Below are positions 1-64,000 of a stretch of 64,000 nucleotides of DNA, in pieces. The stretch lies in contig CAYOLY010000002.1 of assembly GCA_964404945.1 (NCBI GenBank), forward strand, positions 602 to 64,601. Reading direction: 5' to 3'. Under the pieces are notes generated by a model. That model was not told the origin of the DNA. It ran no database searches and was given only the letters and a program-made list of their open reading frames with translations. The stretch's first letter is position 1; each line of letters opens with the position of its first letter. Origin of the DNA: an uncultured Candidatus Saccharibacteria bacterium (GTDB taxonomy: Bacteria > Patescibacteriota > Saccharimonadia > Saccharimonadales > Saccharimonadaceae). Both the position numbers and the translations under genes were made by a program.

Positions 1-10
1 GATCGTGGGG

Positions 11-613
11 TTAGATAGTGTTTGGCTTGTCGAGCGGGATAGATCGGCGTTTTGCTTCGAGCCAGTCGGGGACCCCGGTGAATTTAATTTCTGGGCAATA
101 GTTAATATCGTGGCGGGTAACATCATAATAAAGATTATAAACTTGGTCAACCGAACCATAGATTGCGTCTTCCATATCAAAGCCGAGTTCGGTGGCGACG
201 AATTTGACGGCCGCTTCGCTTGGGCCTTCAATTTCTACATAACTTGGAATCCATGGCCAAGTATCAATGTCAATTTCGACGTTATCAAGCCGCCACTCCT
301 CGCGATAAGTTTCTTGTTCGGCTTTAGGCTTTAACCCAACCGCCTTAACAAAGTTGATCGCTTCTTCGTAGTCATCAACCGTTAGACAGACTTCTTTCAT
401 GCCAGAGAGACTAAGGTTGTCTAAATGTTTATAACTCATAGTAATTCGGTTACCTTCATCGCGCACTCGCACGAAAGAATAATCATCGATATCGAAAATT
501 ATTCGGCGCATAAGCGTATCAGGTTGGAGCAAGGTAGCGCCAAGCTTTTTAAGTTGGGCGCGGAGCTGGTCTTTGTCGATTTTAGTAAAAGTAGCTTCAA
601 TCTCGGACTTCAT
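11..613 (-). CDS. CYTH-domain protein (class IV adenylate cyclase / triphosphate tunnel family)
   Basis: N-terminal EIEATF, FVRVRDEG, EQETYREEW and EIDIDTWP..YVEIEG motifs. Start moved to ATG 613, 6 nt from TGCTACAAT; the ORF-track 700 start overlaps the divergent gene. Confidence 0.8.
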   Translation of the reverse strand: MKSEIEATFTKIDKDQLRAQLKKLGATLLQPDTLMRRIIFDIDDYSFVRVRDEGNRITMSYKHLDNLSLSGMKEVCLTVDDYEEAINFVKAVGLKPKAEQETYREEWRLDNVEIDIDTWPWIPSYVEIEGPSEAAVKFVATELGFDMEDAIYGSVDQVYNLYYDVTRHDINYCPEIKFTGVPDWLEAKRRSIPLDKPNTI

Positions 614-653
614 AGTATCATTGTAGCATAAAAGTGCGGTATAATGAGGAGAG

Positions 654-1400
654 ATGAAGCCAAGCAAGCGGAAGATTAGCCGATATCGAGGACGACGCAT
701 AGGGGTCGTGGCTGCAGTAGTCGCGGCTTTGATTGGTATAGTTGTTGCGAATCCGAACAGCTATGAGCCGATTGTAGAGCCAGCGGAGGCGGTTAGCAGT
801 AACGATGTTATCGAAAAATCTGAAGGGCAACTATTAGCAACGGAAATTTTGGAAAAGCTAGAGATCAAGGGGCGTGCGCCAAAGACCGGGTATAGCCGTG
901 AGGAGTTTTATAAGACTTGGCCAAAAGTGGATGGCTGTAGTTTGCGTCAGCGAATTATTAAGCGCGAGTTGGGCGATACGGCGAAGTTGGATGCGGATCA
1001 GTGCACGGTGCTATCAGGTGAGTTTGTGGAACCATATACGGGGCAGCATCTGATTTTTTACGAAAAGTCGGATTTTGCGACGGGTATTCAGATTGATCAC
1101 GTCGTGGCGTTGTCGGATGCTTGGCAAAAGGGAGCGCAGTATAAAACGGCCGAGGAACGCTATGCTTTGGCGACCGACCCTTTGAACCTGCTAGCAGTAG
1201 ATTCTAGCGCTAATCAGCAGAAGTCGGATGGTGATGCGGCAACTTGGCTACCGAAAAATAAAGCATTTCGGTGTCAGTACGTGGCGCGGCAGGTTTCGGT
1301 GAAATATAAATATGGTCTTTGGGTGACGCAGGCAGAACATGATGCGATCGCGAAGGTGTTGGAGGCGTGTCCAAATGAGTTGGCGGTTGGGGTGGAATAA
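654..1400 (+). CDS. Membrane-anchored/secreted HNH-type nuclease family protein (DUF1524-like)
   Basis: N-terminal hydrophobic segment; IQIDHVVALSDAW, NLLAVDSSANQQKSDGD, WLP...CQYVARQ; GAGGAG SD. Confidence 0.75.
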   Translation: MKPSKRKISRYRGRRIGVVAAVVAALIGIVVANPNSYEPIVEPAEAVSSNDVIEKSEGQLLATEILEKLEIKGRAPKTGYSREEFYKTWPKVDGCSLRQRIIKRELGDTAKLDADQCTVLSGEFVEPYTGQHLIFYEKSDFATGIQIDHVVALSDAWQKGAQYKTAEERYALATDPLNLLAVDSSANQQKSDGDAATWLPKNKAFRCQYVARQVSVKYKYGLWVTQAEHDAIAKVLEACPNELAVGVE

Positions 1401-1592
1401 GGAAAATATAAAACATCCTTAGATCGGTTAACTCTAGACTTTCTTCAACCGAGGGTGGCGCTCTCCTCGTAGACTCGCTTACGCTCTCTAAATCGAAAAG
1501 CTTCCAGCCTCAGAAGTCAAGCTTCACGATTTCTAGCTAGCCTAAGTCCTTATTACTCCTCTCCAAGTTAGTTTTATTTATCTTTTCCTTAT
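1397..1592. repeat. MITE-like structured repeat, copy 1 (196 bp)
   Basis: Terminal IR ATAAGGAAAA/TTTTCCTTAT; core 1466-1558 is 92/93 identical to 10433-10525. Confidence 0.8.
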
Positions 1593-1594
1593 CT

Positions 1595-1809
1595 TTCATC
1601 CTCTCATTGATTACTCATATGGCTAGACAACGGAGGGGGAAACCCCAGAAACGTCCCTGCCCGTTTTCTACTGCATACATAATACCGTCAGTCTCAGCAA
1701 TACTAACAGCGTTATAAATATCAGCCGAAGCTGTTATACTCCACCAACCAGTTCCGCTATTATAACGTGACAAGCCCTCCGTAATTGAGACATACCCGCT
1801 GCGGACGAA
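1595..1809 (-). other. Orphan variable C-terminal cassette A (FISUMP/CLec-like tip)
   Basis: Frame 1809-1615 reads FVRSGYVSITEGLSRYNSGTGWWSITASADIYNAVSIAETDGIMYAVENGQGRFWGFPLRCLAI*; both anchors present; upstream in-frame TAA at 1849-1851, no start. Confidence 0.85.
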
Positions 1810-1823
1810 GAAAAGGCTAGTGT

Positions 1824-2040
1824 CTCGTCCGCAGCGGATCGAGTAGTGTTATTGTTAAATGGGAAGGTGGCTATTTGCGCAGTGTGGCAGATTATGGATA
1901 TTTATGGAGTAGTTATCGCCGATTAATGTTTCGTTTTTCTACTGCAAACGAAAACCTTCGTCCAACATATAGCAATGGATTTGATCTTTGGGGGCATTCC
2001 CTCCGTTGTCTAGCCATATGAGTAATCAAGAGGAGGATAG
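1824..2040 (+). other. Orphan variable C-terminal cassette B
   Basis: Frame 1824-2021 reads LVRSGSSSVIVKWEGGYLRSVADYGYLWSSYRRLMFRFSTANENLRPTYSNGFDLWGHSLRCLAI*; in-frame TAG at 1818-1820 just upstream. Confidence 0.85.
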
Positions 2041-2094
2041 CGGCTGGCAGTCGGGTGAATATGAAAATGAAGAAGCTTGTGTTATAATTTAGAC

Positions 2095-2844
2095 ATGGGC
2101 GATGTGGCAGAGGAGGAGAAGAAAGACGGCGCTTTGGTAGACAATAAGTCGTCAGCTGTGCCGGGTGAAAAGGCGGCGAGGGGCAGTTCTACGTTAGAAT
2201 TCAAGTCTGAAAATATCGGCAACTGGACTGCACATCAAGAAGGCTATTTTACCGAACAAAACCGTAAAGCTGCGGAGAAGCGCAAAAAGTCTGAACAAAT
2301 TCGCAAAAAAGTCAGGCCAATTGTGCTCGTGGTTGGTGGTTTGGTGGTGATTGGTCTAGCGGCTTGGGGAGTGATTGTGTTGGTCGCGTCGTCTACGAAC
2401 GAACTGCCACCGTTGCCAGATGATATTGCGCTAGGGGGTGAGGGTGCGCAAGAGGTGCAGGATCAGGCGCAAGATGTTTGGCAAGAGGCCTTGCAGGGCA
2501 CTGAACAAAATACGGGAGATGCTAGCAATGCGGAGCTCGGAGCGAAAGGTGTTGCGGCGGTGACGGAATATTTCGATAAACGCGCAGAGCAGGCTAGTGC
2601 AATGAGTGAAAAGATTGAGCTGACTTTGATTGAAATGGCGTTGTTCATTAGCAAAGGCAAGCCGGAAGCCGCAATCAAATCGTCGAAGCGGGTCTCATCG
2701 GACGAGATGAACGACGTACAGAAGAGCCAATATTATGGCATGTTGATGAATATTTATTATAGTTTGGGCGATATGGTGAAAGGTGATGAATATAGTAATT
2801 TACTCGAGCAAGTTAATAACGAAGATGCCGAGGTGGAGGGATAA
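2095..2844 (+). CDS. Hypothetical single-pass membrane protein
   Basis: One TM segment (IVLVVGGLVVIGLAAWGVIVLV) after a basic stretch; ATG 2095 is 6 nt after TGTTATAAT; stop overlaps next start. Confidence 0.7.
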   Translation: MGDVAEEEKKDGALVDNKSSAVPGEKAARGSSTLEFKSENIGNWTAHQEGYFTEQNRKAAEKRKKSEQIRKKVRPIVLVVGGLVVIGLAAWGVIVLVASSTNELPPLPDDIALGGEGAQEVQDQAQDVWQEALQGTEQNTGDASNAELGAKGVAAVTEYFDKRAEQASAMSEKIELTLIEMALFISKGKPEAAIKSSKRVSSDEMNDVQKSQYYGMLMNIYYSLGDMVKGDEYSNLLEQVNNEDAEVEG

Positions 2845-5800
2845 TGCGTAGGTGGTTAGTAATAAAGGCCCGAATCGTGGTGGCGATCCTTGGGGTAGCA
2901 ATGATGTTGTTGGCGGGCACACTAGTGAATCGGACGGAAGTGTCGGCGGATGCGGCGAGCTGCTTGTCGAGTAGTGGGGCGAGCAACGTCGAGTCGGTGC
3001 AGAATGCTTGTAATCTTTGCACTAAGTCGAGTACGTTGGCGCGCGGAACGCTTTGGATTAACGGGTCAGACAGTGAGCGAAATTCCAACACGATCGATGT
3101 TAAATATACGGAGGAAAATTCCGTTATAGATATTTATCTCTGGGGTCAGGTCTATTCTTGTGGGCAGGCTACGACGGCGAGTAATACCGCACATCATATC
3201 TGGATTGGTCGTGAGGGGCAGATGATTGGTAGCGGGTCGAATCTTCAGGGTGCGGTGGATTATATTAAAGAGAATAACGCCCAGAAATCACTCTATCGCG
3301 GCACTGGCACAGGAAAGACGCAGTCTTGGTACTCGCCGCTAGGTCAGCATGTTAGTATGAAGCTAGATGTGCAGAAGTTCAAGACCGATTCTGGCACACA
3401 ACACACGACCGAACAAGATCCGACTTATGGCACGGTCGAGGTCTACCGGGCAAAAGTTTCGATTAACCGGTGTTTCAAAAAATTAACGGGAGGGTATGTG
3501 AACCAGACTGGCTCACGCAGTGGGACTTGTTACGGTGACGACAGTGAGATTGTATTGAGAATTTTGCCGGTAGGTGATGACCAGTTTATCTCAAAATCGA
3601 AGGTGACGGCGGATTCTGGTTCGAGTGAGTCGGCGAGCTGGGGTGTGAACGCGGCAGATCTCGAAGTCCAAGCCGATGAGGATGGCAAGGCGACGGTAGC
3701 CTTTGCGCATCAGTTACGTTATGCGTCTGGTATGCCGAACGGTACTTACGAAGAGGCCTATACCCAGTGGACAATTAAGACTGACTTGCTTGCAAGAACC
3801 GAGTCAGAGACTTGGCGGACGCCGGGCGGTGTGACGAAAGAGACCGATTGGTTCACGACGGGCAATAAAGAGCTGAAAGTTGAGGTGCAGCTAGGTGAGG
3901 GCGAGACGGAGAAGCGGGTTTGCTCGACAATTTCTTACCAGACTAAGACCGTAAAATGGGACACTTCGAGCCCGCATAAAATGTTACCGGTGAACGATAC
4001 GGGTAATACGCAGGCTTGTGCGGTAGTGCGAAAAACTCCGAAGCAGAATACGGGCGGAATCGTCTTCTGGCCACAGTCTTCGGTCGAATCGGTGGCGGAA
4101 CGCGACGTCGTGAATCATAAGGAATGGACGACTGACGATAAAAACAAGGCGGATGGGGATATTGTCTCGATGCAACTTAGCACCGACTATAACCAAGCGA
4201 AGGCAAACTTCGAACATAAGATCCACGTCGATGTTGACTTAGGAGAGTATACCGTCGGCGCGAATGATACCTGGGATGCGACCAACATGTGCACAGAATA
4301 CTGGGTAAACTATGCCGATGGCACGACTAGCCCAAAGGAGAAGTTTTGCACTCCAAAGCTTAGCTCCGGTTCAAGTACTACCTCGGGCGAGAAGAGCGTG
4401 CCTGGTAGGCAAGGGTTCACAATTAATGTAGAAGGTAAGGTTATCGAAAAGCTAAATTACAAGCCTAAGACGATATCCGTAAAACGCGAGGAGCTGAAGA
4501 CGAATGCTTGTTATAACGCGGCCGGGGAGCAAACGGCCAGCACTGGATGCTCGTGGAATCCTGCACGTTACAAATACTATGCAGAGGAAAACTCTGGATC
4601 AGGGGAAGGTTATTCCTCAGCCGAAATTGAGTACGTTTCTCCAAATGAACCGGATGATAGTAATGGCCCGTCGTCGGGTAGCGGGGTGAGTGGCCAGCCG
4701 ATGTACGCCGGCGAAACTACGAGCATGACATGGTGGGCGCGGGCTAAGGCGATTGATACACGACGGATTGCTGAAATTCGGTCGGTGGCTTTTGAGGTGC
4801 TCTGGGATTTTAACTATAATGAAGTAGCGCTCTCAGGCGACCTAGATAAGAACCTGAAATATTCGGATAATCCGGGACGGAGCCAGTATGATCCGTGCGG
4901 CTATTGGCGGAATAGACTAGATCTCAGAGCGAACATGACGGACTGCACCTTGGTGAATCCCGGGGATAGCACGCTAAATAATGTGTTCGGCAATGGTTAT
5001 GTCGGCGAGCATTTGATGAATAGTATCTCTCAACTGTTGGTAGTGCCGGACCATGTCGGTGATAAATATTGCAACAGCTTTGCTTATAAGTGGCAGTACT
5101 ACTGGGGCGTGAAGCGCAAAAGCAGCGGAGATCAATGGGTTTGGACGCCGGAAAACCAGACCTACTGGACCCACTACGATGCGGCTTGCCGCACGATTGC
5201 TAAAAAGCCGTCCGTAGCGGTTTGGAATGGTGGCGTATTTACGAATGGTGGGATTATGACTTCATTAGCGCCACGCTATAACAATACGGCGATTGGTACG
5301 TTAGCAACGACGGCGAACGCGGCATACGGTTCGTGGACGGAGCATCTCGGAGTGGCGAATGGTCTAATCCAGAACTTCGGTACGGGTGGATCGTTGGCAT
5401 TCGGGTCGGGCGCCTTGTCGGTGAGCAATAGCTTTAATTCCCCGCTGACGATCCGAAATGACTTGCCGATTCTAGGTATGGCGAGTATCAATAATAATTC
5501 AGCTCTAGTTTCGCGGCTGGGTGATTATTTAGGCAACCTAGAGAGTGTTGAGCGGTTCGATGGCGATACATTAGAGATCAGTAGTAATTATACGATGCCG
5601 GCGACTTCATATAGCGATATCTATCAGTTACCGCAACAGGTTATCTATGCACCGAAAGCGACGAAGATTAATATTAGTGGTAACGTGACGCTGATCGACG
5701 CCTGGATCATCGCCCCGAATGCGACGATTGACACTTGCGCGGATTTCAGCGAGGACAGTACGGAAACGCGGCCGGCGATGGCACATGCTTGCGATCAGCC

Positions 5801-6053
5801 GCTTCGGATTAATGGCCCGGTGATCGCGAGCGCGTTAGAATTGAACCGCACCGGTGGGGCTGATATTACGAACGTGGGTGATAGATATACTGACGTTTTT
5901 GGCCCCATTTACTCTAACGCATGGGAGAAATACACCCCGGCTGAGGTTTTCAATCTAAGTGCAGCTACGTATCTCTGGGCTTATGCCCAGGCTGGGCGTT
6001 ACGGTTCTAGCTATACCGAATCCTACACGCGCGAGTTGCCGCCGAGGTATTAG
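2844..6053 (+). CDS. Large secreted Cys/Thr/Ser-rich surface protein (1069 aa), putative adhesin or pilus-associated
   Basis: Signal-peptide-like N-terminus, beta-rich composition, spaced Cys pairs, C-terminal ...ELPPRY. Function is inferred only. Confidence 0.65.
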   Translation: MRRWLVIKARIVVAILGVAMMLLAGTLVNRTEVSADAASCLSSSGASNVESVQNACNLCTKSSTLARGTLWINGSDSERNSNTIDVKYTEENSVIDIYLWGQVYSCGQATTASNTAHHIWIGREGQMIGSGSNLQGAVDYIKENNAQKSLYRGTGTGKTQSWYSPLGQHVSMKLDVQKFKTDSGTQHTTEQDPTYGTVEVYRAKVSINRCFKKLTGGYVNQTGSRSGTCYGDDSEIVLRILPVGDDQFISKSKVTADSGSSESASWGVNAADLEVQADEDGKATVAFAHQLRYASGMPNGTYEEAYTQWTIKTDLLARTESETWRTPGGVTKETDWFTTGNKELKVEVQLGEGETEKRVCSTISYQTKTVKWDTSSPHKMLPVNDTGNTQACAVVRKTPKQNTGGIVFWPQSSVESVAERDVVNHKEWTTDDKNKADGDIVSMQLSTDYNQAKANFEHKIHVDVDLGEYTVGANDTWDATNMCTEYWVNYADGTTSPKEKFCTPKLSSGSSTTSGEKSVPGRQGFTINVEGKVIEKLNYKPKTISVKREELKTNACYNAAGEQTASTGCSWNPARYKYYAEENSGSGEGYSSAEIEYVSPNEPDDSNGPSSGSGVSGQPMYAGETTSMTWWARAKAIDTRRIAEIRSVAFEVLWDFNYNEVALSGDLDKNLKYSDNPGRSQYDPCGYWRNRLDLRANMTDCTLVNPGDSTLNNVFGNGYVGEHLMNSISQLLVVPDHVGDKYCNSFAYKWQYYWGVKRKSSGDQWVWTPENQTYWTHYDAACRTIAKKPSVAVWNGGVFTNGGIMTSLAPRYNNTAIGTLATTANAAYGSWTEHLGVANGLIQNFGTGGSLAFGSGALSVSNSFNSPLTIRNDLPILGMASINNNSALVSRLGDYLGNLESVERFDGDTLEISSNYTMPATSYSDIYQLPQQVIYAPKATKINISGNVTLIDAWIIAPNATIDTCADFSEDSTETRPAMAHACDQPLRINGPVIASALELNRTGGADITNVGDRYTDVFGPIYSNAWEKYTPAEVFNLSAATYLWAYAQAGRYGSSYTESYTRELPPRY

Positions 6054-6085
6054 GCCGCGGGGAGAATGCTTTTGCTCGTAGTTGC

Positions 6086-7528
6086 TTACTCGGGTTGGAC
6101 AAAACTGTTTAATAAATTCTCACGGAGCTCGTCGAGGTTTAGGCTTTCGGGCCGCTCGGTTTGAACATAACTAAGATGCGGTTTTGATTTGAGTGCATCG
6201 CGCGTGGCGGCTGGGTAGAGTTTGGGGTCTGCGCCGAGATCGCGCAGTGCGATAAGATGGTGGTCGATTTCAAAAGAATACTTGATGGGCTGTCCGGCCT
6301 CGATGCCTTGGAAGATAGTGCCATGTGGTAACCAATCAACCATCGACATAGTTCCGACGGCACCAATCAAAACGAAATCACGCGTCGAGAGAATGTTTTC
6401 GAGTTCATTAGCCCAAAAGATATTAAGTTTTAGGGCGTCATGGTTTTCAAGAACTTGGTGAATTGGTTCTAGATATTTTTCGATAAGCTCTGTTTCGGAG
6501 CTGGCTGGGAGTAGGATAGTGAGTTCGCTCGGTAAATCTTTGGCGGATAAATCCCGGTAGAGATATTTAGCGTCAGGAAAAGCAGTTTCGACCGAAGCGT
6601 CTTTGACTTTGCCGAGATAAGCAGCGGAAGGCGCCTGGGCATCTTGCTTTGAAGTGCTAATTGAATAGACTTCGGCAGTATCTTTGCATTCAAATAAAGC
6701 GGTTTCGGGGTCGGTAGGGCTTTGGAAAACAAGGTGATAGGCGCCACTACAAATTGCGAAGGCACGCTTGCCGAGGTCTTCTGGGATGCCTTCGATTCGG
6801 GCGGCAAATTCTGCGTCGACTAGTTCTTCAATTGCAGTTTCGTCAATTTCGACGAGATTGGTTTTTTGGAATATATAAATACCGGTAAAGATAGCCTCAG
6901 CGGTAGCAGAGAGGATTAGTCCGACGAGGATTAGGTGCATGATGAGACTGGGTTTTTGGTGTGAAGAATATTGTTTTGAGATGAGCAACGCTCCAGTCCA
7001 GAAAATAAAGATACCCATGAGCGTCGTGATGGCGAGCTGGTTGGGTTGGAAAGTGATAAGGAAAGCCGCTACCCAGCCAATACTGAACAGGTGTGCGGCG
7101 CCAGCGACCAAAACGGCAGTGAGACGAGCAGTGCGCGGGCGGCTTTTCCAGGCTAAGACAAGCGCGGAGACATTTACGAGCGAAAGTAACCCTGAGCTTA
7201 GTAACATGACTTTAAGCACAGTGGGATAGTAATCCGTAGTGACCCATTCATAATTTTTAGTAATCATGAGCAGGATCATCTGCATTGGTCCGATCAGGAA
7301 GGCTAAGATTGATGCCATTACAAAACTGAAAGTGCTCAAGGTCAAAGGCCAGTGGCTTTCGGTACGGGCTTCAGCCTGCTCGTTGATAAGCTCGCTCGGC
7401 CAGAGTAACTCCGAAGAGGTTTTTTCTTCCTCCGAGGTATTAACTGTGTAATTCGGGCGGTGGTCAAGCGACGGCCAGAGTAAATCGTCGGTATTCAGCG
7501 AATTTTTAGTCTTTTTCGGAGCCTCCAT
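6086..7528 (-). CDS. Hypothetical multi-pass membrane protein with soluble C-terminal domain
   Basis: 480-aa ORF with about 5 hydrophobic segments; TGCTATAAT 8 nt upstream of ATG. Confidence 0.7.
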   Translation of the reverse strand: MEAPKKTKNSLNTDDLLWPSLDHRPNYTVNTSEEEKTSSELLWPSELINEQAEARTESHWPLTLSTFSFVMASILAFLIGPMQMILLMITKNYEWVTTDYYPTVLKVMLLSSGLLSLVNVSALVLAWKSRPRTARLTAVLVAGAAHLFSIGWVAAFLITFQPNQLAITTLMGIFIFWTGALLISKQYSSHQKPSLIMHLILVGLILSATAEAIFTGIYIFQKTNLVEIDETAIEELVDAEFAARIEGIPEDLGKRAFAICSGAYHLVFQSPTDPETALFECKDTAEVYSISTSKQDAQAPSAAYLGKVKDASVETAFPDAKYLYRDLSAKDLPSELTILLPASSETELIEKYLEPIHQVLENHDALKLNIFWANELENILSTRDFVLIGAVGTMSMVDWLPHGTIFQGIEAGQPIKYSFEIDHHLIALRDLGADPKLYPAATRDALKSKPHLSYVQTERPESLNLDELRENLLNSFVQPE

Positions 7529-7715
7529 ATGTCATTATTATAGCATAAGCGGAGCAAAAGTTTGGGTTTGGTGAGTAACTATTTTGTTTTGCTACCAACA
7601 AGATAGATAATACCGAGCGCAACCTTTGGATGAAGTAGGGTAAGTATATTCGTTATTTCTTAGACTGTGGGCTTATGATATAATTGTATCTGTAAAGTGA
7701 ATTGAAAGGGTTGTT

Positions 7716-8705
7716 TTGAATCTAAAAGTAGGAATTGTAGGTCTCCCGAATGTCGGGAAGTCGACGTTGTTTAATGCTCTGACCAACGCCGGGGCTTTGG
7801 CGGCGAATTATCCGTTCGCGACGATCGAACCGAACGTTGGTATTGTGCCGGTGCCGGATGAACGGCTAGAGGTTTTAGCGAAGATGTACGATACTGAGAA
7901 AGTGGTACCGGCGACGGTAGAGTTTGTCGATATCGCAGGGCTAGTCGAGGGTGCGTCGAAGGGTGAAGGCCTGGGTAATAAATTCTTGGCGCATATCCGT
8001 GAATGTCAAATTATCTGTCATGTGGTGCGGGTTTTCAAGGATGGCGATGTGGTGCGAGCAGAGGGATCGAAGGATCCGCAGCACGATATTGAAGTGATTC
8101 AGACTGAACTGGAGCTGGCTGATCTCGAAACTCGCGAGAAGGTCGAGGCGAAGCGTAAGAAAAACGCTGGCAAAGATGACCCGAGCATGGCGATTCCCTA
8201 TCTGACCGATAAACCGGTGATCTATATGTTTAATGTGGATGAAGACCAGCTGGCGGACGCGGATCTCCGGGCAAGTTTGGCTGAGAGTGTGGCGCCGAGC
8301 CGGGCGGTATTCGTTAACGCGAAGCTCGAATCGGAAATGTCCGGTATGACGGCGGATGAGCGCAGAGAATTCTTGAAAGAATATGGTGTTGAGGAAGATG
8401 CGCTAGGCGAGCTGGTGAAAGCAGCTTATGAAACTTTAGGTTTGCAAAGTTTCCTCACTGCCGGTAAAAAAGAAGTTCGCGCCTGGACGATTAAACAAGG
8501 CGCAACCGCGCCAGAAGCGGCCGGAACGATCCATACTGATTTTCAGCGGGGATTTATTGCTGCAGAAGTGATGAAATATAATGACTTAAAAGAACTGGGT
8601 TCGGAACAGGCGGTAAAAGCGGCGGGTAAGCTTCGCACGGAAGGCAAAACTTATGTTATGCAAGAGGGTGATGTGGTCGAATTCCGGTTTAACGTTTCGA
8701 AATAA
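7716..8705 (+). CDS. ychF: Redox-regulated ATPase YchF (shortened, 329 aa)
   Basis: GIVGLPNVGKST, DIAGLV, GLGNKFL, TGS-type C-terminus GDVVEFRFNV; TTG start after AAAGGG. Confidence 0.95.
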   Translation: MNLKVGIVGLPNVGKSTLFNALTNAGALAANYPFATIEPNVGIVPVPDERLEVLAKMYDTEKVVPATVEFVDIAGLVEGASKGEGLGNKFLAHIRECQIICHVVRVFKDGDVVRAEGSKDPQHDIEVIQTELELADLETREKVEAKRKKNAGKDDPSMAIPYLTDKPVIYMFNVDEDQLADADLRASLAESVAPSRAVFVNAKLESEMSGMTADERREFLKEYGVEEDALGELVKAAYETLGLQSFLTAGKKEVRAWTIKQGATAPEAAGTIHTDFQRGFIAAEVMKYNDLKELGSEQAVKAAGKLRTEGKTYVMQEGDVVEFRFNVSK

Positions 8706-8736
8706 GCGGATGGCGTTTCGCAAAATAGCATAAAGT

Positions 8737-8763
8737 TAGCCCCGGGCGGAAAGCTCGGGGCTA
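8737..8763. terminator. Hairpin terminator between convergent genes
   Basis: TAGCCCCGGGC-GGAAA-GCTCGGGGCTA, 11-bp stem with one G.U pair. Confidence 0.7.
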
Positions 8764-8778
8764 TAGGTTGCTAATAGA

Positions 8779-10020
8779 TTAGGGCTTGTTAATCTGGGTG
8801 TCGTTGCCGTCAGACAGGGCGTCAGCGAGCTCCTGCAGAGCTTCCATGATGCCGGGGTTACAGTCGGCGGCGTCCAGATCTTCGCGGGTCATGATCTGGC
8901 TCAGCATCACGCTCAGATGATTGCAAACACGGACATTGACCAGGATGTGCTGGAAGAAATCCTTCTGCTTCCAGGTCGGCATGTTCTTGTAGTAGGCCTC
9001 GATCTGCCAGGGATGCTCCTTGTTATCGGCGTTGTAGATTGCACCGGGAAGCGGGCAGCCGTTGAGGTTTTGATAGCCAGCAATGTCATCAACGGTGACA
9101 AGCTCCGTCAGCTTTTTGCTGTCACTGGTGCGGCAGGCCCGGATCAGCTCGGCCCAGGTACGGATCTCGCAGGGGCGAAAGTGTAGCAAATCCAGGTGCT
9201 TTGCCCGGGTAGCCAACCACTGCAGCTGAGCGATCAGCAGGTGCCCAGCAGACTTGATGTAGCCCTGCTTGACTTGACTGTCGATCATGGGGACGATTTT
9301 GGCAGGTGAGGCAGCTTCGCGTAGCTCGTCAAAAGTGCTGATGATTACATTCCGATAGTCATAGAGCCGGCCGACAGTATCGGTCTCGGCGTCATAGTGG
9401 ATTTCCGTCAGGTAACGGTTATTAATCTCGGGATCGTTAATCAAAATGCTTTGACGAATCAGCTCCTCCATGATGTAGCGATCGGAGCTGCTGATGCGGT
9501 AGGACGGCTTGCCGTTCAAACTGAGGTTGAAATAGCGGCAGTAGTCGTATTCCCACCGTTTCGACTCATCCAAGGCCAGATACTCGGAGCGGGTGATTTC
9601 CTGCTCGGTATGGAGGTGTCTGATCTTGCGATCGGGCCAGCCGTCGTGGGTCTTGCCGGGCAGAGGACGGAACATTTTGTCTTCCAAGGGATCGCCGTTT
9701 TCGTCGATAGCCTGCCCCAGCATATTGATTTTGGGGAGGTCGAAGATAAAGGCCAGGAAGCTCATCTTGTCCACGTCGTAGAGCTTCAGCATCTGCTGGG
9801 CGTCCTTGCGCCGGCGTGTCCGCTGCTGCTCATCGCTCTGAACCAGGAGCGCGATGATGTGCTGCTGGTTGCTGGTAGAAAGGATGTTGGGGTACTCGCT
9901 GGCCGGAGCCAGCTGCAGGGCAGTTATCATCGACCGGGCGCCCTCGAAAAAGGCGCGGGCCTCGCTGGACTTGGGGTTCTGCAGGTAGTAGCTGAGGTTG
10001 GTACGGATGTTGGTTCCCAT
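8779..10020 (-). CDS. Hypothetical protein (413 aa), GC-rich, foreign-looking
   Basis: Long ORF; AAAGGTGG SD before ATG 10020; spot check 9781-9840 gives 40/60 G+C. No motif recognised. Confidence 0.75.
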   Translation of the reverse strand: MGTNIRTNLSYYLQNPKSSEARAFFEGARSMITALQLAPASEYPNILSTSNQQHIIALLVQSDEQQRTRRRKDAQQMLKLYDVDKMSFLAFIFDLPKINMLGQAIDENGDPLEDKMFRPLPGKTHDGWPDRKIRHLHTEQEITRSEYLALDESKRWEYDYCRYFNLSLNGKPSYRISSSDRYIMEELIRQSILINDPEINNRYLTEIHYDAETDTVGRLYDYRNVIISTFDELREAASPAKIVPMIDSQVKQGYIKSAGHLLIAQLQWLATRAKHLDLLHFRPCEIRTWAELIRACRTSDSKKLTELVTVDDIAGYQNLNGCPLPGAIYNADNKEHPWQIEAYYKNMPTWKQKDFFQHILVNVRVCNHLSVMLSQIMTREDLDAADCNPGIMEALQELADALSDGNDTQINKP

Positions 10021-10310
10021 AGGAATCCACCTTTCTGCGCTGTTCGCGCTCAAAAATATTACGCAACAGAGTTATTGCGCAGACCGGCCATTTTGGAGTG
10101 TGCCCTCTTTTGGCTAGTGGATTTCAAAATAAACGATCTGCACAATAATCTATTGTGAATATTGAATGCGAGATAAATCTATTAGCTGTAAAAGAACGTT
10201 AATGGTGCATACGGGGTATGACCATTAAAGTGTTTGGAGTACTAACGTAAGGCAGTACTCCTTTTCTAGGGACTAGAAAAACAAAATTGCTATTTTAGGC
10301 CCATATCTCC

Positions 10311-10339
10311 ATTGTAGCACAGACTGGCTATTTTGTCAA
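10311..10339 (-). promoter_or_regulatory. Sigma70-type promoter
   Basis: TTGACA-17 bp-TACAAT with TGTG extension, facing the 8779-10020 gene. Confidence 0.75.
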
Positions 10340-10356
10340 TAGTTAAATCATAAGAA

Positions 10357-10557
10357 ATAAGGAAAAATAGTATATCTACTCAAAACCAGTAATAAGGACT
10401 TAGGCTAGCTCTCAATCGAAGGTGGAACTTTTCTCGTAGACTCGCTTACGCTCCCTAAATCGAAAAGCTTCCAGCCTCAGAAGTCAAGCTTCACGATTTC
10501 TAGCTAGCCTAAGTCCTTATTACTCTTCTCAAGCTAGCTTTATTATATTTTCCTTAT
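10357..10557. repeat. MITE-like structured repeat, copy 2 (201 bp)
   Basis: Same ATAAGGAAAA/TTTTCCTTAT ends; internal perfect 23-bp IR (10388-10410 / 10502-10524); core shared with copy 1. Confidence 0.8.
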
Positions 10558-10640
10558 CCCTTTGCTGGTTGTAGGCGTAAGTTTGCTAGCAATATATGCT
10601 TTGCAAAGTTCTAGCATATTGTTCGCCAAACTCCCTATCC

Positions 10641-10863
10641 CTTCATCCTCCCTATGATTACTCTATATGGCTAGACAACGGAGAGAGAAGCCCCAACCAC
10701 GGTTAGCAAAAGAAACGGAATTACCATAATCGACTGTCATACCGTTGCTTCTTAAGGTGAAGGAATTTGCACTATTAATTGCGCTACTAGACCAATAATG
10801 CAAATTCGTACTAGCCTGTTCTACAATGTAGTTATGCCTATTCCCCCTCCCGCTGCGGACGAA
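10641..10863 (-). other. Orphan variable C-terminal cassette C
   Basis: Frame 10863-10663 reads FVRSGRGNRHNYIVEQASTNLHYWSSSAINSANSFTLRSNGMTVDYGNSVSFANRGWGFSLRCLAI*; preceded by SPLF, then in-frame TAA at 10879-10881. Confidence 0.85.
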
Positions 10864-10886
10864 GAAAAGGGGGCTTGCTTAATCCT

Positions 10887-11104
10887 CTTCATCCTTCCTA
10901 TGATTACTCTATGGCTAGACAACGGAGGGGACGACCCCACATGCGTTGGTACCCTGCACTGGTTAGAAAAGTGCCGTTATCTCCTAAGAACTCAATTACA
11001 TAAGCAAAGTTTGCGTTTGAAGCTACCATACTTCTGAGTGTACCTGTTAATGAGGCGTCAAATAATACACCTTGATTTGGTCGAGCATACCCGCTGCGGA
11101 CGAA
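10887..11104 (-). other. Orphan variable C-terminal cassette D
   Basis: Frame 11104-10904 reads FVRSGYARPNQGVLFDASLTGTLRSMVASNANFAYVIEFLGDNGTFLTSAGYQRMWGRPLRCLAIE*; upstream in-frame TAG at 11147-11149, no start. Confidence 0.85.
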
Positions 11105-11105
11105 A

Positions 11106-11121
11106 ACCGAACAACCTGTGA
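11106..11121 (+). repeat. 16-bp motif ACCGAACAACCTGTGA, copy 1
   Basis: Exact reverse complement of 37996-38011; also one arm of the hairpin 11111-11138. Confidence 0.7.
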
Positions 11122-11223
11122 CTAGGATCGCAGGTTGTGAAAAGCGCTAGCGGGAGTAGAAATATGCAGAAAAACGCCAAAACCTGTGCCCCTGATTACA
11201 GCCTGTGCGGCTTTACTAGACTC

Positions 11224-11444
11224 TTCGTCCGCGGCGGATTTGTTAATGTATGGCCGGCTTACGGGCGGGGGAACTCTAGTGTAGTTGGTCAATATTTACG
11301 AGTATGGTCAGATTATAGTGATGGGCGACCATTAATTTTACGCGTTGATGGGGGGATTAGTCTAGAACCATCCAGAGCCGATTCAACACATTTTGGCTTC
11401 TCCCTCCGTTGTCTAGCCATATGAGTAATCAAGGGAGGATGGAA
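11224..11444 (+). other. Orphan variable C-terminal cassette E
   Basis: Frame 11224-11424 reads FVRGGFVNVWPAYGRGNSSVVGQYLRVWSDYSDGRPLILRVDGGISLEPSRADSTHFGFSLRCLAI*; both anchors present. Confidence 0.85.
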
Positions 11445-11451
11445 GTAAAAC

Positions 11452-12867
11452 CTATTTCGAAATGGTAAAACCAGAGAATGAGTTCGCGAGGCCGTGCAAC
11501 TGAGCAAATTCGGCAAAAAGGCGAGCAGTGGCTTGGCTGGGGTCGGTGTCGACGATCGTAACAGCGGAGTCGTTTCGAGGGAGGAAGCTGGCGGCGGAGG
11601 CATAAGCTTCACGCAGGTGTTCGGTATAACGTGGGTCGGCAGTGGCAAAATCTTGCAAAAAGGCTTCTAGAAATTCCTCATCGGTGCGATTCTTGAGAAT
11701 CAGGTTGCTGGTCGGGTATTCTGCACCAAAGCAAAATTCGTAAACATGGTGACGCTGCTCCAGCTTGGAATACTTAGTTTTAGAATCGTCCAGTGCCAAG
11801 ATCAGGCTGACGATTGCACGGAGATTCCAACGCTGGTCAGGACGACTTACGAGTAGCCAAATTAGCGCAGCAGTAAGAACTTTTGGATTAAGGTTTGGCG
11901 CAGTAATAATATTTGAATTCGCGAAACTTTGTGGTAGGAGCGTGATACCCTGGAATTTGATCTCGTCGGCTTTTTCGGAAGCAATGAGAAAAGCTTGTTC
12001 GGGAAAATTTTTCGCCATAAGCCCGAGTCGCGAGAGCTCGGCCGAACGACGATCGCCAAAAAGGTCGATCGGTGGTTGGAGCTTGACTAAAGCATCGATT
12101 TCGCCGACGAATGTGCGTAAGGTGCGGGCACGAAAAGGATGATAGTAAAAGGCCTGGCCGCCAAGTTTGCGGACCGGTAGGATGTCTGAGCGGCGACTGT
12201 CGCCGATATGTAGGTTAGTCTGCAACTTAAAGTCGGTCCCGAAGAGTTGGCCGTCGACGATTTTGCGATAGAGACTACCATCAGATTTATGAGCTTGGCA
12301 GTTTACGCCGCTGACACCATCGTTGAAAATACCGATTTTAAAGAAATCTAAAAAGTATTGAATTTGATCGCGACTATACGGTTCGTCAGTGATGAAATAG
12401 ACTTTGAGTTCAGGCAAAGCCTTTTTAAGCTCGGTGATGGCATGAAGGAGAGCGGTGTTAGGCCTAAGGATTTCGGCGGTGGCTTGAAGCTGGTCACGCA
12501 GCATGGTCTGGTGGATGAGAGTGCGTTTACTGTCGTCAAGCTCAAGATTGTAGCGTTCGGCGATAAAATCGATCATCTGCGAGAAGTTGGTTTCGTAGTC
12601 GACTACAAAATCATTACTGCCTTTTGCGCTACGGAGATAGTTTAGCTCGTGCCGAGTGAATTCATGCCACTCAATTAGTTCGAGCGGGGAAAGTTTAAGG
12701 CCGAGGAGATCAGGGAGGCTTTCGTGCCATTTCTTTGCGACCTTAATCGTGTGCTGTTGCTCTGGCCAATAGCGGTAAAGCAAAACCGTATCAAAAACAT
12801 CCAAAGTTAGGCTTTGGAGGTGACTTTCTCGTATTCTTTTGGCAAGTTGATTATAAATCTGCGGCAT
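11452..12867 (-). CDS. HAD-superfamily hydrolase-like protein
   Basis: Motif I LTLDVFDTVL, KSDGSLY, motif IV LHIGDSRRSD. Confidence 0.7.
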   Translation of the reverse strand: MPQIYNQLAKRIRESHLQSLTLDVFDTVLLYRYWPEQQHTIKVAKKWHESLPDLLGLKLSPLELIEWHEFTRHELNYLRSAKGSNDFVVDYETNFSQMIDFIAERYNLELDDSKRTLIHQTMLRDQLQATAEILRPNTALLHAITELKKALPELKVYFITDEPYSRDQIQYFLDFFKIGIFNDGVSGVNCQAHKSDGSLYRKIVDGQLFGTDFKLQTNLHIGDSRRSDILPVRKLGGQAFYYHPFRARTLRTFVGEIDALVKLQPPIDLFGDRRSAELSRLGLMAKNFPEQAFLIASEKADEIKFQGITLLPQSFANSNIITAPNLNPKVLTAALIWLLVSRPDQRWNLRAIVSLILALDDSKTKYSKLEQRHHVYEFCFGAEYPTSNLILKNRTDEEFLEAFLQDFATADPRYTEHLREAYASAASFLPRNDSAVTIVDTDPSQATARLFAEFAQLHGLANSFSGFTISK

Positions 12868-12994
12868 GCTTCCCTTTGCTTAGAATTATGCCCACCTTGT
12901 TTTAGTATTATAGCACAGATACTAACATACGTCTAGTTGACTTTTTGGTTTGATAATGCTTTAGGCTAAGCAGCTATTATTAGGGCGTACCACG

Positions 12995-14017
12995 TTAGCC
13001 TATCAATTCAATCCAATCCTGGAGGGCGAAGTCCGGTCCCGTGACGGCGGCTGCAGCTAGCTTGACCTTATACTTCTTATACTCCGGGTGACTGGCCAAA
13101 AATGCGATGGCTGCGTAGCGCATTTGGGCTTGCTTCTGAGCTGTAATATTTGCGAGCGCTGCGCCGTGCCGTGAATCTTTGCGATATTTCACTTCAGTAA
13201 AGAAAATAGTCTGCTCAAATGTGGAAATCAGGTCAATTTCGTAGGTTTTGGTCTTAAAGTTTTGAGCGAGAACTTGATGTCCGTGAGCACGGAGATAATC
13301 AGCAACAACTTGCTCGGCGGTTTGTCCGATTTCTGTCGTACAAGGTTTTACACTACGCTGCGACTCTTTCTCAGGAGTACCTACGGCCGAAACGGAGGCC
13401 ATGCCAAGCTCTTGCACGATAGTCATAACTGGCCGAAAGGAACGGCGATGTTCTGGACAAGGGCCGAGCTCGCGCAGAGCGGACTGATGCGCGGCTGTGC
13501 CATAACCGACATGTCTTTCAAAGCCATAACCGGGATTTTTTTCACTAAGTTCGATCATATATTGATCGCGAGCAACCTTGGCGATGATCGAGGCGGCTGA
13601 GACTTCTTTAACTAAGAGGTCGGCCTTCTTTAGCAGGGTGACTTTATCCGTAAGTGGAGTGTTACTAAGCAAATTAATCGTGCCGTCAATAACGATCTCG
13701 TCAAATTTGAGATGCTTTTCCGCGCAAATGGTAAGAATTTGTTTGACGGCGCGCCGAGCGGCAAGCTTCAGTGCTGGGCCGAGGCCGCAATGGTCAATTT
13801 CTGCAGCGGGGACCCAGCCTAGACCGGTGGCGGTGGCTTGTTCCAGAATGAGCTGATTTAGCTCGGTGCGCTTCTTGGCGCTAAGTTTCTTCGAATCGGT
13901 TAACTGGTCGCGAACCTCGGCATCAAAGTCTAGCCCAAGGATAACGGCGCCTACGACAAGCGGCCCCGCCCAGGGGCCGCGTCCGACTTCGTCGATGCCA
14001 AGCAGAATTTTACTCAG
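12995..14017 (-). CDS. rnhB: Ribonuclease HII fused to a YraN (UPF0102) domain, non-canonical start
   Basis: Stop-free frame checked 14023-12995: ILLGIDEVGRGPWAGPLV, DSKKL, IDG, HVGYGT, HRRSF, then GQTAE..NF..EIDLI..FTEVKYR. No ATG/GTG/TTG before the catalytic GIDE; CTG 14017 or ATT 14008 are candidates. Confidence 0.85.
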   Translation of the reverse strand: MSKILLGIDEVGRGPWAGPLVVGAVILGLDFDAEVRDQLTDSKKLSAKKRTELNQLILEQATATGLGWVPAAEIDHCGLGPALKLAARRAVKQILTICAEKHLKFDEIVIDGTINLLSNTPLTDKVTLLKKADLLVKEVSAASIIAKVARDQYMIELSEKNPGYGFERHVGYGTAAHQSALRELGPCPEHRRSFRPVMTIVQELGMASVSAVGTPEKESQRSVKPCTTEIGQTAEQVVADYLRAHGHQVLAQNFKTKTYEIDLISTFEQTIFFTEVKYRKDSRHGAALANITAQKQAQMRYAAIAFLASHPEYKKYKVKLAAAAVTGPDFALQDWIELIG

Positions 14018-14483
14018 CTTTGGCTACCTCTTCGGCTTTAGCTTCGGCCTTCTCGGCGATAGCTTCAGCTTTTTCTTCAACTTTCTCGGCGACAGTTTTT
14101 ACATCGGCAAGAGTATTAGCGGCAACCCGGTCGAAAGCTTTGTTGACCAAGCGAGCCGATTTACCAGAACGTTCACGCAGGAAGGATAGGTTCTTGCGGC
14201 GAACCTTGGCGCGGTGAACGATTTCGATCTTTTCGACGAGGGGGTTATGAATTAAGAAAGATTTCTCGACGCCGACGCCAGAAGCGACCTTGCGGACGGT
14301 GATACGGGCGGTATGCGAATCTTTGCGATCGGTGCGAATAACTACGCCCTCGAACACCTGTGAACGGAACTTTTCACCTTCTTTAATCTTTTGAGTGACA
14401 CGAACAGTGTCGCCCGAGCGAACGTCAACCACAGCAGCTTTTTTCTGGGCGTCGCCATTTTTTTTCAAATCAATCGAACTCAT
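14010..14483 (-). CDS. rplS: 50S ribosomal protein L19
   Basis: GDTVRV, QVFEGVVI, TVRKVASGVGVEKSF; Ala/Glu/Lys-rich tail. Confidence 0.95.
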   Translation of the reverse strand: MSSIDLKKNGDAQKKAAVVDVRSGDTVRVTQKIKEGEKFRSQVFEGVVIRTDRKDSHTARITVRKVASGVGVEKSFLIHNPLVEKIEIVHRAKVRRKNLSFLRERSGKSARLVNKAFDRVAANTLADVKTVAEKVEEKAEAIAEKAEAKAEEVAKAE

Positions 14484-14594
14484 ATTTTAACCTTTATATT
14501 ACAACTTGTTCCATTTTAGCATATTTTTCTAGTTTTGAGAAGGGTGTAAACCGAAATCAGCCCAAATTCCATTCAAAACCAAGCCTATCTTACC

Positions 14595-14623
14595 ATTATA
14601 GCACAGGTGAGAGAAAAAGTCAA
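14595..14623 (-). promoter_or_regulatory. Promoter for rplS-rnhB
   Basis: TTGACT-17 bp-TATAAT with TGTG extension. Confidence 0.7.
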
Positions 14624-14642
14624 TAGAGATCGCTCGGCTCGG

Positions 14643-15227
14643 CTAACGCTGTTTGAGTGCCAGCTTAATCCGCTCTTCGACTGAGAGAGTAGGATCAACC
14701 TCGGCGAGGGCAGCGGTCGCTTCTTTGAGCGGAAAACCTAGAGCGATGAGCGCATCAAGAGCCTCGTCGTCAGGGGCCGTATTACTAGTTAGACTAAACT
14801 TTGTCTCGGTTGCGCCGTAATGGCTAGGTTGTCCGACTTTATCGCGAAGGTCAACGATGACACGTTCGGCAGATTTTTTGCCAACGCCTGAAGCTTTGGC
14901 GATAAAGGCGGCGTCAGTGTTAGCAATCGCGTTGCGTACGTCTTCGGCCGAGCCGAGGCTAAGGATCGCCATGGCGGCTTTCGGGCCGACGCCATTAACC
15001 GAAATTAGCATTTCAAAGAGTTTTTTCGCGGCAAGGCTGAGAAAGCCATACAGCTCCTCGGCGTTCTCGCGCACAGAGTGATAAGTGTAGAATTTTACTT
15101 CATCGTGGAGGTTAGTTTGTTCGGCATCGGGCGCCGAGATTGTCAACTCGTAGCCGACACCATGTACATCGACTATAATCGAGTTCATAAATTTTTCGGT
15201 AACGGTGCCAGCGAGGTGAGCGATCAT
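14643..15227 (-). CDS. ruvA: Holliday junction branch migration protein RuvA
   Basis: DVHGVGYE, LYGF, LISVNGVGPKAA, GVGKKSAERVIVDL, ALIALGF. Confidence 0.95.
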   Translation of the reverse strand: MIAHLAGTVTEKFMNSIIVDVHGVGYELTISAPDAEQTNLHDEVKFYTYHSVRENAEELYGFLSLAAKKLFEMLISVNGVGPKAAMAILSLGSAEDVRNAIANTDAAFIAKASGVGKKSAERVIVDLRDKVGQPSHYGATETKFSLTSNTAPDDEALDALIALGFPLKEATAALAEVDPTLSVEERIKLALKQR

Positions 15228-15571
15228 TTCTGCTTGTGCCCGAGCGCAAGATTAATGATAATAATCAAAACCAAAGCGCCGCCGAGCGCACCAAGCGAGA
15301 CATACATCGGCCACATTTCTGGGTCGCCAGTTTCTTCGGTTTCTTCAGCTGAATCGCCAGCGACCGTGTCATCGTCTGAGCCTACCGGAGCCTCGTCTTT
15401 GGACGGGGTTACGACTTCGCCGTTGTCGACCGATGGGCCGGTTGGTTCGTCGATTTCATTAGTGATGACCGGGTCGGACGCTTCGTCGAGCGCGTAGGCT
15501 GGCGTTACGGCATAGCTAAGACCTAGGCAAGCGACTAGCGCGCCGGCAATAAGCATAGATTTTTGAGACAT
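15224..15571 (-). CDS. Small exported acidic protein with C-terminal membrane anchor (115 aa)
   Basis: GGAGG SD before ATG 15571; signal peptide, D/E/P/T-rich linker, C-terminal TM plus HKQK. Confidence 0.7.
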   Translation of the reverse strand: MSQKSMLIAGALVACLGLSYAVTPAYALDEASDPVITNEIDEPTGPSVDNGEVVTPSKDEAPVGSDDDTVAGDSAEETEETGDPEMWPMYVSLGALGGALVLIIIINLALGHKQK

Positions 15572-15627
15572 GAATAACCTCCTTAAATATATTTCTATCT
15601 TAACATACTGCCTGCAGCGAGGCAATC

Positions 15628-16104
15628 CTAAAACGGTGACGATTGATTCTTCGAGACGAACGAATGCACGATCGCCACGGCGAGGGCATCGGCGGCATCG
15701 TCGGGTTTTGGCGCGGTTTTGAGTTTGAAATGGAGCCGAACCATTTCTTGCATCTGGGCCTTATGAGCGTGGCCGTCGCCGGCAATAGCCATTTTAATCT
15801 GGTTCGGTGCATATTCATAGATAGGCAAGCCGCACTGTTTAGCAACTAATAAGCAAATGCCACGCGCTTCGGCGACGGAGATGCCGGTAGTGATATTTTG
15901 CTTAAAAAACAGTTTTTCGATCGCCATGACCTCTGGGTGGTCTTGTTTAATAATCTCGTGGAGCGAGTTATAGATATCTTCGAGCCGGTCGGGCAAAGGA
16001 GTGTGCGGCGGGGTGGAAATTACGCCATAGTCAAGCGCTTTCGTGCCTTCAATCATGCCAAAGCCACAGATGCCGGTGCCAGGGTCGATACCTAGAATCC
16101 TCAT
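15628..16104 (-). CDS. ruvC: Crossover junction endodeoxyribonuclease RuvC
   Basis: MRILGIDPG, AIEKLFF, DDAADALA; GGAGG SD before ATG 16104. Confidence 0.95.
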   Translation of the reverse strand: MRILGIDPGTGICGFGMIEGTKALDYGVISTPPHTPLPDRLEDIYNSLHEIIKQDHPEVMAIEKLFFKQNITTGISVAEARGICLLVAKQCGLPIYEYAPNQIKMAIAGDGHAHKAQMQEMVRLHFKLKTAPKPDDAADALAVAIVHSFVSKNQSSPF

Positions 16105-16124
16105 AAAATATGCCTCCAAACGCC

Positions 16125-16235
16125 AACTACTCTTACGACTTTTCTCGAGGCGCGTCGCCACATCCCGCCGTTGCGGGTGTGGCGCGCTACTCCTCGTCGT
16201 AACTCCGGATCCTCGAGAAAAGTATAAGAGTAGTT
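16125..16235. repeat. 111-bp nested palindromic REP/MITE-like element
   Basis: AACTACTCTTA/TAAGAGTAGTT outer IR, CTTTCTCGAGG/CCTCGAGAAAAG middle IR, CGCCACATCCCGC/GCGGGTGTGGCG inner stem. Confidence 0.65.
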
Positions 16236-17592
16236 ACCGTTCATTGACATACTCTATCAAGGTGGTTCTTAAGTCTCTGACTGGGATGACGAAGCTGTCG
16301 TGGACGGTGGCGGGGGCGATAGCGTGTGAAAAGCCGAGTTTCTTCGCTTCGGAAATGCGTTGATCGGGGCGGAAAGCGGAGCGAATTTCACCACCAAGCC
16401 CGACTTCGCCAAACACCACGAAATCTTCGGCCAGCTTACGTCCAGCTACAGCCGAAGCGATCGCAAGACAGATTGCGAGATCCGCCGCCGAATCCTGCAC
16501 CCGGAGACCCCCAACGACATTAATGAAGACGTCTTTATCACTAAGCTTGAGCTTCGTGCGGCGCTCGACCACGGCAATCAGTAAATTTAGCCGGTTAATA
16601 TCAAAACCAGAGCTAGTACGCTTTGGATAGCCAAAGTTAGTCGGAGTAACGAGCGCCTGAATTTCAACTAAGATCGGGCGGGTGCCTTCAAGGGTGGCCA
16701 GAATAATTGAGCCGTCGGTATTTTGACGTTCGGCGAGCAAGGCAGCGGAGGGGTTTTCGACTTCGGCGAGGCCCTGCTGGTTCATTTCGAAAATCGCAGC
16801 CTCGGTCGTGGAGCCAAAACGATTTTTAACGGCGCGAACGATCTTAAACCCACCGTAGCGGTCACCTTCAAATTGCAAGACGACGTCGACCAAGTGTTCA
16901 AGAACTTTCGGGCCGGCTAAAGTTCCCTCTTTCGTAACATGCCCCACGATGATTACGGCGGTGCCGGAAAGTTTGGCGGCGCGGATGATAATGTTGCCAC
17001 AGTTTGTGACCTGAGAAATCCCACCAGGGGCGGAAGCGATCTCGGCTAGGGTTAAAGTCTGAATTGAGTCAACAATCACGACGTCAAATTCGCCGCCTTC
17101 GATGGTTTTAGCAACGTCGTTGGCACTGGTTGAACTAGCGAATTTGAGATTGGGCGATTCAGCACCGAGGCGGATGGCCCGAAGTTTAACTTGCCCGGCT
17201 GACTCTTCGCCTGAAACATAGAGCACCGGACGTTCTTTAGCCAGCTCAGCGCAAATTTGCATAAGTAAAGTGGATTTGCCAATGCCAGGCTGGCCGGCGA
17301 GCAATGAAACTGACCCCTGCAAGATTCCTCCGCCCAGTACAGCATCGAGGTCTTTAAAACCCGTATGCAAACGCTCGCGGTCGTCTGAGGCCTCGAGATC
17401 ATTAATCGAGACGTATTCCAAGGTTTTTCCGGAGGTTTGGGCTCGACCGACGGCGGATTTTTCGTCACGCGAGTTATCGTCGAATTGCTGGATAAGCGAA
17501 CTCCAGGCGCCGCATTTTGTACAGCGACCAGTCCAGTTTTTATAAATCGCGCCACATTGCTGGCAAGTAAATTGGACATGAGATTTGGCCAT
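16234..17592 (-). CDS. radA: DNA repair protein RadA/Sms
   Basis: C4 zinc finger CQQC..CTKC, Walker A GQPGIGKST, KNRFG, Lon-like C-terminus. Confidence 0.95.
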   Translation of the reverse strand: MAKSHVQFTCQQCGAIYKNWTGRCTKCGAWSSLIQQFDDNSRDEKSAVGRAQTSGKTLEYVSINDLEASDDRERLHTGFKDLDAVLGGGILQGSVSLLAGQPGIGKSTLLMQICAELAKERPVLYVSGEESAGQVKLRAIRLGAESPNLKFASSTSANDVAKTIEGGEFDVVIVDSIQTLTLAEIASAPGGISQVTNCGNIIIRAAKLSGTAVIIVGHVTKEGTLAGPKVLEHLVDVVLQFEGDRYGGFKIVRAVKNRFGSTTEAAIFEMNQQGLAEVENPSAALLAERQNTDGSIILATLEGTRPILVEIQALVTPTNFGYPKRTSSGFDINRLNLLIAVVERRTKLKLSDKDVFINVVGGLRVQDSAADLAICLAIASAVAGRKLAEDFVVFGEVGLGGEIRSAFRPDQRISEAKKLGFSHAIAPATVHDSFVIPVRDLRTTLIEYVNER

Positions 17593-18506
17593 TATGGATC
17601 TCTCCGCTTAGCTACGGCAAGCCGGTCGTTATCTTGCTGAAAATGGTCGGTGATCGTATCACCAAAGAGGAAGCTAATTAGCCGCGCAAAGGTTAACATT
17701 CCGATCGTTCGCCCGTAATGATCTACGACGAGAAAAAAGTAGCAATTCACTCGCAAGAAAGCCGCTAAAACCTGCTCAAGCGTGTAATCGCTGCGGATAT
17801 AGTAGATCCCGGGATCGAGGATATCGCGCACCACGCTAGTTTCTTTAATCTCAAGGTTGTTAAAGCTAGTAGTATGAATCGTGCCGATGACTGTCTCTTT
17901 CTTGTCGACAACCGGAAAATGGTCAAAACCGGTTTTATAGAGATGATCCAGCGTAAGTGGTCCGAGAACTTCGTCATCATGTACATAAGTGATTTTGGAC
18001 TTTGGCACCATGAGATCGCTAGCATGAGTCTTGGGGAGCTGAAAGGCCATGGTGATAATTTGCCTAGCGCGATAATCTAGCACTTCGCGCGGCGTTATCT
18101 GGAGAACTTTGAGAAAATCGGCTTGAGACTGGGGCGCGCAGAGTTCGGGCTTTACGGAAGCTGAGTTCTTGTTCGGGTTCTGTTCGGGAGACGATTTTTC
18201 TATTATAACATCTGTTATGATAGGCTCATTTGCCTCGGGTTTCGGCGGCTCAGTAATGTTCTCGGAGGATTTCTTAGCGATGCGGTATTTTTCGAGACGC
18301 GGATCGGCCCATTTGGTAAATCGGCGCATATTGCCGCGATGAAATTTACGTAATTCCAAGTGAATTTTATGGAAGAATCGTTTCAGGCTACGCATAAAGA
18401 GAGCAATTCCACGCCCAACTGCCAGTACGACGGTTTTTACCCCGCGACCAAGAGACTTCACGAAGCGAAGCGCACCAGTTTTTAGATTTTTCATTGCCTC
18501 ACTCAT
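17592..18506 (-). CDS. CBS-domain protein
   Basis: TGFDHFPVVD and YFFLVVDHYGRTIGMLT CBS pair; ATG 18506 is 6 nt from TGGTATAAT. Confidence 0.75.
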   Translation of the reverse strand: MSEAMKNLKTGALRFVKSLGRGVKTVVLAVGRGIALFMRSLKRFFHKIHLELRKFHRGNMRRFTKWADPRLEKYRIAKKSSENITEPPKPEANEPIITDVIIEKSSPEQNPNKNSASVKPELCAPQSQADFLKVLQITPREVLDYRARQIITMAFQLPKTHASDLMVPKSKITYVHDDEVLGPLTLDHLYKTGFDHFPVVDKKETVIGTIHTTSFNNLEIKETSVVRDILDPGIYYIRSDYTLEQVLAAFLRVNCYFFLVVDHYGRTIGMLTFARLISFLFGDTITDHFQQDNDRLAVAKRRDP

Positions 18507-18523
18507 GCTATAATTATACCATG
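18504..18523. promoter_or_regulatory. Palindromic bidirectional extended -10 between divergent start codons
   Basis: CATGCTATAATTATACCATG gives TGCTATAAT-6-ATG on + and TGGTATAAT-6-ATG on -. Confidence 0.7.
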
Positions 18524-19237
18524 GAAAGAAGGTCAACAGACAAGAGAACAATAATTATCGTAGCGGTTTTGATAGCGGCTCTAGTTGGGCTAGTGATTTG
18601 GTCGTCGGTGGCGAACCGGATTGATTATGGTCAATATAATCTTAGCGCAGTGATTCCGGCCGATGAAAATAGCGGTTGGATTGAGGAGATGATCGAGGGG
18701 GATCCGGACGCGCCGGTCAAAATCTTTGAATATGGCGATTACCAGTGTACCGCTTGCGCGCCGATGAATCCGAAAATTAATGCGCTAGTTGAGGAATATG
18801 ATGGTAAAGTTGCGGTGGTTTTTCGGACGGAAATTATGGATTACCACCAAAACGGCACGGCGGCAGCTTCAGCGGCGCTCGCAGCAGCGAAACAGGGCTA
18901 TTGGCAAGAGTACAAGGATCTCCTTTTTACGAATCAGAACGATTGGTATTATTCGGACGTCCAGCAGCGCCAGAACCAGTTTGAAGAGTATTTTGTGAAA
19001 GTTTCTGGCGGGAAGGGCGATCTTGAAAAGTTTCGCGAGGATATGGGGAGCAAAGAAGTTTCCCAAAAGATTAGTTTTGATGCGGGGATGGCCGACGAAA
19101 AGAAGATTTCCTGGACACCAACTTTTTACGTTGGCGACGTTTTGGTTAGCCAACGCGATGTTACGGTAGAAAAGTTTTTGGAAAACTTGCGCGCGGAAAT
19201 AGATAAACAACTCGCCGAGCAGGGTATCGAAAAATAG
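18521..19237 (+). CDS. DsbA/thioredoxin-family membrane-anchored oxidoreductase
   Basis: N-terminal TM, EYGDYQCTAC (CxxC), WTPTF cis-Pro loop. Confidence 0.85.
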   Translation: MERRSTDKRTIIIVAVLIAALVGLVIWSSVANRIDYGQYNLSAVIPADENSGWIEEMIEGDPDAPVKIFEYGDYQCTACAPMNPKINALVEEYDGKVAVVFRTEIMDYHQNGTAAASAALAAAKQGYWQEYKDLLFTNQNDWYYSDVQQRQNQFEEYFVKVSGGKGDLEKFREDMGSKEVSQKISFDAGMADEKKISWTPTFYVGDVLVSQRDVTVEKFLENLRAEIDKQLAEQGIEK

Positions 19238-19366
19238 AGTATTTTTAACATTCTTATGCTTGCCTAACCGGCCATGGTTTGCTATCATAGAATAAGTTGC
19301 CGAGGATTAGGTCGATTAGCCTTTTTGCTGCTAGCCTGACGCAACCGAACTTAAATAGGAGAATGA

Positions 19367-19462
19367 ATGCGTAGCAAACCCAAACGTCCCGGTTCGCGTC
19401 GCGAGCGAATTTTCCCGCCAGCACCTTGGCAGGAATTCATCGAGATCGAGCCAAAGTTCTAG
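19367..19462 (+). CDS. Candidate 31-aa small protein MRSKPKRPGSRRERIFPPAPWQEFIEIEPKF
   Basis: AGGAG SD 5 nt before ATG; TTGCCT-17-TATCAT promoter at 19260-19288; terminator follows. Confidence 0.45.
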   Translation: MRSKPKRPGSRRERIFPPAPWQEFIEIEPKF

Positions 19463-19479
19463 TTTAATACGCTAAAACC

Positions 19480-19518
19480 AGCCCCAATTTAGCCTTTTGG
19501 CCGATTTGGGGCTTTTTC
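19480..19518 (+). terminator. Rho-independent terminator
   Basis: AGCCCCAA...TTGGGGCT followed by TTTTT. Confidence 0.7.
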
Positions 19519-19639
19519 GTTGGGTAGCCATATTCGGTATTGACTTTTTTCCACAGGTGTGATATGATCTAGTAATGATACCCCCCCCCGGAGCATATCT
19601 GGAGGGATGTCATGCAAATTTCATAAGGGGGTTTTCTAA

Positions 19640-20188
19640 ATGAAACCAAACAAGATCTGCGCGTTCCTTTTGGCTACCATGGTGGTAGCGACCCTGCTTT
19701 CTGGCTGCGAAGTTAGCGGCTCTTCTGCTGACCGAGAGGCAACCAGGCAAGTTGGTAGTACGCTTAGCCAGAATCAGCCCACGCCCACCGACATTGAATA
19801 CTCGCTCGAAAGGTTCAATCTTATCCGCCGGGCCTATTGGGTCAACGGCGAACGCGAGAAGGCGATGATGGTCGAGTGTCCGGTTGAGCGGCCGTTAGGC
19901 TATGTCGTCCTAATGACCGAAAGTGGAGCCGTGGTCGGCAGATTTGTGGTCGATGGTAAAGTGTCATCGCTCAATTCTTACCTGACGCCTGACAGCGACT
20001 TTTACACGACCGGGGCCACTGTTACTGCCTACTGGCTGCCCGATGTGGATGGCAGCTATGGTAGCAATGACGTAGGAATTTTCTTCTTCACACCGGACGG
20101 CCATTACTTCGAGTGGGACTCACACTACCTTTACAGCGATGTACCGATGGAGATCGACAACCCGATTGTCACTTACCAAGGTAGTTAG
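19640..20188 (+). CDS. Lipoprotein of unknown function (phage/prophage-like family by recall)
   Basis: Lipobox LLSGC; SLERFNLIRR, GKVSSLNSYLTP, DGSYGSND.GIFFFT. Confidence 0.7.
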   Translation: MKPNKICAFLLATMVVATLLSGCEVSGSSADREATRQVGSTLSQNQPTPTDIEYSLERFNLIRRAYWVNGEREKAMMVECPVERPLGYVVLMTESGAVVGRFVVDGKVSSLNSYLTPDSDFYTTGATVTAYWLPDVDGSYGSNDVGIFFFTPDGHYFEWDSHYLYSDVPMEIDNPIVTYQGS

Positions 20189-20234
20189 TCCACACAGCCA
20201 AATGTCCTGATACTTTTAGGGGAGGGTTAATACG

Positions 20235-20606
20235 ATGCGGGATCATATGGGTAAGTTGCTTGTTGCCGTGGTGGTCTTAGCTTTGTTGGGCGGTCTCGTT
20301 TCGATCGCTACCACCAATGGCTATGACTTTTTGGCACGCAAGATTGATGATGCGACCAACTACGACGTCATCAAGGAAGTCGAGGACACCTGTCGTGCTA
20401 TGATTGCGTCCTATACCGCCGATAAAATGCGGTACGAGGCCTACGCCGCCAGCGACAGTGAAGAAAAGCAGAGTTGGGCCGAGCAGGCCAAAATTCGCGC
20501 CAACACTACGGCGGTCAAGTATAATGAATATTACCTCAAGAACTCTTTTGTTTGGAAGGATAATATTCCGGATGACATCGCGGTCGAGCTGCCCTACATT
20601 GAGTAA
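20235..20606 (+). CDS. Small membrane-anchored protein paired with the lipoprotein
   Basis: GGAGGG SD; N-terminal TM; helical body VEDTCRAMIASY...ANTTAVKYN. Confidence 0.7.
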   Translation: MRDHMGKLLVAVVVLALLGGLVSIATTNGYDFLARKIDDATNYDVIKEVEDTCRAMIASYTADKMRYEAYAASDSEEKQSWAEQAKIRANTTAVKYNEYYLKNSFVWKDNIPDDIAVELPYIE

Positions 20607-20625
20607 CATTTAGCAAGCCCTGCAA

Positions 20626-20657
20626 ACCGCCCGAGCAATAGCCCGGGCGGTGTTTTT
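20626..20657 (+). terminator. Rho-independent terminator
   Basis: ACCGCCCGAGC-AATA-GCCCGGGCGGT followed by GTTTTT. Confidence 0.7.
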
Positions 20658-20690
20658 ATGAAGTTTATGGGCGTGCGGATAGAGCAGCCC

Positions 20691-21497
20691 TTATGCCAAT
20701 ATCAGCAACGTGCCGATTACCAAACAGGCGACAATGATGCGATATTTGCCAAAGCTTTGAAGCGATTTCGGCTTTTTGAGATATTTTAACAAGTATCTTA
20801 GAGCAACCAGGCCGACTACGAACGCGACTAGGTTACTAAGAAGTAACATGCAGAGATTTTCGCTGAAATATATTCGGCTTTCTTCGCTAAGGAAAATCTT
20901 CAGACAGACGCCGCACATAATCGGGATTGAGGCCAAGAAAGAATATTCGGCCGATGATTCCGAATCTAAGCCGACGATTCGCCCAGCAATGATCGTTGAA
21001 CCTGAGCGAGAGACCCCGGGGATAAGGGCAAAAACTTGCGTCAGACCGATAATGAGTGCGCGCGCCGGAGTAAGACTGTTTTCATTTTTGAGTTCACTCA
21101 TGTGCGGTAGCTTGTCGATCAGAACCATAATCAACCCGACAATCCCCATAGCCGCGCTCACTGTAAAAAGCGAGCTGAAAAAATCATTTTCTTCAATAAA
21201 ACTCGCCAGCAACAACCCGATAATGCCGGCCGGAATACTAGTAATCAGGATATTTAGCGCAAGCTTATAATTTCGTTCAGTAAAGATGTCTTTGAGGATT
21301 TTCCAGATTCGTTTACGGAAGTAGATTAGAAGAGCCAGTAGTGTCCCAAGGTTAATAAATTCAAGAAAAAGATGGAAATTTTCGGTCGGAAAACTAAAAA
21401 TGTGTTGTACAAGTTCAAGATGACCAGAAGAGGAAACCGGAATAAACTCGGTGAGCCCCTGTACTAAACCCAAGATGATTGCCTGAAAAATATCCAT
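20691..21497 (-). CDS. uppP: Undecaprenyl-diphosphate phosphatase (BacA)
   Basis: QGLTEFIPVSSSGH and PGVSRSGSTI motifs. Confidence 0.95.
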   Translation of the reverse strand: MDIFQAIILGLVQGLTEFIPVSSSGHLELVQHIFSFPTENFHLFLEFINLGTLLALLIYFRKRIWKILKDIFTERNYKLALNILITSIPAGIIGLLLASFIEENDFFSSLFTVSAAMGIVGLIMVLIDKLPHMSELKNENSLTPARALIIGLTQVFALIPGVSRSGSTIIAGRIVGLDSESSAEYSFLASIPIMCGVCLKIFLSEESRIYFSENLCMLLLSNLVAFVVGLVALRYLLKYLKKPKSLQSFGKYRIIVACLVIGTLLILA

Positions 21498-21512
21498 AAG
21501 CCTATTATAACA

Positions 21513-23225
21513 CTATTCGATATTGCGAAATAGGATCTTCTTAATTTTTTCGATGATTGGGTGAACCTGCTCGATATCCAGAAAGTATCCTGCGATAAGA
21601 TAGGCGAATAGCGAAACCGCCGTGATCAAACAAAACTTTGGAAAAGTATTGAAGAATGAATCGTCGGTAGCCATAAGGGGAAAGAACTTTGTCATTGAAT
21701 AGGCAACGCAACCGGTAATCGCGGTAGCGAAGCAGATTTTTGTAAATCCTTTCCAGAAGCTTCGATCGAGCAACTGTTTATTGTGGTCCTTCTGGAGGAC
21801 GCGCAGTAGGATCAAAATTTCTAATATCGCGCCGATCGACTGTGCCCAGCCTAGACCTTCTGGCCCACAGCCTAGCAGCGTGAAAGCGATTGCCAATAGG
21901 ATTGAGGTTCCAATCGCAATAATTGATACGATAAAAGGAGTTTTGGTGTTTTGGTGAGCGTAGAATCCTCGTACGGCGATATGAAAAACTGAGTTAGCGA
22001 AAATCGAAATAACTAAAGTGCCGAGCACAGAAGCGATCAACTGATCGCCGCCGTTTTTGATGAAACTCACAACATAGCCGCGGGCAAAAAAGGCGATAAT
22101 CGCTACCGGCATTGCGATCCAGATAATTGTACTAAGCGCGGTGCGGAAAGTCTGGCGAAACTTAGTTTCGTTCCCTTCACCGATTTCTTCGGTTAGCTGC
22201 GGGAAGAAGGCGGTCGAGATTGCTACCCCGATCAGGTTCACTGGCATTTGAGAGAGACTACTCGCCTGCTGGTAGCTACGCAGAGCGCCAGCTCCCATAC
22301 GTGAGGACAGATTCGTCGTGACAATAGTGTTTACGTAGTCGATTCCTTGGTCGAGGCTACGCGCCGGTAAAAGTTTCAGCACCGAGCGGAATCCTTGGTT
22401 GCGCCAGCGGATTTTGAATTCATAGTCAAAGCCTAGCCCAAACAGCCCAACTAAGCTCACTAGTAGTTGCAAGACGGCGCCAAAAACTACGCCAAGTGCA
22501 ACCCCCATAATACCGCCTTCAAATATTTGCCAGCCGAATAGATTGACCCCGCCGGTAAACCAGACAATTCCGATCAGAATCCCGACGTTATATAGTGCTG
22601 GAGCCAAAGCGTAAAAAACGAAACGACCTAGTGCCTGTTGGATGCTACTTAAAATCGTTGAAATACTAAAAAGGAAGGGATTAATTGCGATCACTCGCAT
22701 CATATTAATTGCAAGAATCATGCCAGATTCATCAAGACCAGGGCCGACGATATAGCGAACCAATGGATCTGCAAAAATCATAATTAAAATCGACGCGACC
22801 AAAGTGACGATTGCCATCAAGTTAAGCAAACTCGAGCTTAACTCCCAAGCTGATTTTTTGTTGCCACTGGTTAATCTTTGATTAAAGACTGGGATAAAAC
22901 TCACCGCGAGTGCGCCCGAAGTCAGAATAAAAAACAGGAAATCCGGGATGGTAAAGGCAGCCGTATAGGCATCAATGCCGGTCGGGTAGGTGTCAAGATA
23001 ATAGGAGTTCAGAAGACGGTCGCGAAAAATCCCCAGCAGAGCCGAGACTAGTGTCGAGCTGGCGAGTACTAAGGCCGCAAATTTAACCGAAAGCTTTCGG
23101 TTAGCCAAAGCAACAACCGAGCTGAATCGAAAATGTTTGCGCGATTTGCGTTCGTTGCCATCAGGAGGTTGCGGAATTTCAACCTCTGGCGGCGACTGTG
23201 TTCTTTCGCGATTCCCCTCTGTCAT
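21513..23225 (-). CDS. murJ: Lipid II flippase MurJ/MviN
   Basis: LLGIFRD, AYTAAFTIPDFL, GALAVSFIPVF, PVNLIGVAISTAFFP; many TM segments. Confidence 0.9.
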   Translation of the reverse strand: MTEGNRERTQSPPEVEIPQPPDGNERKSRKHFRFSSVVALANRKLSVKFAALVLASSTLVSALLGIFRDRLLNSYYLDTYPTGIDAYTAAFTIPDFLFFILTSGALAVSFIPVFNQRLTSGNKKSAWELSSSLLNLMAIVTLVASILIMIFADPLVRYIVGPGLDESGMILAINMMRVIAINPFLFSISTILSSIQQALGRFVFYALAPALYNVGILIGIVWFTGGVNLFGWQIFEGGIMGVALGVVFGAVLQLLVSLVGLFGLGFDYEFKIRWRNQGFRSVLKLLPARSLDQGIDYVNTIVTTNLSSRMGAGALRSYQQASSLSQMPVNLIGVAISTAFFPQLTEEIGEGNETKFRQTFRTALSTIIWIAMPVAIIAFFARGYVVSFIKNGGDQLIASVLGTLVISIFANSVFHIAVRGFYAHQNTKTPFIVSIIAIGTSILLAIAFTLLGCGPEGLGWAQSIGAILEILILLRVLQKDHNKQLLDRSFWKGFTKICFATAITGCVAYSMTKFFPLMATDDSFFNTFPKFCLITAVSLFAYLIAGYFLDIEQVHPIIEKIKKILFRNIE

Positions 23226-23227
23226 GG

Positions 23228-24472
23228 TTAAATTTCGGTCGCCCCGCCAAAGTATTCACGCAAAGCTTCTGGCAGTTTTAACTTGCCGTCTTTTTGTCCA
23301 TAATTTTCCAACACTACCACCATTGTACGAGCTAAGGAAATTGCGGTGCCGTTCAGAGTATGTAGGACTTCGACACTGCCATCGTTGCGACGGACACGAA
23401 TATTCAAGCTGCGAGCTTGAAAATCGGTACAATTCGAGCAGCTAGTGAGTTCACGGTATTTTTGGTCAACGGGAGACCAATATTCGATATCGTATTTCTT
23501 GGCGGCCGGTGCACCTAAATCGCCAGCGGCAATATTGATTACCCGGTATGGAATACCTAGCTCTTGCCAAATCTCTTCCTCGATCTTACGAATTTCTTCG
23601 TGCATTTCTTTAGATTTTTCAGGCAAACAGAAAACGTACATTTCTAGTTTATTAAACTGATGGACACGGAAAAGGCCGCGTGTGTGCTTGCCATAGGTAC
23701 CAGCCTCCTTGCGGAAGCAAGCGCTATATCCGGCATAGCAAAGCGGGAGATCCTTTTCGTCGATAATCTCGTCCATATGGTAGCCCGTCAGCGGCATCTC
23801 GGCGGTAGCAATCATCGCCAAGTCTTCTCCTTCAACATAGTACTCGTCGCTTTGCTCGCTACTTCGTGGGTTAAAACCGCAGCCCTCGAGAACTTTACTC
23901 GAGACCATGTCTGGTACCGTCATAAAGTTAAAACCGTGCTCGGTAACCTTTTTAAGACCAAATTGCAAAAGTGCATTTTCCAACAAAGCTAGCCCGTTCT
24001 TAAGATAGTAGAACTTTGCACCGGCGACCTTTGCTCCGCGCTCGAAGTCTACCCAATCGCGACTTAGAGCATAGTCGAGATGATCGACACCGCCCTCGGG
24101 CTTGCCACCCCAGCTAGCAACTTCAACACTACATTCTTCGCCGCCTAGAGGTACGTCATCGAAGATTATGTTAGGCACTCGCGCAATATCTTCTTTTAGC
24201 TGTTTTTCGATTTCGGTCAGTCGTGGCTCCTTTTCGGCAAGCTTAGCCTTAATACCGCGCGCTTTTTCAAGAAGTTCCGGAGCGGGTTTGCCACCTTTCA
24301 TTTGGTCGGAAACTTCGTTGCGCTGGCGGCGCAAAGCTTCGACCTCAAGGAGCAAGGCTTTTCGTTCGTCATCAAGTTTCAGAAGAACCGGGATATCGGA
24401 TGAATAGCCCTTTTCGCGTACAGATTTTTCTACTAAAGCTTGGTTGTTCCGAATGAAATTGATATCTAACAT
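23228..24472 (-). CDS. serS: Serine--tRNA ligase
   Basis: MLDINFIR, ATAE, FRKEAG..RGLFRVHQFNKLE, HTLNGT. Confidence 0.95.
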   Translation of the reverse strand: MLDINFIRNNQALVEKSVREKGYSSDIPVLLKLDDERKALLLEVEALRRQRNEVSDQMKGGKPAPELLEKARGIKAKLAEKEPRLTEIEKQLKEDIARVPNIIFDDVPLGGEECSVEVASWGGKPEGGVDHLDYALSRDWVDFERGAKVAGAKFYYLKNGLALLENALLQFGLKKVTEHGFNFMTVPDMVSSKVLEGCGFNPRSSEQSDEYYVEGEDLAMIATAEMPLTGYHMDEIIDEKDLPLCYAGYSACFRKEAGTYGKHTRGLFRVHQFNKLEMYVFCLPEKSKEMHEEIRKIEEEIWQELGIPYRVINIAAGDLGAPAAKKYDIEYWSPVDQKYRELTSCSNCTDFQARSLNIRVRRNDGSVEVLHTLNGTAISLARTMVVVLENYGQKDGKLKLPEALREYFGGATEI

Positions 24473-24516
24473 ATTATTATTCTACCACAGTTATCTTAAT
24501 ATAGCTAATAGATGGT

Positions 24517-26490
24517 TTACCAGCCGCCGACGCCGCCGCCACCTCCGCCTCCGCCAGAGAAGCCGCCACCACCGGAAAATCCGGAGCCGCCGGAGCTGGA
24601 ACTTGACGTGGTAGAGTGAGCGATCATGCTGTTCATAGTGGAGCTGGCCGAGCTCATCGCGAGCGCAAAATCGCGGGCAGAAAATGCTCCTACACCGATA
24701 TACCAAGTCGGTGCCGTGACGTCGTCAAATTCATAATAACGACTCATCTCGTCGAGCCAGCTCTTCTCCATCCGGAAGATTGCCGCATACGGTAATAACT
24801 TTTCGTATAGTTTAACTACGCCAGTGTGGCTCGTGTCCGCGCCGTCGACACTTTGCAGGAATTTTAGGCGGTCAGCTTCGGCCATCTTGATGTAAAGTTT
24901 AAGTCCATCAAGGTAACGCGAATACTCAAGCCCTTTGTTTGTATGCGTATAGTACGAGTGCGACTTGATTGAGATAACTAGCCCAGCCACGAAGATCACG
25001 ATTGCGCTAAGTACAATAATCGGCGTTAAATATTCTAAACCGACCACTTCGATATATGAAGGGATTTCGTCGAAAGTCATAATAAAAACGAACATCCAAA
25101 TAAAGAACCAAGCAGTACAAGCCAGTGTTAGAGCTCCAGCATAGTTACGGCTTTTCTTCTCGGTCGTCGAGTTCTTTTTGGCATCTTTAGTCTTGCTAGT
25201 TGGTTCAGATAGCCCTTTCGTTTCAAGATTCTTCTGAACGTAAGTCGTAAACTTGTTAGCGAGGCTGATTAGTGAGCTGTTCGCAGAGTGTTTTTTAATC
25301 TCAATTTCTTGGCCATTTTGTAATTTAGCGTTGCTGCCAGCCAAAATTTTTAGTACCACGACTTGTTCTTGAGCGAGATCGGCCGAACGAATCCGGATTT
25401 TCCAAACTGTTTTCTTCTTACCGAAAGCGCTATCTTTTTCACTCTTAACCATCTCGATTTTATGCTGCACGGCTAGCTCAAGTAAAGTCGCAACTTTGCT
25501 ATTGCCATTTGCTCCCTTCCCGATATAGTTAGCCGCCATCTCCGCCACGGTAAATTCTGTTGGCGGAGTATACTCCGGTTTAACGAAGAGCTCTTTGTAA
25601 TAGCGACGCTTCTCGCTGACGGTGCGCCAAGTAATAACCATCAAGATAACCATTCCTGTGCCGCTGATTAGCATAGCGACAGCTATAGTTATTACGCGGT
25701 AATCGTAACGCGGTTGCGGTAGGGCGAACGTACCCGGCTCAAATTTCATCACTAGCGTTAAGTTTTCGTTCGCACTCAATCTCCCGGTCGAAAACTCCAC
25801 GCCGTCTTCAATTTCGGTCGTTTCGCAACGGCTAGTATTCGTGCTACCCCATTTACCAACGTAACAGGCGGTCTCGCCGGTAAAATCATCAATTATATCA
25901 TCATCAAGGTGTACGCGTGCGGTCAAGCTTTCAAATCGGTTCGGGCTATCATTACCGTTGGTATCCCAATAAAGCTCTTGCCATTCTTCGAAATCCGTAA
26001 TCAGATTCTCGAACTCGTACTCCAAGGTATAAATCTGACGTCCGTGTACATATTCGTCCGGGTCGCCGATGTAAACATTGAAATAGCCGTCGCCAATTTC
26101 GACTCTGTCGACGGGCTCTTCTTTACCATTGCGTTCGACATTCATATAGATCGTCGTATCGCTCGACATCGTCATGTTTTTGCCGCCTTGGTTCGTGAAT
26201 GGAATTACCCGGTTAATGCCGTGATTCTGATTGGTGTCCGGAAAGATCGCTGTAATCTCTTCAATGACATGCATTCGGCTAGTTCCATCTTCGTCACGCC
26301 AGAGATAATAATCGACCGCAAAATCCTCGAAATAAAGGTAGCTTGTCTTATAGGTAGTGATAGGAGCTGTTACACCCAGAAGCTTACTGCTCATGTTGTC
26401 GCTTAGCGCCGAAACCGGCACCACGCTTAAGAGTGCACAACATACCGCCATAATAGCTGCACCCAGCGCCTTTTTAATTCTATTCATCAA
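24517..26490 (-). CDS. DUF2207-family membrane protein
   Basis: Signal peptide, ELYWDTNG, ATLLELA, YLDGLKLYI, LLPYAAIF, Gly/Ser tail GGSGFSGGGGFSGGGGGGGGVGGW. Confidence 0.85.
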   Translation of the reverse strand: MMNRIKKALGAAIMAVCCALLSVVPVSALSDNMSSKLLGVTAPITTYKTSYLYFEDFAVDYYLWRDEDGTSRMHVIEEITAIFPDTNQNHGINRVIPFTNQGGKNMTMSSDTTIYMNVERNGKEEPVDRVEIGDGYFNVYIGDPDEYVHGRQIYTLEYEFENLITDFEEWQELYWDTNGNDSPNRFESLTARVHLDDDIIDDFTGETACYVGKWGSTNTSRCETTEIEDGVEFSTGRLSANENLTLVMKFEPGTFALPQPRYDYRVITIAVAMLISGTGMVILMVITWRTVSEKRRYYKELFVKPEYTPPTEFTVAEMAANYIGKGANGNSKVATLLELAVQHKIEMVKSEKDSAFGKKKTVWKIRIRSADLAQEQVVVLKILAGSNAKLQNGQEIEIKKHSANSSLISLANKFTTYVQKNLETKGLSEPTSKTKDAKKNSTTEKKSRNYAGALTLACTAWFFIWMFVFIMTFDEIPSYIEVVGLEYLTPIIVLSAIVIFVAGLVISIKSHSYYTHTNKGLEYSRYLDGLKLYIKMAEADRLKFLQSVDGADTSHTGVVKLYEKLLPYAAIFRMEKSWLDEMSRYYEFDDVTAPTWYIGVGAFSARDFALAMSSASSTMNSMIAHSTTSSSSSGGSGFSGGGGFSGGGGGGGGVGGW

Positions 26491-27394
26491 TGACCTCCTT
26501 AATAGTAGCCTTGATGGCGTTGGCCGATTTTTGAAATTTAATGGCCTCCTTTTCGCTAAGTTTTAGCTCAAGTCGGCGGATTACACCTTGGCGACCAATG
26601 ACGGCCGGAAAACCGTTAAATACGCCCGTATTGTCGTCAAACGACGAAACCGGAAGAACGCGACGCTCATCGTTCAGAATACAGTTAATAATCTGCACTA
26701 CGCACGCGCCAATCCCGTAATGAGTCGCACCCTTGCGCTGAATAATCTCGTAGGCTTTGTCGCGGACCGTTTTACTAATGCGATCACGTTCGACTTCTGG
26801 CAAAAGGTTTTCGATCTTCTCGCCACCGACCGTCGCGGTCGACCAAAGTGTCAACTCGCTGTCACCATGCTCGCCCACTTGATAGGCGTGAATCGATTTC
26901 GGATGAACTCCCAGTTTCTCGGCCAAGCGATAACGTAACCGCGCGCTATCTAATACTGTGCCGCTGCCAATTACGCGCTCTTCTGGTAAATGTGAGTAAC
27001 TCCAGGTTAAGAAGCTCAGCGTGTCGACTGGGTTTGCCACTACCAAGAAAATGCCGTCAAAGCCCGATTCCATAATTGGATCAACAATGCTTTGCAGGAT
27101 GCTGGCGTTCTTCTGCACTAAGTCAGTACGAGTTTCGTCGGGCTTCTGATTAGCGCCCGCCGTAATCACCACGATGTCACAGTCGGTCGCATCGCTATAT
27201 TCACCAGTCCGGATTTTGATAAAACTTGGCGACACCGCCAGAGCATCTGACAAGTCCATCGCTTCACCCTCGGCATCAGCTTTATCGATATCGGTTAAGA
27301 TTACTTCCCGCACTGGCGTGCGCTGATTTAATAAGGCGAAGGCAATGCTCGAGCCAACATTCCCCGTTCCCACAATCATAATTTTTCCGCTCAT
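26480..27394 (-). CDS. ldh: L-lactate dehydrogenase
   Basis: IVGTGNVG, ITAGANQKP.ETR.DL, ANPVD, GTVLDSARL, GEHGDS. Confidence 0.88.
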   Translation of the reverse strand: MSGKIMIVGTGNVGSSIAFALLNQRTPVREVILTDIDKADAEGEAMDLSDALAVSPSFIKIRTGEYSDATDCDIVVITAGANQKPDETRTDLVQKNASILQSIVDPIMESGFDGIFLVVANPVDTLSFLTWSYSHLPEERVIGSGTVLDSARLRYRLAEKLGVHPKSIHAYQVGEHGDSELTLWSTATVGGEKIENLLPEVERDRISKTVRDKAYEIIQRKGATHYGIGACVVQIINCILNDERRVLPVSSFDDNTGVFNGFPAVIGRQGVIRRLELKLSEKEAIKFQKSANAIKATIKEVIDE

Positions 27395-27443
27395 ATTATT
27401 TTTATTTTACCATGAAAATTGAGCGAAAAAATGATTACGGATT

Positions 27444-27815
27444 TTATAGCACGGGCGAGTTGCTAATCTGACCACCTGCTGCCTTGAATACTCGCGCTAA
27501 GTCTTCCTTGCTTAGTTTTTGAACCAAGACGCTCCCATTCTCGCGCGCCAATATATAAGGTTCCAGCGCCTCCAATGTTAGCTGATAATCAGCCTGCCCT
27601 AGCGCCTCGTCCTCGGACGAGAACAGCATTCGCCAAGCTACAATCGTATTAGGGTTTACCTCGTAATCCTCTTCTGGATCTAGTGAAAAGATTTGCAGAA
27701 GATCGTTCGTAATTGCAAAAGCTCCATAAAACTCGCCAGTTTCCGGATCACTAACCGACATTAAGTTCGCGACGCATGCCTCGGACCAAGCTTTCTTTAG
27801 CTCAGTTTTTCCCAC
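27444..27815 (-). CDS. Hypothetical acidic protein (123 aa)
   Basis: ORF starts 2 nt after the lysS stop, same strand; plausible composition. Confidence 0.6.
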   Translation of the reverse strand: MGKTELKKAWSEACVANLMSVSDPETGEFYGAFAITNDLLQIFSLDPEEDYEVNPNTIVAWRMLFSSEDEALGQADYQLTLEALEPYILARENGSVLVQKLSKEDLARVFKAAGGQISNSPVL

Positions 27816-27817
27816 AA

Positions 27818-29272
27818 TTAATCCCTAGCTTTAATAATCGGGAATGGCACAGCCTCACGCCCCGACACGCCTTCAAGCAGCCAGAAATTACGCTCAGAAT
27901 TACCCCAACCACAGGCTGGTGGCATACCGTATTCTAGCATCTCGACAAAGTCCATATCGAGCATTTGTGCTTCATCGTCACCGGCATCGCGCATCGCTTG
28001 CTGCTCCTCAAAGCGCTCGAGCTGGTCGATCGGATCATTCAACTCGCTATAACCATTTCCCATTTCAGTGCCAGCAATGATCGGGTGGAAACGCTGCGTA
28101 ACTAACGGGTTCTCTTCCACCTTTTTCGCTAGCGGGCTGAGGCTCAGCGGTTCCTCAATTAGCCAGTACGGGCCAGCTGAAGTTTTACGAATTAACTTCC
28201 AGAGGTTATCAAGCAGACGTGCGTCGCTCATTTCGGGGTCGGCCGGTGCATTATTCTCTTTCAGAATCGTTAGCATCTTTTCTCGGTCAGGGTTGAATAC
28301 ATCAATTCCGAATTTTTCCATCAACAAGTCCGCATATTTCACGCGAGGCCACTCACAATCGAGATCAACTTCAAAACCGCCAACGTTAAATTTCAGCGTG
28401 CCCCAAGTTTCTTTTGCGACGTATTTAATCATGCCTTCATAGAGTTTTATGCCGTCTTCGTAGTTCTCATATGCAGCGTAAGACTCCATCGCAATATGTT
28501 CTGGCAAATGCTCGTCGTCAACTCCTTCGTTGCGGAAGCGTGGTCCGATGTCAAAAACCTTCTCAAAACCACCACCCAGTAAACGCTTTAGCGGCAATTC
28601 CTGCGAAATACGCAAATAGTAATCTTGGTCAAGCGCGTCCATATGGGTCACGAATGGGTTAGCATCAGCACCGCCGGTTGTTACTTCGAGTACCGGGGTA
28701 TTCACCTCGACAAAGCCATGTTGCGTCAGATAGTCGCGCGTGGCTTGCCAGAATTTCGAACGGCGGACGAGGCGTTCACGCACTTCTGGATTTACGTTCA
28801 TATCGACATAACGACGGCGATAGCGCTCTTCCTTGTTGGTGAAGCCATCATAACCCGGTAAAGGACGCAAGCTTTTCGTCAACAGACGTACACTGTCGGC
28901 AAAAATCGAAATCTCGCCGGTACTCGATTTGCCAACCGTCCCTTCGGCTTCGACAAAGTCGCCGGTGTCCAGCAGGCGTAGCTGCTTCACGCCGAAGCGA
29001 CCCGCCGGAACATCGTCGGTTTTCTGCATAAAAATTTGAATTTCGCCAAAGTAATCGCGAATCTTCACAAAAGCAATCTTACCGAATGAACGGATCGCCA
29101 CAATTCGACCAGCCACGCAGACTGTCTGACCATCCTTCTCGTCGAAATGATTCAACACCGCTGATATCTTCGTATTGCGATGTGACTTAGCAGGATACGG
29201 ATCAATCCCGAGCGAGCGAATCTCGGCTAATTTTTTGAGTCTTTCGTCACGATAATCATTCAAAGTAGTCAT
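27818..29272 (-). CDS. lysS: Lysine--tRNA ligase (class II)
   Basis: OB-fold AGRIVAIRSFGK, YLRISQELPLKRL, FRNEG, EYGMPP. Confidence 0.95.
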   Translation of the reverse strand: MTTLNDYRDERLKKLAEIRSLGIDPYPAKSHRNTKISAVLNHFDEKDGQTVCVAGRIVAIRSFGKIAFVKIRDYFGEIQIFMQKTDDVPAGRFGVKQLRLLDTGDFVEAEGTVGKSSTGEISIFADSVRLLTKSLRPLPGYDGFTNKEERYRRRYVDMNVNPEVRERLVRRSKFWQATRDYLTQHGFVEVNTPVLEVTTGGADANPFVTHMDALDQDYYLRISQELPLKRLLGGGFEKVFDIGPRFRNEGVDDEHLPEHIAMESYAAYENYEDGIKLYEGMIKYVAKETWGTLKFNVGGFEVDLDCEWPRVKYADLLMEKFGIDVFNPDREKMLTILKENNAPADPEMSDARLLDNLWKLIRKTSAGPYWLIEEPLSLSPLAKKVEENPLVTQRFHPIIAGTEMGNGYSELNDPIDQLERFEEQQAMRDAGDDEAQMLDMDFVEMLEYGMPPACGWGNSERNFWLLEGVSGREAVPFPIIKARD

Positions 29273-29300
29273 AATATTATTATCTTAGCATACTATTCAC

Positions 29301-29347
29301 AAAAAAGCCAGCTTAGCATTGACAAAACTGGCTATGTGTGATACAAT
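29301..29347. promoter_or_regulatory. greA terminator (-) overlapping a consensus promoter (+)
   Basis: On - strand AGCCAG..CTGGCT then T run; on + strand TTGACA(29319)-17-TACAAT(29347). Confidence 0.55.
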
Positions 29348-29363
29348 GGGAGGATAGGCCTTT

Positions 29364-29807
29364 TTAGGCTATACTCTTAATCTTGACCTTTTTCCCATTA
29401 AAATCGAAAGATTCACCGGCCTTTCGACCAAGCAATTCCTTGCCGATCGGCGATTCGTGCGAAATCTTCCCCTCAAGCGGGTTCGCTTCGACCGGACCAA
29501 CGACGGTATAGGTAACTTCCTTACCGCCCATATCGATCACTGCAGTTGCGCCGATGATGATTTTATCGGTTTTCTTAGCTTTGATCAGGGTAGCATTTTT
29601 GAGTGTTTCCTCAATTTCGAGGATACGATTTTCAACGTTTTTTTGCTCAGCGCGAGCATCAGTATATTCTTGGTTTTCCGATAAGTCGCCAAAAGCACGA
29701 GCAGTAGCAATCCGCTCAGCGATGGCCGGACGCTGCGCCACGAGTTCCGCTAATTCATTTTCAAGTTCGGCATAGCCTGCCGGAGTAAGATTAATTGTCT
29801 TTTTCAT
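29364..29807 (-). CDS. greA: Transcription elongation factor GreA
   Basis: LTPAGY..L..EL, GDLSENQEY, ISHESPIGKELLG; start at MKK 29807. Confidence 0.93.
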   Translation of the reverse strand: MKKTINLTPAGYAELENELAELVAQRPAIAERIATARAFGDLSENQEYTDARAEQKNVENRILEIEETLKNATLIKAKKTDKIIIGATAVIDMGGKEVTYTVVGPVEANPLEGKISHESPIGKELLGRKAGESFDFNGKKVKIKSIA

Positions 29808-29842
29808 AACTGCTAAAAGTTTATTATATGTTACTATTAATG

Positions 29843-31069
29843 TCAATATAAGTTAAGCGTTTCGGCCGGGTAGACCCTCGTTTCACCAGTTGCGCGGTTC
29901 ATGACTTCGATTTCACCTTTTTCGAGTCCGCGATCGGAAACAATCACGCGGTACGGTAAACCAATTAAATCGGCGTTAGCAAACTTTTCGCCTGGACGCA
30001 AATCGCGGTCGTCATACAGGACATCATTTTCGTGTCCCGCGTAAAGCTCCTCGGCCTTCTTTGTGCCGGCTTCGCCAATCGAGATTAAATAATACTTGTA
30101 CGGGGCGACCTGCTCTGGCCAGACAAGCCCTTTATTGTCGGCATATTTCTCAGCAATGACGCCCATAACGCGTGAGACGCCGATACCGTAGCAGCCCATG
30201 AGCACGGGTTGTTTCGTACCATCGCGATCCATAAATTCCAGCCCGAGCGGCGTGGAATATTTCGTCTTAAGGGTAAAGATATTACCAACTTCGGCGGCTT
30301 TGGCGGATTGGAGTTCTGCGCGCTTGACACCTAGTTCGGCGAGAACCTCATCGTTTAGGACTTCTTCGTTCAATACGACGGATTTGTCCGCATTATAGTA
30401 AATCGTATCTTCACCAACGTCAGTTAGAGTCTGGAATTCGTGACTATACTTAGCGAAGACACCGCCGCTAGCGAAAGTTTGGTAAGTATCATCACCGATC
30501 CCGAGACGATCGTAGATTTTTTTGTAGGCGACTTCCGCTTTATGATAGAACTCATCGTGTTGTGCTTCGGTTGCAGCAAAACTATAGAGATCCTTCATGA
30601 TGAACTCGCGGGTGCGCATAATGCCTGACTTGGCGCGAAGCTCATTGCGGAACTTGGTCTGAATCTGATAGGCGGCTAACGGCAAGTCTTTATAGCTGTT
30701 AATGTAAGTCTTCATTAAGTTTGTAATTGGCTCTTCGTGGGTAGGGGCAAGACCTAGCTCACCACCGGCGGCTAATTCCGTACGGAACCAAACATCCATC
30801 TTTTTGATATCCCAGCGGTCGGTTTTCTGCCAAGGTTCTGGATTTTGTAGAGTCGAAAGCAGGATTTCTTGGCAACCGATCGCGTTTAGCTCTTCGCGGA
30901 TAACGGTTTTAATATTATCAAGCACCCGAAGGCCTAGTGGCAAATAATCGTAGACGCCAGCTAATTCTTTATGGACATAACCGGCTCGTGACAAATATTG
31001 CGCGCCGCGTGCGGTCTCGTCCTTCGGCGCATCATGAAGAGTCTTAACAAATGAATGACTTAAACGCAT
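29843..31069 (-). CDS. proS: Proline--tRNA ligase (short form)
   Basis: LAPTHEE, QTKFRNELRAKSGIMRTREFIMKDLYSF, MGCYGIGVSR. Confidence 0.93.
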   Translation of the reverse strand: MRLSHSFVKTLHDAPKDETARGAQYLSRAGYVHKELAGVYDYLPLGLRVLDNIKTVIREELNAIGCQEILLSTLQNPEPWQKTDRWDIKKMDVWFRTELAAGGELGLAPTHEEPITNLMKTYINSYKDLPLAAYQIQTKFRNELRAKSGIMRTREFIMKDLYSFAATEAQHDEFYHKAEVAYKKIYDRLGIGDDTYQTFASGGVFAKYSHEFQTLTDVGEDTIYYNADKSVVLNEEVLNDEVLAELGVKRAELQSAKAAEVGNIFTLKTKYSTPLGLEFMDRDGTKQPVLMGCYGIGVSRVMGVIAEKYADNKGLVWPEQVAPYKYYLISIGEAGTKKAEELYAGHENDVLYDDRDLRPGEKFANADLIGLPYRVIVSDRGLEKGEIEVMNRATGETRVYPAETLNLY

Positions 31070-31110
31070 AACAGTTTATATTATAGCATAGTCTAGAGCG
31101 ATGCGGTCGA

Positions 31111-31716
31111 TTATGCCTTCTGGATGAAATAGTTACCCCAATGGTTCTCACCGCTTTTACTGCGTTTTGGAGAAATATTGGTGTTAAAATCGATAATCTC
31201 TGTTTTCTGAGGCAGCTTGGCTAGTAGCTCGCCCAGTTTTTCAGGCGTAATATAAATGTAGGTTTTCCCTTCTTTTGTATGCACGCCGTCACCAACTTTG
31301 AACGAAGTGTAGATGAGTCCGCCTGGTTTTAGAGCGCGAAGCATCTTCGTCAAGATGGTCGGCAGCTCTTTTAGCGTAACGTGCAAGATGGAAGCGCTAG
31401 CCCAAATCCCATCGTACTTTGATTTATCATCAAGTTCTGAGAACAACATCTGCTCAACTGGCTGGCCAATAAAATTGCTTGCCAACCGACACATTTCCGG
31501 CGATCCGTCCACTGGCCGCACCTTGCAATTATGTTCTAGTAGATATTTGCTATCACGGCCTGGGCCGCAACCAAAGTCCAAGATATAGGCATTCTCTGGA
31601 AGCAACGATAGAAAATGTTGTAGCTGTTTTTCGACGGTATTGCGATAACGCTCCATGGAGTGAGTTTGTTCGAAGTATAATTCGGCATTCTTATTATAAA
31701 AGTCTAGCGAGTTCAT
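31111..31716 (-). CDS. Class I SAM-dependent methyltransferase
   Basis: ILDFGCGPGRD, YDGIWASASILH, LKPGG. Confidence 0.85.
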   Translation of the reverse strand: MNSLDFYNKNAELYFEQTHSMERYRNTVEKQLQHFLSLLPENAYILDFGCGPGRDSKYLLEHNCKVRPVDGSPEMCRLASNFIGQPVEQMLFSELDDKSKYDGIWASASILHVTLKELPTILTKMLRALKPGGLIYTSFKVGDGVHTKEGKTYIYITPEKLGELLAKLPQKTEIIDFNTNISPKRSKSGENHWGNYFIQKA

Positions 31717-31717
31717 C

Positions 31718-32593
31718 TTAGATAGCGATATACATTATATAGAACGCAATACCGTTTGAAAGCATGTGCAGCAAGATACCGCTCCAGATCGTACCAGTTA
31801 CCTCGCGCAAGCTACACATAACGACGCTCAGGGCGAAGGTGGCTACGCCGACGTTCCATTGCCCGTGTAACGCGCCAAATAGCACCGAAACCAACAGTGT
31901 CGCCGAAACAGCACCAAGCTTAGTCCGCAGCTTGCCATAGAGCCAACCACGCATCAGAATCTCTTCAGCAATTGGGGCGACCAAGACCAGCGCAATCATC
32001 GCCATTACGCGATCGCCAGTCGTGATGAAATAGCCAAAGCCAACATCTTGCGCTTGATTCTTGTTGAACCATTCAAAGACCGACATTGCTGCCGTGAGTA
32101 CGTTTGCTAAGATAGCGTAAGCGACGTAGCCAATCGGAGCCAGCCCGATGTCGACAAAGGTCGGGAATTCACCCATGCCCATCTCGTTACGATCGGTGGC
32201 CAGAGGATTGTTTTTGGTCGAGATCGGGGCGTTTAATAGTTTTTCTTCGGCTGCAGCTTCAGCCTGAGCTGTAGTTTTGCTGTCGTCTTCGGCCGCTCGA
32301 TGACGAGCTTTAGCTTGACGCCAGAGACGTGGCGGAAGCCAGATTACTAATACAATCGTTAATGTGTACTGCAGGATACTATACACTAAAGTCCAGAGCG
32401 GCTTAGTCACGTTCTCGCCTAGCAACATCTGCATCGGGTAAGCAATAACAATCTGACTGGCCGTAAAACTGAGCGCTACCCAAGCAAGCAAAAAAACGAC
32501 GAAAGCGAACTTTTCTTTATCAAAGTGCCACCTCCGCTCGGGTTTCGTCGGTTTCGCAGCTTTTTTGGTAGTTTTCTGAGTTTTGCTAGGCAT
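31718..32593 (-). CDS. CPBP (CAAX/Abi) intramembrane metalloprotease
   Basis: APIAEEILMRG, FGALH, HMLSN. Confidence 0.85.
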   Translation of the reverse strand: MPSKTQKTTKKAAKPTKPERRWHFDKEKFAFVVFLLAWVALSFTASQIVIAYPMQMLLGENVTKPLWTLVYSILQYTLTIVLVIWLPPRLWRQAKARHRAAEDDSKTTAQAEAAAEEKLLNAPISTKNNPLATDRNEMGMGEFPTFVDIGLAPIGYVAYAILANVLTAAMSVFEWFNKNQAQDVGFGYFITTGDRVMAMIALVLVAPIAEEILMRGWLYGKLRTKLGAVSATLLVSVLFGALHGQWNVGVATFALSVVMCSLREVTGTIWSGILLHMLSNGIAFYIMYIAI

Positions 32594-32596
32594 GGT

Positions 32597-33832
32597 TTAG
32601 AATAACTTAATTATATCCAGCACCGTAATAATTACGATGAGCGCCAACAAGACCAAGAAGGCACGAGAAACAATTTTCTCTTCGGTTTCTTTAGTTAACT
32701 TTTTACCACGAAGCTTATACAATGCGATCAGCAGCCAACGACCACCGTCCAACGCCGGAATCGGCAAAACATTCATGCAGGCGAGCGACACCGAGATGAG
32801 GGCAGCCAAAAAGGCTAGGTTGGGCGCGCCAGCCTCGGCAAAGGCCGGGAACATTACGCCTACGATACCCACTGGGCCAGAGACCGAATCGCCAACTGTG
32901 GCAAGATCTTGTTTTCCATCCTCCCTAACTTCTGCGCTCGGACTAAATTGCCGCACTACGCCCGAAACCAGGTTCCAGACCAAGTCTCCGAGTCCCTTGA
33001 AGGTTTCACCCGTAAGTTGTACCGTTAAACCGACGCCAACGATCGGGGCTGACCAAGTTGAACGGATAAAGCGCTGGCCGTATTCTTGCATCTCGATGCC
33101 GAGGCTGTACTCTGCATCGGACGGGTTCAAAGTCGCAACGAGTTCCTTCCTCTCGGCATTCTCACCACGTTCAACAACATAAACCACTTCTTTCCCGGCG
33201 TTTTCCTTGCCGTAGTTTATGATATCAGACGCCGAAGTTACGGTTTGGCCATCACCAAAACTGATAATTTCGTCTTTTGCCTCAAAGCCTGCCTTTTCGG
33301 CCGGCGAACCTTCAAGCACTTTCACCACAACGACACCATGGCCAACAATCTCTTCGGTGGCGTCCTGGCCTAGATAGAATTGCCCTGGGAGAAATTGCGG
33401 CATACCTGTAAAGGCTAAAACGGTGAGTACGATGGCGGCTACTAGCCAGTTCATTGCAACGCCGCCAAACAAAATTTTTGTTTTCGCCCAAAAACTCGAT
33501 GCACCAAAAGTCCCTTTACGCGTATCAGCGTCGGACTCGCCATCCATCGAACAGAACCCGCCGATTGGTAGCCAGTTAATGCTAAAAACCAGATTATCCT
33601 GAGGCTTTTGCCAGTCAGACTTCGGGAGCCGAAGCCATTTCTTCTCGGTTTTATCACCTTTTTTCCACTTCGGGTTACGCACCCAAGCGATTGCGCGTGG
33701 TGGAAAACCAATACCGAATTCCTTCACGGTTACACCGTTACGGCGTGCCATTATAAAATGCCCGAGCTCGTGCGCAACGATGAGTCCCATCAAAATCAAT
33801 AGGCCGATAATTACCCCAAATACAACATTCAT
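32597..33832 (-). CDS. rseP: RIP/M50 zinc metalloprotease with PDZ domain
   Basis: HELGH, PIGGFC, GSPAEKAG, NVLPIPALDGG. Confidence 0.9.
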   Translation of the reverse strand: MNVVFGVIIGLLILMGLIVAHELGHFIMARRNGVTVKEFGIGFPPRAIAWVRNPKWKKGDKTEKKWLRLPKSDWQKPQDNLVFSINWLPIGGFCSMDGESDADTRKGTFGASSFWAKTKILFGGVAMNWLVAAIVLTVLAFTGMPQFLPGQFYLGQDATEEIVGHGVVVVKVLEGSPAEKAGFEAKDEIISFGDGQTVTSASDIINYGKENAGKEVVYVVERGENAERKELVATLNPSDAEYSLGIEMQEYGQRFIRSTWSAPIVGVGLTVQLTGETFKGLGDLVWNLVSGVVRQFSPSAEVREDGKQDLATVGDSVSGPVGIVGVMFPAFAEAGAPNLAFLAALISVSLACMNVLPIPALDGGRWLLIALYKLRGKKLTKETEEKIVSRAFLVLLALIVIITVLDIIKLF

Positions 33833-33893
33833 GAGACTATTTTATCACACTTTCAAACACTAGCATTAACTTTTTCGGCGACATCTGACATAA

Positions 33894-34574
33894 TTATTTG
33901 CCGAAACGACGCTGACGATTATTATACTCGTCGATAACAGATTTCAGATCTTCTTTAGTAAAGGCCGGAAAATATTTATCTATAAAGAGAAACTCTGCAT
34001 AAGCGGCACGCCAAAGCATAAAACCAGATGTACGTTCCTCGCCGCTTGTCCGCACGACAAAATCACAATCTGGAATCTCGGGATGATAGAGATAGTTGCG
34101 AAAGTTCTCTGGCGTATAATCACGGTCGTCAGACTCGACCATTTTTTTGGCAGCATCAGCAATTTCCCACTGTCCACCGTAGTTGAAGCAAAAACAAACC
34201 GTCAAGCCAGTATTGTCTTTTGTTGAGGCTTCGGATTCCATGAGATCTTGCCAAATTTTTGGATCAACGTGTTCCGGACGACCCAAAATTGCGATACGCA
34301 TGTTGTATTTTTGGGCCTTTTTCGTCAAGCGACCGATTTCGGAAGCTACCATACCCATAAGGTAGTCAATTTCTTCTTGAGAGCGGCCCCAGTTTTCGGT
34401 GCTGAAAATGAAGAAAGAAGCATACTTAACGTCGGTGCTGGCTAGCTCCTCGATGATCATCTCGACGACTTTTGAGCCCTTGCGATGCCCCTCCAAGGTC
34501 GGCAGTCCCTGCTCTTTAGCCCAGCGACGATTCCCGTCGGCAATAAAACCAAGGTGTGTGAGTTGGTTTGCCAT
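33894..34574 (-). CDS. uppS: Polyprenyl diphosphate synthase
   Basis: HLGFIADGNRRWA, FSTENW, RTSGEERTSGF. Confidence 0.93.
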   Translation of the reverse strand: MANQLTHLGFIADGNRRWAKEQGLPTLEGHRKGSKVVEMIIEELASTDVKYASFFIFSTENWGRSQEEIDYLMGMVASEIGRLTKKAQKYNMRIAILGRPEHVDPKIWQDLMESEASTKDNTGLTVCFCFNYGGQWEIADAAKKMVESDDRDYTPENFRNYLYHPEIPDCDFVVRTSGEERTSGFMLWRAAYAEFLFIDKYFPAFTKEDLKSVIDEYNNRQRRFGK

Positions 34575-35116
34575 TAGATCGCCATGATCTCCGCAGTTTT
34601 AACCTTGAATAGCGTATCAATCTTGTCGGTAAAATTCTTCGTTAACTCATCAATACTCTTTTCCGCACGCTTAACGGTGTCTTCCGGTAGTTCAGCTCCT
34701 TTAAGCTCCTTGCGAGCATCTTCACGAACATTGCGAATAGCAACCTTAGCATCCTCAACTTTCGCAGAAGCGGTCTTAACAATCTCCTTACGACGTTCCT
34801 CGGTTAGCGGCGGGACCGGCACGCGTACGACGTGACCATCGTCAGACGGGTTTAACCCGAGGGTTTGGTCTTCACGAATTGCCTTAGAGATAGCCTGAAT
34901 ATTGGTTGGGTCAAACGGAGTAACCTGCAACATAGTCCCGCCTGAAGCGGTTACGTTTGCAACCTGGTTTAATGGCATGAATTGGCCATATGCTTCGACT
35001 TTGACATTGGCAAGCATGTCAGGGTGTGCGCGTCCAGTGCGGACTTTTTTCATTTCGTCTTGAAAGCGTTGCACAGCGGCTTCCATAGCTTTGCGATATT
35101 CATTGTCGTCAAACAT
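34574..35116 (-). CDS. frr: Ribosome recycling factor
   Basis: RTGRAHP, LGLNPSDDG, VPPLTEERR. Confidence 0.95.
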   Translation of the reverse strand: MFDDNEYRKAMEAAVQRFQDEMKKVRTGRAHPDMLANVKVEAYGQFMPLNQVANVTASGGTMLQVTPFDPTNIQAISKAIREDQTLGLNPSDDGHVVRVPVPPLTEERRKEIVKTASAKVEDAKVAIRNVREDARKELKGAELPEDTVKRAEKSIDELTKNFTDKIDTLFKVKTAEIMAI

Positions 35117-35135
35117 ATAACCTCCTAGGTTGATT

Positions 35136-35759
35136 TTACTCAGTTACGCCAAGTTCAAGGCGCTTAAACTGACGAACAGTAATATTTTCACCAGTTTTTG
35201 CGATAGCTTCTTTAATAAACTGGGCCACGGTCAAGCTGTCGTCCATAATGTAGGGCTGCTCCATGAGGACTTTGTCCGAAAAAGCTTTTTTAACTTGACC
35301 ACTAATAATCTGATCTTTCATGTTTTCTGGGCCGTGGAAGTTTTCTTCAAACTCTTTCTTTTTGGCATTCAAAACGTCTTCCGGCACATCCTCGATCGTG
35401 ACATAGAGCGGAGACATCGAAGCAACCTGCATTGCGATCTTATGCGCAAGGTCCTTAAACTCGTCAGTCTTGGCGACGAAGCTAGTTTCGCAGTTCACTT
35501 CAACGATTGCACCGAGGCGACCGTCGTGGATATAAGAGTCGATAATTCCCTCGCGAGTCTCGCGGTCGCCGCGTTTCTCGGCTTTGGTCATACCTTTCTT
35601 GCGCATGGCCTCGAGAGCTTTATCAAAATCGCCTTTCGCCTCAACAAGAGCCTGCTTAGCATCGGTCAAACCAACGCCCGAGAGCTCTTTCAGCTTCTTA
35701 ATTAGCTCAATCGAAATTGCCTTAACTTCGCCGGCCTTTTCTTTTAATTCTTGGCTCAT
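35136..35759 (-). CDS. tsf: Elongation factor Ts (short form)
   Basis: IKKLKELSGVGLTDAKQAL, EVNCETSFVAK. Confidence 0.95.
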   Translation of the reverse strand: MSQELKEKAGEVKAISIELIKKLKELSGVGLTDAKQALVEAKGDFDKALEAMRKKGMTKAEKRGDRETREGIIDSYIHDGRLGAIVEVNCETSFVAKTDEFKDLAHKIAMQVASMSPLYVTIEDVPEDVLNAKKKEFEENFHGPENMKDQIISGQVKKAFSDKVLMEQPYIMDDSLTVAQFIKEAIAKTGENITVRQFKRLELGVTE

Positions 35760-35815
35760 ATTTCCTCCTTGTTTTTTGTGAGTTTGGTGACAAAAGTGAA
35801 GATTTTAAGCTTAGC

Positions 35816-36514
35816 TTAAGCTTCTTTCTTGTTTTCGCCTTCCTTAATGGCGGCGACGATGTAATCCAAAATCAACTGAACGGATTTGATTGCGTCGTCG
35901 TTTGCCGGGATGACATAGTCAATATTGGTCGGATCAACATTGGTATCAACAATGGCAAATACTGGGATTTTTAGGGTGTTAGCCTCTTTGATGGCATTCT
36001 TGTCTTGGCAAGCGTCCGCAATAACCAGCGCAGCCGGCTGTTCGGTCATGTCCTTGATGCCGCCATAGCGTTCGTTAAGCATATCAATTTCTTCCTGATA
36101 GCGTTGAACTTCAAGCTTTGAATAGCGAGCTTCCAACTCGCCAGACGCCATACGACGTTCAAGGTCTTTGAGCTTCTTAATCTGCTTATTTACGGTGTCG
36201 ACGTTGGTCAAAATACCACCAACCCAGCGCACGGTAACGTATGGCATATCGACCGACTCGGCAGCAGCCTTCGTAGTGTCCTTAAGCTGTTTCTTAGTGC
36301 CGACGAAGAGAATCTTCTTGCCACTTGCGGCAATCTTAGTGAGCTCCGGAAGAGCGGTCTCAAGAGCTTCGACAGTTTTCTCGAGATTAATAATGTGCCC
36401 CCCCTGGCGTTTGCTATGAATGTATGGCGCCATCTTTGGGTGCCAACGGCTAGTTTTGTGTCCGAAGTGCGCACCCGCTTCGAGCAACGCCTTCATATCG
36501 ACATCTACGGTCAT
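35816..36514 (-). CDS. rpsB: 30S ribosomal protein S2
   Basis: GAHFGHKTSRWHPKM, FVGTK, RWVGGILTN, PANDDAIKS. Confidence 0.97.
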   Translation of the reverse strand: MTVDVDMKALLEAGAHFGHKTSRWHPKMAPYIHSKRQGGHIINLEKTVEALETALPELTKIAASGKKILFVGTKKQLKDTTKAAAESVDMPYVTVRWVGGILTNVDTVNKQIKKLKDLERRMASGELEARYSKLEVQRYQEEIDMLNERYGGIKDMTEQPAALVIADACQDKNAIKEANTLKIPVFAIVDTNVDPTNIDYVIPANDDAIKSVQLILDYIVAAIKEGENKKEA

Positions 36515-36714
36515 GATATGGTTATCCTTTCACTTAGACCATGGGATTGATGCTAACATACATCAGGAAACCTCCCACGGCTGTTTCGTTTATATTGTTA
36601 TGCTACCATTATAGATAATCTTTGAAATATTGTCAAGCCCTGAGGCTTAGTGAAAAACATAGTGAAAATCGGGGTTTACACCGTAGGAAAAGTTTGGTAT
36701 AATTGGCAACAGTT

Positions 36715-37053
36715 ATGAGTAAAAAAGTTTCACAACCGCAAGATTATCGCTATGTTGTCTTTATGGATGAGGCGGCGAATTTTTCGTTTTTGACTCGTTC
36801 TTCGGCACAAAGCGAAGAGACTATCAAGTGGACCGATGGGCAGGAATACCCTCTAGTGAAGGTGCAGATTTCTTCGGCTTCTCACCCGTTCTTTACCGGT
36901 GAAGAGAAGATTATCGATACTGAGGGTCGCGTTGACCGCTTCAAGGCTCGTGCCGAACGGGCTGCTAAGCTTCGCGCTTCTCTTGGCAACAAGACCAAGA
37001 AGGCTGAAAAAGAGGCCGAGAAGAAAGCCGCCAAAGCTACGGCTGAGAAGTAG
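36715..37053 (+). CDS. rpmE: 50S ribosomal protein L31 type B
   Basis: [32 protein letters not shown]; ATG 36715. Confidence 0.92.
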
Positions 37054-37060
37054 TCTTATT

Positions 37061-37092
37061 AAAAGAGGCCAGTCTTTGAACTGGTCTCTTTT
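37061..37092 (+). terminator. rpmE terminator
   Basis: AAAAGAGGCCAG-TCTTTGAA-CTGGTCTCTTTT. Confidence 0.75.
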
Positions 37093-37138
37093 TGTGCGAA
37101 AGAATAGTTGCCGGCTTTCAGTGGGTCGAACTATAAGA

Positions 37139-37166
37139 AATGGGACGGCACTATGGCCGTCCCATT
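37139..37166 (-). terminator. Hairpin downstream of the 81-aa gene
   Basis: Perfect 11-bp IR AATGGGACGGC/GCCGTCCCATT with 6-nt loop. Confidence 0.65.
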
Positions 37167-37237
37167 AGAGGTAGAGTAGGGTTCCGTTGTCCTGCGCGTG
37201 GCGTGAACAACTGCTGTCGGCTACTTACGCTGGAAGA

Positions 37238-37483
37238 TCAGCCGCCGTTGCGACGCAGCAGATCGTCCAGCGCGGAACCGCTCATGCCCTGGGCCCTCGC
37301 CTTGCTGAGCAGCTCGGTGCCGTCGCGGGCAACGATACCGGTGGTGCGGTCAGTGATCTGACCACGGAGCTGGGAGGCGCGGTAGTCGCGCGAAGCATCG
37401 ACGGAGCTGAACTGGTGTCCGCCAAAAGAAAACTGGGTGTTGCTGGGAAGGATTTCATTGTTATTAAGAAGCACTTCATACAC
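37238..37483 (-). CDS. Hypothetical 81-aa protein, GC-rich, foreign-looking
   Basis: AAAGGAAG SD before ATG; spot check 37321-37380 gives 41/60 G+C; own promoter and hairpin. Confidence 0.55.
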   Translation of the reverse strand: MYEVLLNNNEILPSNTQFSFGGHQFSSVDASRDYRASQLRGQITDRTTGIVARDGTELLSKARAQGMSGSALDDLLRRNGG

Positions 37484-37712
37484 TTCCTTTCAGTATTTTT
37501 GGCTGAGCTTTCCGCATCCTTGCGATAGGCTGCAGCTGACAACCACAGGCGGTTGCGGGGTGGAATGCACATCCTTGCGGCTTTAACACTAAAGCATCGG
37601 AATCACCTCTTTCTAAAAGTACTCATGCGGGCATTACCCGCTGCCCTTCGGCCTCGTTGGCGCGAAGTGATATATCCTTGGATGCAAAAGCAACTTTGGC
37701 TATACTGTTGGG

Positions 37713-37741
37713 ATTTTATCACAGGAAGAAGGGTGTGTCAA
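37713..37741 (-). promoter_or_regulatory. Sigma70-type promoter
   Basis: TTGACA-17 bp-TAAAAT with TGTG extension, just downstream of the cassette F tail. Confidence 0.7.
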
Positions 37742-37765
37742 ATGTAGAATGCAGCGAACAGCTAC

Positions 37766-37973
37766 CTTCATCCTCCCTTGATTACTCTATGGCTAGACAA
37801 CGGAGGGGTTGAGCCTCGTATCTTACGGTGGTTCGGCTAGTCCATATTTGGCTTGAATCGGCTTTGGAATATAAATAATAGGAGCTAGCTACGCGTGAGG
37901 AAATGACATAAGCACCATCGCTGATATATTCAAGTGCTGGCCTATAATAACTAGGTCTTCCGCTGCGGACGAA
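37766..37973 (-). other. Orphan variable C-terminal cassette F
   Basis: Frame 37973-37782 reads FVRSGRPSYYRPALEYISDGAYVISSRVASSYYLYSKADSSQIWTSRTTVRYEAQPLRCLAIE*; both anchors present; no start upstream. Confidence 0.85.
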
Positions 37974-37995
37974 AACTATTATGCTATGGCCAGAT

Positions 37996-38011
37996 TCACA
38001 GGTTGTTCGGT
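37996..38011 (-). repeat. 16-bp motif ACCGAACAACCTGTGA, copy 2
   Basis: Exact match to 11106-11121; lies between the helicase stop and cassette F. Confidence 0.7.
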
Positions 38012-38012
38012 A

Positions 38013-41000
38013 TTACGCATCTTCCGTGTTCGTCAGCAGTTTATCAACAAACGCTCTCACGTCCTTTAGAGTATTGCCCTTGTCGGCCGGGAGGAAGAGC
38101 TCTGGATTACTCACGAACTCAAGCGAGGTGAGCTGACGATAAATTACTTCGGCCAGTCGTTTGAGCTCAGCCTCGTCCGTGTCGTTGAACTCGTAAACTT
38201 TGTCGTAGACTTTGCCTTCAGCGTCCGGCGTAACGAAAAGGATATGTCCAGCGGTGACGCGATACTTCTGGTAGGTCGGCGATAAATTAAGTAATAGTTT
38301 ATAGAAGCCCAGCTGGAGACGGTATTTATAGAGCGTCGGATGGCGGTCCCACTTTTCCTTATGAAAATTGCCGGTTTTGTAATCAAAAACTTCGATTGTC
38401 TTTGCCTCGTGGTTAATTTCAATATGGTCGATTTTGCCGGTAACTGGAATGTCTCCGAGATGCAATTTTTCGCTAGAGAGGTTGACTTCAGCCTTAGCTC
38501 CCGGACGTCGGACTAACTCGCCAAACTCGCTAAGCGCCGTCTTGAGACTGTTAAGCCCTTTTTCAGCGAGTGCCAGCCGTTCGAGATCATCAAGGGCTGC
38601 TTTTGGTGCCTCGCTCTGGAAATATTCTAGAGCCTGCTGGTCCGTATAACCTTGGTTGGTGATTTTCTCAAAGACCGCGTGCAGCAAAGTCCCGTAGCAA
38701 AGCGAAAAATTCGCCGGCTCGTTCGGAGCGCGTAGAACCTTACGCTGATAAACCTTTTGCGGTCCACCATAGATAAGATCAATAAAATCAGTCAAGTCGG
38801 TCGCACTTAGGCGATAAGTTTTCATGCGCTCGCGTAATAGTTCCATCACATCTGGTTGCAGTTTCTGATAGGCCGCGATCCAGCCGAGCCGCAGAGTTGC
38901 GATTTTACCAAAATCATCGAGCTCGTTGAGATGAAGCTGGATTTCCCGACTGCCTTCCGGTAAATACGGTGAGAGCCCAATTTCCTCATCGCGGCTATTT
39001 TCCGAAAGATAACGCAGCCGTGCCAAGGTGCTACCACTAGCATTGTTCACTGCATTACTCAGCACCAAACATTGCTTAGCCCGGGTTAGCGCCACAAAGA
39101 AGAGCCGTAGCTTTTCGTCGTCAGTAATACCGGTATGCCGAATCTGAAGCAAGTTTTTTGGCAAAGTAAACCGGTTATTATTGCCGCTCGACTTTCCCCA
39201 GGAAGCATCATCGATCGAAGTCAAGAACACGTGTTTAAACTCAAGGCCCTTACTCTTATGCGCGGTCATGACCTGGATTGAATTGCTACTGTCACGATAA
39301 ATACTAATCCGATTTATCGCCGTCTCGGCTTCCTCAAAGTCATTCACAGTCGCGACTAACTCCGGCAATTTCGGGACGAAATCGTTTCGTCTAGTAAACT
39401 CGGCCTGGATGTGCGCCGAAATCGCTTGGCGCAAGCTGGCAAGGTTTTCATAAAACTCTAACAGCTCCGCCGTCGAAAGGTTACTTTCATAGAACCCGAT
39501 GATCGGCATCTTTAGCTCGCCCATGGGCTGATTCCCGAGTAAAAAGTCTAGCCAAAGTTCAAGTGGCGCCGAAAAACTTCGCTTGACGAGTTCCGCTAAT
39601 AGGTTCGCTACTTTTTTCAACTCTGATCTACCCTGCAAGTACTCAAGTGTATCCCGAGGTGCATGCGAGACGTCACTAACGGCACTAATGATAGTCTCTG
39701 CCGGCAGCTGCCAGAAATCGAACGATAGGATCTCGAGCAGCTGATGGCTTGGCTGGTGGCTCTTTGCTAGTTCCTGTACGAAGCGCGCCAACTTAATAAG
39801 CTGCTGTATTCGTGCGTCAACCAGAATATTATCCCGCTTTTCGTAAGTCACATCAATACCGCGTTCCTTTAGATAAGGCAAGATCGGAGCAATATTCTTA
39901 TGTTTAGGGGCGACGATTGCAATTTCATTTGGGTCTTCGCCATCCTTAATCAAGCTCTCAATTTGCCCTGCTAACCAATAATACTCCGCTTCGCTACCCG
40001 GGAATTCATGCCGAGAAACCTTGGCGCAAGGCTCAGCCGGGCGCATCGCCTGCAAGCTCTTGTCGATTTCGTACTTCTTTGCGAAGCTATTTTCAATCTG
40101 CTCGGCAATTTGGCGTGAGAGCCCCAAGATCTCGCTAGTACTACGATAGTTTTTGGTCAGCGTGATAATTTCGGCACCGTAGTGCTTCTGGAAATCCATC
40201 AGATTTGAGGCATTTGCCCCCTGAAACTCAAAAATCGCCTGATCGTCATCACCTACCGCCATTACGACCGGCTTTTCATAATCGGTAATCAGCTTAATCA
40301 GCTCAAACTGCGAAGCATTAGTATCCTGAAATTCGTCCAGCAAAACATACTGGAACTGTTCTTGCAAGCTCATCCGGAAGCCATCATCGGTTTTCAAGAA
40401 GTGGATCGCCTGCTCGATCATATCGTTAAAGTCAAACAAACCACTCTCTTGTAATTTTTGGGAATAACATTCCATAATATTTGCCAATGAAAGCAATTTT
40501 TTGTTCGCGATCGTATCGGCTAGACGATAAGCTTTTACGCCATCATCGGTCGTCGCTTCAAACCACTTGTCTTTCCAGGCCGAAAGCGGCTTTAACTTCG
40601 GCTTTTCCTCTACCTCAAGCTCTTTAATGATTTGATCAAGTTCACGTGCCATCAGGTTTGCAGTGCGCTCGATATTCCCTGCGATCGGTTCCGGCGAGAT
40701 ATACCTAGCTAGCACTTCAAGAATCGGGCGATAAGTACCCTCGACCGCCACCGGGAATTTGCTACGCGGGACATACGCCAACAAGATTGGCGAGGCCTCT
40801 TCACTAATCTGGGCGCTGTCGGCGATATTTTGCTCGGCAATCTTGCGTAAGTCGCTTGCGCTGAGTCGTGCTGCCTTGGCATTACCGATCGTCTCGATTA
40901 GTTCCGGGATCGCCGCGTCTTTCAGAATATCCGTAGCCGGAAGATGCCTCTGGATTTCTTTGATAATCTTATACTGAGTAGTTTCGTCGACCGGAGCGTC

Positions 41001-41315
41001 AAGCGTGCGTTCCATGGTTTCGGCGTAATTTTTATAACGCTCAAGCAGGCTAGCACCGAAAGCATGATAAGTATGGATGTTCACATCTAGTGCGTCCTTG
41101 CCAATCATAGTCCGCAAGCGGTCACGCATATTTTCAGCTCCAGCCTCGGTGAAGGTTAGACAGAGTACGTTACTGGCGTTAGCATCGGTCGCTTCCAGGA
41201 TGCGCGCCACTTTGGCCGAGAGCAGCTGAGTTTTACCTGTGCCCGGGCCGGCTAAAACTAAGAGTGGGCCTTCAAGATAATCGACAGCTTTCTGCTGTTC
41301 AGGATTAAGCGGCAT
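38013..41315 (-). CDS. UvrD/PcrA-like SF1 helicase with C-terminal PD-(D/E)XK nuclease
   Basis: AGPGTGKT, LLDEFQDTN, VGDDDQAIF, TAHKSKGLEF, FVALTRAK, then GKIDHIE..DYKTG..QLGFY. Confidence 0.9.
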   Translation of the reverse strand: MPLNPEQQKAVDYLEGPLLVLAGPGTGKTQLLSAKVARILEATDANASNVLCLTFTEAGAENMRDRLRTMIGKDALDVNIHTYHAFGASLLERYKNYAETMERTLDAPVDETTQYKIIKEIQRHLPATDILKDAAIPELIETIGNAKAARLSASDLRKIAEQNIADSAQISEEASPILLAYVPRSKFPVAVEGTYRPILEVLARYISPEPIAGNIERTANLMARELDQIIKELEVEEKPKLKPLSAWKDKWFEATTDDGVKAYRLADTIANKKLLSLANIMECYSQKLQESGLFDFNDMIEQAIHFLKTDDGFRMSLQEQFQYVLLDEFQDTNASQFELIKLITDYEKPVVMAVGDDDQAIFEFQGANASNLMDFQKHYGAEIITLTKNYRSTSEILGLSRQIAEQIENSFAKKYEIDKSLQAMRPAEPCAKVSRHEFPGSEAEYYWLAGQIESLIKDGEDPNEIAIVAPKHKNIAPILPYLKERGIDVTYEKRDNILVDARIQQLIKLARFVQELAKSHQPSHQLLEILSFDFWQLPAETIISAVSDVSHAPRDTLEYLQGRSELKKVANLLAELVKRSFSAPLELWLDFLLGNQPMGELKMPIIGFYESNLSTAELLEFYENLASLRQAISAHIQAEFTRRNDFVPKLPELVATVNDFEEAETAINRISIYRDSSNSIQVMTAHKSKGLEFKHVFLTSIDDASWGKSSGNNNRFTLPKNLLQIRHTGITDDEKLRLFFVALTRAKQCLVLSNAVNNASGSTLARLRYLSENSRDEEIGLSPYLPEGSREIQLHLNELDDFGKIATLRLGWIAAYQKLQPDVMELLRERMKTYRLSATDLTDFIDLIYGGPQKVYQRKVLRAPNEPANFSLCYGTLLHAVFEKITNQGYTDQQALEYFQSEAPKAALDDLERLALAEKGLNSLKTALSEFGELVRRPGAKAEVNLSSEKLHLGDIPVTGKIDHIEINHEAKTIEVFDYKTGNFHKEKWDRHPTLYKYRLQLGFYKLLLNLSPTYQKYRVTAGHILFVTPDAEGKVYDKVYEFNDTDEAELKRLAEVIYRQLTSLEFVSNPELFLPADKGNTLKDVRAFVDKLLTNTEDA

Positions 41316-42561
41316 TTTTCCGCTCCAAGACAACTAGGTTTTCGATGTGCGGAGTACGCGGAAAAAAGTTAAATGGTACCACAGCCAATGGATGGTAGAG
41401 TTCAAGCAACATTGCAACATCGCGCGCTTGGGTAGCTGGGTTGCAAGAGAGATAGATAACCCGTTCCGGCTGTTCTTCAAGTAACTTCTCGATCAGCTCC
41501 GGCCGACAACCAGCTCGAGGCGGGTCAAGGATAACGGTCTGGTCGGGCTGAATATACTCAAGCGCGGCTTCCGATTTTGCTAAGACCGGGTGGGCGCTGG
41601 TACCATGGCAGTTACGCTCCATTTCGCGGTAGGCCGCTTTATCGCACTCAACCAGCGTGAGCTTCTTGTCTCTAGCTACTGATAGCCCGATTGTCCCGAC
41701 CCCGGCGTACAAGTCCAACACGTTTTCACTTTGCACCCATTTGGCAATTTCGGTGAGCGCCAGCTCGTAAACTGGTAGATTAATCTGAAAAAAGCCATTT
41801 GGCGAATAAGCATACTCGTGCCCCAAGATCGTGTCTTTAAGCTGGGCAAACTGCGGATGAGGCCGACGATTCTCGAACAGCCCACCACTAACTTCGCCGG
41901 CTTGGTTGGCCCTTAGCAGGATGCTCTGGTACTTACGTGCTTCCTCGCCGCGCGCATTTAGGTCGGCAATAATCTCCTCAGCCTTAGTAAAGATTTCTGG
42001 TCGCTCGAGACTGGAGCGTCGCACGGCGAATTTGTTATGCGAGCCGCGCGCACGAAAGGCAGGGTGAATTCTTTGGTCTTCGTGGCTGTAGTATAGCGCG
42101 TATTCCATCTTATTCCGATAGTAATATTCTCGTCCATCGGTCTGAGTATCAGCAATTTCCAGCGCAAAGCTGTCTGATTCTTCACGGGTTTTTGCGCCAC
42201 CAAATTCAACGTTTTGCTGCCGAAAAACCTCGCGCACCAGCTCACGCTTCTCTACCAGCTCATAGCTGTAATCAAAAATCTGCCACGGCGAAGTCGAGAG
42301 ATAACATTCATCTTGCGGGCTGACGCGCCGTTTAGACCCTCGCTCAATTTCCGTCGCAATCGCTTCAACAAAGTTTGCCTTTTCTTTCGAGACAATCGCG
42401 CTCGTCACAACTTCGCCTGGTAATGCGTTCCAGAGAAAGATTTTCTTGCCATCCGTCAGCGCGCCCAGTGCCTGGCCGCCAGGAATGAGTTTTTCAATTT
42501 TTATGCGTTCTGTGATATATTCTGGTGACTTTTTTGCTTGTTTTGGGCTATTTTTGCTCAT
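41305..42561 (-). CDS. RlmD/TrmA-like RNA m5U methyltransferase with TRAM-like N-terminus
   Basis: ALPGEVV, YRNKME, FFQIN, VLDLYAGVGTIG, LDPPRAG, YLSCNPATQARD, FFPRTPHIE. Confidence 0.85.
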   Translation of the reverse strand: MSKNSPKQAKKSPEYITERIKIEKLIPGGQALGALTDGKKIFLWNALPGEVVTSAIVSKEKANFVEAIATEIERGSKRRVSPQDECYLSTSPWQIFDYSYELVEKRELVREVFRQQNVEFGGAKTREESDSFALEIADTQTDGREYYYRNKMEYALYYSHEDQRIHPAFRARGSHNKFAVRRSSLERPEIFTKAEEIIADLNARGEEARKYQSILLRANQAGEVSGGLFENRRPHPQFAQLKDTILGHEYAYSPNGFFQINLPVYELALTEIAKWVQSENVLDLYAGVGTIGLSVARDKKLTLVECDKAAYREMERNCHGTSAHPVLAKSEAALEYIQPDQTVILDPPRAGCRPELIEKLLEEQPERVIYLSCNPATQARDVAMLLELYHPLAVVPFNFFPRTPHIENLVVLERKNAA

Positions 42562-42592
42562 TTCCTGCCTATTTTATTCATGTGGTGATATA

Positions 42593-43882
42593 TTACTCGT
42601 AGCGAAGAGCGTCGATCGGATTCTTATGTGCGGCTTTCCAAGCTGGCGCTGTCCCAGCCAAAAGGGCAATAACCATTACGACGATAATGATCGGAATAAC
42701 GTTACCCGGCGTGAATTCAAAGAGATTGAAAGTTGGGAAAGCTTCCAGGAAACCACCTGGCGCGTGCACGGCTACATTTACGATATTGCCAATAATCATC
42801 GCGATCGCTACGCCAAAGATTGACCCCCAGAACCCTAAAGCGATGGCCTCAACCGCAAACTCGAGGAAAATCTTACCAGAAGACATACCGAGCGCCTTAT
42901 CTAGCCCAATCTCACGGGTACGTTCCTCGACCGACATTAGTAAGGTATTCACAATCCCAATTGAAGCCGCAAGCAGAGCAATCCCACCAAAGATCGTAAA
43001 TACGATCATGATTACGTCAAAGAACGTCCGGATCATCCCCATCATATCGGAGACAGTTACACCAAAGAAGCCGTTTTCTTCGAGAATAGCCTTAATTTCA
43101 TCTTCAGTATATTTACTAGTATCAAATCGCGTCTGGACAGCATAAGCCAATTCTTTCTGCTCACTTGGGTAGTTCTTCGTTCCTTCTTCGTACATCGCAT
43201 CTTCCAGTGCGCGGCTGATAATTGCACCATTTACCGCAACGACACCTTGCGCTTGCACGCCAACCACTTTAGCTTTGAATTTGATTGGCTTATTGGTGAG
43301 CGGGTCGAGAAAAACTAGGTCAACATACTTGCCAACGGCGTCTTCGTCGTCTTTAAAACCCAGGGCTTTCGGATAGCCGGCTTGCAGAGTGATCTGGTAT
43401 TCTTTAGTATCTTGCGACGGAAGCGTACCAACAGTCGTAGCGATCTTAAAATCTCCTGGTGGCATTGCTCCAACAGTGATATTATATTTCTTGCCACCGT
43501 CAGCATTTACAACATATTCGACCGGAATGTTCTTGGCAACGTAGATGTTGTCGCCGTCGATACCATCAATATTCTTAAGCTTTTCGAGCTGTTCTTCGTT
43601 CATGGCTGAGATCGTTTGGTTGGGGTTATATTCTACTGGGTCATTCGAACTCATCATGCTATTCATCATACTCATCGAGCCTGCACTGGTAATCATAATA
43701 TAATCCTCGCCGCCGAGGCTCGCCGTTTGTTCGTCAATGAAGGAATTCACGCCAGCGTTGATCGCGACGTTTAGGATAATCGTAAAACTGCCCACGAAGA
43801 TAGCAAGAATGGTCAGAAAAGTGCGCACCTTATTCCGGAAAAGATTGTGGTTCGCGGTTTTAATAATTTCAAAAAGACCCAT
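42593..43882 (-). CDS. MacB/FtsX-family ABC permease
   Basis: RNKVRTFLT, IGIVNTLLMSVEERTREIGLDKALG. Confidence 0.88.
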   Translation of the reverse strand: MGLFEIIKTANHNLFRNKVRTFLTILAIFVGSFTIILNVAINAGVNSFIDEQTASLGGEDYIMITSAGSMSMMNSMMSSNDPVEYNPNQTISAMNEEQLEKLKNIDGIDGDNIYVAKNIPVEYVVNADGGKKYNITVGAMPPGDFKIATTVGTLPSQDTKEYQITLQAGYPKALGFKDDEDAVGKYVDLVFLDPLTNKPIKFKAKVVGVQAQGVVAVNGAIISRALEDAMYEEGTKNYPSEQKELAYAVQTRFDTSKYTEDEIKAILEENGFFGVTVSDMMGMIRTFFDVIMIVFTIFGGIALLAASIGIVNTLLMSVEERTREIGLDKALGMSSGKIFLEFAVEAIALGFWGSIFGVAIAMIIGNIVNVAVHAPGGFLEAFPTFNLFEFTPGNVIPIIIVVMVIALLAGTAPAWKAAHKNPIDALRYE

Positions 43883-44664
43883 TAGGCTTTAGCTCCTTTC
43901 TTGGTAGTTTTGGTGGTTTTGGCATTCTTAGTAGTCTTGCCAGTTTTAGCAGTTTTAACATCTTTCGTGGTTTTCAGAGCTTTTGTTCCGGTATCTTCGA
44001 CAATCTTACCGTCCATGATGCGAACTTGACGGCTACAAAGCGCCGCCAGATCTTCGTCATGGGTGACGATGATTAAAGTTGTTCCCTTTTTATTAGCATC
44101 AAAGAGTAGTTTAATTACTTTGTCGCCAGTCGCCGAGTCAAGGTTACCGGTCGGCTCGTCGGCAAAAATAATGCTCGGATTGTTCACTAAGGCGCGCGCA
44201 ATACAGACACGTTGCTTTTGGCCACCAGAAAGGTCGTTGGCCTTAAATTTGATTCGTTCTTCGAGGCCAACCGTTTTGATAGCGTTCTTAGCCAGCTCTT
44301 TTCGCGCCTTGCGTTTGGTGCCAGCAATCTTTAATGGCAACATGACATTCTCAAGCACGGTGTCATTCGGATTCATGAAGAACTGTTGAAAAACGAAGCC
44401 GAAGCTGCGATTGCGTAGGCGGTTTAGCTTGCGGGCACGCAACTTGGTCGAATCGACGCCTTCGATTTTGATCGTACCAGAAGTCGGCTTGTCGAGTAAA
44501 GCTATGAGATGCATTAAAGTTGATTTGCCTGACCCAGACTTACCAATGATTGCTACCGATTCGCCCTCATAGATGTCAAGATCGAGATTTTTGAGTGCCT
44601 TGAAGGCAGCCGAACGCTTTCCGTAGACTTTGACTAAATTTTTTACCTCAATAACTTTGTTCAT
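43882..44664 (-). CDS. ABC ATP-binding protein (LolD/MacB-type)
   Basis: GKSGSGKST, LSGGQKQRV, FADEPTGNLD, VTHD; start at MNK 44664. Confidence 0.92.
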   Translation of the reverse strand: MNKVIEVKNLVKVYGKRSAAFKALKNLDLDIYEGESVAIIGKSGSGKSTLMHLIALLDKPTSGTIKIEGVDSTKLRARKLNRLRNRSFGFVFQQFFMNPNDTVLENVMLPLKIAGTKRKARKELAKNAIKTVGLEERIKFKANDLSGGQKQRVCIARALVNNPSIIFADEPTGNLDSATGDKVIKLLFDANKKGTTLIIVTHDEDLAALCSRQVRIMDGKIVEDTGTKALKTTKDVKTAKTGKTTKNAKTTKTTKKGAKA

Positions 44665-44701
44665 TTCCATATTATAGCATGCACTTTCCGTTTTTTGCAG
44701 T

Positions 44702-46069
44702 TTAGCGGGCATATTGCCAGATTTGCCCTTCCGGCGAATCTAGGATTGTAATATTCATTGCCAAGAGCTCATCGCGCAGCTGATCGGACTTTGCGAAATC
44801 ACGCTCGTCACGAGCGAGCGCACGTTGGCGCAATAACTCCTTCGCTACGTCGCTGATGTCTGGAGTATCGTCAATCAGCCCGAGGCCGAACAACTGGTCA
44901 ATCTCGCGCCAAAGTTCCAAACTAATATCGCCAAGCACATCAATCACGGCAAAGGCTAGCGGCGAGTTGAGATTATCGTTCACCGCTGCGAGGATCTTTC
45001 CGTAGCCCTCTTCGACATTGCCGTTCTCGGCCCCCACCTGATAGGCTTTTGCGATTCGATTACGCCACTTTAAACGTCGCGTGTGAGCCGCCTCGAGATC
45101 AGCCAAGCTGAAATCCCGTTCAGACTGATAGTGCCCTTGGAGCACCCACATCTTGAAGTCGAGCGGCGAATAGCCCCTCGCGGCTAAATCATCTAGGCTA
45201 TAGCCGTTACCTAAGCTCTTAGAAATTTTCTGCCCTTCGGAAGTTAAATGATTACAGTGCAGCCAATATTTCGACAGTTGTCGATCAAAAGCCGCCTCGC
45301 TTTGGGCAATTTCGTTGGTGTGATGCACTGGGATGTGGTCGATGCCGCCAGCGTGAATATCGATGGTTTCGCCTAGCTCATGGTGAATAATGGTCGAACA
45401 TTCGAGGTGCCAGCCTGGATAGCCCGGGCGACCGAGATAATCCCAACGCATTTCATGTTTTTCGCCAGGCTGAATGAATTTCCAGAGTGCGAAGTCTGAA
45501 ATGTTGCGCTTTTCATCCGAAAATTCCACCCTCGCGCCAGCCTTTAACTGATCGAGGTTCAACCCAGCAAATTCTGCATATTTCTCGAATTTACTCGTAT
45601 CATAATAGACTCCATCAGCCGTTTCGTAGGTATAGCCCTTTTTTGTCAGGATATCCACGATCTGCTCATCCTCAACGATGTAATCGGTCGCACGCGCCCA
45701 AACCGCCGGCTGGACCAAATTCAGCGCAGCAAAATCCTTTTGAAATTCGCCAATATATTTTTCAGCCACTTCCCAAACCGTTTGGCCGGTTTGGCGTGCA
45801 CCTTTTTCGAGCTTATCTTCGCCATCGTCGCCGTCCGAAACTAGATGACCGACATCTGTCAAGTTTAGCACCCGTTTCACACCGTAGCCATTAGCCTGCA
45901 AAGTGCGAACAAGCAAATCCCAATAGACATAGGCAGCAAAGTTACCAATATGCGGCGTACTGTAAACGGTTGGACCACAAGTATATATCTTCACGTTTGC
46001 CGCATCAAAGGGTACGAAATTCTCGACTTTGTGCGAAAGCTGATTGTAGAGTTTAATTTTAGATTTCAT
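44702..46069 (-). CDS. cysS: Cysteine--tRNA ligase
   Basis: YTCGPTVY, HIGN, GWHLECS, KISKS. Confidence 0.95.
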   Translation of the reverse strand: MKSKIKLYNQLSHKVENFVPFDAANVKIYTCGPTVYSTPHIGNFAAYVYWDLLVRTLQANGYGVKRVLNLTDVGHLVSDGDDGEDKLEKGARQTGQTVWEVAEKYIGEFQKDFAALNLVQPAVWARATDYIVEDEQIVDILTKKGYTYETADGVYYDTSKFEKYAEFAGLNLDQLKAGARVEFSDEKRNISDFALWKFIQPGEKHEMRWDYLGRPGYPGWHLECSTIIHHELGETIDIHAGGIDHIPVHHTNEIAQSEAAFDRQLSKYWLHCNHLTSEGQKISKSLGNGYSLDDLAARGYSPLDFKMWVLQGHYQSERDFSLADLEAAHTRRLKWRNRIAKAYQVGAENGNVEEGYGKILAAVNDNLNSPLAFAVIDVLGDISLELWREIDQLFGLGLIDDTPDISDVAKELLRQRALARDERDFAKSDQLRDELLAMNITILDSPEGQIWQYAR

Positions 46070-46916
46070 CTTTGAGCACCTTCTTGATTTCTAGTAATAT
46101 TTTAGCACGTTTTGCGACAGATATATCGTGCTGGCCGATAGCGCTAACGTAGGTCAGGTAATGCGGATTTGCTTTGGCAGCACGGCGCAAATTTGAGCCC
46201 ATGACGAGCGGATCAAAATAGCCATGAATGATTACAGTCGGAACACGAATTTTGGTGTAAGTTTGGTAATTCTTTGGGTTAAGAATAATCTCATCCATTG
46301 ATTTAGCAAAGGCCGCAGTTTTAATATAAGAAGAACGAAAACTACTGAACCGCTGCACGAGACGCGCGATAACCTCAGCCGCTGGCACGTCCACGGCGAT
46401 GTCGTGGAGGGCAGAGTATGACTTCACGTAGACTTTATCTGGCAATTTAGCAACTTCTTCCGCCATTAGGACTGGCGGCGAGACGAGAATAAGCTTTTTC
46501 AGCTCAACGTTCGGCGTAAAATTAGTCGCGTAATCGGCCGCAATCAGTGATCCCATCGAATGTCCGACTAGCACTACTGGCGAGCGTACCTTGAGTTTTT
46601 TAAGTGTACGGTCCAAGGCTTTTTCATAGTCGAGATAAACATAATCGAGCCAATCCGCCTGTAAAGATTTACCAAAGCCAAGCAGATCTAGTGCGATCAA
46701 ACGTACGCTCTTTAGCTCTGGGTCCCTTTCGAACTGCCAGCAAGTCGAACGCCAGGTATCTGAGTTCGCCGAAATCCCGTGTAAAAACACTACAGTAAGG
46801 CTAGGGTCTTTTACCTTATTATCGTGCGCAACCCGCAAACGAATCGGCCAGCGAAAAACATTATACCAAATCCAGGTTGCCGCATTATATAACTTACGCA
46901 GTAGCATCTTGTTCAC
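46059..46916 (-). CDS. Alpha/beta-fold hydrolase
   Basis: FLHGI, DLLGFGKS, nucleophile GHSMG, HGYFD, HD. Confidence 0.85.
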   Translation of the reverse strand: MNKMLLRKLYNAATWIWYNVFRWPIRLRVAHDNKVKDPSLTVVFLHGISANSDTWRSTCWQFERDPELKSVRLIALDLLGFGKSLQADWLDYVYLDYEKALDRTLKKLKVRSPVVLVGHSMGSLIAADYATNFTPNVELKKLILVSPPVLMAEEVAKLPDKVYVKSYSALHDIAVDVPAAEVIARLVQRFSSFRSSYIKTAAFAKSMDEIILNPKNYQTYTKIRVPTVIIHGYFDPLVMGSNLRRAAKANPHYLTYVSAIGQHDISVAKRAKILLEIKKVLKDEI

Positions 46917-47886
46917 ACTCAGCCAAGAGTCCCGGAAGAATTTTCACTACATCCGCCACTACATCTTCATAGCTAAGGCCATAGGTGCGGAATCCAGCCG
47001 CGTAGGGGTGTCCGCCGCCACCAAAATAACCCGCGATTTGTTCGGCAACTGGCTTTGCGGCTCGTACCTTACCAGTGATCTTGCCATCCGGGTAAGTTTT
47101 GATCGCAATCGCGACGTCGACTCCTTCAACTAGACGTAATTCTTCTAAAATTAGTACGTTTGGATTATACTCGTCGGAATATTGTTGAATTTCCTCAAAC
47201 GGAATATGTACGGTTGCCAACTTTCCGTCGAGACTGTACTCCACCCGTTTAATCAAATCAGCCTTGTAATCGAGAATTCGTTGGGATTTCTTCATGAATT
47301 CACGACGCTGCTCGTCAAGCTCGGCTGGGTTCGCTCCGAGGTCGATTAGCTCGGCCATTGTCCGCATCGTATCGGCCGTGACTGAAGCGCTCACTAGCCC
47401 GAGCGTATCGGAAGATATAGCCGAATACAGCGCGCAAGCCGCTTCTTTGTTAATTTCAAAATGATTAGCTTTAGCAATTTTATAAATCAGATCAGCGCAA
47501 GCTGGCAACGGTTCAATGATCGCTTCGTGCGAAAACTCAAGGTCATCTTCGGTCTCGTGATGATCAATGACGAGCACTGGTTTATTGTAAAGACAATTTC
47601 GAATCGCTACATCGTCAAGCAATTTTGATAGCAGGACACTAGACGCCGTATCTACAATAATATAACCGTCAGCCTTATAATCAAACTCAATTTCTACGCG
47701 CGACCAATCAGCAAAATAACGCAGATACTTAGGAATATCGACCGGGCAATAAAGGTGATTTTCGGTATTTTTTAGGATATAATCGAGCGCTATTGCCGAA
47801 CCGAGTGAATCGCCATCTGGGTTTTCCGCCTGGATAATGCAGATCCGGTTTTTATCTTTCAAGAATTCTACAAATTTCTCGTACAT
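46894..47886 (-). CDS. DHH/DHHA1 phosphoesterase (NrnA-like)
   Basis: NPDGDSLGS, IDHH, SDT, GGGHPYAAG. Confidence 0.88.
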   Translation of the reverse strand: MYEKFVEFLKDKNRICIIQAENPDGDSLGSAIALDYILKNTENHLYCPVDIPKYLRYFADWSRVEIEFDYKADGYIIVDTASSVLLSKLLDDVAIRNCLYNKPVLVIDHHETEDDLEFSHEAIIEPLPACADLIYKIAKANHFEINKEAACALYSAISSDTLGLVSASVTADTMRTMAELIDLGANPAELDEQRREFMKKSQRILDYKADLIKRVEYSLDGKLATVHIPFEEIQQYSDEYNPNVLILEELRLVEGVDVAIAIKTYPDGKITGKVRAAKPVAEQIAGYFGGGGHPYAAGFRTYGLSYEDVVADVVKILPGLLAECEQDATA

Positions 47887-47907
47887 ATGCTATATATTAT
47901 AGCATGT

Positions 47908-48594
47908 TTAGCCACGCTTCTTGCTAGCTTTCCTTTTACGAGGCGCAGGGTGCTTGGCTTCGAACTTCGGAAATGCTTTCACTAAGCGGCGATTGAGGCG
48001 TCCTTTTTCCATCATGATCTGGCGTACCCGAGTAGAGATTTCGTCCGTAGCATCGCGCTCGACGGTGCCGACAGTTACTCGAAAATTCACGATCATCCAA
48101 AGCGAGAGCATAATGTCGCAAATCAGCACGCCAATCAAAATCGCTGCCAAGGCAATAATTATACCGTCCCCAAGCTGCCCAAGCAGACCTAGAATGAACG
48201 GGTTAATAAACCGCACCAATAGCACGCCCAGGAGCCCAAAAGCAATTGCGGCGGTTAGGCAAATCCGCCCATTAAGATTAAACGGCATATTATTATAATC
48301 CCACCACCTTACGTGGAAAAGTTTTTCCATGATCCAGCTAGTGAAATACTCTAAAGTAGCCGCACCCACCATAGATACGCAAAAGATCGCAACTACATTC
48401 TCCATATTGCCCAAGATTAATAGAATTAGTACTGCGCCTACACCATAAATAGGGCAAATTGGGCCGACAAGAAAACCGCGGTTGGTCGGTTTATGAGTAA
48501 CAAAAATTGCATAGCATTCCTCAAAAATCCAGCCGATAAAAGAATAAATAATAAAGAGGAGAAACCAAGTTGCGAGATTTACTAATACTGACAT
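47908..48594 (-). CDS. Putative ABC-transporter permease-like membrane protein
   Basis: YSFIGWIFE, NRGFLVGPICPIYG, LEYFTSW.MEKLF..RWWDY..FNLNGRICL. Confidence 0.8.
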   Translation of the reverse strand: MSVLVNLATWFLLFIIYSFIGWIFEECYAIFVTHKPTNRGFLVGPICPIYGVGAVLILLILGNMENVVAIFCVSMVGAATLEYFTSWIMEKLFHVRWWDYNNMPFNLNGRICLTAAIAFGLLGVLLVRFINPFILGLLGQLGDGIIIALAAILIGVLICDIMLSLWMIVNFRVTVGTVERDATDEISTRVRQIMMEKGRLNRRLVKAFPKFEAKHPAPRKRKASKKRG

Positions 48595-49394
48595 TATTCC
48601 TCCACTGCTAGATGCACCGGTTTTGCACGACTAGCCAAAACTACAGCCAGAACCGTCAATGCTAAATAACCCAGCACGAGTATCCAGTTTACTTTAATTA
48701 TAAAGAACGACATCAGCACATTTGCGAGCCCATGGAAAATCATACAATAGAATACCGACCCCGTGCGACGATAGATGCAAGCTAGCCAAAAGGCCACGCA
48801 AATCGCATCAACCGCAAAGAGTCCGAAGTTCATGCCCTGCTGGCTTGATCCGGCAACAAACCAAAGCGGCAAATGCCATACGGCCCAGATTGCGCCCACA
48901 ATCAAAGTTGTTACAACGAAGCTCGTCACCGGATTCTTAATGCGTTTGCTCAGCGCACGTTCTAGCACGGGCTGCAAAGTGCCTCGCCAACCGAGCTCTT
49001 CGTTCCCTCCACCAACCAAAGCGCAAGTAACAAAAATCAGCGGGAGCGTATACCATGGCATCTCTGGATTGGTTTCTAACGACGAAAGCCCGACAATAGC
49101 GATCATTAGCGCTGCGAATAACAACAAGAAACCTACGGTTTTCTTTTTATGATTAAAGATAAAGTTCCAAACTTTGCGGAAGCTCAACTTTCCCTCTAGG
49201 CAAAGAATCGCCGAAATCGTAGGCCCAAACCCGCCGATAATAAATAAAAACATACCGATTATACTATTTAGCCCAGCGATTCCTAGCGCGCTCAGGGTTA
49301 CTAGAATCCCCCAGCTTAGCCAGCTGATGAAGAATGTTATAAGTAGATATTCTTGGACGCGCCATTCGTCCTTATAGCCTTTGATTTTGTGCAT
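48594..49394 (-). CDS. CPBP (CAAX/Abi) intramembrane metalloprotease
   Basis: EELGWRG, WAVWHLPL, FHGLAN. Confidence 0.85.
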   Translation of the reverse strand: MHKIKGYKDEWRVQEYLLITFFISWLSWGILVTLSALGIAGLNSIIGMFLFIIGGFGPTISAILCLEGKLSFRKVWNFIFNHKKKTVGFLLLFAALMIAIVGLSSLETNPEMPWYTLPLIFVTCALVGGGNEELGWRGTLQPVLERALSKRIKNPVTSFVVTTLIVGAIWAVWHLPLWFVAGSSQQGMNFGLFAVDAICVAFWLACIYRRTGSVFYCMIFHGLANVLMSFFIIKVNWILVLGYLALTVLAVVLASRAKPVHLAVEE

Positions 49395-49395
49395 T

Positions 49396-50544
49396 TTAGA
49401 CCTCGATTTCTCCTATCATCTTTACACTTTCACTTTCTGGCAAGGTTTCGACTTCCTTCAGCTTGCGCTCAATTTGGCGCGAGGTGACCTCGGCACTACC
49501 AATCTTATTAGCGGTTTCCTCAAGTTTTTTCTTGGTCGCGGCCAGTAGATCGCCAAACTTGCTGAACTGGGTCTTAACTGCACCGAGGGTTTGCCAAACT
49601 TCGGCCGAACGCTTTTCAATCGCAACACTACGAAAGCCCATCGTGAGCCCCGATAGAATCACTGGCAAGGTCGACGGAGAGCAAATCGTGACGTTGTGTT
49701 TTTGACGCACCTCATCGGATAGCCCAGGAATGCGTAAAATTTCTGCATAAAGACTCTCGGTCGGCACAAACATAACACCAAAATCAGTTGTAGCCGGCGG
49801 ATCAAGATATTTTGTAGAGATTTTCTTTGCCTGGGTCAAAACATCGGCTCGCAAGGCCTTACGATATAGCTCGATCTCGTCTTTATTACCTTTTTCGTAA
49901 GCCTCAAGTAGGCGAGCATAATTCTCAGTTGGGAACTTCGAATCGACTGGCAGGTAGACCGTACCATCATCTTTGCCCGGCATCCGAATAGCATATTCGA
50001 CTCGGTCATTGCTGCCAGATTTCGTAATAATATTTTCGTCATACTGCTCCACCGCAAGACAATCTTCGATGATGTTGCCGAGCTGCACCTCACCATAAAC
50101 GCCACGAGTCTTCACGCCTTCCATAACTTTCTTCAGATCACCAACACCATTCGCTAAGGTTTTCATTTCACCGAGGCCTTGATAGACCTGCGTAAGTTGA
50201 CCCGAAATTTCCTTAAAGCTTTCGTTGAAACGCTTTTCGACCGATTTTTGCAGTTTTTCATCGACGGTAAGACGCATCTCCTCAAGTTTTTTCGAGTTGT
50301 CTTCCTGCAAGCTCTTTACGCGAGTGTCGACTGTACGCTGAATGCCTTGCAAATTCTCGGAAATTTCACGGCGATTCTCCCGAAAAGCTCCTTCGATCTT
50401 AGGCGTCAGCTTATCAAGTTCACCTTCTACACGGATGAGGCGTTCTTCGATACGCGCAGTGTCCGATCCGACTGGACGACGGCGTACTAAGATAATTAGT
50501 ATGCCGATCACGATGATTAAGAGACCGATAATAAAAATCTCCAT
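49396..50544 (-). CDS. rmuC: DNA recombination protein RmuC
   Basis: KTRGVYGEVQL, LPVDSKFP, DFGVMFVPTESLY, SPSTL. Confidence 0.92.
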   Translation of the reverse strand: MEIFIIGLLIIVIGILIILVRRRPVGSDTARIEERLIRVEGELDKLTPKIEGAFRENRREISENLQGIQRTVDTRVKSLQEDNSKKLEEMRLTVDEKLQKSVEKRFNESFKEISGQLTQVYQGLGEMKTLANGVGDLKKVMEGVKTRGVYGEVQLGNIIEDCLAVEQYDENIITKSGSNDRVEYAIRMPGKDDGTVYLPVDSKFPTENYARLLEAYEKGNKDEIELYRKALRADVLTQAKKISTKYLDPPATTDFGVMFVPTESLYAEILRIPGLSDEVRQKHNVTICSPSTLPVILSGLTMGFRSVAIEKRSAEVWQTLGAVKTQFSKFGDLLAATKKKLEETANKIGSAEVTSRQIERKLKEVETLPESESVKMIGEIEV

Positions 50545-50588
50545 ATAACATGTATTATAGCATAAATTTTATGGAGATACTCGGAAAA

Positions 50589-52652
50589 TTATGCTCGTCG
50601 TTCGCGAATGATGTTCTTGCTGCACAAATATGTAATCAGGAAATAACCACCGTAGATCACTACAATTAGCACGGCTGTAAGCAGAATCGAACGAAGCAGA
50701 TCCATGTTACCAAAAGTCACGAGGATATAGCTACAAAACATCATACCGAAAGCCGAATGGATAATGGCAACAAGGAGCGGGAAGCCGAAAAAGATTGCAA
50801 TTTGCCAAAAGAGCGCACGATTTAGCATCTTTTCACTAGCGCCAATCTTGCGCAACATGCTAAATTTTTGCCGGTTGTCACTACTTTCAGAAAGTTCCTT
50901 TAGAGCCAGCACCGCCGCACTCGAAATCAGGAAGATCATGCCAAGGTAAAGTCCGATAAAGGTTACTAAGGCGCTTAGTCCAATGTTGTTGTTTATCATG
51001 GCCTGGCGAGTTTCCGTATAGAAGTAGGAATCTTCAGCAAAAATACCGTAACGAGAGTAATCAATAATCTGTTCTTCGACGGCGGCTTTATCAATGTCGT
51101 CTGCGTATTTAGCGTACATAGTCCATTCTTCGTAAGCATCATCGCTTAGCTTAAGCGAATCTGGCACGACAAACAATCCGGTGTTGATATTAGACTGAGG
51201 CGACATTTCGCCCGCACCAATCTGGCATTCGCTATATTTCGGTTTTAAGGTTTTACCATTAATCGTAATTTTCGTTCCGGCGGCCAATGCAGGGTTACGT
51301 ACCGAATCGACAGATTCTTGGTGGTCGGCTACCACCGCATATTCGTCGTCTGCGAGCTGTAACTCAGGATTGTCAAAAATTCGTGCGATTTTATTATAAT
51401 CCGTAACATAGATTACTGTTTCGGGCGAATCGAAGTAAACGTGCTGGTACTTTTCTTGCATCTCGTCAACTAAGTCGCCAAGAGTTTCCCTCATCGTAAG
51501 GTCTTGCATACGGTATTTTTTAAACTCGATAGACTCCGTAAATACGTTGTCTAGATCAAGGCCTCGATCGTGATAAGCCTGGTAAATCTTAGCTTTAGAA
51601 TTGTTGCCGAGCGGATAGAGGTTACCGTCCTCGTCCGCCTTAGGATTTCGGTGAAGTTCAATGTCCATAGGCAAATTCTGTGCTAGGGCCGTATTCATAG
51701 AGTTGCGAATTGACATCGCCGAGCTGAAGATACAGATCGTCACAAAGAGCATTAAAGAGATCATCGTCATCGAGAAAACAGTGGTATTGATTTTACTACT
51801 AAATTGACGCAGCGTGAAGCTATTGAGCTTATGATAATAAACGCTTTTCCAGCTCATGAAAACGCGTAGCAGCAACCCCGAGAGCGACCAAAAGAGTAGA
51901 AAAGTCGCTATACCGCCAGTCGCAAGCACTAGGTAGATCATATTCTCGCTCTGCAGCAAGACCGTTTCGACTCCGCTCGTCACGGCATAATAAGCCCATG
52001 CCAGCATTGCAACAGCGATACAAAAGACAGCCGTGCATAACCAAGTGTTTTTGACCTTGATTTTCTCGCTTTGGCGAGCGCTTGAGAGCAAAGTGATCAG
52101 TTTCTGGCGTCCAATATTAACAGTATTAAAAATCATTACGACAAGATAGATAATGGCAAAACAGATAACGGTTTTCAGACAAGCCGAAGCAGAAAAAACA
52201 AAAGTAAAGTTCGTCATATCGGCTTCAAAAAGGTTCGCAACCAGCACACTAGTAAATTGCGATAAGACAACACCAACCAACAGGCCAACCGCCAGCGAGA
52301 TTAGGCCGATGAGAAAAGTCTCTATCAGAAGTACACCAGAAATCTTGCGTTTACTCATACCTAGCGTAAGGTAAAGACCAAATTCTTTGCTACGCCGTTT
52401 GATCAAAAACCTAGATGCATAAAGAATAAGGAAGCCCAACACAAAGGCCACAAAGATACTAACGCCAGAGAGGATAGTCATCATAAGACCCACGATTTCA
52501 AGCATTGAAGCGTCGATATTTAACATGGCTGTCTGGCTCTCGATGGCATTAAAAATGTAGAAAATCGCTACACCGAGCACTAGTGTGAAAAAGTAAATGG
52601 CGTAGTCTTTAACACTGCGCTTGATATTTCTAAGAGCTAGTTTAAAGAACAT
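50589..52652 (-). CDS. BceB-like peptide-resistance ABC permease
   Basis: KLALRNIKR, DYAIYFFTL, RSKEFGLY.TLGM, large extracellular loop, F.MLRKIG. Confidence 0.88.
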   Translation of the reverse strand: MFFKLALRNIKRSVKDYAIYFFTLVLGVAIFYIFNAIESQTAMLNIDASMLEIVGLMMTILSGVSIFVAFVLGFLILYASRFLIKRRSKEFGLYLTLGMSKRKISGVLLIETFLIGLISLAVGLLVGVVLSQFTSVLVANLFEADMTNFTFVFSASACLKTVICFAIIYLVVMIFNTVNIGRQKLITLLSSARQSEKIKVKNTWLCTAVFCIAVAMLAWAYYAVTSGVETVLLQSENMIYLVLATGGIATFLLFWSLSGLLLRVFMSWKSVYYHKLNSFTLRQFSSKINTTVFSMTMISLMLFVTICIFSSAMSIRNSMNTALAQNLPMDIELHRNPKADEDGNLYPLGNNSKAKIYQAYHDRGLDLDNVFTESIEFKKYRMQDLTMRETLGDLVDEMQEKYQHVYFDSPETVIYVTDYNKIARIFDNPELQLADDEYAVVADHQESVDSVRNPALAAGTKITINGKTLKPKYSECQIGAGEMSPQSNINTGLFVVPDSLKLSDDAYEEWTMYAKYADDIDKAAVEEQIIDYSRYGIFAEDSYFYTETRQAMINNNIGLSALVTFIGLYLGMIFLISSAAVLALKELSESSDNRQKFSMLRKIGASEKMLNRALFWQIAIFFGFPLLVAIIHSAFGMMFCSYILVTFGNMDLLRSILLTAVLIVVIYGGYFLITYLCSKNIIRERRA

Positions 52653-53409
52653 CGTTCAAATCTCCTCCGAGTAGAGTCATAATATCAATAATAGCATCAA
52701 AGAACTTCTTGCGCGAATCTTTGCCACGTCGGATTTCATTAAAAAGTTTACCGTCTTTAATGAAAATTGCTCGTGAAGCATACGAGGCTGCAAATGCGTC
52801 GTGCGTTACCATGAGAATGGTCGCCTGGAGTTTCTGATTCAGTGCTTCAAATTGTTCAAGCAGCATACGCGAAGATTTTGAATCGAGCGCACCAGTTGGT
52901 TCATCGGCAAGAATCAGCTTAGGATTCGTAATTAAGGCGCGCGCCGAAGCGACCCGTTGTTTTTGACCACCAGACATTTGATACGGATACTTTTGCAAGA
53001 CATCCTTGATATTGAGCTCGCGTGCAACTGCATGCACACGACTATCAATTTCGTGCGCATTAACGTTCTGAATCGAAAGCGCTAAAGCAATATTTTCGTA
53101 AGCCGTGAGCGAATCAAGTAGGTTAAAGTCCTGAAAAACAAAGCCCAACTCTTCACGACGAAAGCGATTCAAGTCTTCACCCTTTAAAGTCGTAATATCC
53201 TCACCGTCAACATAAATATTCCCCGAGGTGACACGGTCGATGGTTGAAATCACGTTAAGCAACGTGGTTTTACCTGATCCGCTCGCGCCCATAATCGCTA
53301 CAAACTCACCCTCGTTAACGGTGAAAGAAATATTATTAATAGCCTTCGTCAGCGAAGATTTACTACCGTAGTACTTCTCGACTTTTTCTAATTCTAGAAT
53401 CGTTTTCAT
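52642..53409 (-). CDS. BceA-like ABC ATP-binding protein
   Basis: GASGSGKTT, FQDFNLLDSLT, MSGGQKQR, ADEPTGALD, VTHDAFAASY. Confidence 0.92.
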   Translation of the reverse strand: MKTILELEKVEKYYGSKSSLTKAINNISFTVNEGEFVAIMGASGSGKTTLLNVISTIDRVTSGNIYVDGEDITTLKGEDLNRFRREELGFVFQDFNLLDSLTAYENIALALSIQNVNAHEIDSRVHAVARELNIKDVLQKYPYQMSGGQKQRVASARALITNPKLILADEPTGALDSKSSRMLLEQFEALNQKLQATILMVTHDAFAASYASRAIFIKDGKLFNEIRRGKDSRKKFFDAIIDIMTLLGGDLNDVL

Positions 53410-53464
53410 ATTTTCTCCTTAGCCTGATTTTATGGCATCTTATTGATCCTGTCGTCAGCTTAGA

Positions 53465-53491
53465 CTTACAATAAACTTACTTTTTTGTAAG
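53465..53491. promoter_or_regulatory. BceR-like response-regulator binding site
   Basis: CTTAC-TTTTTT-GTAAG IR (53476-53491) plus a half-site 11 bp away; TAAAAT -10 at 53427-53432 (-). Confidence 0.65.
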
Positions 53492-54514
53492 GTAATAGTC
53501 ATGGCTAGAAAAGATAATTTCAACGGTAGTTCCCTCCCCAGGAGCAGAGGTTACACGAATTTGGTGACCCATTTTATCGCAGAGTGTTTTCGCGATATAT
53601 AAACCCATGCCGGTCGAGGACTCTGCGTTGGCTCGAGCAGCATGGCCATTGTGGCCGGTAAACGATTTCTCGAAGACACGCGGCAAATCGCGCGGATCGA
53701 TCCCAACGCCATCGTCGTGTACAGCCAAAATGACTTCTGACCCACGGTCTGCTGCCGAAATCTCAATTTGGCTACTATCGTATTTTACAGAATTGTTAAT
53801 AATTTGCCCCAGGATAAATTCCAGCCATTTTGCATCGGTAAATACTTGGTAATCTAGATTACGTACAATAAGATTAACCGATCGGCCTAAAAGTAAAGAC
53901 TGGTTACGTAAGGCAACTTGATGCACTACATCGGATAACTTTGTCTTACTAATCAAATAATCATGTTCAGCATTTTCGGCCCGACTAAAGTAAAGTATCT
54001 GATCGACAAGGTTATCTAGCCGATGCAGCTCGGCCATAACACGTGGATTATGGCCCATCAGGGTGAGCGCCGTCAAAGGAGTTTTCACTTCATGAATCCA
54101 GAGCTCGACGTATTCTCGAAAAGCCCGCGATTCATGTTGATAAACTTTGATATTTTCATTCATGGATTTATGAGCTAGATAGAGCGTCTCATAAAGTATA
54201 TTCCCATCGTAGAAGTTGGGCTGTTCAAGAGTCTCCAAGACGAGATAGGCTTGATCGAGTTGAGCTATATTAAGAATTAAGGCCCGATAAAATCCGCGCC
54301 GATGCCAGTAATCTATGAGTAATCCAGCTATAACAAACCCCAGAAAAAGCACCGTCACAACAACCAAAATCACCCCGTCGGCTTTTAACGCCGAAAGGAA
54401 TAGCAACATCAGCCCGAGAGTAATAATAGCAAGCAAGATTAGCGACAATTTATCTCGCAAGAAAGCCTTTGGTCCGGCTAGATATTTCCAGTTCAAGCCC
54501 GAGACATGATTCAT
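53477..54514 (-). CDS. BceS-like intramembrane-sensing histidine kinase
   Basis: Two TMs with a short loop, WIHEVKTPL, QIINNSVKY, DDGVGI, FEKSFTG, GMGLY. Confidence 0.9.
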   Translation of the reverse strand: MNHVSGLNWKYLAGPKAFLRDKLSLILLAIITLGLMLLFLSALKADGVILVVVTVLFLGFVIAGLLIDYWHRRGFYRALILNIAQLDQAYLVLETLEQPNFYDGNILYETLYLAHKSMNENIKVYQHESRAFREYVELWIHEVKTPLTALTLMGHNPRVMAELHRLDNLVDQILYFSRAENAEHDYLISKTKLSDVVHQVALRNQSLLLGRSVNLIVRNLDYQVFTDAKWLEFILGQIINNSVKYDSSQIEISAADRGSEVILAVHDDGVGIDPRDLPRVFEKSFTGHNGHAARANAESSTGMGLYIAKTLCDKMGHQIRVTSAPGEGTTVEIIFSSHDYYLTKK

Positions 54515-55254
54515 GAGAGAATATACCCGAGCCCTTTACGAGTTTCGATGGCATCGCCAGCACCAAGCAGGTCGAGTTTGTGGCGCAGGCGACTAATGTT
54601 TACGGTTAGAGCATTATCGTTAATGTATTCGTGGTTATTCCAGAGATCGGTCATTAGCGCATCTCGCGTGACGATTTGGCCCTTTGCCTCCAATAAGTGC
54701 CCGAGGATAATCATCTCGTTTTTCGTCAATAATGCCCGTTCCGGTCGGCGCTTGCGGTCATTCCGGTTCACGCTATCCGTCGAGCGTAGGCTTTCGATAA
54801 TGCCCCGCCCGAGGTCAATCTTCAAGCCTCGAAATTCCAGAAGATTCGGAGTACTATTAGCCCGCTTGAGGACTGCAGCAATGCGCAGAAGTAGGATATT
54901 CGGATTATAAGGCTTTGTAACATAATCGTCGGCACCATAACTCATAGACAAAACTTGATCGGAGTCGGCCGAGTTACCAGTCACCATAACCACCGGTAAA
55001 TCCGACTGCGTACGAAGCTCTTTAAGAATAGCCACACCGCTCAAATTCGGTAAATTAATATCTAACAAAAGCAGGTTCGGCTGTTGCTTAAGAATTTGAC
55101 GAACAACGCCTGGCGGGTCGAGGCTTTCGTTAGTGTCCGACGCTTCTGATGCTTGGAGTGACAAAGCTACCGCCTGGTAACCTGAACTTTCAAGCAACCG
55201 CGTTAGCTCTTCACACATAACGGCGTCATCTTCAATTACTAATATCTTTGCCAT
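54511..55254 (-). CDS. OmpR-family response regulator (BceR-like)
   Basis: LVIEDD, LLDINLP, GADDYVTKPY, LTVNISRLR, TRKGLGY. Confidence 0.92.
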   Translation of the reverse strand: MAKILVIEDDAVMCEELTRLLESSGYQAVALSLQASEASDTNESLDPPGVVRQILKQQPNLLLLDINLPNLSGVAILKELRTQSDLPVVMVTGNSADSDQVLSMSYGADDYVTKPYNPNILLLRIAAVLKRANSTPNLLEFRGLKIDLGRGIIESLRSTDSVNRNDRKRRPERALLTKNEMIILGHLLEAKGQIVTRDALMTDLWNNHEYINDNALTVNISRLRHKLDLLGAGDAIETRKGLGYILS

Positions 55255-55297
55255 TTGCTGGTATTATAGCACAGTTTTAAGCCGCGAGGATGTGGTG

Positions 55298-56449
55298 CTA
55301 GGCGGTCCTATGTCGCGCACGACGACTAAGCAAGTTCGTTACCAAGATGAAGACCAGCGTAAAAATTAATACGACAGCCATATTAAACAGAACCGGAGTA
55401 ACGTGATCCCACGTACATGTTTCAAGGGCTTTAATCTTCTCGTTAGCATCGATGTACCAGTACGACGGGAATGCATGCGCGACGAGCCGTACCGATTCCG
55501 GCAGCCAGACTAGCGGCACGAAGGCGCCGCAAAGAAAGCTACTTCCTAGACCAATAACATTTGTAAGGCCATTTAGAGCATTGCGACTGCGCACAATATT
55601 AGCCAATAGTAGCGCCAATGATGTAACACAAAAGGCAAAGACGAAAGAGTTAAGAATAAACCAAGCCCCCTGCACCAACCACATTACTCGACCGACTACG
55701 ATGAAACTTACCCCAACATAAACCAGCCAGAGCAGAAAAGCGAAAAGACTGTTTGCAAAGAGCAAGGCCCGGTTAATGTGCTCCGGGCGTATGCCGCCAA
55801 CCGCGATTCGACGAGCGACTTTTTCTTCTCGAAAGCTCAGCATAACCGTACAAATCATAAAAATGCAACCGGCGATCAACGGATAATTGAGAAAGTTATA
55901 GTAAAAGGCAGCCTGTTCGAGCCCGCTAACATCACGCTTCGCCGCCAGCTCGATCGGCACTTCTTCGGCTAAAGTTTTTTCAACGCTACGAATTAATTCG
56001 CTTTCTTCTTGATAAATAAGACGATAGCTTTGCGCGGTATTTAAATAACGTTGCAAGGTCATTTCGGCGAAAGCGGCGTTATAGTCGCCAGTGCTGCGTA
56101 TAGCAAGCGTTGGTTCCTTCCCGGCCAAAAAGTCTGTACCAAAACCCTTCGGGATTGTAACGGCATAATTAATCTGGCGATAAAATAAAGCATCGTCCAG
56201 GGCGTCTGCTTCTTCTGAAAGTTCGATAAGGTTATTATGCGCAGCGAGATACTGGGCTAAGCTCTGGCTAAGTTCAGAATCTCCGTCATGGTTCACGAGG
56301 TGAAGATCGGGCTTCGTGGCCTCGAAATTAAGATTCGTATTATTCGCTTGTACACTAAAGATTGAGAAGAAGATCAGGATCGCCGAATACATAATCAGAA
56401 TCCAGGCATTACGTCGTAGCACGCATAAAAAGGCTTTAAAGATTGTCAT
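55298..56449 (-). CDS. ABC-2 family permease
   Basis: N-terminal TM, extracellular domain, SFLCGAFVP, PSYW. Confidence 0.8.
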   Translation of the reverse strand: MTIFKAFLCVLRRNAWILIMYSAILIFFSIFSVQANNTNLNFEATKPDLHLVNHDGDSELSQSLAQYLAAHNNLIELSEEADALDDALFYRQINYAVTIPKGFGTDFLAGKEPTLAIRSTGDYNAAFAEMTLQRYLNTAQSYRLIYQEESELIRSVEKTLAEEVPIELAAKRDVSGLEQAAFYYNFLNYPLIAGCIFMICTVMLSFREEKVARRIAVGGIRPEHINRALLFANSLFAFLLWLVYVGVSFIVVGRVMWLVQGAWFILNSFVFAFCVTSLALLLANIVRSRNALNGLTNVIGLGSSFLCGAFVPLVWLPESVRLVAHAFPSYWYIDANEKIKALETCTWDHVTPVLFNMAVVLIFTLVFILVTNLLSRRARHRTA

Positions 56450-57566
56450 ACTGCTCCTTTCTCAAGCTACAAATTGAAACCCCCACCAGCGCAACCGTAA
56501 TCACTGCTAGTATAGTCATGTCACCCCAGAACCGGTCAAAAGTCGGGTAATAATAAAGCGCATAAAGACCGTCAGTAATTAAATTCGCTGGATTTAGGCG
56601 GTTCAAAAGTGGCAAGTTCGTATCGACGATGTATTTCATAGTAATCCCCATCATGCCAGCCAAAAAGCAACCGAACATCGTCACGGCAATAATAATTCCG
56701 ACTTTGGCATTAGCATTGCTACGCACGAGCGAAGCTACCGCTACCCCGATTGACAGCCCAGCCAATGAGCCGAGTAGACTTAAGACTACAACTAGCCCAA
56801 AGTGCGAACCATAATCAACGTGCAACACCGTAACCGTGTAAAGAAACAGTAGTGCCAGGCCGACCAGTTGCACGAGATAGCTAGCAAGCAGCCCTCCGAG
56901 GATTAGCCGCCACTTCGGCGTAGGGCTCACGGCGATACGACGCCCGCTCGCACTCATATTGGCAAGCAGTTGGTTAATCGCGGCCATTCCTACCATCCCA
57001 CCATAGAGACAAGTCATTGCAATTAAAGTATAAAACTCAATCATCGTATAGCTCAAATGTTCGCTCGACTGGTCATCTAGCTTCACCGTTGGCAGATTGC
57101 CAAGTTGTGCAAGCTGCTTAGGATCTTTTTGGATAATTTCTTGGATAATATGGCTCTCCGTCGCGATTTCTTCGACTGCAGATTTTAGAATTGTCGCATT
57201 GATTCCACTTTCAGCCACCACTAGTTCAGGCGCGCTAGCTTTTAGCTGCAGATAACCGACAATCTCTTCGTCAGCCAGCAGACTATCGGCTTCTTCGTAC
57301 GAAACGTAACGTGTATTAAATAATCGGCTCGCGCTATCTTCACGGCTAAGTTCCTTGAAAGCCTCCTGAAAGGCCAAATTCTCTTGCCATTCCTTATCAT
57401 CGACCACGGCCACGTCAATTACGCTGAGTCGCTCTTCGCTCTCAATATTGGAAAAAGCTAAACTGAAAAAAGTTGCCATAATAAGCGGAAAGGCCAGCGT
57501 CCAAAAAACTAGAGCATGATCACGTAAAATAATCTTTAATGTATATTTAAAGTTATGCCAAAACAT
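56436..57566 (-). CDS. ABC-2 family permease
   Basis: FWTLAFPL, YTMIEFY, RIAVSP, NPANL. Confidence 0.8.
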   Translation of the reverse strand: MFWHNFKYTLKIILRDHALVFWTLAFPLIMATFFSLAFSNIESEERLSVIDVAVVDDKEWQENLAFQEAFKELSREDSASRLFNTRYVSYEEADSLLADEEIVGYLQLKASAPELVVAESGINATILKSAVEEIATESHIIQEIIQKDPKQLAQLGNLPTVKLDDQSSEHLSYTMIEFYTLIAMTCLYGGMVGMAAINQLLANMSASGRRIAVSPTPKWRLILGGLLASYLVQLVGLALLFLYTVTVLHVDYGSHFGLVVVLSLLGSLAGLSIGVAVASLVRSNANAKVGIIIAVTMFGCFLAGMMGITMKYIVDTNLPLLNRLNPANLITDGLYALYYYPTFDRFWGDMTILAVITVALVGVSICSLRKEQYDNL

Positions 57567-58327
57567 TAGTCGCGCAAATCCTTTCCAGTCAGCTCAAGAA
57601 AGACGTCGTTCAGAGTTGGGCCCGAAACTTCTTTAACCGGTTTGTTTTTGACTAACTTTTTCAGTTCGGTAGGTGTGCCGCTAGCGATAATTTTTCCTTT
57701 ATCAAGGATAATAATCCGGTCACAGAGCCGCTCGGCCTCTTCCATATAGTGCGTCGTGTACACCACAGTGGCGCCACGTTTCCGCAGGGTCTCGATATTT
57801 TCGATAATCCGGTTACGGCTCTGCGGATCAACTGCAACGGTCGGTTCATCAAAGAAAATCAACTTCGGCTGGTGCGCAATCCCACAGGCAATGTTTAGTC
57901 GCCTGAGTAGACCGCCCGAAAGCTGTTTAGGATAAAACTTGCGAAAATCCTGCAGTCCGACTAACTTTATCGCATGCTCAACACATTTTGCGCGCTCAAC
58001 TTTATCCTTAATGTAAAGCCCGCAGAAGAAGTCGATATTGTCGTAGACGCTTAGCTCTTCAAACACCGCTACGTCTTGAAAAACTACTCCCATCTGCCTT
58101 TTAATCTCGTAGGCATCGGGCGACATCGGCTGACCAAAAATCCGAATTTCGCCTTTGTTATACTTCAGTAGCGACAAGAGACAATTAATCGTTGTCGACT
58201 TGCCACTGCCGTTTGGCCCGAGAAGCCCGAGAATCTCACCATCGCGGACCTCAAAGCTGAGATTATCGACAGCCTTTACTTTTTGATAAATTTTGGTCAG
58301 ATGCTTTACTTCAATAGTGTTTTTCAT
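57566..58327 (-). CDS. ABC-2 exporter ATP-binding protein
   Basis: GPNGSGKST, LSGGLLRR, DEPTVAVDP, TTHYMEEAE. Confidence 0.92.
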   Translation of the reverse strand: MKNTIEVKHLTKIYQKVKAVDNLSFEVRDGEILGLLGPNGSGKSTTINCLLSLLKYNKGEIRIFGQPMSPDAYEIKRQMGVVFQDVAVFEELSVYDNIDFFCGLYIKDKVERAKCVEHAIKLVGLQDFRKFYPKQLSGGLLRRLNIACGIAHQPKLIFFDEPTVAVDPQSRNRIIENIETLRKRGATVVYTTHYMEEAERLCDRIIILDKGKIIASGTPTELKKLVKNKPVKEVSGPTLNDVFLELTGKDLRD

Positions 58328-58342
58328 AATATTCTCCGTGAG

Positions 58343-58945
58343 TTAGCTAACAGTAGGCTGGGATTCAAAATAACGACCCCCCCCCGCTGGCTTTTTCTTA
58401 ACGCCCGCGACTAGCTCGCGAACCGTTTCGGTAAGGAGGCGAACAATCTCAGATTCATCAAATTGTACCGTACCGGTAGCTACCATTGTCGCGAGGCCAT
58501 GAGTAAAGATCCAAACTTTGAGATGGAACTTTTTCTGCATTTCATAGCTAAAACCAGTCATTTCCATACCGCGTTCGATGATCCGATCCCCAGCGCTATC
58601 TTGCTCGATAAAAGAATCGGCCGTAAGCTCGGTTTTGCCCATAAAAAGAATCTTGAAATAATTCGGATAATCGCGCGCGAAGCGAACGTAGGCTAAACCC
58701 ATCCCCTTATACGCTTTTGGCTCGCGGGCGCCCGCATTCATGTACTCAAAATAAAGCGCCTTGATCGTTTCGAGCGCCGATCGTTCAAGATCGTCCATAC
58801 TGGCAAAATTGACATAAATTGGCTGCACTGAGCACCCCAGCATATCCGCCAAGCGTCGTGCCGTTACCGCCGAGAAATCCTCGTTTTTTAAAATTTCCAG
58901 CGCGGCTTGGACGATATCGCTTTTTTGTATTTTTCTTGCGGGCAT
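58343..58945 (-). CDS. TetR/AcrR-family regulator (WHG-type C-terminus)
   Basis: HTH VTARRLADMLGCSVQPIY.NF; YVRFA, WIFTHGLA. Confidence 0.88.
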   Translation of the reverse strand: MPARKIQKSDIVQAALEILKNEDFSAVTARRLADMLGCSVQPIYVNFASMDDLERSALETIKALYFEYMNAGAREPKAYKGMGLAYVRFARDYPNYFKILFMGKTELTADSFIEQDSAGDRIIERGMEMTGFSYEMQKKFHLKVWIFTHGLATMVATGTVQFDESEIVRLLTETVRELVAGVKKKPAGGGRYFESQPTVS

Positions 58946-59009
58946 TTTAGAGCCAACCTCCTCTTGATGATATTAGTTTTTACTGACAGCGTATCGCAGT
59001 TACTTCTAT

Positions 59010-59065
59010 TATAACATGCGTTATATAACACTTGTTATTATAGCGGAGGTTGCCTAAAGTGTCTA
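59010..59065 (-). promoter_or_regulatory. Promoter with tandem palindromic operators for the TetR-ABC operon
   Basis: TAGACA(59060-65)-17-TATAAT(59037-42); IRs TATAAC-N4-GTTATA (59010-25) and ATAACA-N2-TGTTAT (59025-38). Confidence 0.7.
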
Positions 59066-59093
59066 GTGGGTTTAAAAACTGCGACTAAAAGAT

Positions 59094-59119
59094 GCGCCAT
59101 GACATAATCGTCATGGCGC
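59094..59119 (-). terminator. Hairpin downstream of telA
   Basis: GCGCCATGAC-N6-GTCATGGCGC perfect 10-bp stem. Confidence 0.65.
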
Positions 59120-59139
59120 CCAAAGGTATATTTAAGAAC

Positions 59140-60333
59140 TTATGCTATCCAAGCCTGCTTTTCACCGGTATAGGGCTGGAGCAGAGCCTTTTTCAGGTCA
59201 CCCTCAAGCTTACCAAGCTCCCGGCGCGCTTCATTGCGTTTCTGGAGACCCTCGCCGTGGATTTTTGACACATCGGCGATGGTCTGGATGAGAAGCCGGT
59301 TGCACTCCTTGATCGCCTCGGGGTCGATGAACCCTTCCTCTGAGAGCTTCGCAGCGTTCACGCTGTTGGTGTGCAAACGTTCGGCGTTTCTGACCAGCAT
59401 ACTGCTCGTCAACTCACGCACCGTCCGCGCGGCATCGCCAGCTTTTTCACTGCGGCTCAGAGCCAGCCCGGTCGTAATTCCGTGCTCCCAGAGCGGGATG
59501 GAATTATTGATCGCGCTCGTGATCTGTTGCATGGTGCCTTCGTTCGAGCTTTGGATCAGCCTGAACTGCGGGGCAGCCTGCAGGCAGATCTCTCGCGTAA
59601 GCTCAAGGTCAAAGAGCCGTTTCTCGAAGCCGGAGCACTGTTGCTGGAAATCCCGGTAGGCTTGCGCATCCTCCGGCGCATTGGTGCTTTCAGCTATCCG
59701 CTTCAGTTCCGCCAATTCGCCTTCGGTTGCGTCTTTCAGGGCCTTCTGCCCGGCGAGGATGTACATTGTGAGCTCCTTAAAATAATTGGCATTCTCTTTG
59801 TACAGACCCTCCACCATCGCGGAGTCACTCCTGAGCTCTGCGTTGTGGCGCTCCAGTTCCTTCACGATGCCGTTCAGGGTATCCAGAACATCCTTGTATC
59901 GGACCTGCATTCTCTCCTTGGATACGGCGATGTTTTTCTTGGTCTTCCTGAGAAAGCCCAAGAGGCCACGCCCATCGAACTCGTCCTCGAAGTCGCTGTT
60001 GAATTCTTTGATGGCGATGCTCATATTGGAGAGTAGCTCCTCAATATCGCCGATGTCCTTCCCGGAGACGCCCTTCAGGGCGCCGCTCGTCAGGCTGCGG
60101 ATATTGCTCTGGGCGCTCAGGGCGTACTCGGTAGACATGTTTGCTGCGTGCAAATCAATTTTCTTCGCAAAATCATCTACCAAAGTCTGCTCATCTGCGC
60201 TCAGATTGCCGAACCGGTTCTGGATTGCTGCTTGCACCTCCGGCGACATGGTCGGGCGCGCCGTCATGATTGTGGCGCTCCCCGTTGATCCACGTACTTC
60301 CTCTGCGCTTGGTAATTTTAGATCAAAACTCAT
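59140..60333 (-). CDS. Toxic anion resistance protein (TelA/YaaN family)
   Basis: AKKIDL, Y..SAQ, KELTMYILAG, FEKRLFDLEL, APQFRLIQ, NSIPLW; long coiled coils; AAGGA SD. Confidence 0.85.
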   Translation of the reverse strand: MSFDLKLPSAEEVRGSTGSATIMTARPTMSPEVQAAIQNRFGNLSADEQTLVDDFAKKIDLHAANMSTEYALSAQSNIRSLTSGALKGVSGKDIGDIEELLSNMSIAIKEFNSDFEDEFDGRGLLGFLRKTKKNIAVSKERMQVRYKDVLDTLNGIVKELERHNAELRSDSAMVEGLYKENANYFKELTMYILAGQKALKDATEGELAELKRIAESTNAPEDAQAYRDFQQQCSGFEKRLFDLELTREICLQAAPQFRLIQSSNEGTMQQITSAINNSIPLWEHGITTGLALSRSEKAGDAARTVRELTSSMLVRNAERLHTNSVNAAKLSEEGFIDPEAIKECNRLLIQTIADVSKIHGEGLQKRNEARRELGKLEGDLKKALLQPYTGEKQAWIA

Positions 60334-60439
60334 TTCCTTTTCCTCCTTCTGAATTTTAGTTTTACAGCCTTACCTGGAGTGAGTTATTGAACCAATGCGA
60401 ACTGCCCAACTAGCATATAATTGGGTCAGCCATACCACC

Positions 60440-60514
60440 ATATTAGCACACTTATCTAAAATTGTCAAGCATAATTTATAAGCCTATTGACAAAATAGGA
60501 TTTTGTGCTACAAT
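60440..60514. promoter_or_regulatory. Divergent sigma70 promoter pair
   Basis: (-) TTGACA(60463-68)-17-TAATAT(60440-45); (+) TTGACA(60487-92)-16-TACAAT(60509-14). Confidence 0.7.
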
Positions 60515-60641
60515 GAAAGCATAGGGCTATTTTTGCCTTCGTATTTTAAATTAGTTTTCTCTATCCCCATACTCCTAGATGGCGCTAAGTTTATTTTGAA
60601 AAGTAGAATTAGCGCCGTCTAGGCAGAAAGGGAGGAAAAAG

Positions 60642-61598
60642 ATGAAGCAATCAGACTACATTGATCACGAAGAATATCTTGATTCACCTATGATATACGG
60701 ACAGCATGCGCCATTCTGGAGTTCGCTCAGTTTCCTGGAAAAAGTCGATACGATACGTCATGTCGGACTTTTTAGCTTCTTGCGTGAACTGATTGGCTCT
60801 GCCGACGCAGAAAGAATCCGTAAACGCTTGGAGCTGAAATATAGCACCCTGTGTTCCGACTATGAGGCAGTACAAGAGCGGACCACCACGTTAAAACAGG
60901 AAAACCAGGAGCTCAAGCAAAAGTTAAAAGAGATCGAGCAGGTTAGCTGCGGTAAGAGCCATAGGCTACTTACTCCGCCCAGTGCATGGGATATCATGAA
61001 CGCTTTTAATCGCGACAGCGTGGATAAAATGAACCCATGGTTCTTTAACCCGTACGAGGACCCTCTTACGGGCACCGTTACCCTGAACCATAACTTCATT
61101 TTTTATCCATTTGCGTCAATCGTTGTACCGCGCGGCAAACTCCGTCTCTGTAACCAATACGGCGACGTGGCAAACCTCGCACAATACATGGACTATGAGT
61201 CATTGCCTTCGAAGTACGCTCAGCATCTCGTACCGCAAGGGTTTCGTGCTTATCGCATGAGGGTCTTGTTTGTGACGCAAGATCGCGACCTTTGGCTGGC
61301 AGATCCGCGTTCTGCGCAGGATGTCGTTCTGGAGATCTGGGCCAGCTATGACGAGAGACAAAGCTGTAGCCAATACGATGCAAGTGTCAAGGCGTGGAAA
61401 GAACGATACTATGAAAATAACGCCGTAGTCTGCGGAACCCATGGTAGACCTCTTTTCAACCTGATCGTTTCCATTGAAGAGCTCTTGGGTAAAGGCCAGA
61501 ACAATTTTTCAAAGGAGCAGATCAAGCGGGTTCGGGACAAGTGCTATGCCGAGTATCTCAGTATTTATTTCAACGATCAATACGAGGAAGAAAGCTAA
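60642..61598 (+). CDS. Hypothetical protein (318 aa) with a coiled-coil segment
   Basis: GGGAGG SD, long ORF, heptad stretch YEAVQERTTTLKQENQELKQKLKEIE. Confidence 0.75.
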   Translation: MKQSDYIDHEEYLDSPMIYGQHAPFWSSLSFLEKVDTIRHVGLFSFLRELIGSADAERIRKRLELKYSTLCSDYEAVQERTTTLKQENQELKQKLKEIEQVSCGKSHRLLTPPSAWDIMNAFNRDSVDKMNPWFFNPYEDPLTGTVTLNHNFIFYPFASIVVPRGKLRLCNQYGDVANLAQYMDYESLPSKYAQHLVPQGFRAYRMRVLFVTQDRDLWLADPRSAQDVVLEIWASYDERQSCSQYDASVKAWKERYYENNAVVCGTHGRPLFNLIVSIEELLGKGQNNFSKEQIKRVRDKCYAEYLSIYFNDQYEEES

Positions 61599-61632
61599 TC
61601 AGAGAAAACTAAAGAGACAGTATATAAGCCAA

Positions 61633-61660
61633 TAAGCCCCCGGTCTGATCCGGGGGCTTA
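61633..61660. terminator. Perfect 11-bp hairpin terminator
   Basis: TAAGCCCCCGG-TCTGAT-CCGGGGGCTTA. Confidence 0.75.
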
Positions 61661-61665
61661 AATTC

Positions 61666-61686
61666 TTATTTCGTGTTCCTCTTCTC
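61666..61686 (-). pseudogene. Duplicated, synonymously recoded fusA 3' end (EKRNTK*)
   Basis: GAG AAG AGG AAC ACG AAA TAA versus fusA GAA AAA CGA AAT ACG AAG TAG, 77 bp apart. Confidence 0.65.
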
Positions 61687-61742
61687 TCTGCGAGAAAAAA
61701 CATCATACTCGCAGTGAGAGACCTCCTTTCGGAGTTTTCTCA

Positions 61743-63842
61743 CTACTTCGTATTTCGTTTTTCGATCACTTCTTGCGCGATGTTTGGTGGAACTTCTTCG
61801 TAACCGAAGAGCTCCATCGAGCTGGCCGCGCGGCCTTGCGACATCGAACGGAGATCCGAGGTATAACCAAAGAGGTTGGCCAATGGACAGAAAGCCTTAA
61901 TTAGCTTTGCGCCACCATTCAGGTCTTCCATACTGTCGATGCGGCCACGACGAGAGTTGATATCGCCGATAACGTCACCCATGAATTCTTCTGGAGTGGT
62001 AATCTCTAGTTTCATAATTGGCTCAAGCAAAACTGGTTTAGCTTTCTTGATGCCCTCACGAGTCGCTAGCGCACCGGCAAGCTTGAAGGCGAGCTCGTTC
62101 GAGTCGACGTCGTGATAGCTACCATCATAGAGTGTAGCCTTTACGTCAACCACTGGGTAACCGGCGATAACGCCGCCCTGCAAGGTCTCTTCAATACCTT
62201 TCTGGACTGGTTTGCGGAATTCCTGCGGAACCACGCCACCCTTAATCTGGTCAATAAACTCGAAACCTTTACCAGGTTCGTTCGGCTCAAATTTGACCCA
62301 AACATCACCGTACTGACCGCTACCACCAGACTGCTTAACATGCTTACCCTGAGCTTCGGCCGTGCCGCGAATAGTCTCGCGGTAGGCTACCTGCGGAGCG
62401 CCGGTATTAGCTTCGACACCATGTTCTTTCTGCAAACGGTCAATGGCGATTTCGAGGTGAAGCTCACCCATACCAGAGATAATCGTCTGGCCAGTCTCCT
62501 CATCAGTGTGGACGCGAAGAGTCGGGTCTTCTTCAACGAGTTTCTGTAAGCCGAGACCCATCTTTTCCTGATCGGACTTAGTCTTTGGCTCAACAGCGAT
62601 CGACACTGGAGGATCTGGGAAGGTAATGTCTTCAAGGTGAATCGGGTGCGATGGATCACAGATTGTGGTGCCAGTCGTCACGTTCTTCATGCCAACCACG
62701 GCGGCAATATCGCCAGCAGTAATTTCAGAAATTTCCTCGCGCTTATCAGCAAACATACGCACGATACGGCCAATGCGCTCCTTGTCGCCGGTCGTAGCGT
62801 TGAGAACTGTATCACCAGATTTCAACTTACCGGCATAGACGCGAATAAAGATCAGCTTACCAACAAACGGGTCGGTCGCAATCTTAAAGGCAAGCGCAGT
62901 GAGCGGCTCATTATCGCTAGCTTTGCGCACAACTTGGTTGCCGGTCTTCGGATCGATACCAACGGTTTGGCCTTGGTCACGATCAAGCGGAGACGGCAAG
63001 TAGTCGGTGACAAGGTCGAGAACCTTCTCGACAATCACACCACGCCCATCGCCACCAGTGACCAAGAAGAAATCACCATCGAGCACACGCTTGCGGAGAG
63101 CAGCCTTGAGCTCGGTCTCGCTGATTGCTTCTTCGCCTTGATTGAAGAATTTTTCCATGAGGGCTTCGTCGGCCTGAACCGCCTCTTCGACGAGCAAGCT
63201 GCGGGCGTTCTTGGCCTTCTCGAGCATGTCAGCTGGAATTTCCCCGACAGTCAGCTCGTGATCAGCGTAATCTTTGTATGTATAGGCCTTCATATCAATG
63301 AGGTCAACGACACCGCAGATGTCTTTTTCAAAACCGATTGGCAAGTGAATGGCGACTGCATTTTTCGACAGACGTTTATGAATGCTATCAAGAGATTTAT
63401 AGAAGTCGCCGCCGATCTGGTTAATCTTGTTAATAAAGCAGACACGCGGGACGCCATATTTGGTCGCTTGGCGCCAAACTGTCTCAGACTGCGCTTCGAC
63501 GCCCATCTTGCCGTCGAAGACTACGACTGCGCCGTCGAGCACGCGGAGCGAACGCTCCACCTCAGCGGTAAAGTCGATGTGGCCCGGGGTATCAATGACG
63601 TTAATCTTGTGGTTCTTCCAGTAGACGGTAACCGCAGCCGAGGTAATCGTAATGCCGCGTTCCTTTTCCTGCTCCATCCAGTCAGTCGTAGCGCCACCAG
63701 TACCACCTTTTACGAGGTCAATTTTGTGCTTAAGTCCGGTACGATAAAGAATCGCCTCGGAAGTTGTAGTTTTACCCGCATCAATATGGGCAATAATACC
63801 AATATTACGGAGCTTTGATAAATCTTTGACTTCACTTGCCAT
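61743..63842 (-). CDS. fusA: Elongation factor G
   Basis: AHIDAGKTT, ERGITIT, DTPGH, GMGELHL, PQVAYRETI, YDGSYHDVDS; AAAAGGA SD. Confidence 0.97.
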   Translation of the reverse strand: MASEVKDLSKLRNIGIIAHIDAGKTTTSEAILYRTGLKHKIDLVKGGTGGATTDWMEQEKERGITITSAAVTVYWKNHKINVIDTPGHIDFTAEVERSLRVLDGAVVVFDGKMGVEAQSETVWRQATKYGVPRVCFINKINQIGGDFYKSLDSIHKRLSKNAVAIHLPIGFEKDICGVVDLIDMKAYTYKDYADHELTVGEIPADMLEKAKNARSLLVEEAVQADEALMEKFFNQGEEAISETELKAALRKRVLDGDFFLVTGGDGRGVIVEKVLDLVTDYLPSPLDRDQGQTVGIDPKTGNQVVRKASDNEPLTALAFKIATDPFVGKLIFIRVYAGKLKSGDTVLNATTGDKERIGRIVRMFADKREEISEITAGDIAAVVGMKNVTTGTTICDPSHPIHLEDITFPDPPVSIAVEPKTKSDQEKMGLGLQKLVEEDPTLRVHTDEETGQTIISGMGELHLEIAIDRLQKEHGVEANTGAPQVAYRETIRGTAEAQGKHVKQSGGSGQYGDVWVKFEPNEPGKGFEFIDQIKGGVVPQEFRKPVQKGIEETLQGGVIAGYPVVDVKATLYDGSYHDVDSNELAFKLAGALATREGIKKAKPVLLEPIMKLEITTPEEFMGDVIGDINSRRGRIDSMEDLNGGAKLIKAFCPLANLFGYTSDLRSMSQGRAASSMELFGYEEVPPNIAQEVIEKRNTK

Positions 63843-64000
63843 AGAAGTTGGTTCCTTTTGATAATTATATTACTATCTTACCAAGAGATATCATGCGCGA
63901 AAACAGCTCAACTGCGGGCCATTTGTACACAAAATACCTCCGAAAGATAGGCTTTTCTTTATTTTATCATAAAATGTTTGGTTTTGGTAGTAGGATTTTA

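Follow-up and report, generated by a model that had tools for sequence, protein, structure and literature searches.

What are the two units of about 200 bp that each stand at the 3' end of a silent cassette in the stretch of DNA analysed here (the window; 64,000 nucleotides from an uncultured Candidatus Saccharibacteria bacterium), and what ties them to that position? A first reading, made from the letters and their open reading frames (the sequence-only reading), had offered two answers: a MITE of IS630/Tc1-mariner descent that co-inserts at the same hot spots, or a functional 3' RNA module of the cassette system comparable to the structured spacer of a DGR. We address the question with the genome to which the window belongs (G000; 0.97 Mb, 35 contigs, 97% complete) and with related genomes, and the answer starts from the following features of the window.

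1397..1592, minus strand: element copy 1, family 1, a recombinant of arm types
1430..1545, minus strand: three-way-junction core of copy 1 (model R1, 105.3 bits, E 7.6e-29)
1593..1810, minus strand: silent cassette A (VRSGY...GFPLRCLAI*), whose conserved 3' tail directly joins copy 1
10311..10339, minus strand: promoter beyond the far end of copy 2, strong and sigma-70-type (TTGACA, 17 nt, TACAAT, with TG before)
10357..10557, minus strand: element copy 2, family 1, subfamily a, an intact long hairpin with ends ATAAGGAAAA / TTTTCCTTAT
10397..10512, minus strand: three-way-junction core of copy 2 (model R1, 127 bits, E 2.9e-35), with every model pair formed
10558..10640, minus strand: 'Y module', a repeated spacer of about 83 nt from cassette tail to element
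10641..10864, minus strand: silent cassette C, its tail followed by the Y module and then copy 2
16123..16237, minus strand: family 2 copy with no cassette alongside, and an RBS and ATG just downstream

The two units of about 200 bp are copies of a small hairpin-forming repeat family. What the sequence-only reading had said of their layout was accurate: both copies carry ATAAGGAAAA at one end (1397-1406 and 10357-10366) and TTTTCCTTAT at the other (1583-1592 and 10548-10557), and the 93-bp core that they share (1466-1558 and 10433-10525) differs at one variable position, such a match being expected 0 times on the basis of 100 shuffles. The perfect 23-bp inverted repeat ascribed to copy 2 is indeed present, as a perfect 23-nt run inside a 31-nt inverted repeat (90%), and both copies lie in the same orientation 3' of minus-strand cassettes (3' signatures at 1622-1635 for A and 10670-10683 for C), with copy 1 abutting A and copy 2 standing 83 nt from C. 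The Y module that fills this distance is found at about half of the element-bearing cassettes and precedes either element family. The terminal inverted repeats measure 16 nt in copy 1 (94%) and 15 nt in copy 2 (87%), and a further locus of the genome (C8:35993-36167) matches copy 2 at 100% identity over 175 nt. When folded against shuffled sequences, copy 2 has a minimum free energy of -82.1 kcal/mol (z = -8.6 sense and -9.7 antisense) and copy 1 one of -58.6 kcal/mol (z = -3.1, a weak excess).

The cassettes are start-less half-domains, not genes. G000 holds about 140 such units, bounded by TCGTCCGCAGCGG and CTCCGTTGTCTAGCC and spread over about 90 loci, with the open frame VRSG...LRCLAI(E)* retained in 136 of 138 cassettes. 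A single unit continues upstream into a long gene encoding a 720-aa secreted protein (the expression locus, C19:6029-8191), and the tip of this protein recurs nearly unchanged among the silent copies. To judge from these frames and repeats, the arrangement looks like cassette-based surface variation, in which the cassettes would be silent spare lectin tips of a variable surface protein. Some 30 of the roughly 140 cassettes bear an element (family 1 or family 2); none is present at the expression locus, where an ordinary terminator hairpin is found. We found no paper in the literature on cassettes or palindromic repeats in Saccharibacteria.

Counting the element genome-wide, as the sequence-only reading had proposed, reveals many copies with a strong tie to cassette tails. 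A covariance model of the core has 23 matches in G000, and BLASTN together with nhmmer recovers about a dozen full copies and many fragments; 21 units are bounded by ATAAGGAAAA/TTTTCCTTAT ends, with lengths of 177-279 bp. Seventeen of the 23 cores follow a cassette tail on their own strand at a distance of 260 nt or less, and no core does so in the opposite orientation (2000 permutations: mean 0.42, maximum 4), so that the random scatter relative to cassettes that would have spoken against a link is not what the genome displays. Three more copies are probably cassette-linked too: one at a contig end beside a Y module, one 550 nt off behind a repeated module and one preceded by a tail-like stretch. 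The distance from tail to element varies from 27 to 148 nt, and the bases ahead of the element often read RAA|ATAAGG. The same arrangement is found in relatives (17 of 21 matches in G112, 5 of 7 in G117 and 4 of 8 in G131), and in G131 it is present even though both the cassette anchor and the outer sequence of the element have diverged.

Beyond its own genome, the family was found only within the genus. Of 150 genomes searched within the genus, 16 others contain matches to the covariance model, the highest counts being 21 in G112, 10 in G117 and 9 in G131, and 300 genomes sampled from the rest of the order (217 genera) yielded no model match. The covariance model alone reached these other species, as BLASTN of copy 2 against 60 relatives returned nothing beyond its own genome. 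Apart from four weak hits, the genomes with model matches have at least 29 cassette HMM matches, a co-occurrence that does not amount to an independent count because the cassette-rich species may represent one clade; eight genomes with at least 50 cassette matches are absent from the set with model matches. The relatives are metagenome assemblies of uncultured Candidatus Saccharibacteria, one of them from a mouse-gut catalogue. The element family is thus far known from one genus of mouse-gut Saccharibacteria, in a subset of its species.

A full copy is a near-perfect hairpin of about 90 bp (about 180-210 nt in all) with a three-way junction as its tip. Its ends are A-rich and U-rich (AAUAAGGAAAAG...CUUUUCCUUAUU), and it has a long outer stem, an internal loop rich in purines and the conserved branched tip. 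The tip is built from a 5-bp inner stem, a 4-bp hairpin (loop C..GA) and a long hairpin from which an invariant C bulges. Across subfamilies, the arms and the far part of the tip vary and the design stays constant: the inner stem reads AAUCG/CGAUU or AACC/GGUU, with the bases UG next to it, the 4-bp hairpin reads GAAG/CUUC, GGCG/CGCC or GCGA/UCGC, and the long hairpin opens with GGG-C-UGR (C being the invariant bulge) and closes with YCA-CCC. Copies with matching arms reach minimum free energies of -76 to -106 kcal/mol. The core of copy 1 retains the inner stem (P1), the small hairpin (P2) and the long hairpin with the bulged C (P3), with several pairs broken (that is, six non-standard pairs in the model alignment, in the inner P1 stem and P3). 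Classical MITEs conserve their ends while the interior drifts; the element shows the reverse pattern, with the internal core conserved and the ends less so, and both the non-cassette copies and the G131 copies that were read lack the ATAAGGAAAA ends.

This fold is maintained by compensatory changes both within the genome and in other species, which is the outcome of the covariation analysis that had been suggested for it. In a hand-checked alignment of 14 copies from G000, from which the covariance model was made, 96.6% of cells are paired and 8 of 17 pairs have changed on both sides, compared with 29-50% of cells when the partners are slid by 1-3 columns. For copies from relatives, the corresponding figures of 98.3% of cells and 15 of 17 pairs with two-sided changes are flattered by an alignment fitted to the model, a bias from which the own-genome alignment is free. 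The core hairpin AAATCGAAAAGCTT..AAGCTTCACGATTT noted in the sequence-only reading is a possible pairing, in this subfamily only, and it is not the retained fold: other subfamilies and species pair AAAUCG with CGAUU on the far side of the core, and GAAG/CUUC forms a separate small hairpin in the pairing kept across subfamilies and species. The compensatory changes show a core constrained for its predicted shape, beyond the need of a purely passive repeat, and the conservation of a covarying three-way junction suggests that something recognises the shape of the element.

Which strand would fold is a separate matter. All 19 copies fold better in the cassette-sense direction (a total of -1647 kcal/mol versus -1472 kcal/mol), and we rejected this as strand evidence given that shuffles show an equal gap (averages of -48 kcal/mol sense and -36 kcal/mol antisense), so that the advantage of the sense strand stems from base composition. 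G-U pairs are too few in number to indicate the folding strand. In Rfam, the window has no match at gathering scores; permissive searches gave copy 1 only chance-level matches and gave eight other copies, from both families, none at E <= 1.

Some copies are found away from cassettes. One copy in G000 lies in frame within the linker of obg, a 482-aa frame passing through the element, and has a diverged counterpart at the same place in G112 and G117; the obg of G036 has a short linker and no element. In relatives, copies in sense orientation interrupt tatD and an mnmA-like gene. Two copies of G000 (C10:10198-10301 and C28:992-1096) face empty orthologous sites in G112, and these two filled/empty junctions were compared between species, not strains: at C10, about 11 bases have been replaced, with no clean duplication, and the C28 insert begins after TAATC microhomology, with about 16 nt that resemble the end of a cassette tail; neither junction shows a TA duplication. 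The element is mobile, or at least repeatedly gained and lost, and the comparison of orthologous sites shows that, by genomic criteria, it is dispensable at any single locus. Three other candidates were set aside: C7 versus C17 as a within-genome filled/empty pair (homology stops before the Y module, after which the sequences differ), the G112 orthologue of the copy-2 locus as a simple presence/absence case (one cassette and an extra gene are found there) and core-less end pairs as the basic MITE (one 70-bp unit only, in G112, which is probably a deletion product).

An enzyme that might mobilise such a repeat was sought in six element-bearing genomes (G000, G112, G117, G131, G013 and G034). 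In these assemblies, which are 85-97% complete, DDE_3 (IS630), Y1_Tnp (IS200/RAYT) and DEDD_Tnp_IS110 were not found, and the same searches match in control genomes. The IS630 transposase anticipated by the sequence-only reading is thus absent from the search results, and G000 has no repeat longer than 600 bp and hence no repeated insertion sequence of that length. Reverse transcriptase (RVT_1) was found in neither G000 nor G117, which removes the ground for the comparison with a DGR spacer; four relatives do have one, near cassette-like sequences in G013 and G131, and the contig with the reverse-transcriptase gene of G112 has no match to the element model. The search for sbcD in the six genomes was also negative. 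We therefore rejected an SbcCD cut at the palindrome centre as a trigger of one-sided conversion; the absence of sbcD may instead explain the tolerance of such long palindromes.

A second, unrelated core occupies the same position. Family 2 (about 29 copies) has UACG-type loops on covarying stems; 13 copies lie behind same-strand cassettes and 0 in the opposite orientation, and a further six to seven are embedded, in the sense direction, in long reading frames. Its cassette-adjacent copies have the ends ATAAGGAAAAG...CTTTTCCTTAT, the same as family 1. On the far side of the element, 11 of 19 cassette-linked units have, within about 50 nt of the far end, a co-oriented promoter or extended -10 box, and four of them read CCTTAT|TTATGCTATAAT. 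The promoter beyond copy 2 (TTGACA-17-TACAAT, 10339-10311) faces the gene at 8779-10053, and the same promoter block follows several other copies; part of this block is a separate repeat that is also present without the element.

How the element came to share the orientation of the cassettes is suggested by copies that combine two sequence types. Copy 1 is a chimera, with an arm of type A in its cassette-side half and a far arm of type B, a mismatch owing to which its long outer stem cannot close. In G112, the orthologous copy (L110) is intact and of type B, and the two copies regain homology only in their far arms. The gene, far arm and flank of this locus agree between the two genomes, and the sequence of G000 diverges, as type A, from mid-core onward, over the near arm, the tail and the two cassettes. 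A second chimera with the same polarity is found at C19:610. As copy 1 is sense to cassette A and antisense to both flanking genes, its orientation tracks the cassette and not the neighbourhood. Elsewhere, C12 and C3 have cassette and element in common (91%, 423 bp), one orthologous site has a family 2 core in G000 and a family 1 core in G112 between shared ends and flanks, and at another G112 retains the ends with about 50 nt between them. Since synteny between G000 and G112 extends to about 35 archive loci, the dispersal of the archive is old, and the differences seen today arise from replacement in place.

On balance, we consider it probable that the element is a non-autonomous structured palindromic repeat, similar in kind to Rickettsia palindromic elements or Correia elements, that is carried in the flank of the cassettes. 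The MITE reading stands in so far as the element is small, palindromic, multi-copy, without a gene of its own, present or absent at orthologous sites and in frame in housekeeping genes; its link to IS630/Tc1-mariner is not supported, given the lack of DDE_3 in six genomes, of a demonstrable TA duplication and of insertion in both orientations. A classical MITE of that descent (that is, one moved in trans by a transposase, with TA duplication and a target preference in or near the cassette tail) would account for 16-nt terminal inverted repeats that start and finish in TA, for about 21 units with ATAAGGAAAA and TTTTCCTTAT ends, for presence and absence between species and for the frequent RAA|ATAAGG, but we regard it as improbable. 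The terminal TA is itself part of the inverted repeat, and at the clean empty site bases have been replaced and no TA is duplicated; DDE_3 was not found in six genomes, and G000 has no long repeat; tail distances range over 27 to 148 nt, and the ends are absent from the non-cassette copies and from the G131 copies that were read. Moreover, all 17 of 17 cassette-adjacent family 1 cores, like the 13 cassette-adjacent copies of family 2, point one way, which argues against a transposon known by its inverted-repeat ends, as this should insert either way. The promoters beyond the far ends raise the idea of a domesticated insulator, in which the hairpin would stop transcription or be cut by RNase III, and the far end and flank would supply or protect the next promoter. 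With co-oriented promoters or extended -10 boxes at 11 of 19 cassette-linked units, and with the precedent of Correia elements, which bring promoters, lie shortly before genes and undergo RNase III cleavage (PMC10969869), this idea has some appeal; we nonetheless think it has little chance of being right, as copy 1 points towards a gene's stop codon and not towards a promoter, intragenic copies cannot terminate and the promoter block is a repeat also found without the element. The insulator reading is further weakened, and identity as an intrinsic terminator was rejected, by a terminator scan that is empty at both copy 1 and copy 2 and by the pairing of the U-rich end with its A-rich counterpart in the stem.

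Several observations sit uneasily with a repeat that is merely carried along. A core that covaries across species and keeps invariant unpaired bases exceeds the needs of a selfish inverted repeat, two unrelated cores share one position and one orientation behind cassettes, which may point to selection for some property at that site, and the association with cassettes persists in G131 despite diverged anchors and element ends. Taken together, the constraint on shape, the placement of family 2 and the link in G131 keep alive a dedicated role in cassette exchange, in which a structured RNA or a folded single-stranded DNA at the cassette 3' end would promote or direct copying (for example, by marking donors, by pausing replication or as a structured handle for a recombinase or nuclease). 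In favour of this role are the sense-only orientation and tight spacing behind tails in four species, the confinement of confident matches to species with large libraries, the strong covariation with invariant unpaired bases, the UACG-type loops on covarying stems of family 2 and the termination of replaced segments within the core. We still judge it to be rather unlikely, as an element is carried by only some 30 of the 140 or so cassettes and is absent from the expression locus, copies lie within obg, tatD and other genes, the pairing of copy 1 is broken, sites in G112 are empty or hold a different family, and eight genomes with at least 50 cassette matches have no model match. In its boldest form, to which we give a similarly low credence, the element would be the 3' handle of the archive, a branched hairpin (of RNA or folded DNA) that lets cassettes copy between loci and that scattered them originally; if so, the variation of these tiny symbionts would depend on a domesticated mobile repeat and not on anchor homology alone. 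A site akin to integron attC, at which the folded strand at the cassette 3' end is the substrate of a tyrosine recombinase, would be in line with the position of the element 3' of a cassette, with its imperfectly palindromic form, its conserved ends around a variable middle and its branched tip, and with the dispersal of the cassettes over about 90 loci. We consider this the most far-fetched of the readings, and extremely unlikely: by reading, the ends ATAAGG.../...CCTTAT do not fit RYYYAAC/GTTRRRY, most cassettes have no element and are start-less half-domains, some copies are intragenic and about 35 archive loci are syntenic between species.

If, as we favour, the element is a palindromic repeat carried in the cassette flank, it may have entered the 3' flank of a cassette early, after which tail, optional Y module and element would have travelled as one block through the homologous recombination that shuffles the archive. 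Such block travel would explain the fixed orientation and the co-location without insertion specific to cassettes, an argument from block inheritance that rests on three loci. The core, being conserved between loci, could provide an extra patch of 3' homology in which conversion tracts can end, and copy 1 would then be the product of a tract that ended in the element. Any effect on the host may be incidental, the element placing a long hairpin where a cassette block without a promoter gives way to the promoter of the next gene; if transcribed, it may be processed or act as a barrier.

Small palindromic repeats that lack a transposase are known in other reduced genomes. The family described here combines a covarying three-way junction, an orientation-fixed and near-exclusive link to donor cassettes and recombinants with breakpoints inside the element. 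A mechanistic link would reveal how a genome of 1 Mb can assemble and keep a scattered archive of some 140 cassettes. If the element is hitch-hiking, it would offer a clear case of a selfish repeat that spreads via the recombination system of its host, and such repeats would be useful markers of conversion tracts in metagenomes.

Among known systems, the DGR spacer RNA resembles the element in being a structured non-coding segment 3' of a repeat that codes for a variable lectin-fold tip. It differs in that G000 and G117 have no reverse transcriptase, no template repeat and RT gene lie adjacent, the element exists in dozens of copies, and the cassettes vary throughout and not at adenines alone. 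REP/BIME sequences are likewise many-copy palindromes outside genes, found at transcription-unit 3' ends and recognised by their structure; the element here, however, is much longer, branched and also intragenic, and Y1/RAYT is absent from the six genomes. In Neisseria, the host of Correia elements, silent-cassette variation also operates, and the Sma/Cla repeat is a conserved non-coding block 3' of pilE and the pilS copies that provides downstream homology for gene conversion. The likeness to the element is that of a non-coding block just 3' of cassettes; the expression locus of Neisseria carries Sma/Cla, which is not a mobile palindrome, whereas the element is absent from the expression locus of G000 and also occurs inside unrelated genes.

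The closest parallels are with two groups of small palindromic repeats. Correia elements (CREE/NEMIS) are 100-200 bp inverted repeats with TA ends that typically lie just upstream of genes, carry outward promoters and, as RNA hairpins, are cleaved by RNase III; no transposase is known for them (PMC10969869). The element shares with them the size of the inverted repeat, ends that begin with TA, the lack of a transposase in our searches and a host with silent cassettes, but the junctions compared show no TA duplication, its orientation is fixed by the cassette and its interior, rather than its ends, is conserved across species. Rickettsia palindromic elements, of about 100-200 bp, form several families, occur in frame in housekeeping genes as well as in intergenic regions and have no known transposase (PMC10969869). 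The element is like them in behaviour: it is palindromic, forms families, inserts in frame, has yielded no transposase and resides in the reduced genome of a host-dependent bacterium. It departs from them in that its copies lie mostly at the 3' tail of cassettes, in one orientation, and in that the part it conserves is a covarying three-way junction.

Alongside the family 1 element, a structured palindromic repeat, the genome carries a second palindromic family with an unlike core (family 2) and several further repeated modules, located as follows (G000, this genome; G112 and G117, relatives of the same genus; C, contig).

Window 16123-16237, minus strand: copy of the family 2 structured palindromic repeat.
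Window 10558-10640, minus strand: Y module, a repeat of ~83 nt between cassette tail and element.
Window 10290-10345, minus strand: repeated promoter block.
G000 C7:24125-24560, C17:23165-23600 and C16:16907-17290: ~430-bp repeated module immediately 3' of some cassette tails.
G000 C6:30594-32042, G112 C6:11379-11888 and G117 C2:34254-34763: obg with a palindromic element in the linker.

Family 2 occupies ~29 sites across the genome, and its core (...GGAUCCGGAG-UUACGA-CGAGG...CCCGUAACGACGGG...) has UACG-type loops and covarying stems; 13 copies lie 3' of cassettes (that is, silent lectin-tip units of the surface-protein gene), all in sense orientation, and 6-7 lie, also in sense, within long reading frames. 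At one pair of orthologous sites (G000 C10:13440-13640 with G112 C16:10015-10120), identical end sequences enclose family 2 in one species and family 1 in the other. At another pair (G000 C8:3387-3572 with G112 C11:6913-6982), a full element in one species corresponds to just ~50 nt of filler in the other.

The Y module (GGCGAACAATATGCTAGAAC...TTGCTAGCAAAC) precedes family 1 or family 2 in about half of the element-bearing cassettes and is present in G112 too. The promoter block (TTCTTATGAYTW..CTATTGACAAAAT..TGTGCTACAATGG) lies ahead of unrelated genes, just past the far ends of several of the elements, with further sites on C9 and C14 of G000 and at G112/G117 loci L104, L108, L111, L113, L125 and L126. 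The ~430-bp module has a promoter of its own (TGCTATATAAT) and also contains a 36-codon open frame (MVKTLLCKLLKILIDRLGSQQSKNDVTVISIKIDFK). The expressed gene occurs a second time in G000, truncated to its final ~160 codons, at the start of contig C12 (positions 1-450); this copy has the same tip as the expression locus (C19:5972-6420) and is 99.3% identical to it.

Elements also meet coding sequence directly. The TAA stop of gene 654-1400 (window 1398-1400) falls within the terminal ATAAGG of family 1 copy 1, and the G112 orthologue has an identical type of ending; judged by eye, the C-terminal sequence of the product looks like an HNH/DUF1524-type nuclease. In the Obg proteins of the three genomes listed above, the linker that joins the GTPase domain to the C-terminal domain includes a translated element copy; across the genus the linker varies in length, with total protein lengths of 433 to 515 aa.

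No sbcD homologue was found in G000, G112, G117, G131, G013 or G036, all from this genus, by a search that gave a match in 13 of 14 control genomes, an absence that fits with ~200-bp near-perfect palindromes being tolerated. A reverse transcriptase was likewise not found in G000 or G117; in G013 (C9:49761-50120) and G131 (C4:17412-18008), such genes lie ~0.5-2 kb from cassette-like lectin-tip sequences, and in some species the same lectin-tip fold may be subject to retroelement diversification.

Follow-up and report, generated by a model that had tools for sequence, protein, structure and literature searches.

In the Neisseria pilE/pilS system, one expressed gene is accompanied by many dispersed, promoter-less partial copies and transfer is non-reciprocal, while the Sma/Cla repeat is a piece of conserved DNA lying just past the coding end of expressed and silent copies. 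In Borrelia (vlsE/vls) and Treponema (tprK), silent cassettes supply the variation of an expressed surface protein; 17 bp direct repeats bound the exchanged region of vls, tprK has tens of donor sites, and in both systems the donors are clustered near one locus and their segments are mixed. Mycoplasma genitalium (MgPa/MgPar) has a minimal genome with a few per cent of its DNA as dispersed partial adhesin copies for recombination, which are kilobases long and similar to the expressed operon, with recombination that is often reciprocal and segmental. The R64 shufflon (pilV, Rci) and the tail-fibre segments of phages (Mu G, P1 C, p15B Min) hold alternative C-terminal adhesin tips in opposite orientations at a short conserved junction, and in the shufflon the segments adjoin the gene and are rearranged by reciprocal inversion. 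Finally, DGRs (Bordetella phage Mtd, Treponema TvpA and CPR DGRs) diversify, from one template, a stretch of ~60 residues at the C-terminal end of a lectin-like fold, closing in ...G.S.RC.

The cassettes described here share features with each of these systems, and we rate them as a variant of cassette-based surface variation, a description of which was not found in the searched literature. The part of their 3' anchor that follows the stop parallels the Sma/Cla repeat; however, pilS copies have extensive similarity to pilE and are used in segmental mosaic conversion, whereas the middles of these cassettes lack nucleotide similarity and whole tips are replaced between anchors of 13-45 nt. The copy number is also different (at least 83, compared with ~19 in pilS), and so is the target, a lectin-like domain and not a type IV pilin. 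The short anchors bound the exchanged region as the vls repeats do, but, unlike vls and tprK donors, the cassettes are scattered through intergenic DNA and their silent sites overwrite each other. They also differ from MgPar in length, similarity and mode of exchange. The shufflon and invertible segments were rejected as a class, since the cassettes are dispersed, both flanks stay when the middle changes, the neighbours are housekeeping genes, transfer is non-reciprocal and no Rci-like neighbour was seen. Integron gene cassettes were rejected as well, because the anchors are not mutual inverted repeats and the cassettes are start-less and dispersed, not arrayed.

Six units lie in the window (the whole stretch analysed, 64,000 nucleotides from an uncultured Candidatus Saccharibacteria bacterium), at the positions given in a first-pass annotation, whose shared anchors and open frames were found again (Table 1). 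The 18-mer CTCCGTTGTCTAGCCATA has exactly six copies in the window (0 expected in 100 shuffles), and the six predicted unit starts all carry TCGTCCGCNGCGG. In the alignment of the units, conserved positions are confined to tttcTTCGTCCGCAGCGG and CCCTCCGTTGTCTAGCCATA(0-2 nt)GAGTAATCA..GGGAGGATG. The 5' anchor (13-20 nt) reads TTCGTCCGCAGCGG, often with CTTTTC just before it, and the 3' anchor (~45 nt) reads CCCTCCGTTGTCTAGCCATA..GAGTAATCAAGGGAGGATG. Conservation past the stop had been noted before and does extend ~22 nt beyond it, so that the whole unit measures ~215-225 nt and not the 192-201 nt of the frame. The middles, described earlier as sharing almost nothing, are indeed unalignable at the nucleotide level, but as proteins they have a common scaffold, G..WSS.A..AY.L.F..PS..R.WGFS.

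Table 1. Cassettes and spacers in the window (positions counted from its first nucleotide).
Feature	Position	Strand	Description
Cassette A	1591..1809	-	peptide FVRSGYVS...WGFPLRCLAI, then stop; 5' anchor 1796-1809
Cassette A, 3' anchor	1591-1635	-	takes in TGA stop and post-stop GAGTAATCA..AGAGGATG
Spacer between head-to-head 5' anchors of A and B	1810..1823	.	14 nt
Cassette B	1824..2045	+	peptide LVRSG...WGHSLRCLAI, then stop; in-frame TAG one codon upstream
Cassette C	10639..10863	-	peptide FVRSGRGN...WGFSLRCLAI, then TAG stop; 2-nt gap form; tandem with D
Cassette D	10883..11104	-	peptide FVRSGYAR...WGRPLRCLAIE, then TAA stop; 0-nt gap form
Spacer, head-to-head D/E	11105..11223	.	119 nt; has CCGAACAACCTGTG, a motif present upstream of F too
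Cassette E	11224..11448	+	peptide FVRGG...FGFSLRCLAI, then stop; anchor variant CGCGGCGG
Cassette F	37761..37973	-	peptide FVRSGRPS...EAQPLRCLAIE, then stop

All six frames translate as FVRSG...LRCLAI(E) followed by a stop. In five of them, as annotated earlier, an in-frame stop precedes the frame, here at a distance of 1-14 codons, and no start codon (ATG, GTG or TTG) lies in between. The exception is cassette E, with 34 open codons upstream, a GTG at -29 (11137) and an ATG at -20 (11164, after GGGAG); gene callers give an 86-aa ORF in this region (P0166), and the site has a positional orthologue in CANEKB (L059). The spacer between A and B, together with the flanking 5' anchors, is a palindrome with 13-bp arms (fold -17.8 kcal/mol, z = -6.4). 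Cassette A is 100% identical in rat-gut runs X25, X28 and X34, but with a different partner there, and the middle of B has zero depth in the same runs. An AddA-like helicase-nuclease gene (38013-41333, minus strand) lies 40 nt upstream of cassette F and is complete, and F is not its C-terminus. The middle of F is 93.5% identical to that of a cassette in CANEKB contig 23 (L047), compared with ~80% for the backbone.

A library of six cassettes had been proposed, and six is the number in the window; however, this is only the window's share, as each of two related mouse-gut Saccharibacteria MAGs carries at least 83 copies. About 100 anchor-bearing contigs were found in the run that holds the window (X21). 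The cassettes are dispersed genome-wide in intergenic regions, singly or head-to-head and in both orientations, the surrounding genes at the loci examined being housekeeping genes, and MITE-like elements are present in many spacers. Other lineages follow the same pattern with their own anchor variants. Upstream of cassettes the frame stays open for a median of 14 codons (14 and 13 in control frames), and a long upstream ORF is joined to a single cassette in each related genome (706 aa in L061, at least 405 aa in L069). Silence of the remaining copies would follow from their missing starts. Read in this way, the gut epibiont keeps a genome-wide library in which at least 80 tips without start codons stand in reserve for a single putative secreted lectin-like surface protein. 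The six units are probably reserve copies, promoter-less and in five cases without a start, of that protein's last ~55-70 codons.

The long gene with both anchors, whose existence elsewhere had been predicted, was found in the closest available genomes (L061, L069, L082 and L084), downstream of infB, and it encodes a ~700-aa secreted protein ending in FVRSG-tip-LRCLAI(E) and a stop. Besides a signal peptide, this protein contains a beta-sandwich domain of the pilin/TasA type and a lectin-like domain of the Fib_succ_major type, the latter with a long insert. The cassette peptides had been likened to FISUMP. Fib_succ_major/FISUMP profiles (PF09603, TIGR02145) gave no match for these peptides, and the expression-site proteins score 16-17 bits with thresholds of 34-42. 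However, the homologue P0009 passes PF09603 (35.2, threshold 33.9) over model positions 50-186 of 187, with the tip included, while a second one, P0003, reaches 32.1; many homologues have a precomputed PF09603 assignment. Membership of the expressed protein in Fib_succ_major would therefore be based on transitive homology via these homologues. AF2 models the tip with confidence (pLDDT 85-93), and Ser, Gly, Tyr and Asn are abundant in the tips; a single-sequence model of the C-terminal part alone has a pLDDT of 37, and Foldseek matches of the whole model span the N-terminal pilin-like domain only.

The four alleles of this gene have bodies that are 93-99% identical (one 68% at the protein level) up to the 5' anchor, then unrelated tips, and then identical 3' anchors; the mosaic boundary falls at the anchors in three alleles, the fourth being that of L084. 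The expressed tip of L082 is 94% identical (200/213 nt) to a silent cassette of another genome (L027:224-436), and the match is limited to the anchors and the middle. A silent cassette with 14 nt of expression-site body was also found. For the expressed tips of L061 and L069, no donor turned up in the same genome among the matches listed. These results agree with the suggestion made at first that the cassettes are donor tips for an expressed adhesin gene, and the expressed variable region appears to have been replaced by silent-copy sequence, all swapping evidence being a comparison between strains and not within a clone. No expression site lies within the 64-kb window, and the genome from which it comes presumably has one elsewhere. 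Because the silent cassette L067 shares 34 nt with the expression-site junction, the Logan contigs break there, and cassette repeats of this kind explain the fragmentation of Saccharibacteria MAGs.

Replacement is also seen among the silent sites. At 12 of 19 positional orthologue sites the middles are unrelated although the flanks are 87-98% identical, with both flanks conserved where this could be checked (e.g., CAN_L049_-3675 and CAR_L043_-3712). Exact duplicate cassettes occur at unrelated loci, and apart from orthologues and a few paralogues the middles have no nucleotide similarity. Two silent-to-silent events could be polarised as copy-paste with the donor kept at its ancestral site, so that transfer was non-reciprocal in both, with the donor unchanged. 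Donor-specific anchor variants were copied together with the middle; the end points fall within the 3' anchor, distally in two events and in its first 5 nt in a third. The replacement covers the whole segment from anchor to anchor, and segmental mosaic conversion was not found.

It could be argued that there is no programmed system at all, and that the cassettes are either leftovers of repeated 3'-end duplication or a gene fragment spread by a MITE-like element, the differences between alleles being occasional accidents. In absolute terms silent sites are replaced slowly, at only ~10x the per-base substitution rate if replacement is neutral (12/19 sites, dS 0.115), and the pairs end in inverted 3' anchors, like terminal inverted repeats, with MITE-like elements in many spacers. 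However, decay would add stops and frameshifts, whereas 147 of 148 complete copies are free of stops and the anchor-to-anchor distance is always 2 mod 3 (variable segments of 143-212 nt, in steps of three). In the sense frame 1/154 copies contains stops, compared with 143-154/154 in the other five frames. Over 29 orthologous pairs dN/dS is 0.21, the differences by codon position are 58/28/122, and the sole indel is 3 nt. The silent copies are under purifying selection, and decaying remnants, the outcome against which the first proposal had been set, do not describe them. Additionally, copies of a mobile element would be similar while the cassette middles are unrelated, and ~80-180 different in-frame tips kept in a ~1-Mb genome require selection on the protein products. 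We therefore consider an unprogrammed origin extremely unlikely.

Most probably, spare-tip cassettes are copied between anchor-flanked sites, including an expression site outside the window. The tip DNA would be copied from one such site into another while the donor stays, with the join placed inside the two invariant anchors, 5' TTCGTCCGCAGCGG and 3' CCCTCCGTTGTCTAGCCATA..GAGTAATCAAGGGAGGATG; if the recipient is the expression site, a new binding tip would appear on an unchanged body. The exchange itself is presumably gene conversion by the general recombination machinery with the anchors as minimal homology, the alternatives being a dedicated recombinase or a DGR-descended RT. A point against general recombination is the 5' anchor, which at 13-20 nt is short by the standards of RecA-type exchange in E. 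coli and B. subtilis.

The first of these alternatives would be a shufflon- or cassette-exchange-like recombinase recognising the palindromic CCGCAGCGG core and the 3' anchor. To its credit, neither the synonymous positions of the anchors nor their bases beyond the stop vary in ~150 copies from three species, general recombination would not be efficient on so short a 5' anchor, head-to-head pairs with a fixed 11-nt spacer occur 14 times, and whole modules, never segments, are exchanged. Conservative recombinases, however, exchange reciprocally, in contrast to the copying with donor kept that was seen here, and the end points vary inside the 3' anchor. At the loci examined, neither the cassettes nor the expression site have a recombinase gene as a neighbour, and with sites genome-wide in both orientations simple inversion or excision would scramble the chromosome. 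Site-specific recombination of this kind is quite unlikely.

The second alternative is retrohoming descended from a DGR, in which the cassettes are many alternative template repeats and cDNA made from a cassette transcript is written over the tip at any anchor-flanked site, the long 3' anchor acting as the IMH and the short 5' anchor as the homology for 5' integration. The analogy with DGR targets drawn by the first-pass annotation holds, as another Saccharibacteria lineage (L083) has an AAC-rich template-repeat-like copy that covers this segment and shares its boundaries (TTCGTGCGCAGCGG ... TCTCTCCGCT). The RT next to it scores above the RVT_1 threshold and carries both IGxxxSQ and YVDD motifs. 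A cassette of a third lineage is 75% identical to this template repeat at the nucleotide level, with mismatches mostly at template adenines (36% at A compared with 13% at C). In the published model of DGR homing, anchor asymmetry and non-reciprocal copying are expected, and both the short 5' and long 3' anchors and the copying seen here fit it. Against this, DGRs generate diversity from one template, while here many pre-made, length-variable, selected tips are stored; the middles vary in length and are unalignable, so they do not come from one template. A DGR would give copies of the same length that differ only at template adenines, but related cassettes show ordinary transition-rich substitutions without adenine bias, and even in L083 the differences between template and tip are not adenine-specific (26/94). 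By tblastn no RT homologue was found in the window or in ~540 kb of two MAGs (genomes partly retrieved), nor was an AAC-rich template-like cassette found in the window and two-MAG sequence examined. Retrohoming is accordingly an unlikely explanation. A broader reading, which we hold to be rather improbable, is that the Saccharibacteria as a whole keep genome-wide archives of ~80-180 pre-selected fibre-tip-lectin tips whose lineage-specific anchors are fossil DGR boundaries, copied by retroelement-descended, anchor-specific machinery. This would be a multi-template, non-mutagenic retrohoming writing into silent and expressed sites alike, again with the short 5' anchor as 5' homology and the long 3' anchor as an IMH-like element. 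DGR mutagenesis and stored cassettes are linked through the same protein segment in related lineages.

Returning to copying by general recombination, the cell can probably change what its lectin-like protein binds, as judged from the sequence comparisons, and switching may be frequent enough to matter within populations. The benefit would be retargeting of binding to a host bacterium or other ligand, and/or escape from gut antibody. The design is unusual, with replacement of whole modules between very short invariant anchors, silent sites that overwrite one another, and head-to-head pairs. On a practical level, the cassettes make gene callers report many spurious proteins of 60-115 aa.

Like other Patescibacteria, Saccharibacteria spend their lives attached to host bacteria, and how hosts are recognised and switched is a central open question. 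No other variable feature of the ~1-Mb genome is invested in as heavily as the binding tip, whose spares number at least 83, make up ~2% or more of the DNA and all have reading frames that selection keeps open. The lectin-like protein is a candidate determinant of host or ligand recognition, with a possible role in host specificity, and its cassettes are a natural library of alternative candidate specificities. Cassette-based surface variation, so far known from a few animal pathogens, would thereby reach a phylum of commensal epibionts.

The anchors described by the first-pass annotation are real: the window has six copies of the shared 18-mer CTCCGTTGTCTAGCCATA (0 expected by chance), and TCGTCCGCNGCGG is found at each of the six predicted starts. 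In the alignment of the six units (cassettes A-F) only (t)ttcTTCGTCCGCAGCGG and, at the 3' side, CCCTCCGTTGTCTAGCCATA, 0-2 nt and GAGTAATCA..GGGAGGATG are conserved, and the middles, already reported as dissimilar, are unalignable. The gap of 0, 1 or 2 nt inside the 3' anchor varies independently of both the middle and the flank, and because of that it is uninformative as a linkage marker. All six units read FVRSG...LRCLAI(E) followed by a stop, so the claimed stop-free frames stand, and the claimed upstream stops do as well: in five of six cases an in-frame stop lies 1-14 codons upstream, with no ATG, GTG or TTG, cassette E being the exception. Cassette E, with the anchor variant CGCGGCGG (FVRGG), is the sole window copy with GTG and ATG in frame upstream; its 86-aa ORF has an ATG start with GGGAG ahead of it, and is listed by gene callers as P0166. 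The start of this ORF is probably fortuitous, but no other window copy than E could be translated in place. The neighbours of the window cassettes are housekeeping genes (rpsB, tsf, frr, uppS, rpmE, rplS, ruvA, ychF).

Three other explanations of these units were considered and rejected. For a non-coding RNA or tRNA-like element, there was no Rfam match (gathering thresholds) and no ARAGORN match in the window, and the anchors fold in an ordinary way, except for the trivial palindrome of head-to-head pairs. The 1106-aa ORF upstream of cassette F is a complete UvrD/PD-(D/E)XK AddA-like protein, so F is not its C-terminus. An alternative genetic code masking upstream ORFs does not agree with the long standard-code ORFs across the window, nor with upstream stops of all three kinds (TAA, TAG, TGA). 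In the promoter and terminator scan around C-E, sites were no commoner than in shuffled sequence.

A scan for the 3' anchor over one genome per species found at least 81 blocks, and among the matches listed all came from two related mouse-gut Saccharibacteria MAGs, CANEKB01 and CARBES01, with at least 83 copies per MAG and a block set of ~270 kb each. The window genome is a third genome, ~80% identical to both, and the run that holds it (X21) has ~100 contigs bearing the anchor. The scanned JGI metagenomes gave 0 matches for the expression-site junction and 0 for the 3' anchor, the scanned viral contigs also gave 0, and none of the RNA runs searched contained this organism (5% of words matched, which is the shared anchor).

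Of the copies with both anchors, 147/148 are stop-free, and the distance between anchors ranges from 143 to 212 nt with the frame kept in every case. Of 154 copies, 1 has a stop in the sense frame, whereas each of the other five frames is interrupted in 143-154 copies. Conservation drops sharply outside the anchors, and the upstream in-frame open length has a median of 14 codons (14 and 13 in control frames). The peptides are abundant in Ser, Gly, Ala, Tyr, Asn and Thr, and retain the scaffold FVRSG...G..WSS.A..AY.L.F..PS..R.WGFSLRCLAI. For 29 orthologous, presumably silent cassettes of the two MAGs, dS is 0.115 and dN is 0.024 (dN/dS 0.21), third-position differences predominate and the sole indel is 3 nt long; therefore, the silent copies are maintained as functional protein sequence. 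Neutral decay in related strains, which the first-pass annotation had set as a test, is not seen, given this ratio and the proportion of open copies.

The full-length gene with the same anchors, which had been predicted, is present in relatives as four alleles, and among the copies listed there is one copy with a long upstream ORF per MAG. The CARBES allele (L061) encodes 706 aa with a signal peptide, its CANEKB orthologue (L069) is cut at the contig end, the third allele (P0001, on L082) lies downstream of infB, and the fourth (P0002, on L084) has 68% protein identity. Aligned as DNA, three of the alleles are 91-100% identical in each 100-nt window (with one divergent window of 86-94%) up to exactly TTCGTCCGCAGCGG; identity is then ~40% over the tip, and it is restored at CCCTCCGTTG. 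The L082 tip matches a CARBES silent cassette on L027 at 200/213 nt, with the match limited to the anchors and the middle, and this cassette stands head-to-head with another one. These genomes also contain paralogues of the full-length gene, in which the tip is fixed (...RCLVNTAE) and the anchors are absent. A second expression site, hinted at by Logan contigs, was rejected, as it is the silent cassette on L067 with a 75-codon upstream ORF that looks non-coding. That silent cassette has 34 nt in common with the expression-site junction (TTGCACTTAATCCTCTTTTCTTCGTCCGCAGCGG), and 14 nt of them are gene body, which shows that silent sites also receive sequence from the expression site.

Positional orthologues of cassette sites were defined by the 3' flank. 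Among 19 such sites, the same cassette was found in 7/19 and unrelated middles in 12/19, where the flanks are 87-98% identical; both flanks are conserved wherever both could be compared. Four displaced middles were found at a different site of the other genome, and identical middles are duplicated at unrelated loci of one genome. Reciprocal swapping was rejected, since exact duplicates point to copy-paste. For two of the duplicates the direction of copying could be told. Cassette P of CARBES went from the L076 site to L023: CANEKB also has P at the L076 site, and a different cassette at the orthologous recipient site. In the second event, cassette R likewise went from L023 to L041. Along with the middle, donor-specific variants of the distal 3' anchor were co-copied, and on the 5' side the junction falls within the 13-nt anchor. 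End points vary, as the anchors of a third duplicate show a difference as early as nucleotide 6 in the 18-mer. Copying is thus non-reciprocal, with the anchors as its limits. General recombination is available as the copying machinery, since ruvA and an addA-like gene are in the window, and it agrees with the variable end points, but for that route a 5' anchor of this length is very short; a dedicated recombinase is also possible. Silent-site replacements are fixed only ~10 times faster than point substitutions per base. In the retrieved relatives with an fmt gene 90-97% identical (L085-L093), a tRNA gene and no cassette is found where CARBES has the M58 cassette pair after a DUF5663 gene; therefore, cassette sites are gained or lost between close lineages.

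At all three cassette sites of the window both MAGs have cassettes too, with different content. Cassette F shares 93.5% identity with a CANEKB cassette on L047 that is non-syntenic (7/10 differences at third positions), against ~80% for the backbone, and cassette A is 100% identical in the rat-gut runs X25, X28 and X34, where the flank differs by 5% and the partner cassette is different. Thus, these identities suggest that individual cassettes such as A and F have moved between strains (or species), or are under unusual constraint.

Head-to-head pairing was found for 104 of ~157 complete copies, and the spacers fall into three classes. Those of 11 nt (14 pairs) have one partner that retains the extended anchor CTTTTCT|TCGTCC, as at the expression site; those of 36-55 nt have a hairpin inside; and those of 80-149 nt contain a MITE-like element with the ends CCTGTTCGG...CCGAACAGG. 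A shorter hairpin, GCTCCCAnTTTTCAAAAAnTGGGAGC, also recurs in spacers. The repeated element of ~110-130 nt, with the same inverted ends, is in spacers of L007, L017, L027, L028, L044, L065, L070, L078 and L081, and looks like a MITE. A related motif, CCGAACAACCTGTG, is immediately upstream of D/E and of F (see table). In run X21, depth rises to 3-20 times the unique level in the interval that separates cassette A from the GmrSD_C-domain gene, and runs X28 and X34 have an alternative sequence joined across 1406-1575, which points to another repeated or variable element beside cassette A. Five ORFs flanking the cassette clusters (255, 1069, 480, 424 and 471 aa) have no Pfam match at E <= 0.01.

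Coordinates of cassettes and neighbouring features in the window and in retrieved loci
Sequence	Position	Strand	Feature
Window	1406-1575		alternative sequence joined across (X28, X34)
Window	1496-1606		raised depth in X21
Window	1622-1838		stretch with cassette A, 100% identical in X25, X28 and X34
Window	2077-6053	+	flanking ORFs
Window	6086-7528	-	flanking ORF
Window	8779-10053	-	flanking ORF
Window	11107-11120	+	CCGAACAACCTGTG, upstream of D/E
Window	11164-11424	+	cassette E with its ORF
Window	11452-12867	-	flanking ORF
Window	37782-37973		cassette F
Window	37997-38010	-	CCGAACAACCTGTG, upstream of F
L023	625		recipient site of cassette P
L023	4537		donor site of cassette R
L027	224-436		silent cassette matching L082 tip
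L041	7614		recipient site of cassette R
L047	1804-2015		CANEKB cassette matching F
L067	1165-1400	+	silent cassette with expression-site junction
L083	14734-17311	-	319-aa protein, RT, template-like repeat
L094/L095	5100-10240		cassettes of a different lineage
L094/L095	5524-5922		CdiA_C-domain gene

A mechanism descended from a diversity-generating retroelement (DGR) reverse transcriptase (RT) is possible as well. In another lineage (L083, genome GCA_964397215) a DGR-like module comprises an RT of 396 aa, a 319-aa protein that belongs to no known family, and an AAC-rich repeat resembling a template. This RT passes RVT_1 and has the DGR-type motifs IGNLTSQ and YVDD (YVDDF), and adjoining its gene is an AAC-rich copy of the homologous gene's tip, inverted and with identical boundaries. 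The differences between the template and the nearby tip are mostly C>T and G>A and show no adenine specificity; the true target of the module may therefore be elsewhere. By tblastn, no RT homologue was found in the window or the retrieved MAG sequence, none of the cassettes checked is AAC-rich, and related cassettes diverge through ordinary substitutions. A profile of the six window peptides retrieved 133 short proteins (58-116 aa) from many assemblies, which are gene-caller ORFs overlying cassettes; other anchor families among them end in ...GFPLRCLSTVLGM or ...YPGSA before the stop, and there are pairs with an identical body end and different tips. A different lineage (L094/L095) has at least four cassettes in 20 kb with its own anchors, TTCGTGCGCAGCGG ... 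CCCCTCCGCTGCCTTAGTACTGTATTAGACATGTAG. A CdiA_C-domain gene lies amid these cassettes, and in L095 a prophage (integrase, portal, holin) starts ~450 nt past a cassette, where L094 has a permease gene.

Homologues are widespread in Saccharibacteria, and PF09603 is precomputed for many. On the proposed likeness to FISUMP/Fib_succ_major, P0009 is above the Pfam threshold and aligned to the C-terminus, P0003 is just under it, and the expression-site proteins themselves reach only 16-17 bits. In the AF2 model, pLDDT is 75.5 over the whole chain and 85-93 for the tip, where beta strands are formed; the PDB sequence profile search gave no match for the tip domain. Foldseek with the whole model matched the N-terminal domain only, to chaperone-usher and TasA-type fibre subunits with weak E-values; in P0001 the likeness to the donor-strand-type subunits CsuA/B, CfaB and TasA covers residues ~50-210. 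This suggests that the expressed protein may be a fibre or fibre-tip subunit.

In the full-text literature searched on Saccharibacteria with gene conversion and cassettes, the FISUMP domain, DGR or antigenic variation, no description of such a system was found, and one paper goes no further than speculating on antigenic variation in Patescibacteria (PMC11809585). These sequences are best read as a library of cassettes serving a single lectin-like surface protein, which would be used through non-reciprocal copying bounded by the anchors. We classify it as a known kind of system, cassette-based surface variation, that is new in its phylum and protein module and unusual in its architecture.

Follow-up and report, generated by a model that had tools for sequence, protein, structure and literature searches.

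The 201-nt segments C, D and E, located in the 64,000-nt stretch of DNA analysed here (the window), probably serve as silent donors in a system of programmed variation, in which whole cassettes would be exchanged into one adhesin gene. The host is a rodent-gut member of Candidatus Saccharibacteria. This reading is drawn from sequence comparisons, in which we observed an archive of such cassettes, a coding constraint on their frames, a single expression gene with alternative cassettes, identity between a donor and an expressed copy, and turnover of whole cassettes. The cassettes and associated elements of the window are given below, with cassette length running from the start of the 5′ anchor to the end of the stop codon.

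1445–1584, hairpin element downstream of cassette A
1615..1809, minus strand, cassette A, 195 nt, paired head-to-head with B, 14-nt spacer between the two
1824..2021, plus strand, cassette B, 198 nt
10388..10524, minus strand, hairpin element with a long stem, directly downstream of the 3′ anchor of C
10641..10687, minus strand, 3′ anchor block of C, ...CTCCGTTGTCTAGCCATA TA GAGTAATCATAGGGAGGATGAAGG, extending beyond the stop codon
10663..10863, minus strand, cassette C, 201 nt including the stop codon, FVRSGRGNRHNY...GWGFSLRCLAI and stop, 5′ anchor at 10850–10863
10904..11104, minus strand, cassette D, 201 nt, FVRSGYARPNQG...MWGRPLRCLAIE and stop, 5′ anchor at 11091–11104, 3′ block at approximately 10884–10931
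11105..11223, no strand, D/E spacer, 119 nt, separating the 5′ anchors of these two head-to-head cassettes
11224..11424, plus strand, cassette E, 201 nt, FVRGGFVNVWPAYG...HFGFSLRCLAI and stop, 5′ anchor at 11224–11237 with 1 mismatch, 3′ block at approximately 11400–11446
37782..37973, minus strand, cassette F, 192 nt, standing singly

C and D are arranged in tandem on the minus strand, with approximately 20 nt from the conserved 3′ block of D to the 5′ anchor of C, and E is inverted relative to both and stands head-to-head with D. The first-pass annotation, which had described three 201-nt frames with unrelated middles in this mixed orientation, was accurate in coordinates and strands. The window contains three cassette clusters, up to 36 kb apart, and no alignment of the cassette middles is possible. 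C, D and E share a 5′ anchor of 14 nt, TTCGTCCGCAGCGG, reading FVRSG, and a 3′ anchor of approximately 45 nt, which reads LRCLAI and continues through the stop codon and beyond. The anchor 18-mer CTCCGTTGTCTAGCCATA is present in six copies in the window, as compared to 0.06 expected, and none of 100 shuffles reached six. If up to two mismatches are allowed, TTCGTCCGCAGCGG is also found six times, against an expectation of 0.64.

Together with two related mouse-gut Saccharibacteria MAGs, the window provided at least 155 distinct cassettes. The anchor 18-mer matched at least 84 stretches and, among the matches listed, all were in two Saccharibacteria MAGs. Across the 155 cassettes the 5′ block TCGTCCGCAGCGG is 98–100% invariant, and upstream of it the identity drops to background within about 7 nt. 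The 3′ block of approximately 45 nt is common to the cassettes and the expression genes described below, and about 25 nt of it lie past the stop codon. The anchors are identical between genomes that are only about 80% identical in syntenic regions. Ragged remnants of the expression-site flank are seen on both sides of cassettes. Upstream of C the remnant is CCCCTTTTC (SPLF) and before A it is SLF; both had been pointed out in the first-pass annotation and are real, and they are decaying traces of the ...NPLFFVRSG of the expression gene.

The cassettes are under a clear coding constraint. The anchor-to-anchor distance is a multiple of three in all 155 unique cassettes, with lengths ranging from 162 to 231 nt, and frame 0 is open in 154 of them, whereas each of the other five frames is closed in 152–155. 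The suggestion that the cassette frames are no more open than matched intergenic sequence is contradicted by these numbers. They also bear on the idea that the cassettes are debris, either decayed fragments of FISUMP genes or MITE-like repeats with the 3′ anchors as terminal inverted repeats. The copies are indeed intergenic and numerous, and the head-to-head pairs resemble an element with terminal inverted repeats of 40 nt. However, the interiors differ among all cassettes, whereas MITE copies share their interior, and the anchors have stayed invariant despite a genome divergence of 20%. Moreover, one cassette was found expressed in a full-length gene. Variable, coding-competent interiors, and the lack of target-site duplications on inspection by eye, led us to reject the MITE version, and we regard debris of either kind as highly improbable.

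Cassettes are dispersed across many contigs, on both strands and between genes, and 48 of the 57 neighbouring cassettes are head-to-head. In 12 pairs, the two 5′ anchors stand 9 nt apart, with the stereotyped sequence GAAAAGYRY between them, and so form an inverted 14-9-14 arrangement. In sequencing runs X1 and X5, the anchor-bin depth is approximately 90–100 times the flank depth, a rough guide to copy number since overlapping unitigs inflate the sum. The archive would comprise on the order of 100 cassettes per genome. The hairpin after C belongs to a repeat family that also follows the expression gene in contig L077, as well as 12 or more further cassettes; this element is probably the original 3′ flank or terminator of the expression site, which some cassettes have taken with them. 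No Rfam family matched in the window at the gathering threshold, and none matched at E≤5 in 10300–11500.

The open frames, some of which have an in-frame ATG, GTG or TTG upstream, could suggest that each cassette is an independent small gene for a peptide of about 65 residues. We attach next to no probability to this view. The cassettes have no conserved start codon or ribosome-binding site, and the 9-nt gap between the 5′ anchors of the 12 pairs leaves no room for a promoter or leader. No strong promoter facing C, D or E was found, nor any in the 119-nt D/E spacer, and the only strong promoter near the three cassettes is directed away from them. In addition, the cassette peptides match the C-terminal half of one domain. 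The peptides of six isolated window cassettes gave no match in Pfam.

A candidate recipient is provided by the full-length gene. Among the anchor loci listed, there is one ORF of approximately 700 residues ending at an anchor per MAG (in L067, and in L077, where it ends with the contig), and all other anchor-ending ORFs are orphans of 63–176 codons. The ORF in L067 has 706 codons and encodes 703 residues from the first methionine, including a signal peptide, and that in L077 is its ortholog. The full-length gene was found in the two related MAGs and in two further assemblies, and is located downstream of infB wherever the context covers it. One of its products, P0001 on contig L085, shows 92% identity overall. 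The three proteins from L067, L077 and L085 are near-identical through ...NPLFFVRSG and unrelated afterwards, so that the switch falls exactly at the 5′ anchor. Contigs L067, L085 and L086 all break within about 30 nt past the 3′ anchor. The 64-kb window contains no expression gene of its own; protein P0002, on L086, may be the candidate expression gene of the window's organism.

The encoded protein is predicted to be secreted or surface-located. Apart from a signal peptide, it has a pilin-like beta-sandwich and, at the C-terminus, a putative FISUMP lectin-like domain. The exchangeable segment corresponds to the last 55–70 residues (about 65 codons) of the FISUMP-like domain and is a five-strand beta unit. 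Among the aligned homologous C-terminal domains, 25 of 26 matched PF09603 (best E 4e-10). The rodent-clade protein itself, represented by L067, had no Pfam match and scored 23.9 bits against TIGR02145 (E 5.8e-5), below the cutoff of 41.65. Its best structure matches in BFVD were phage proteins annotated with a FISUMP domain (probability 0.95, E 0.06). The C-terminal domain returned nothing in a sequence-profile search of PDB and nothing significant with Foldseek against PDB, and the full-length model matched pilin-like folds only, through its N-terminal domain. Because the PDB searches were empty, the link to the CLec fold comes from family matches and the literature rather than from a solved structure. 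Surface exposure and a binding function are predicted for the protein from its sequence and model.

A candidate donor was identified for one of the expressed cassettes. The cassette of P0001 corresponds to a silent head-to-head cassette in a related genome (L030:224-419), with 93% nucleotide identity, and the homology begins at the 5′ anchor and continues through the 3′ anchor. The 13 differences consist of four C>T, three T>C, three A>G, two G>A and one T>A. The adenine signature of diversity-generating retroelements (DGRs) was looked for in this donor/expressed pair and is absent, the differences being mixed transitions that are not adenine-specific. For the cassettes expressed in L067 and L077, there was no donor among the partial cassette set compared; in run X25, the cassette of L067 was found in the context of a silent pair.

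Silent cassettes are also replaced as whole units. At orthologous silent loci of the two MAGs, where the flanks are 91–98% identical, the same cassette is present at six loci (96–99% identity) and an unrelated cassette at at least eight. Within one genome, a cassette was found at two loci with 100% identity and unrelated flanks. Cassette F shares 94.4% identity, with limits exactly at the two anchors, with a cassette that MAG CANEKB01 (L051) has at a non-syntenic locus; this MAG represents another species and is about 80% identical to the window's genome in syntenic regions. The identity between cassette copies is bimodal. At the site of C, D and E, the syntenic site in a relative holds a single cassette; the position of E is kept in L064 with unrelated content. 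A partner of F is present in L031 and absent from the window.

Differences of the same kind are seen between strains. Among rat-gut strains of the window's own species, runs X6, X8 and X19 lack the body of C, and X8 has another body in place of that of E; D was found in all rat-gut runs examined. In each mouse run, the unitig of the constant region ends at the 5′ anchor, after which two or more junction unitigs lead on into different cassettes, at fractional depth. The constant region is free of SNPs over its last 200 nt, as in X26 and X27; in X25, this stretch was at approximately 2.5 times the flank depth. This pattern is suggestive of within-sample cassette heterogeneity on one backbone, and co-existing strains or partial paralogs would fit it too. 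Joints in the Logan unitigs that are anchor-to-anchor cross-matches from other loci were excluded as evidence; an apparent "empty site" joint, 10407 to 10886, was rejected on this ground. Unitigs break at the anchors, which may act as breakpoints for strain-level mosaicism.

The first-pass annotation had proposed that cassettes are added one at a time as complete units, like an integron array without strand polarity. The relative with a single cassette, the partner of F in L031, and the loss of C and replacement of E in rat-gut strains bear out the first part: cassette order and content differ among relatives, rather than being identical in all of them, and discrete units are gained, lost or replaced singly at fixed intergenic sites. 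The comparison to an integron-like array of genes did not hold. The units are 3′ terminal pieces of one gene and have neither a start codon nor a ribosome-binding site or promoter; there is no integrase nearby, the units occur genome-wide and mostly head-to-head, and a separate full-length gene exists. An integron has an IntI tyrosine recombinase, an attI site and a Pc promoter beside the array, and complete promoterless ORFs, each followed by attC, in one orientation; here, the flanking genes have no recombinase domains and the units are start-less 3′ segments in mixed orientation. What integron arrays and the R64 shufflon have in common with the present system is that discrete units at conserved sites are gained, lost or replaced singly, and the shufflon likewise provides alternative C-terminal segments for one constant N-terminal part. 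In contrast to both, no integrase or Rci-type recombinase adjoins the cassettes, which have no common promoter or polarity. In shufflons and invertible tail-fibre genes, the segments directly adjoin the constant part and a recombinase is encoded next to them, whereas the cassettes are dispersed over the chromosome.

In the mechanism that we propose, the expressed segment would be bounded by the 5′ anchor of 13–14 nt (FVRSG) and the 3′ anchor of about 45 nt (LRCLAI, stop and about 25 nt). The silent archive would consist of promoterless, start-less copies of this segment, located between genes, mostly head-to-head and kept open in frame. Recombination at the anchors would replace the expressed segment by a faithful copy of a silent one, and silent cassettes would also be replaced by one another, the outcome being an altered binding face of the surface adhesin. 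The exchange route is probably gene conversion. We infer that it would be non-reciprocal and performed by the general recombination machinery, beginning in the long 3′ homology and resolving at the short 5′ anchor. The window encodes RuvA, RadA and an AddA-like helicase-nuclease, so that homologous-recombination machinery is present. The benefit may lie in a change of the partners recognized, or in evading antibodies or phages.

A dedicated site-specific recombinase or nuclease, recognizing the 13-nt 5′ core and perhaps the 3′ block and moving the units as in a shufflon or an integron, would account for the invariance of the core and its razor-sharp edges. The core contains the palindrome CCGCAGCGG, the predominant head-to-head pairs include the 12 inverted 14-9-14 sites, and where one cassette occurs at different loci, the homology of its copies stops exactly at the anchors. 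Furthermore, 13–14 nt of 5′ homology is short for recombination of the RecA type. However, none of the 14 window proteins scanned, among them the products of both genes flanking C, D and E, was a recombinase or integrase, and no recombinase or reverse transcriptase (RT) family was present in the genes annotated near the expression gene in L085. Since the cassettes occupy both strands across the chromosome, a reciprocal site-specific exchange with the expression site would lead to large inversions or deletions. The identical duplicates within one genome speak for copying and not for cut-and-paste, and the ragged remnants of the expression-site flank resemble products of homologous copying. On this evidence we judge such an enzyme unlikely.

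Gene conversion into one adhesin gene could also be part of something wider, which we consider possible but doubtful: a genome-wide shuffling in which silent loci, the expression gene and even different species would exchange copies of about 100 half-domain modules, replacing the DGR of relatives. Exchange between species is suggested by cassette F and its twin in CANEKB01. The route would then likely be DNA uptake with anchor-guided recombination, and a dedicated enzyme would possibly read the invariant 13-nt core. On this reading, a stored, heritable and horizontally shareable repertoire would take the place of on-the-fly mutagenesis.

The putative DGR in question was found in a distant relative (L089), which encodes a homologous protein with 33% identity near a DGR-type RT. 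The RT scored 38.4 bits on PF00078, above the cutoff, and has the motifs IGNLTSQ and YVDD; this RT family, with 6297 matches, is too large for assigning a member to the present clade. The segment of the L089 protein from TTCGTGCGCAGCGG (FVRSG) to TTCTCTCTCCGCT (FSLRC) aligns with an AAC-rich template-like repeat beside the RT, and the cassette boundaries coincide with the ends of this repeat and of its match. Target sites of DGRs have asymmetric anchors, long at the 3′ side and short and ragged at the 5′ side, and a downstream hairpin, which the present layout, with its hairpin after the expression gene, recalls. Proteins with Fib_succ_major/DUF1566 domains are a recognized class of DGR targets (PMC5758913).

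These similarities could be taken to mean that the cassettes are a derivative of a DGR, in which an RT copies transcripts of many cassettes, as multiple templates, into the expression site. However, searches with tblastn detected no RT in the window or in approximately 560 kb of loci (L001–L088, covering about one third of each of two MAGs). The range of cassette lengths, 162–231 nt, cannot come from adenine mutagenesis. The differences between donor and expressed cassette are not adenine-specific, and the mismatches of the L089 repeat are not restricted to adenine either (A 23/43, C 21/53, G 14/45, T 7/39). A DGR derivative is thus very unlikely, slightly less so than debris. DGRs acting on CLec2/DUF1566/Fib_succ_major domains (e.g. 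Legionella LdtA; PMC5758913) diversify the same C-terminal segment of the same domain, with the same output, a varied ligand-binding face on a surface protein, which in our case is predicted. The means differ: a DGR uses one template and adenine mutagenesis, whereas the system described here has about 100 pre-made cassettes of variable length that would be copied faithfully.

Further parallels to silent donor cassettes feeding one adhesin gene are found among systems of antigenic variation. A handful of animal pathogens are known to vary their surface in a programmed manner by means of silent cassettes. The msp2/msp3 "functional pseudogenes" of Anaplasma marginale and the vlhA pseudogenes of Mycoplasma synoviae serve antigenic variation by gene conversion. 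As in the present system, there is one full-length expression gene and many promoterless, truncated copies without the 5′ part, in either orientation, with a hypervariable core between conserved flanks, and the expressed variant copies a donor, as is probable here. In contrast to these systems, the part exchanged here would be the extreme C-terminus including the stop codon, with 3′ homology beyond the ORF and just 13–14 nt of homology at the 5′ side, and whole cassettes rather than segments would be exchanged. Silent loci turn over, head-to-head pairs dominate, and approximately 100 donors are found in a genome that is probably smaller than 1 Mb (an assumed size). Finally, the host is an epibiotic member of the CPR and not an animal pathogen.

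The pilE/pilS loci of Neisseria and the vlsE/vls loci of Borrelia (see also PMC9159922, PMC2632889) similarly combine silent partial cassettes with one expression site and have a structured DNA element near that site. Short repeats bound the variable region in vls (17 bp) and the Sma/Cla repeat lies 3′ of the pil loci, comparable to the anchors here. In Borrelia, a role has been ascribed to the branch-migration proteins RuvAB, and the window has a gene for RuvA. On the other hand, the vls cassettes lie together in a single contiguous array beside vlsE, whereas the present cassettes are dispersed, and both pil and vls use segmental mosaic conversion with stable donors, whereas the silent loci described here are recipients too.

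In JGI metagenomes, a scan with the expression-site junction pattern gave no matches; the anchor 18-mer gave two chance matches, both without the rest of the anchor; IMG/VR gave no matches. Among the collections searched, a system with exactly these anchors was thus seen only in rodent-gut Saccharibacteria. In full-text literature searches, variation of this kind was not found described for Saccharibacteria or other Patescibacteria, and a single paper speculates about it. The system would be the first cassette-based surface-variation system seen in these ultrasmall symbiotic bacteria. The archive is estimated to occupy 2–3% of a very small genome (assumed to be about 1 Mb), which argues for strong selection. 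The same segment is apparently a DGR target in relatives; if so, the C-terminal binding face would be varied in two ways in one lineage. Saccharibacteria live attached to other bacteria and rely on surface recognition. A switchable lectin-like tip could decide which bacterial partner is bound, or aid escape from gut IgA or phages.

The cassette system comprises an archive of coding-competent half-domain cassettes and one expression gene (product of about 700 aa) with alternative cassettes, the silent copies being promoterless versions of the gene's 3' end. A cassette is the variable segment between a 5' anchor (FVRSG) and a 3' anchor (LRCLAI, the stop codon and sequence beyond). The 18-mer representing the 3' anchor occurs six times in the window, as compared to 0.06 expected occurrences.

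Cassettes and associated features
1809 to 1615, minus strand: cassette A, 195 nt
1824 to 2021, plus strand: cassette B, 198 nt
10863 to 10663, minus strand: cassette C, 201 nt through the stop codon
11104 to 10904, minus strand: cassette D, 201 nt through the stop codon
11224 to 11424, plus strand: cassette E, 201 nt through the stop codon
37973 to 37782, minus strand: cassette F, 192 nt
1445–1584 and 10388–10524 in the window, 1140–1320 in locus L077 and at least 12 other loci: hairpin elements
10339 to 10311, minus strand: promoter of the 424-aa gene, TTGACA-17-TACAAT
38013–41333, minus strand: AddA-like UvrD helicase with a PD-(D/E)XK nuclease domain

Cassettes C, D and E share the start TTCGTCCGCAGCGG, encoding F-V-R-S-G (FVRGG in E, with one mismatch), the end CTCCGTTGTCTAGCCATA, encoding L-R-C-L-A-I followed by the stop, and a conserved GAGTAATCAnGGGAGGATGAAG directly past it. 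The middles show no alignment between the window copies, and none of the six cassettes is part of a long ORF because stop codons are located a few codons 5' of FVRSG. The first-pass annotation of C-D-E was right in all details checked, including positions, strands, lengths of 201 nt and unrelated middles. The cluster is made up of the head-to-head pair D/E, the additional tandem cassette C and a hairpin element; on one side it has the 424-aa gene's promoter, and on the other the 3' end of a 471-aa gene. The tight C-D tandem is an unusual arrangement. No promoters facing C, D or E were found beyond weak matches at chance level.

Near-consensus extended promoters (TTGACA, 17 nt, TG-TACAAT) were observed at 10311–10339 (minus) in the window and at approximately 2075–2110 and 3040–3075 in L064, a locus of the MAG CANEKB01. 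They form a conserved motif of about 35 nt located 5' of different genes, reading TTGTAGCACAG...TTTTGTCAATA on the other strand. The large ORFs beside the clusters, at 2844–6053 (plus, 1069 aa), 6086–7528 (minus, 480 aa), 8779–10053 (minus, 424 aa) and 11452–12867 (minus, 471 aa), gave no Pfam matches. The 1069-aa protein has a hydrophobic N-terminal segment resembling a signal and is possibly a further surface protein. A protein with a GmrSD_C (DUF1524-type) restriction-endonuclease domain, encoded at 654–1400 (plus), adjoins the hairpin element and cassette A.

Screening 185,579 species-representative genomes with the 18-mer gave at least 84 matching stretches. Among the matches listed, all were from two Candidatus Saccharibacteria MAGs, CANEKB01 and CARBES01, the latter from a mouse-gut catalogue; their syntenic genes are approximately 80% identical to those of the window, the own sequence of which is contained in rat-gut metagenomes. 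The window and the matches listed from the two MAGs together contain at least 155 distinct cassettes with both anchors. In all listed cassettes the anchor-to-anchor distance is a multiple of three, with bodies of 162 to 231 nt; the FVRSG frame is open in 154 of the 155, while the remaining five frames are closed in 152–155. The lengths and the open frame led us to reject decaying fragments; the cassettes are kept translation-ready. Within one genome, nearly all middles of the listed cassettes are mutually unrelated, and the encoded peptides have a high content of S, G, Y, A, N and T. The depth of the anchor bin relative to the flanks suggests a per-genome copy number in the order of 100, which is a rough estimate because overlapping unitigs inflate the sum.

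Long ORFs ending at the anchor were identified at two of the loci listed. In L067 (CARBES01), the ORF has 706 codons (703 aa from the first Met) and an N-terminal signal peptide, and L077 (CANEKB01) contains the same gene, cut off by the contig end. A protein search added P0001 (702 aa, 92% overall identity) and P0002 (686 aa, 68% identity), encoded at L085 and L086 in further assemblies. The gene is located downstream of infB, and the contigs of L067, L085 and L086 stop at most about 30 nt past the 3' anchor, as expected since this is a repeat with variable neighbours. L067, L077 and P0001 are near-identical through ...FNIALNPLFFVRSG and then enter three unrelated cassettes, each with the LRCLAIE end; P0002 has a fourth cassette. 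The expressed cassette of P0001 corresponds to a silent head-to-head cassette in CARBES01 (L030:224–419, 93% nucleotide identity), with homology from one base 5' of the 5' anchor through the 3' anchor. Copying appears to be faithful, since the 13 differences between the two are mixed transitions.

The locus comparison across relatives and strains that was proposed in the first-pass annotation revealed both absences and replacements of cassettes (L064, the F site and sequencing runs X6, X8 and X19). In L064, which is syntenic to C-D-E, a single cassette of unrelated content is located at the position of E, and another gene occupies the positions of C and D. The A/B site in CARBES01 holds a pair with different contents, and the F site a pair of which the partner is absent in the window, a clean one-cassette indel. 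At orthologous loci with flanks 91–98% identical, CANEKB01 and CARBES01 have the same cassette at six loci (96–99%) and an unrelated cassette at at least eight, with no intermediate cases. The same cassette was also found at non-orthologous loci between genomes, and twice within one genome (100% identical, unrelated flanks), and F matches a cassette elsewhere in CANEKB01, at an unrelated locus, with 94.4% identity that extends precisely from one anchor to the other. The exchange boundaries are located exactly at the anchors, and duplication is non-reciprocal.

Within the window's species, rat-gut runs X1 and X12 contained C-D-E, X6 and X19 contained D-E without the C body, and X8 contained D only, with a contig from D through about 220 other letters into the 3' anchor of E. 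Thus, whole cassettes are replaced, both at silent loci and, it appears, at the expression site. Several strains have the left flank of the window and a right flank that is about 4% different: at 9000–10262 one difference from the window in 1263 nt in the rat and mouse runs X5, X8 and X10, and at 11411–12500 45–49 differences in approximately 1,090 nt in X5 and X8, the density being comparable over the shorter pieces from X10. This places a strain-level breakpoint of recombination within the cassette cluster. The initial suggestion of integron-like units added one by one agrees with the gain, loss and replacement of whole cassettes, but not with the defining features of an integron; shufflon, MITE and DGR were likewise rejected on their defining features.

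In four mouse-gut runs, the constant-region unitig always stops at the 5' anchor, and at least two junction unitigs then enter different cassettes. Junction depths were 2.4x and 3x versus 7.4x for the constant region in X27, and 7.3x and 2x versus 5x in X26. The final 200 nt of the constant region showed no polymorphism in these runs, and in X25 the expressed cassette of CARBES01 was seen only in silent-pair context. The data suggest several expression-site variants per sample; at this low coverage, co-existing strains or partial paralogs are possible. Also in X25, depth over the last approximately 200 nt of the constant region (L067:7139–7345) is about 2.5 times that of the remaining gene, and another upstream context comes in 20 nt ahead of the 5' anchor. 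These observations suggest either additional partial copies in which the 5' homology is longer, or the co-existence of strains.

The 5' block TCGTCCGCAGCGG is 98–100% invariant with zero synonymous variation in the 155 listed copies, and identity to the expression site is down to background at most about 7 nt upstream of it. The 3' block is CCCTCCGTTGTCTAGCCATA, 0–2 nt and GAGTAATCAAgGGAGGA, and many copies extend it as ...TGAAGAAGGTTAAGCTAG, which is the expression-site flank. The silent cassettes therefore keep ragged pieces of the expression-site flanks on both sides, and the strict retention of the minimal anchors alone suggests that the DNA itself is under selection as a substrate for recombination. 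Of the neighbouring pairs among the cassettes listed, 48 of 57 are head-to-head, and in twelve pairs a stereotyped 9-nt spacer, GAAAAGYRY, separates the two 5' anchors. The short and perfectly invariant 5' core, and the 14-9-14 inverted sites formed by the pairs, keep a dedicated site-specific enzyme acting at this core in play.

A long-stem hairpin element of about 140 nt follows the expression gene in L077 and a minimum of 12 cassettes, A and C among them, nearly always directly past the 3' anchor and in a single orientation. It has terminal stems of 20–30 bp and a conserved branched interior, folds much better than shuffled sequences (z = -5 and -11) and shows compensatory changes in 14 of 22 predicted pairs in 13 copies. 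There was no match in Rfam; possible roles of the element are those of a terminator, of a structure that promotes recombination or of a small RNA.

As the preferred mechanism, we infer gene conversion via the general recombination machinery: the long 3' homology, which measures 45 nt or as much as about 200 nt if the hairpin is counted, would drive strand invasion, and resolution of the exchange would take place at the short 5' anchor. RuvA (14643–15227, minus) and RadA/Sms (16234–17592, minus) are encoded in the window together with the AddA-like protein, so recombination machinery is present; no specific tie to the cassettes was seen. The end of the AddA-like gene and the 5' anchor of F are 40 nt apart.

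A retroelement (DGR-type) route was considered because of L089 (GCA_964397215.1, contig CAYNHE010000004.1), a locus of a distant relative in which a DGR-type RT (at L089:14660–16359; 38.4 bits on PF00078; motifs IGNLTSQ and YVDD) lies 3 kb from the distant FISUMP homologue P0007. An AAC-rich template-like repeat adjoins this RT, and its ends coincide with the 5' and 3' anchors of the cassettes. However, in the present system no RT was found in the window or in the roughly 560 kb of MAG loci searched, cassette lengths vary and the adenine signature is absent. The mismatches between the L089 template and the 3' end of P0007 are not adenine-restricted, so the P0007 gene may be an old or non-primary target. 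P0039 and P0163 are both from 9966-nt contigs, which hints at another FISUMP-RT pairing.

Homologues of the expression protein are common across Saccharibacteria, many with PF09603 (Fib_succ_major, FISUMP domain). Among 26 aligned C-terminal domains, 25 matched PF09603 and four PF07603 (Lcl_C); the rodent-clade member was below the PF09603 threshold and scored 23.9 bits for TIGR02145 (cutoff 41.65). The Fib_succ_major/DUF1566 domain is a class of variable-protein domain in DGR surveys, with a diversified and exposed C-terminus (PMC5758913). The motifs FVRxG and GxSVRC are conserved family-wide, and the anchors therefore fall on structural landmarks. In the C-terminal domain model (pLDDT 72), the second half of the domain, with its five beta strands, is formed by the cassette. 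No matches to solved structures were found for this domain; the best-matching predicted viral structures were phage proteins annotated FISUMP (probability 0.95, E 0.06). In the AlphaFold model of full-length P0001 (pTM 0.70), residues 50–210, approximately, weakly resemble chaperone-usher and CFA/I-type pilin subunits, and Foldseek matched the N-terminal domain to pilins (probability 1.0, E about 1e-3, target-normalised TM-score 0.55). This N-terminal resemblance hints that the expression protein may be a fibre- or stalk-like adhesin.

The present system has the architecture of archive-based antigenic variation as known for Anaplasma msp2, Mycoplasma synoviae vlhA, Neisseria pilS and Borrelia vls. 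Literature searches turned up no account of such a system for Saccharibacteria or Patescibacteria; one paper raises antigenic variation merely as a possibility. In contrast to the four known systems, it occurs in a new host lineage, the part exchanged is the gene's C-terminal end with its stop codon, the 5' homology is very short, whole cassettes rather than mosaics are exchanged, head-to-head pairs are the standard unit, the silent loci turn over too, and the archive is large for a genome that is probably sub-megabase (size assumed).
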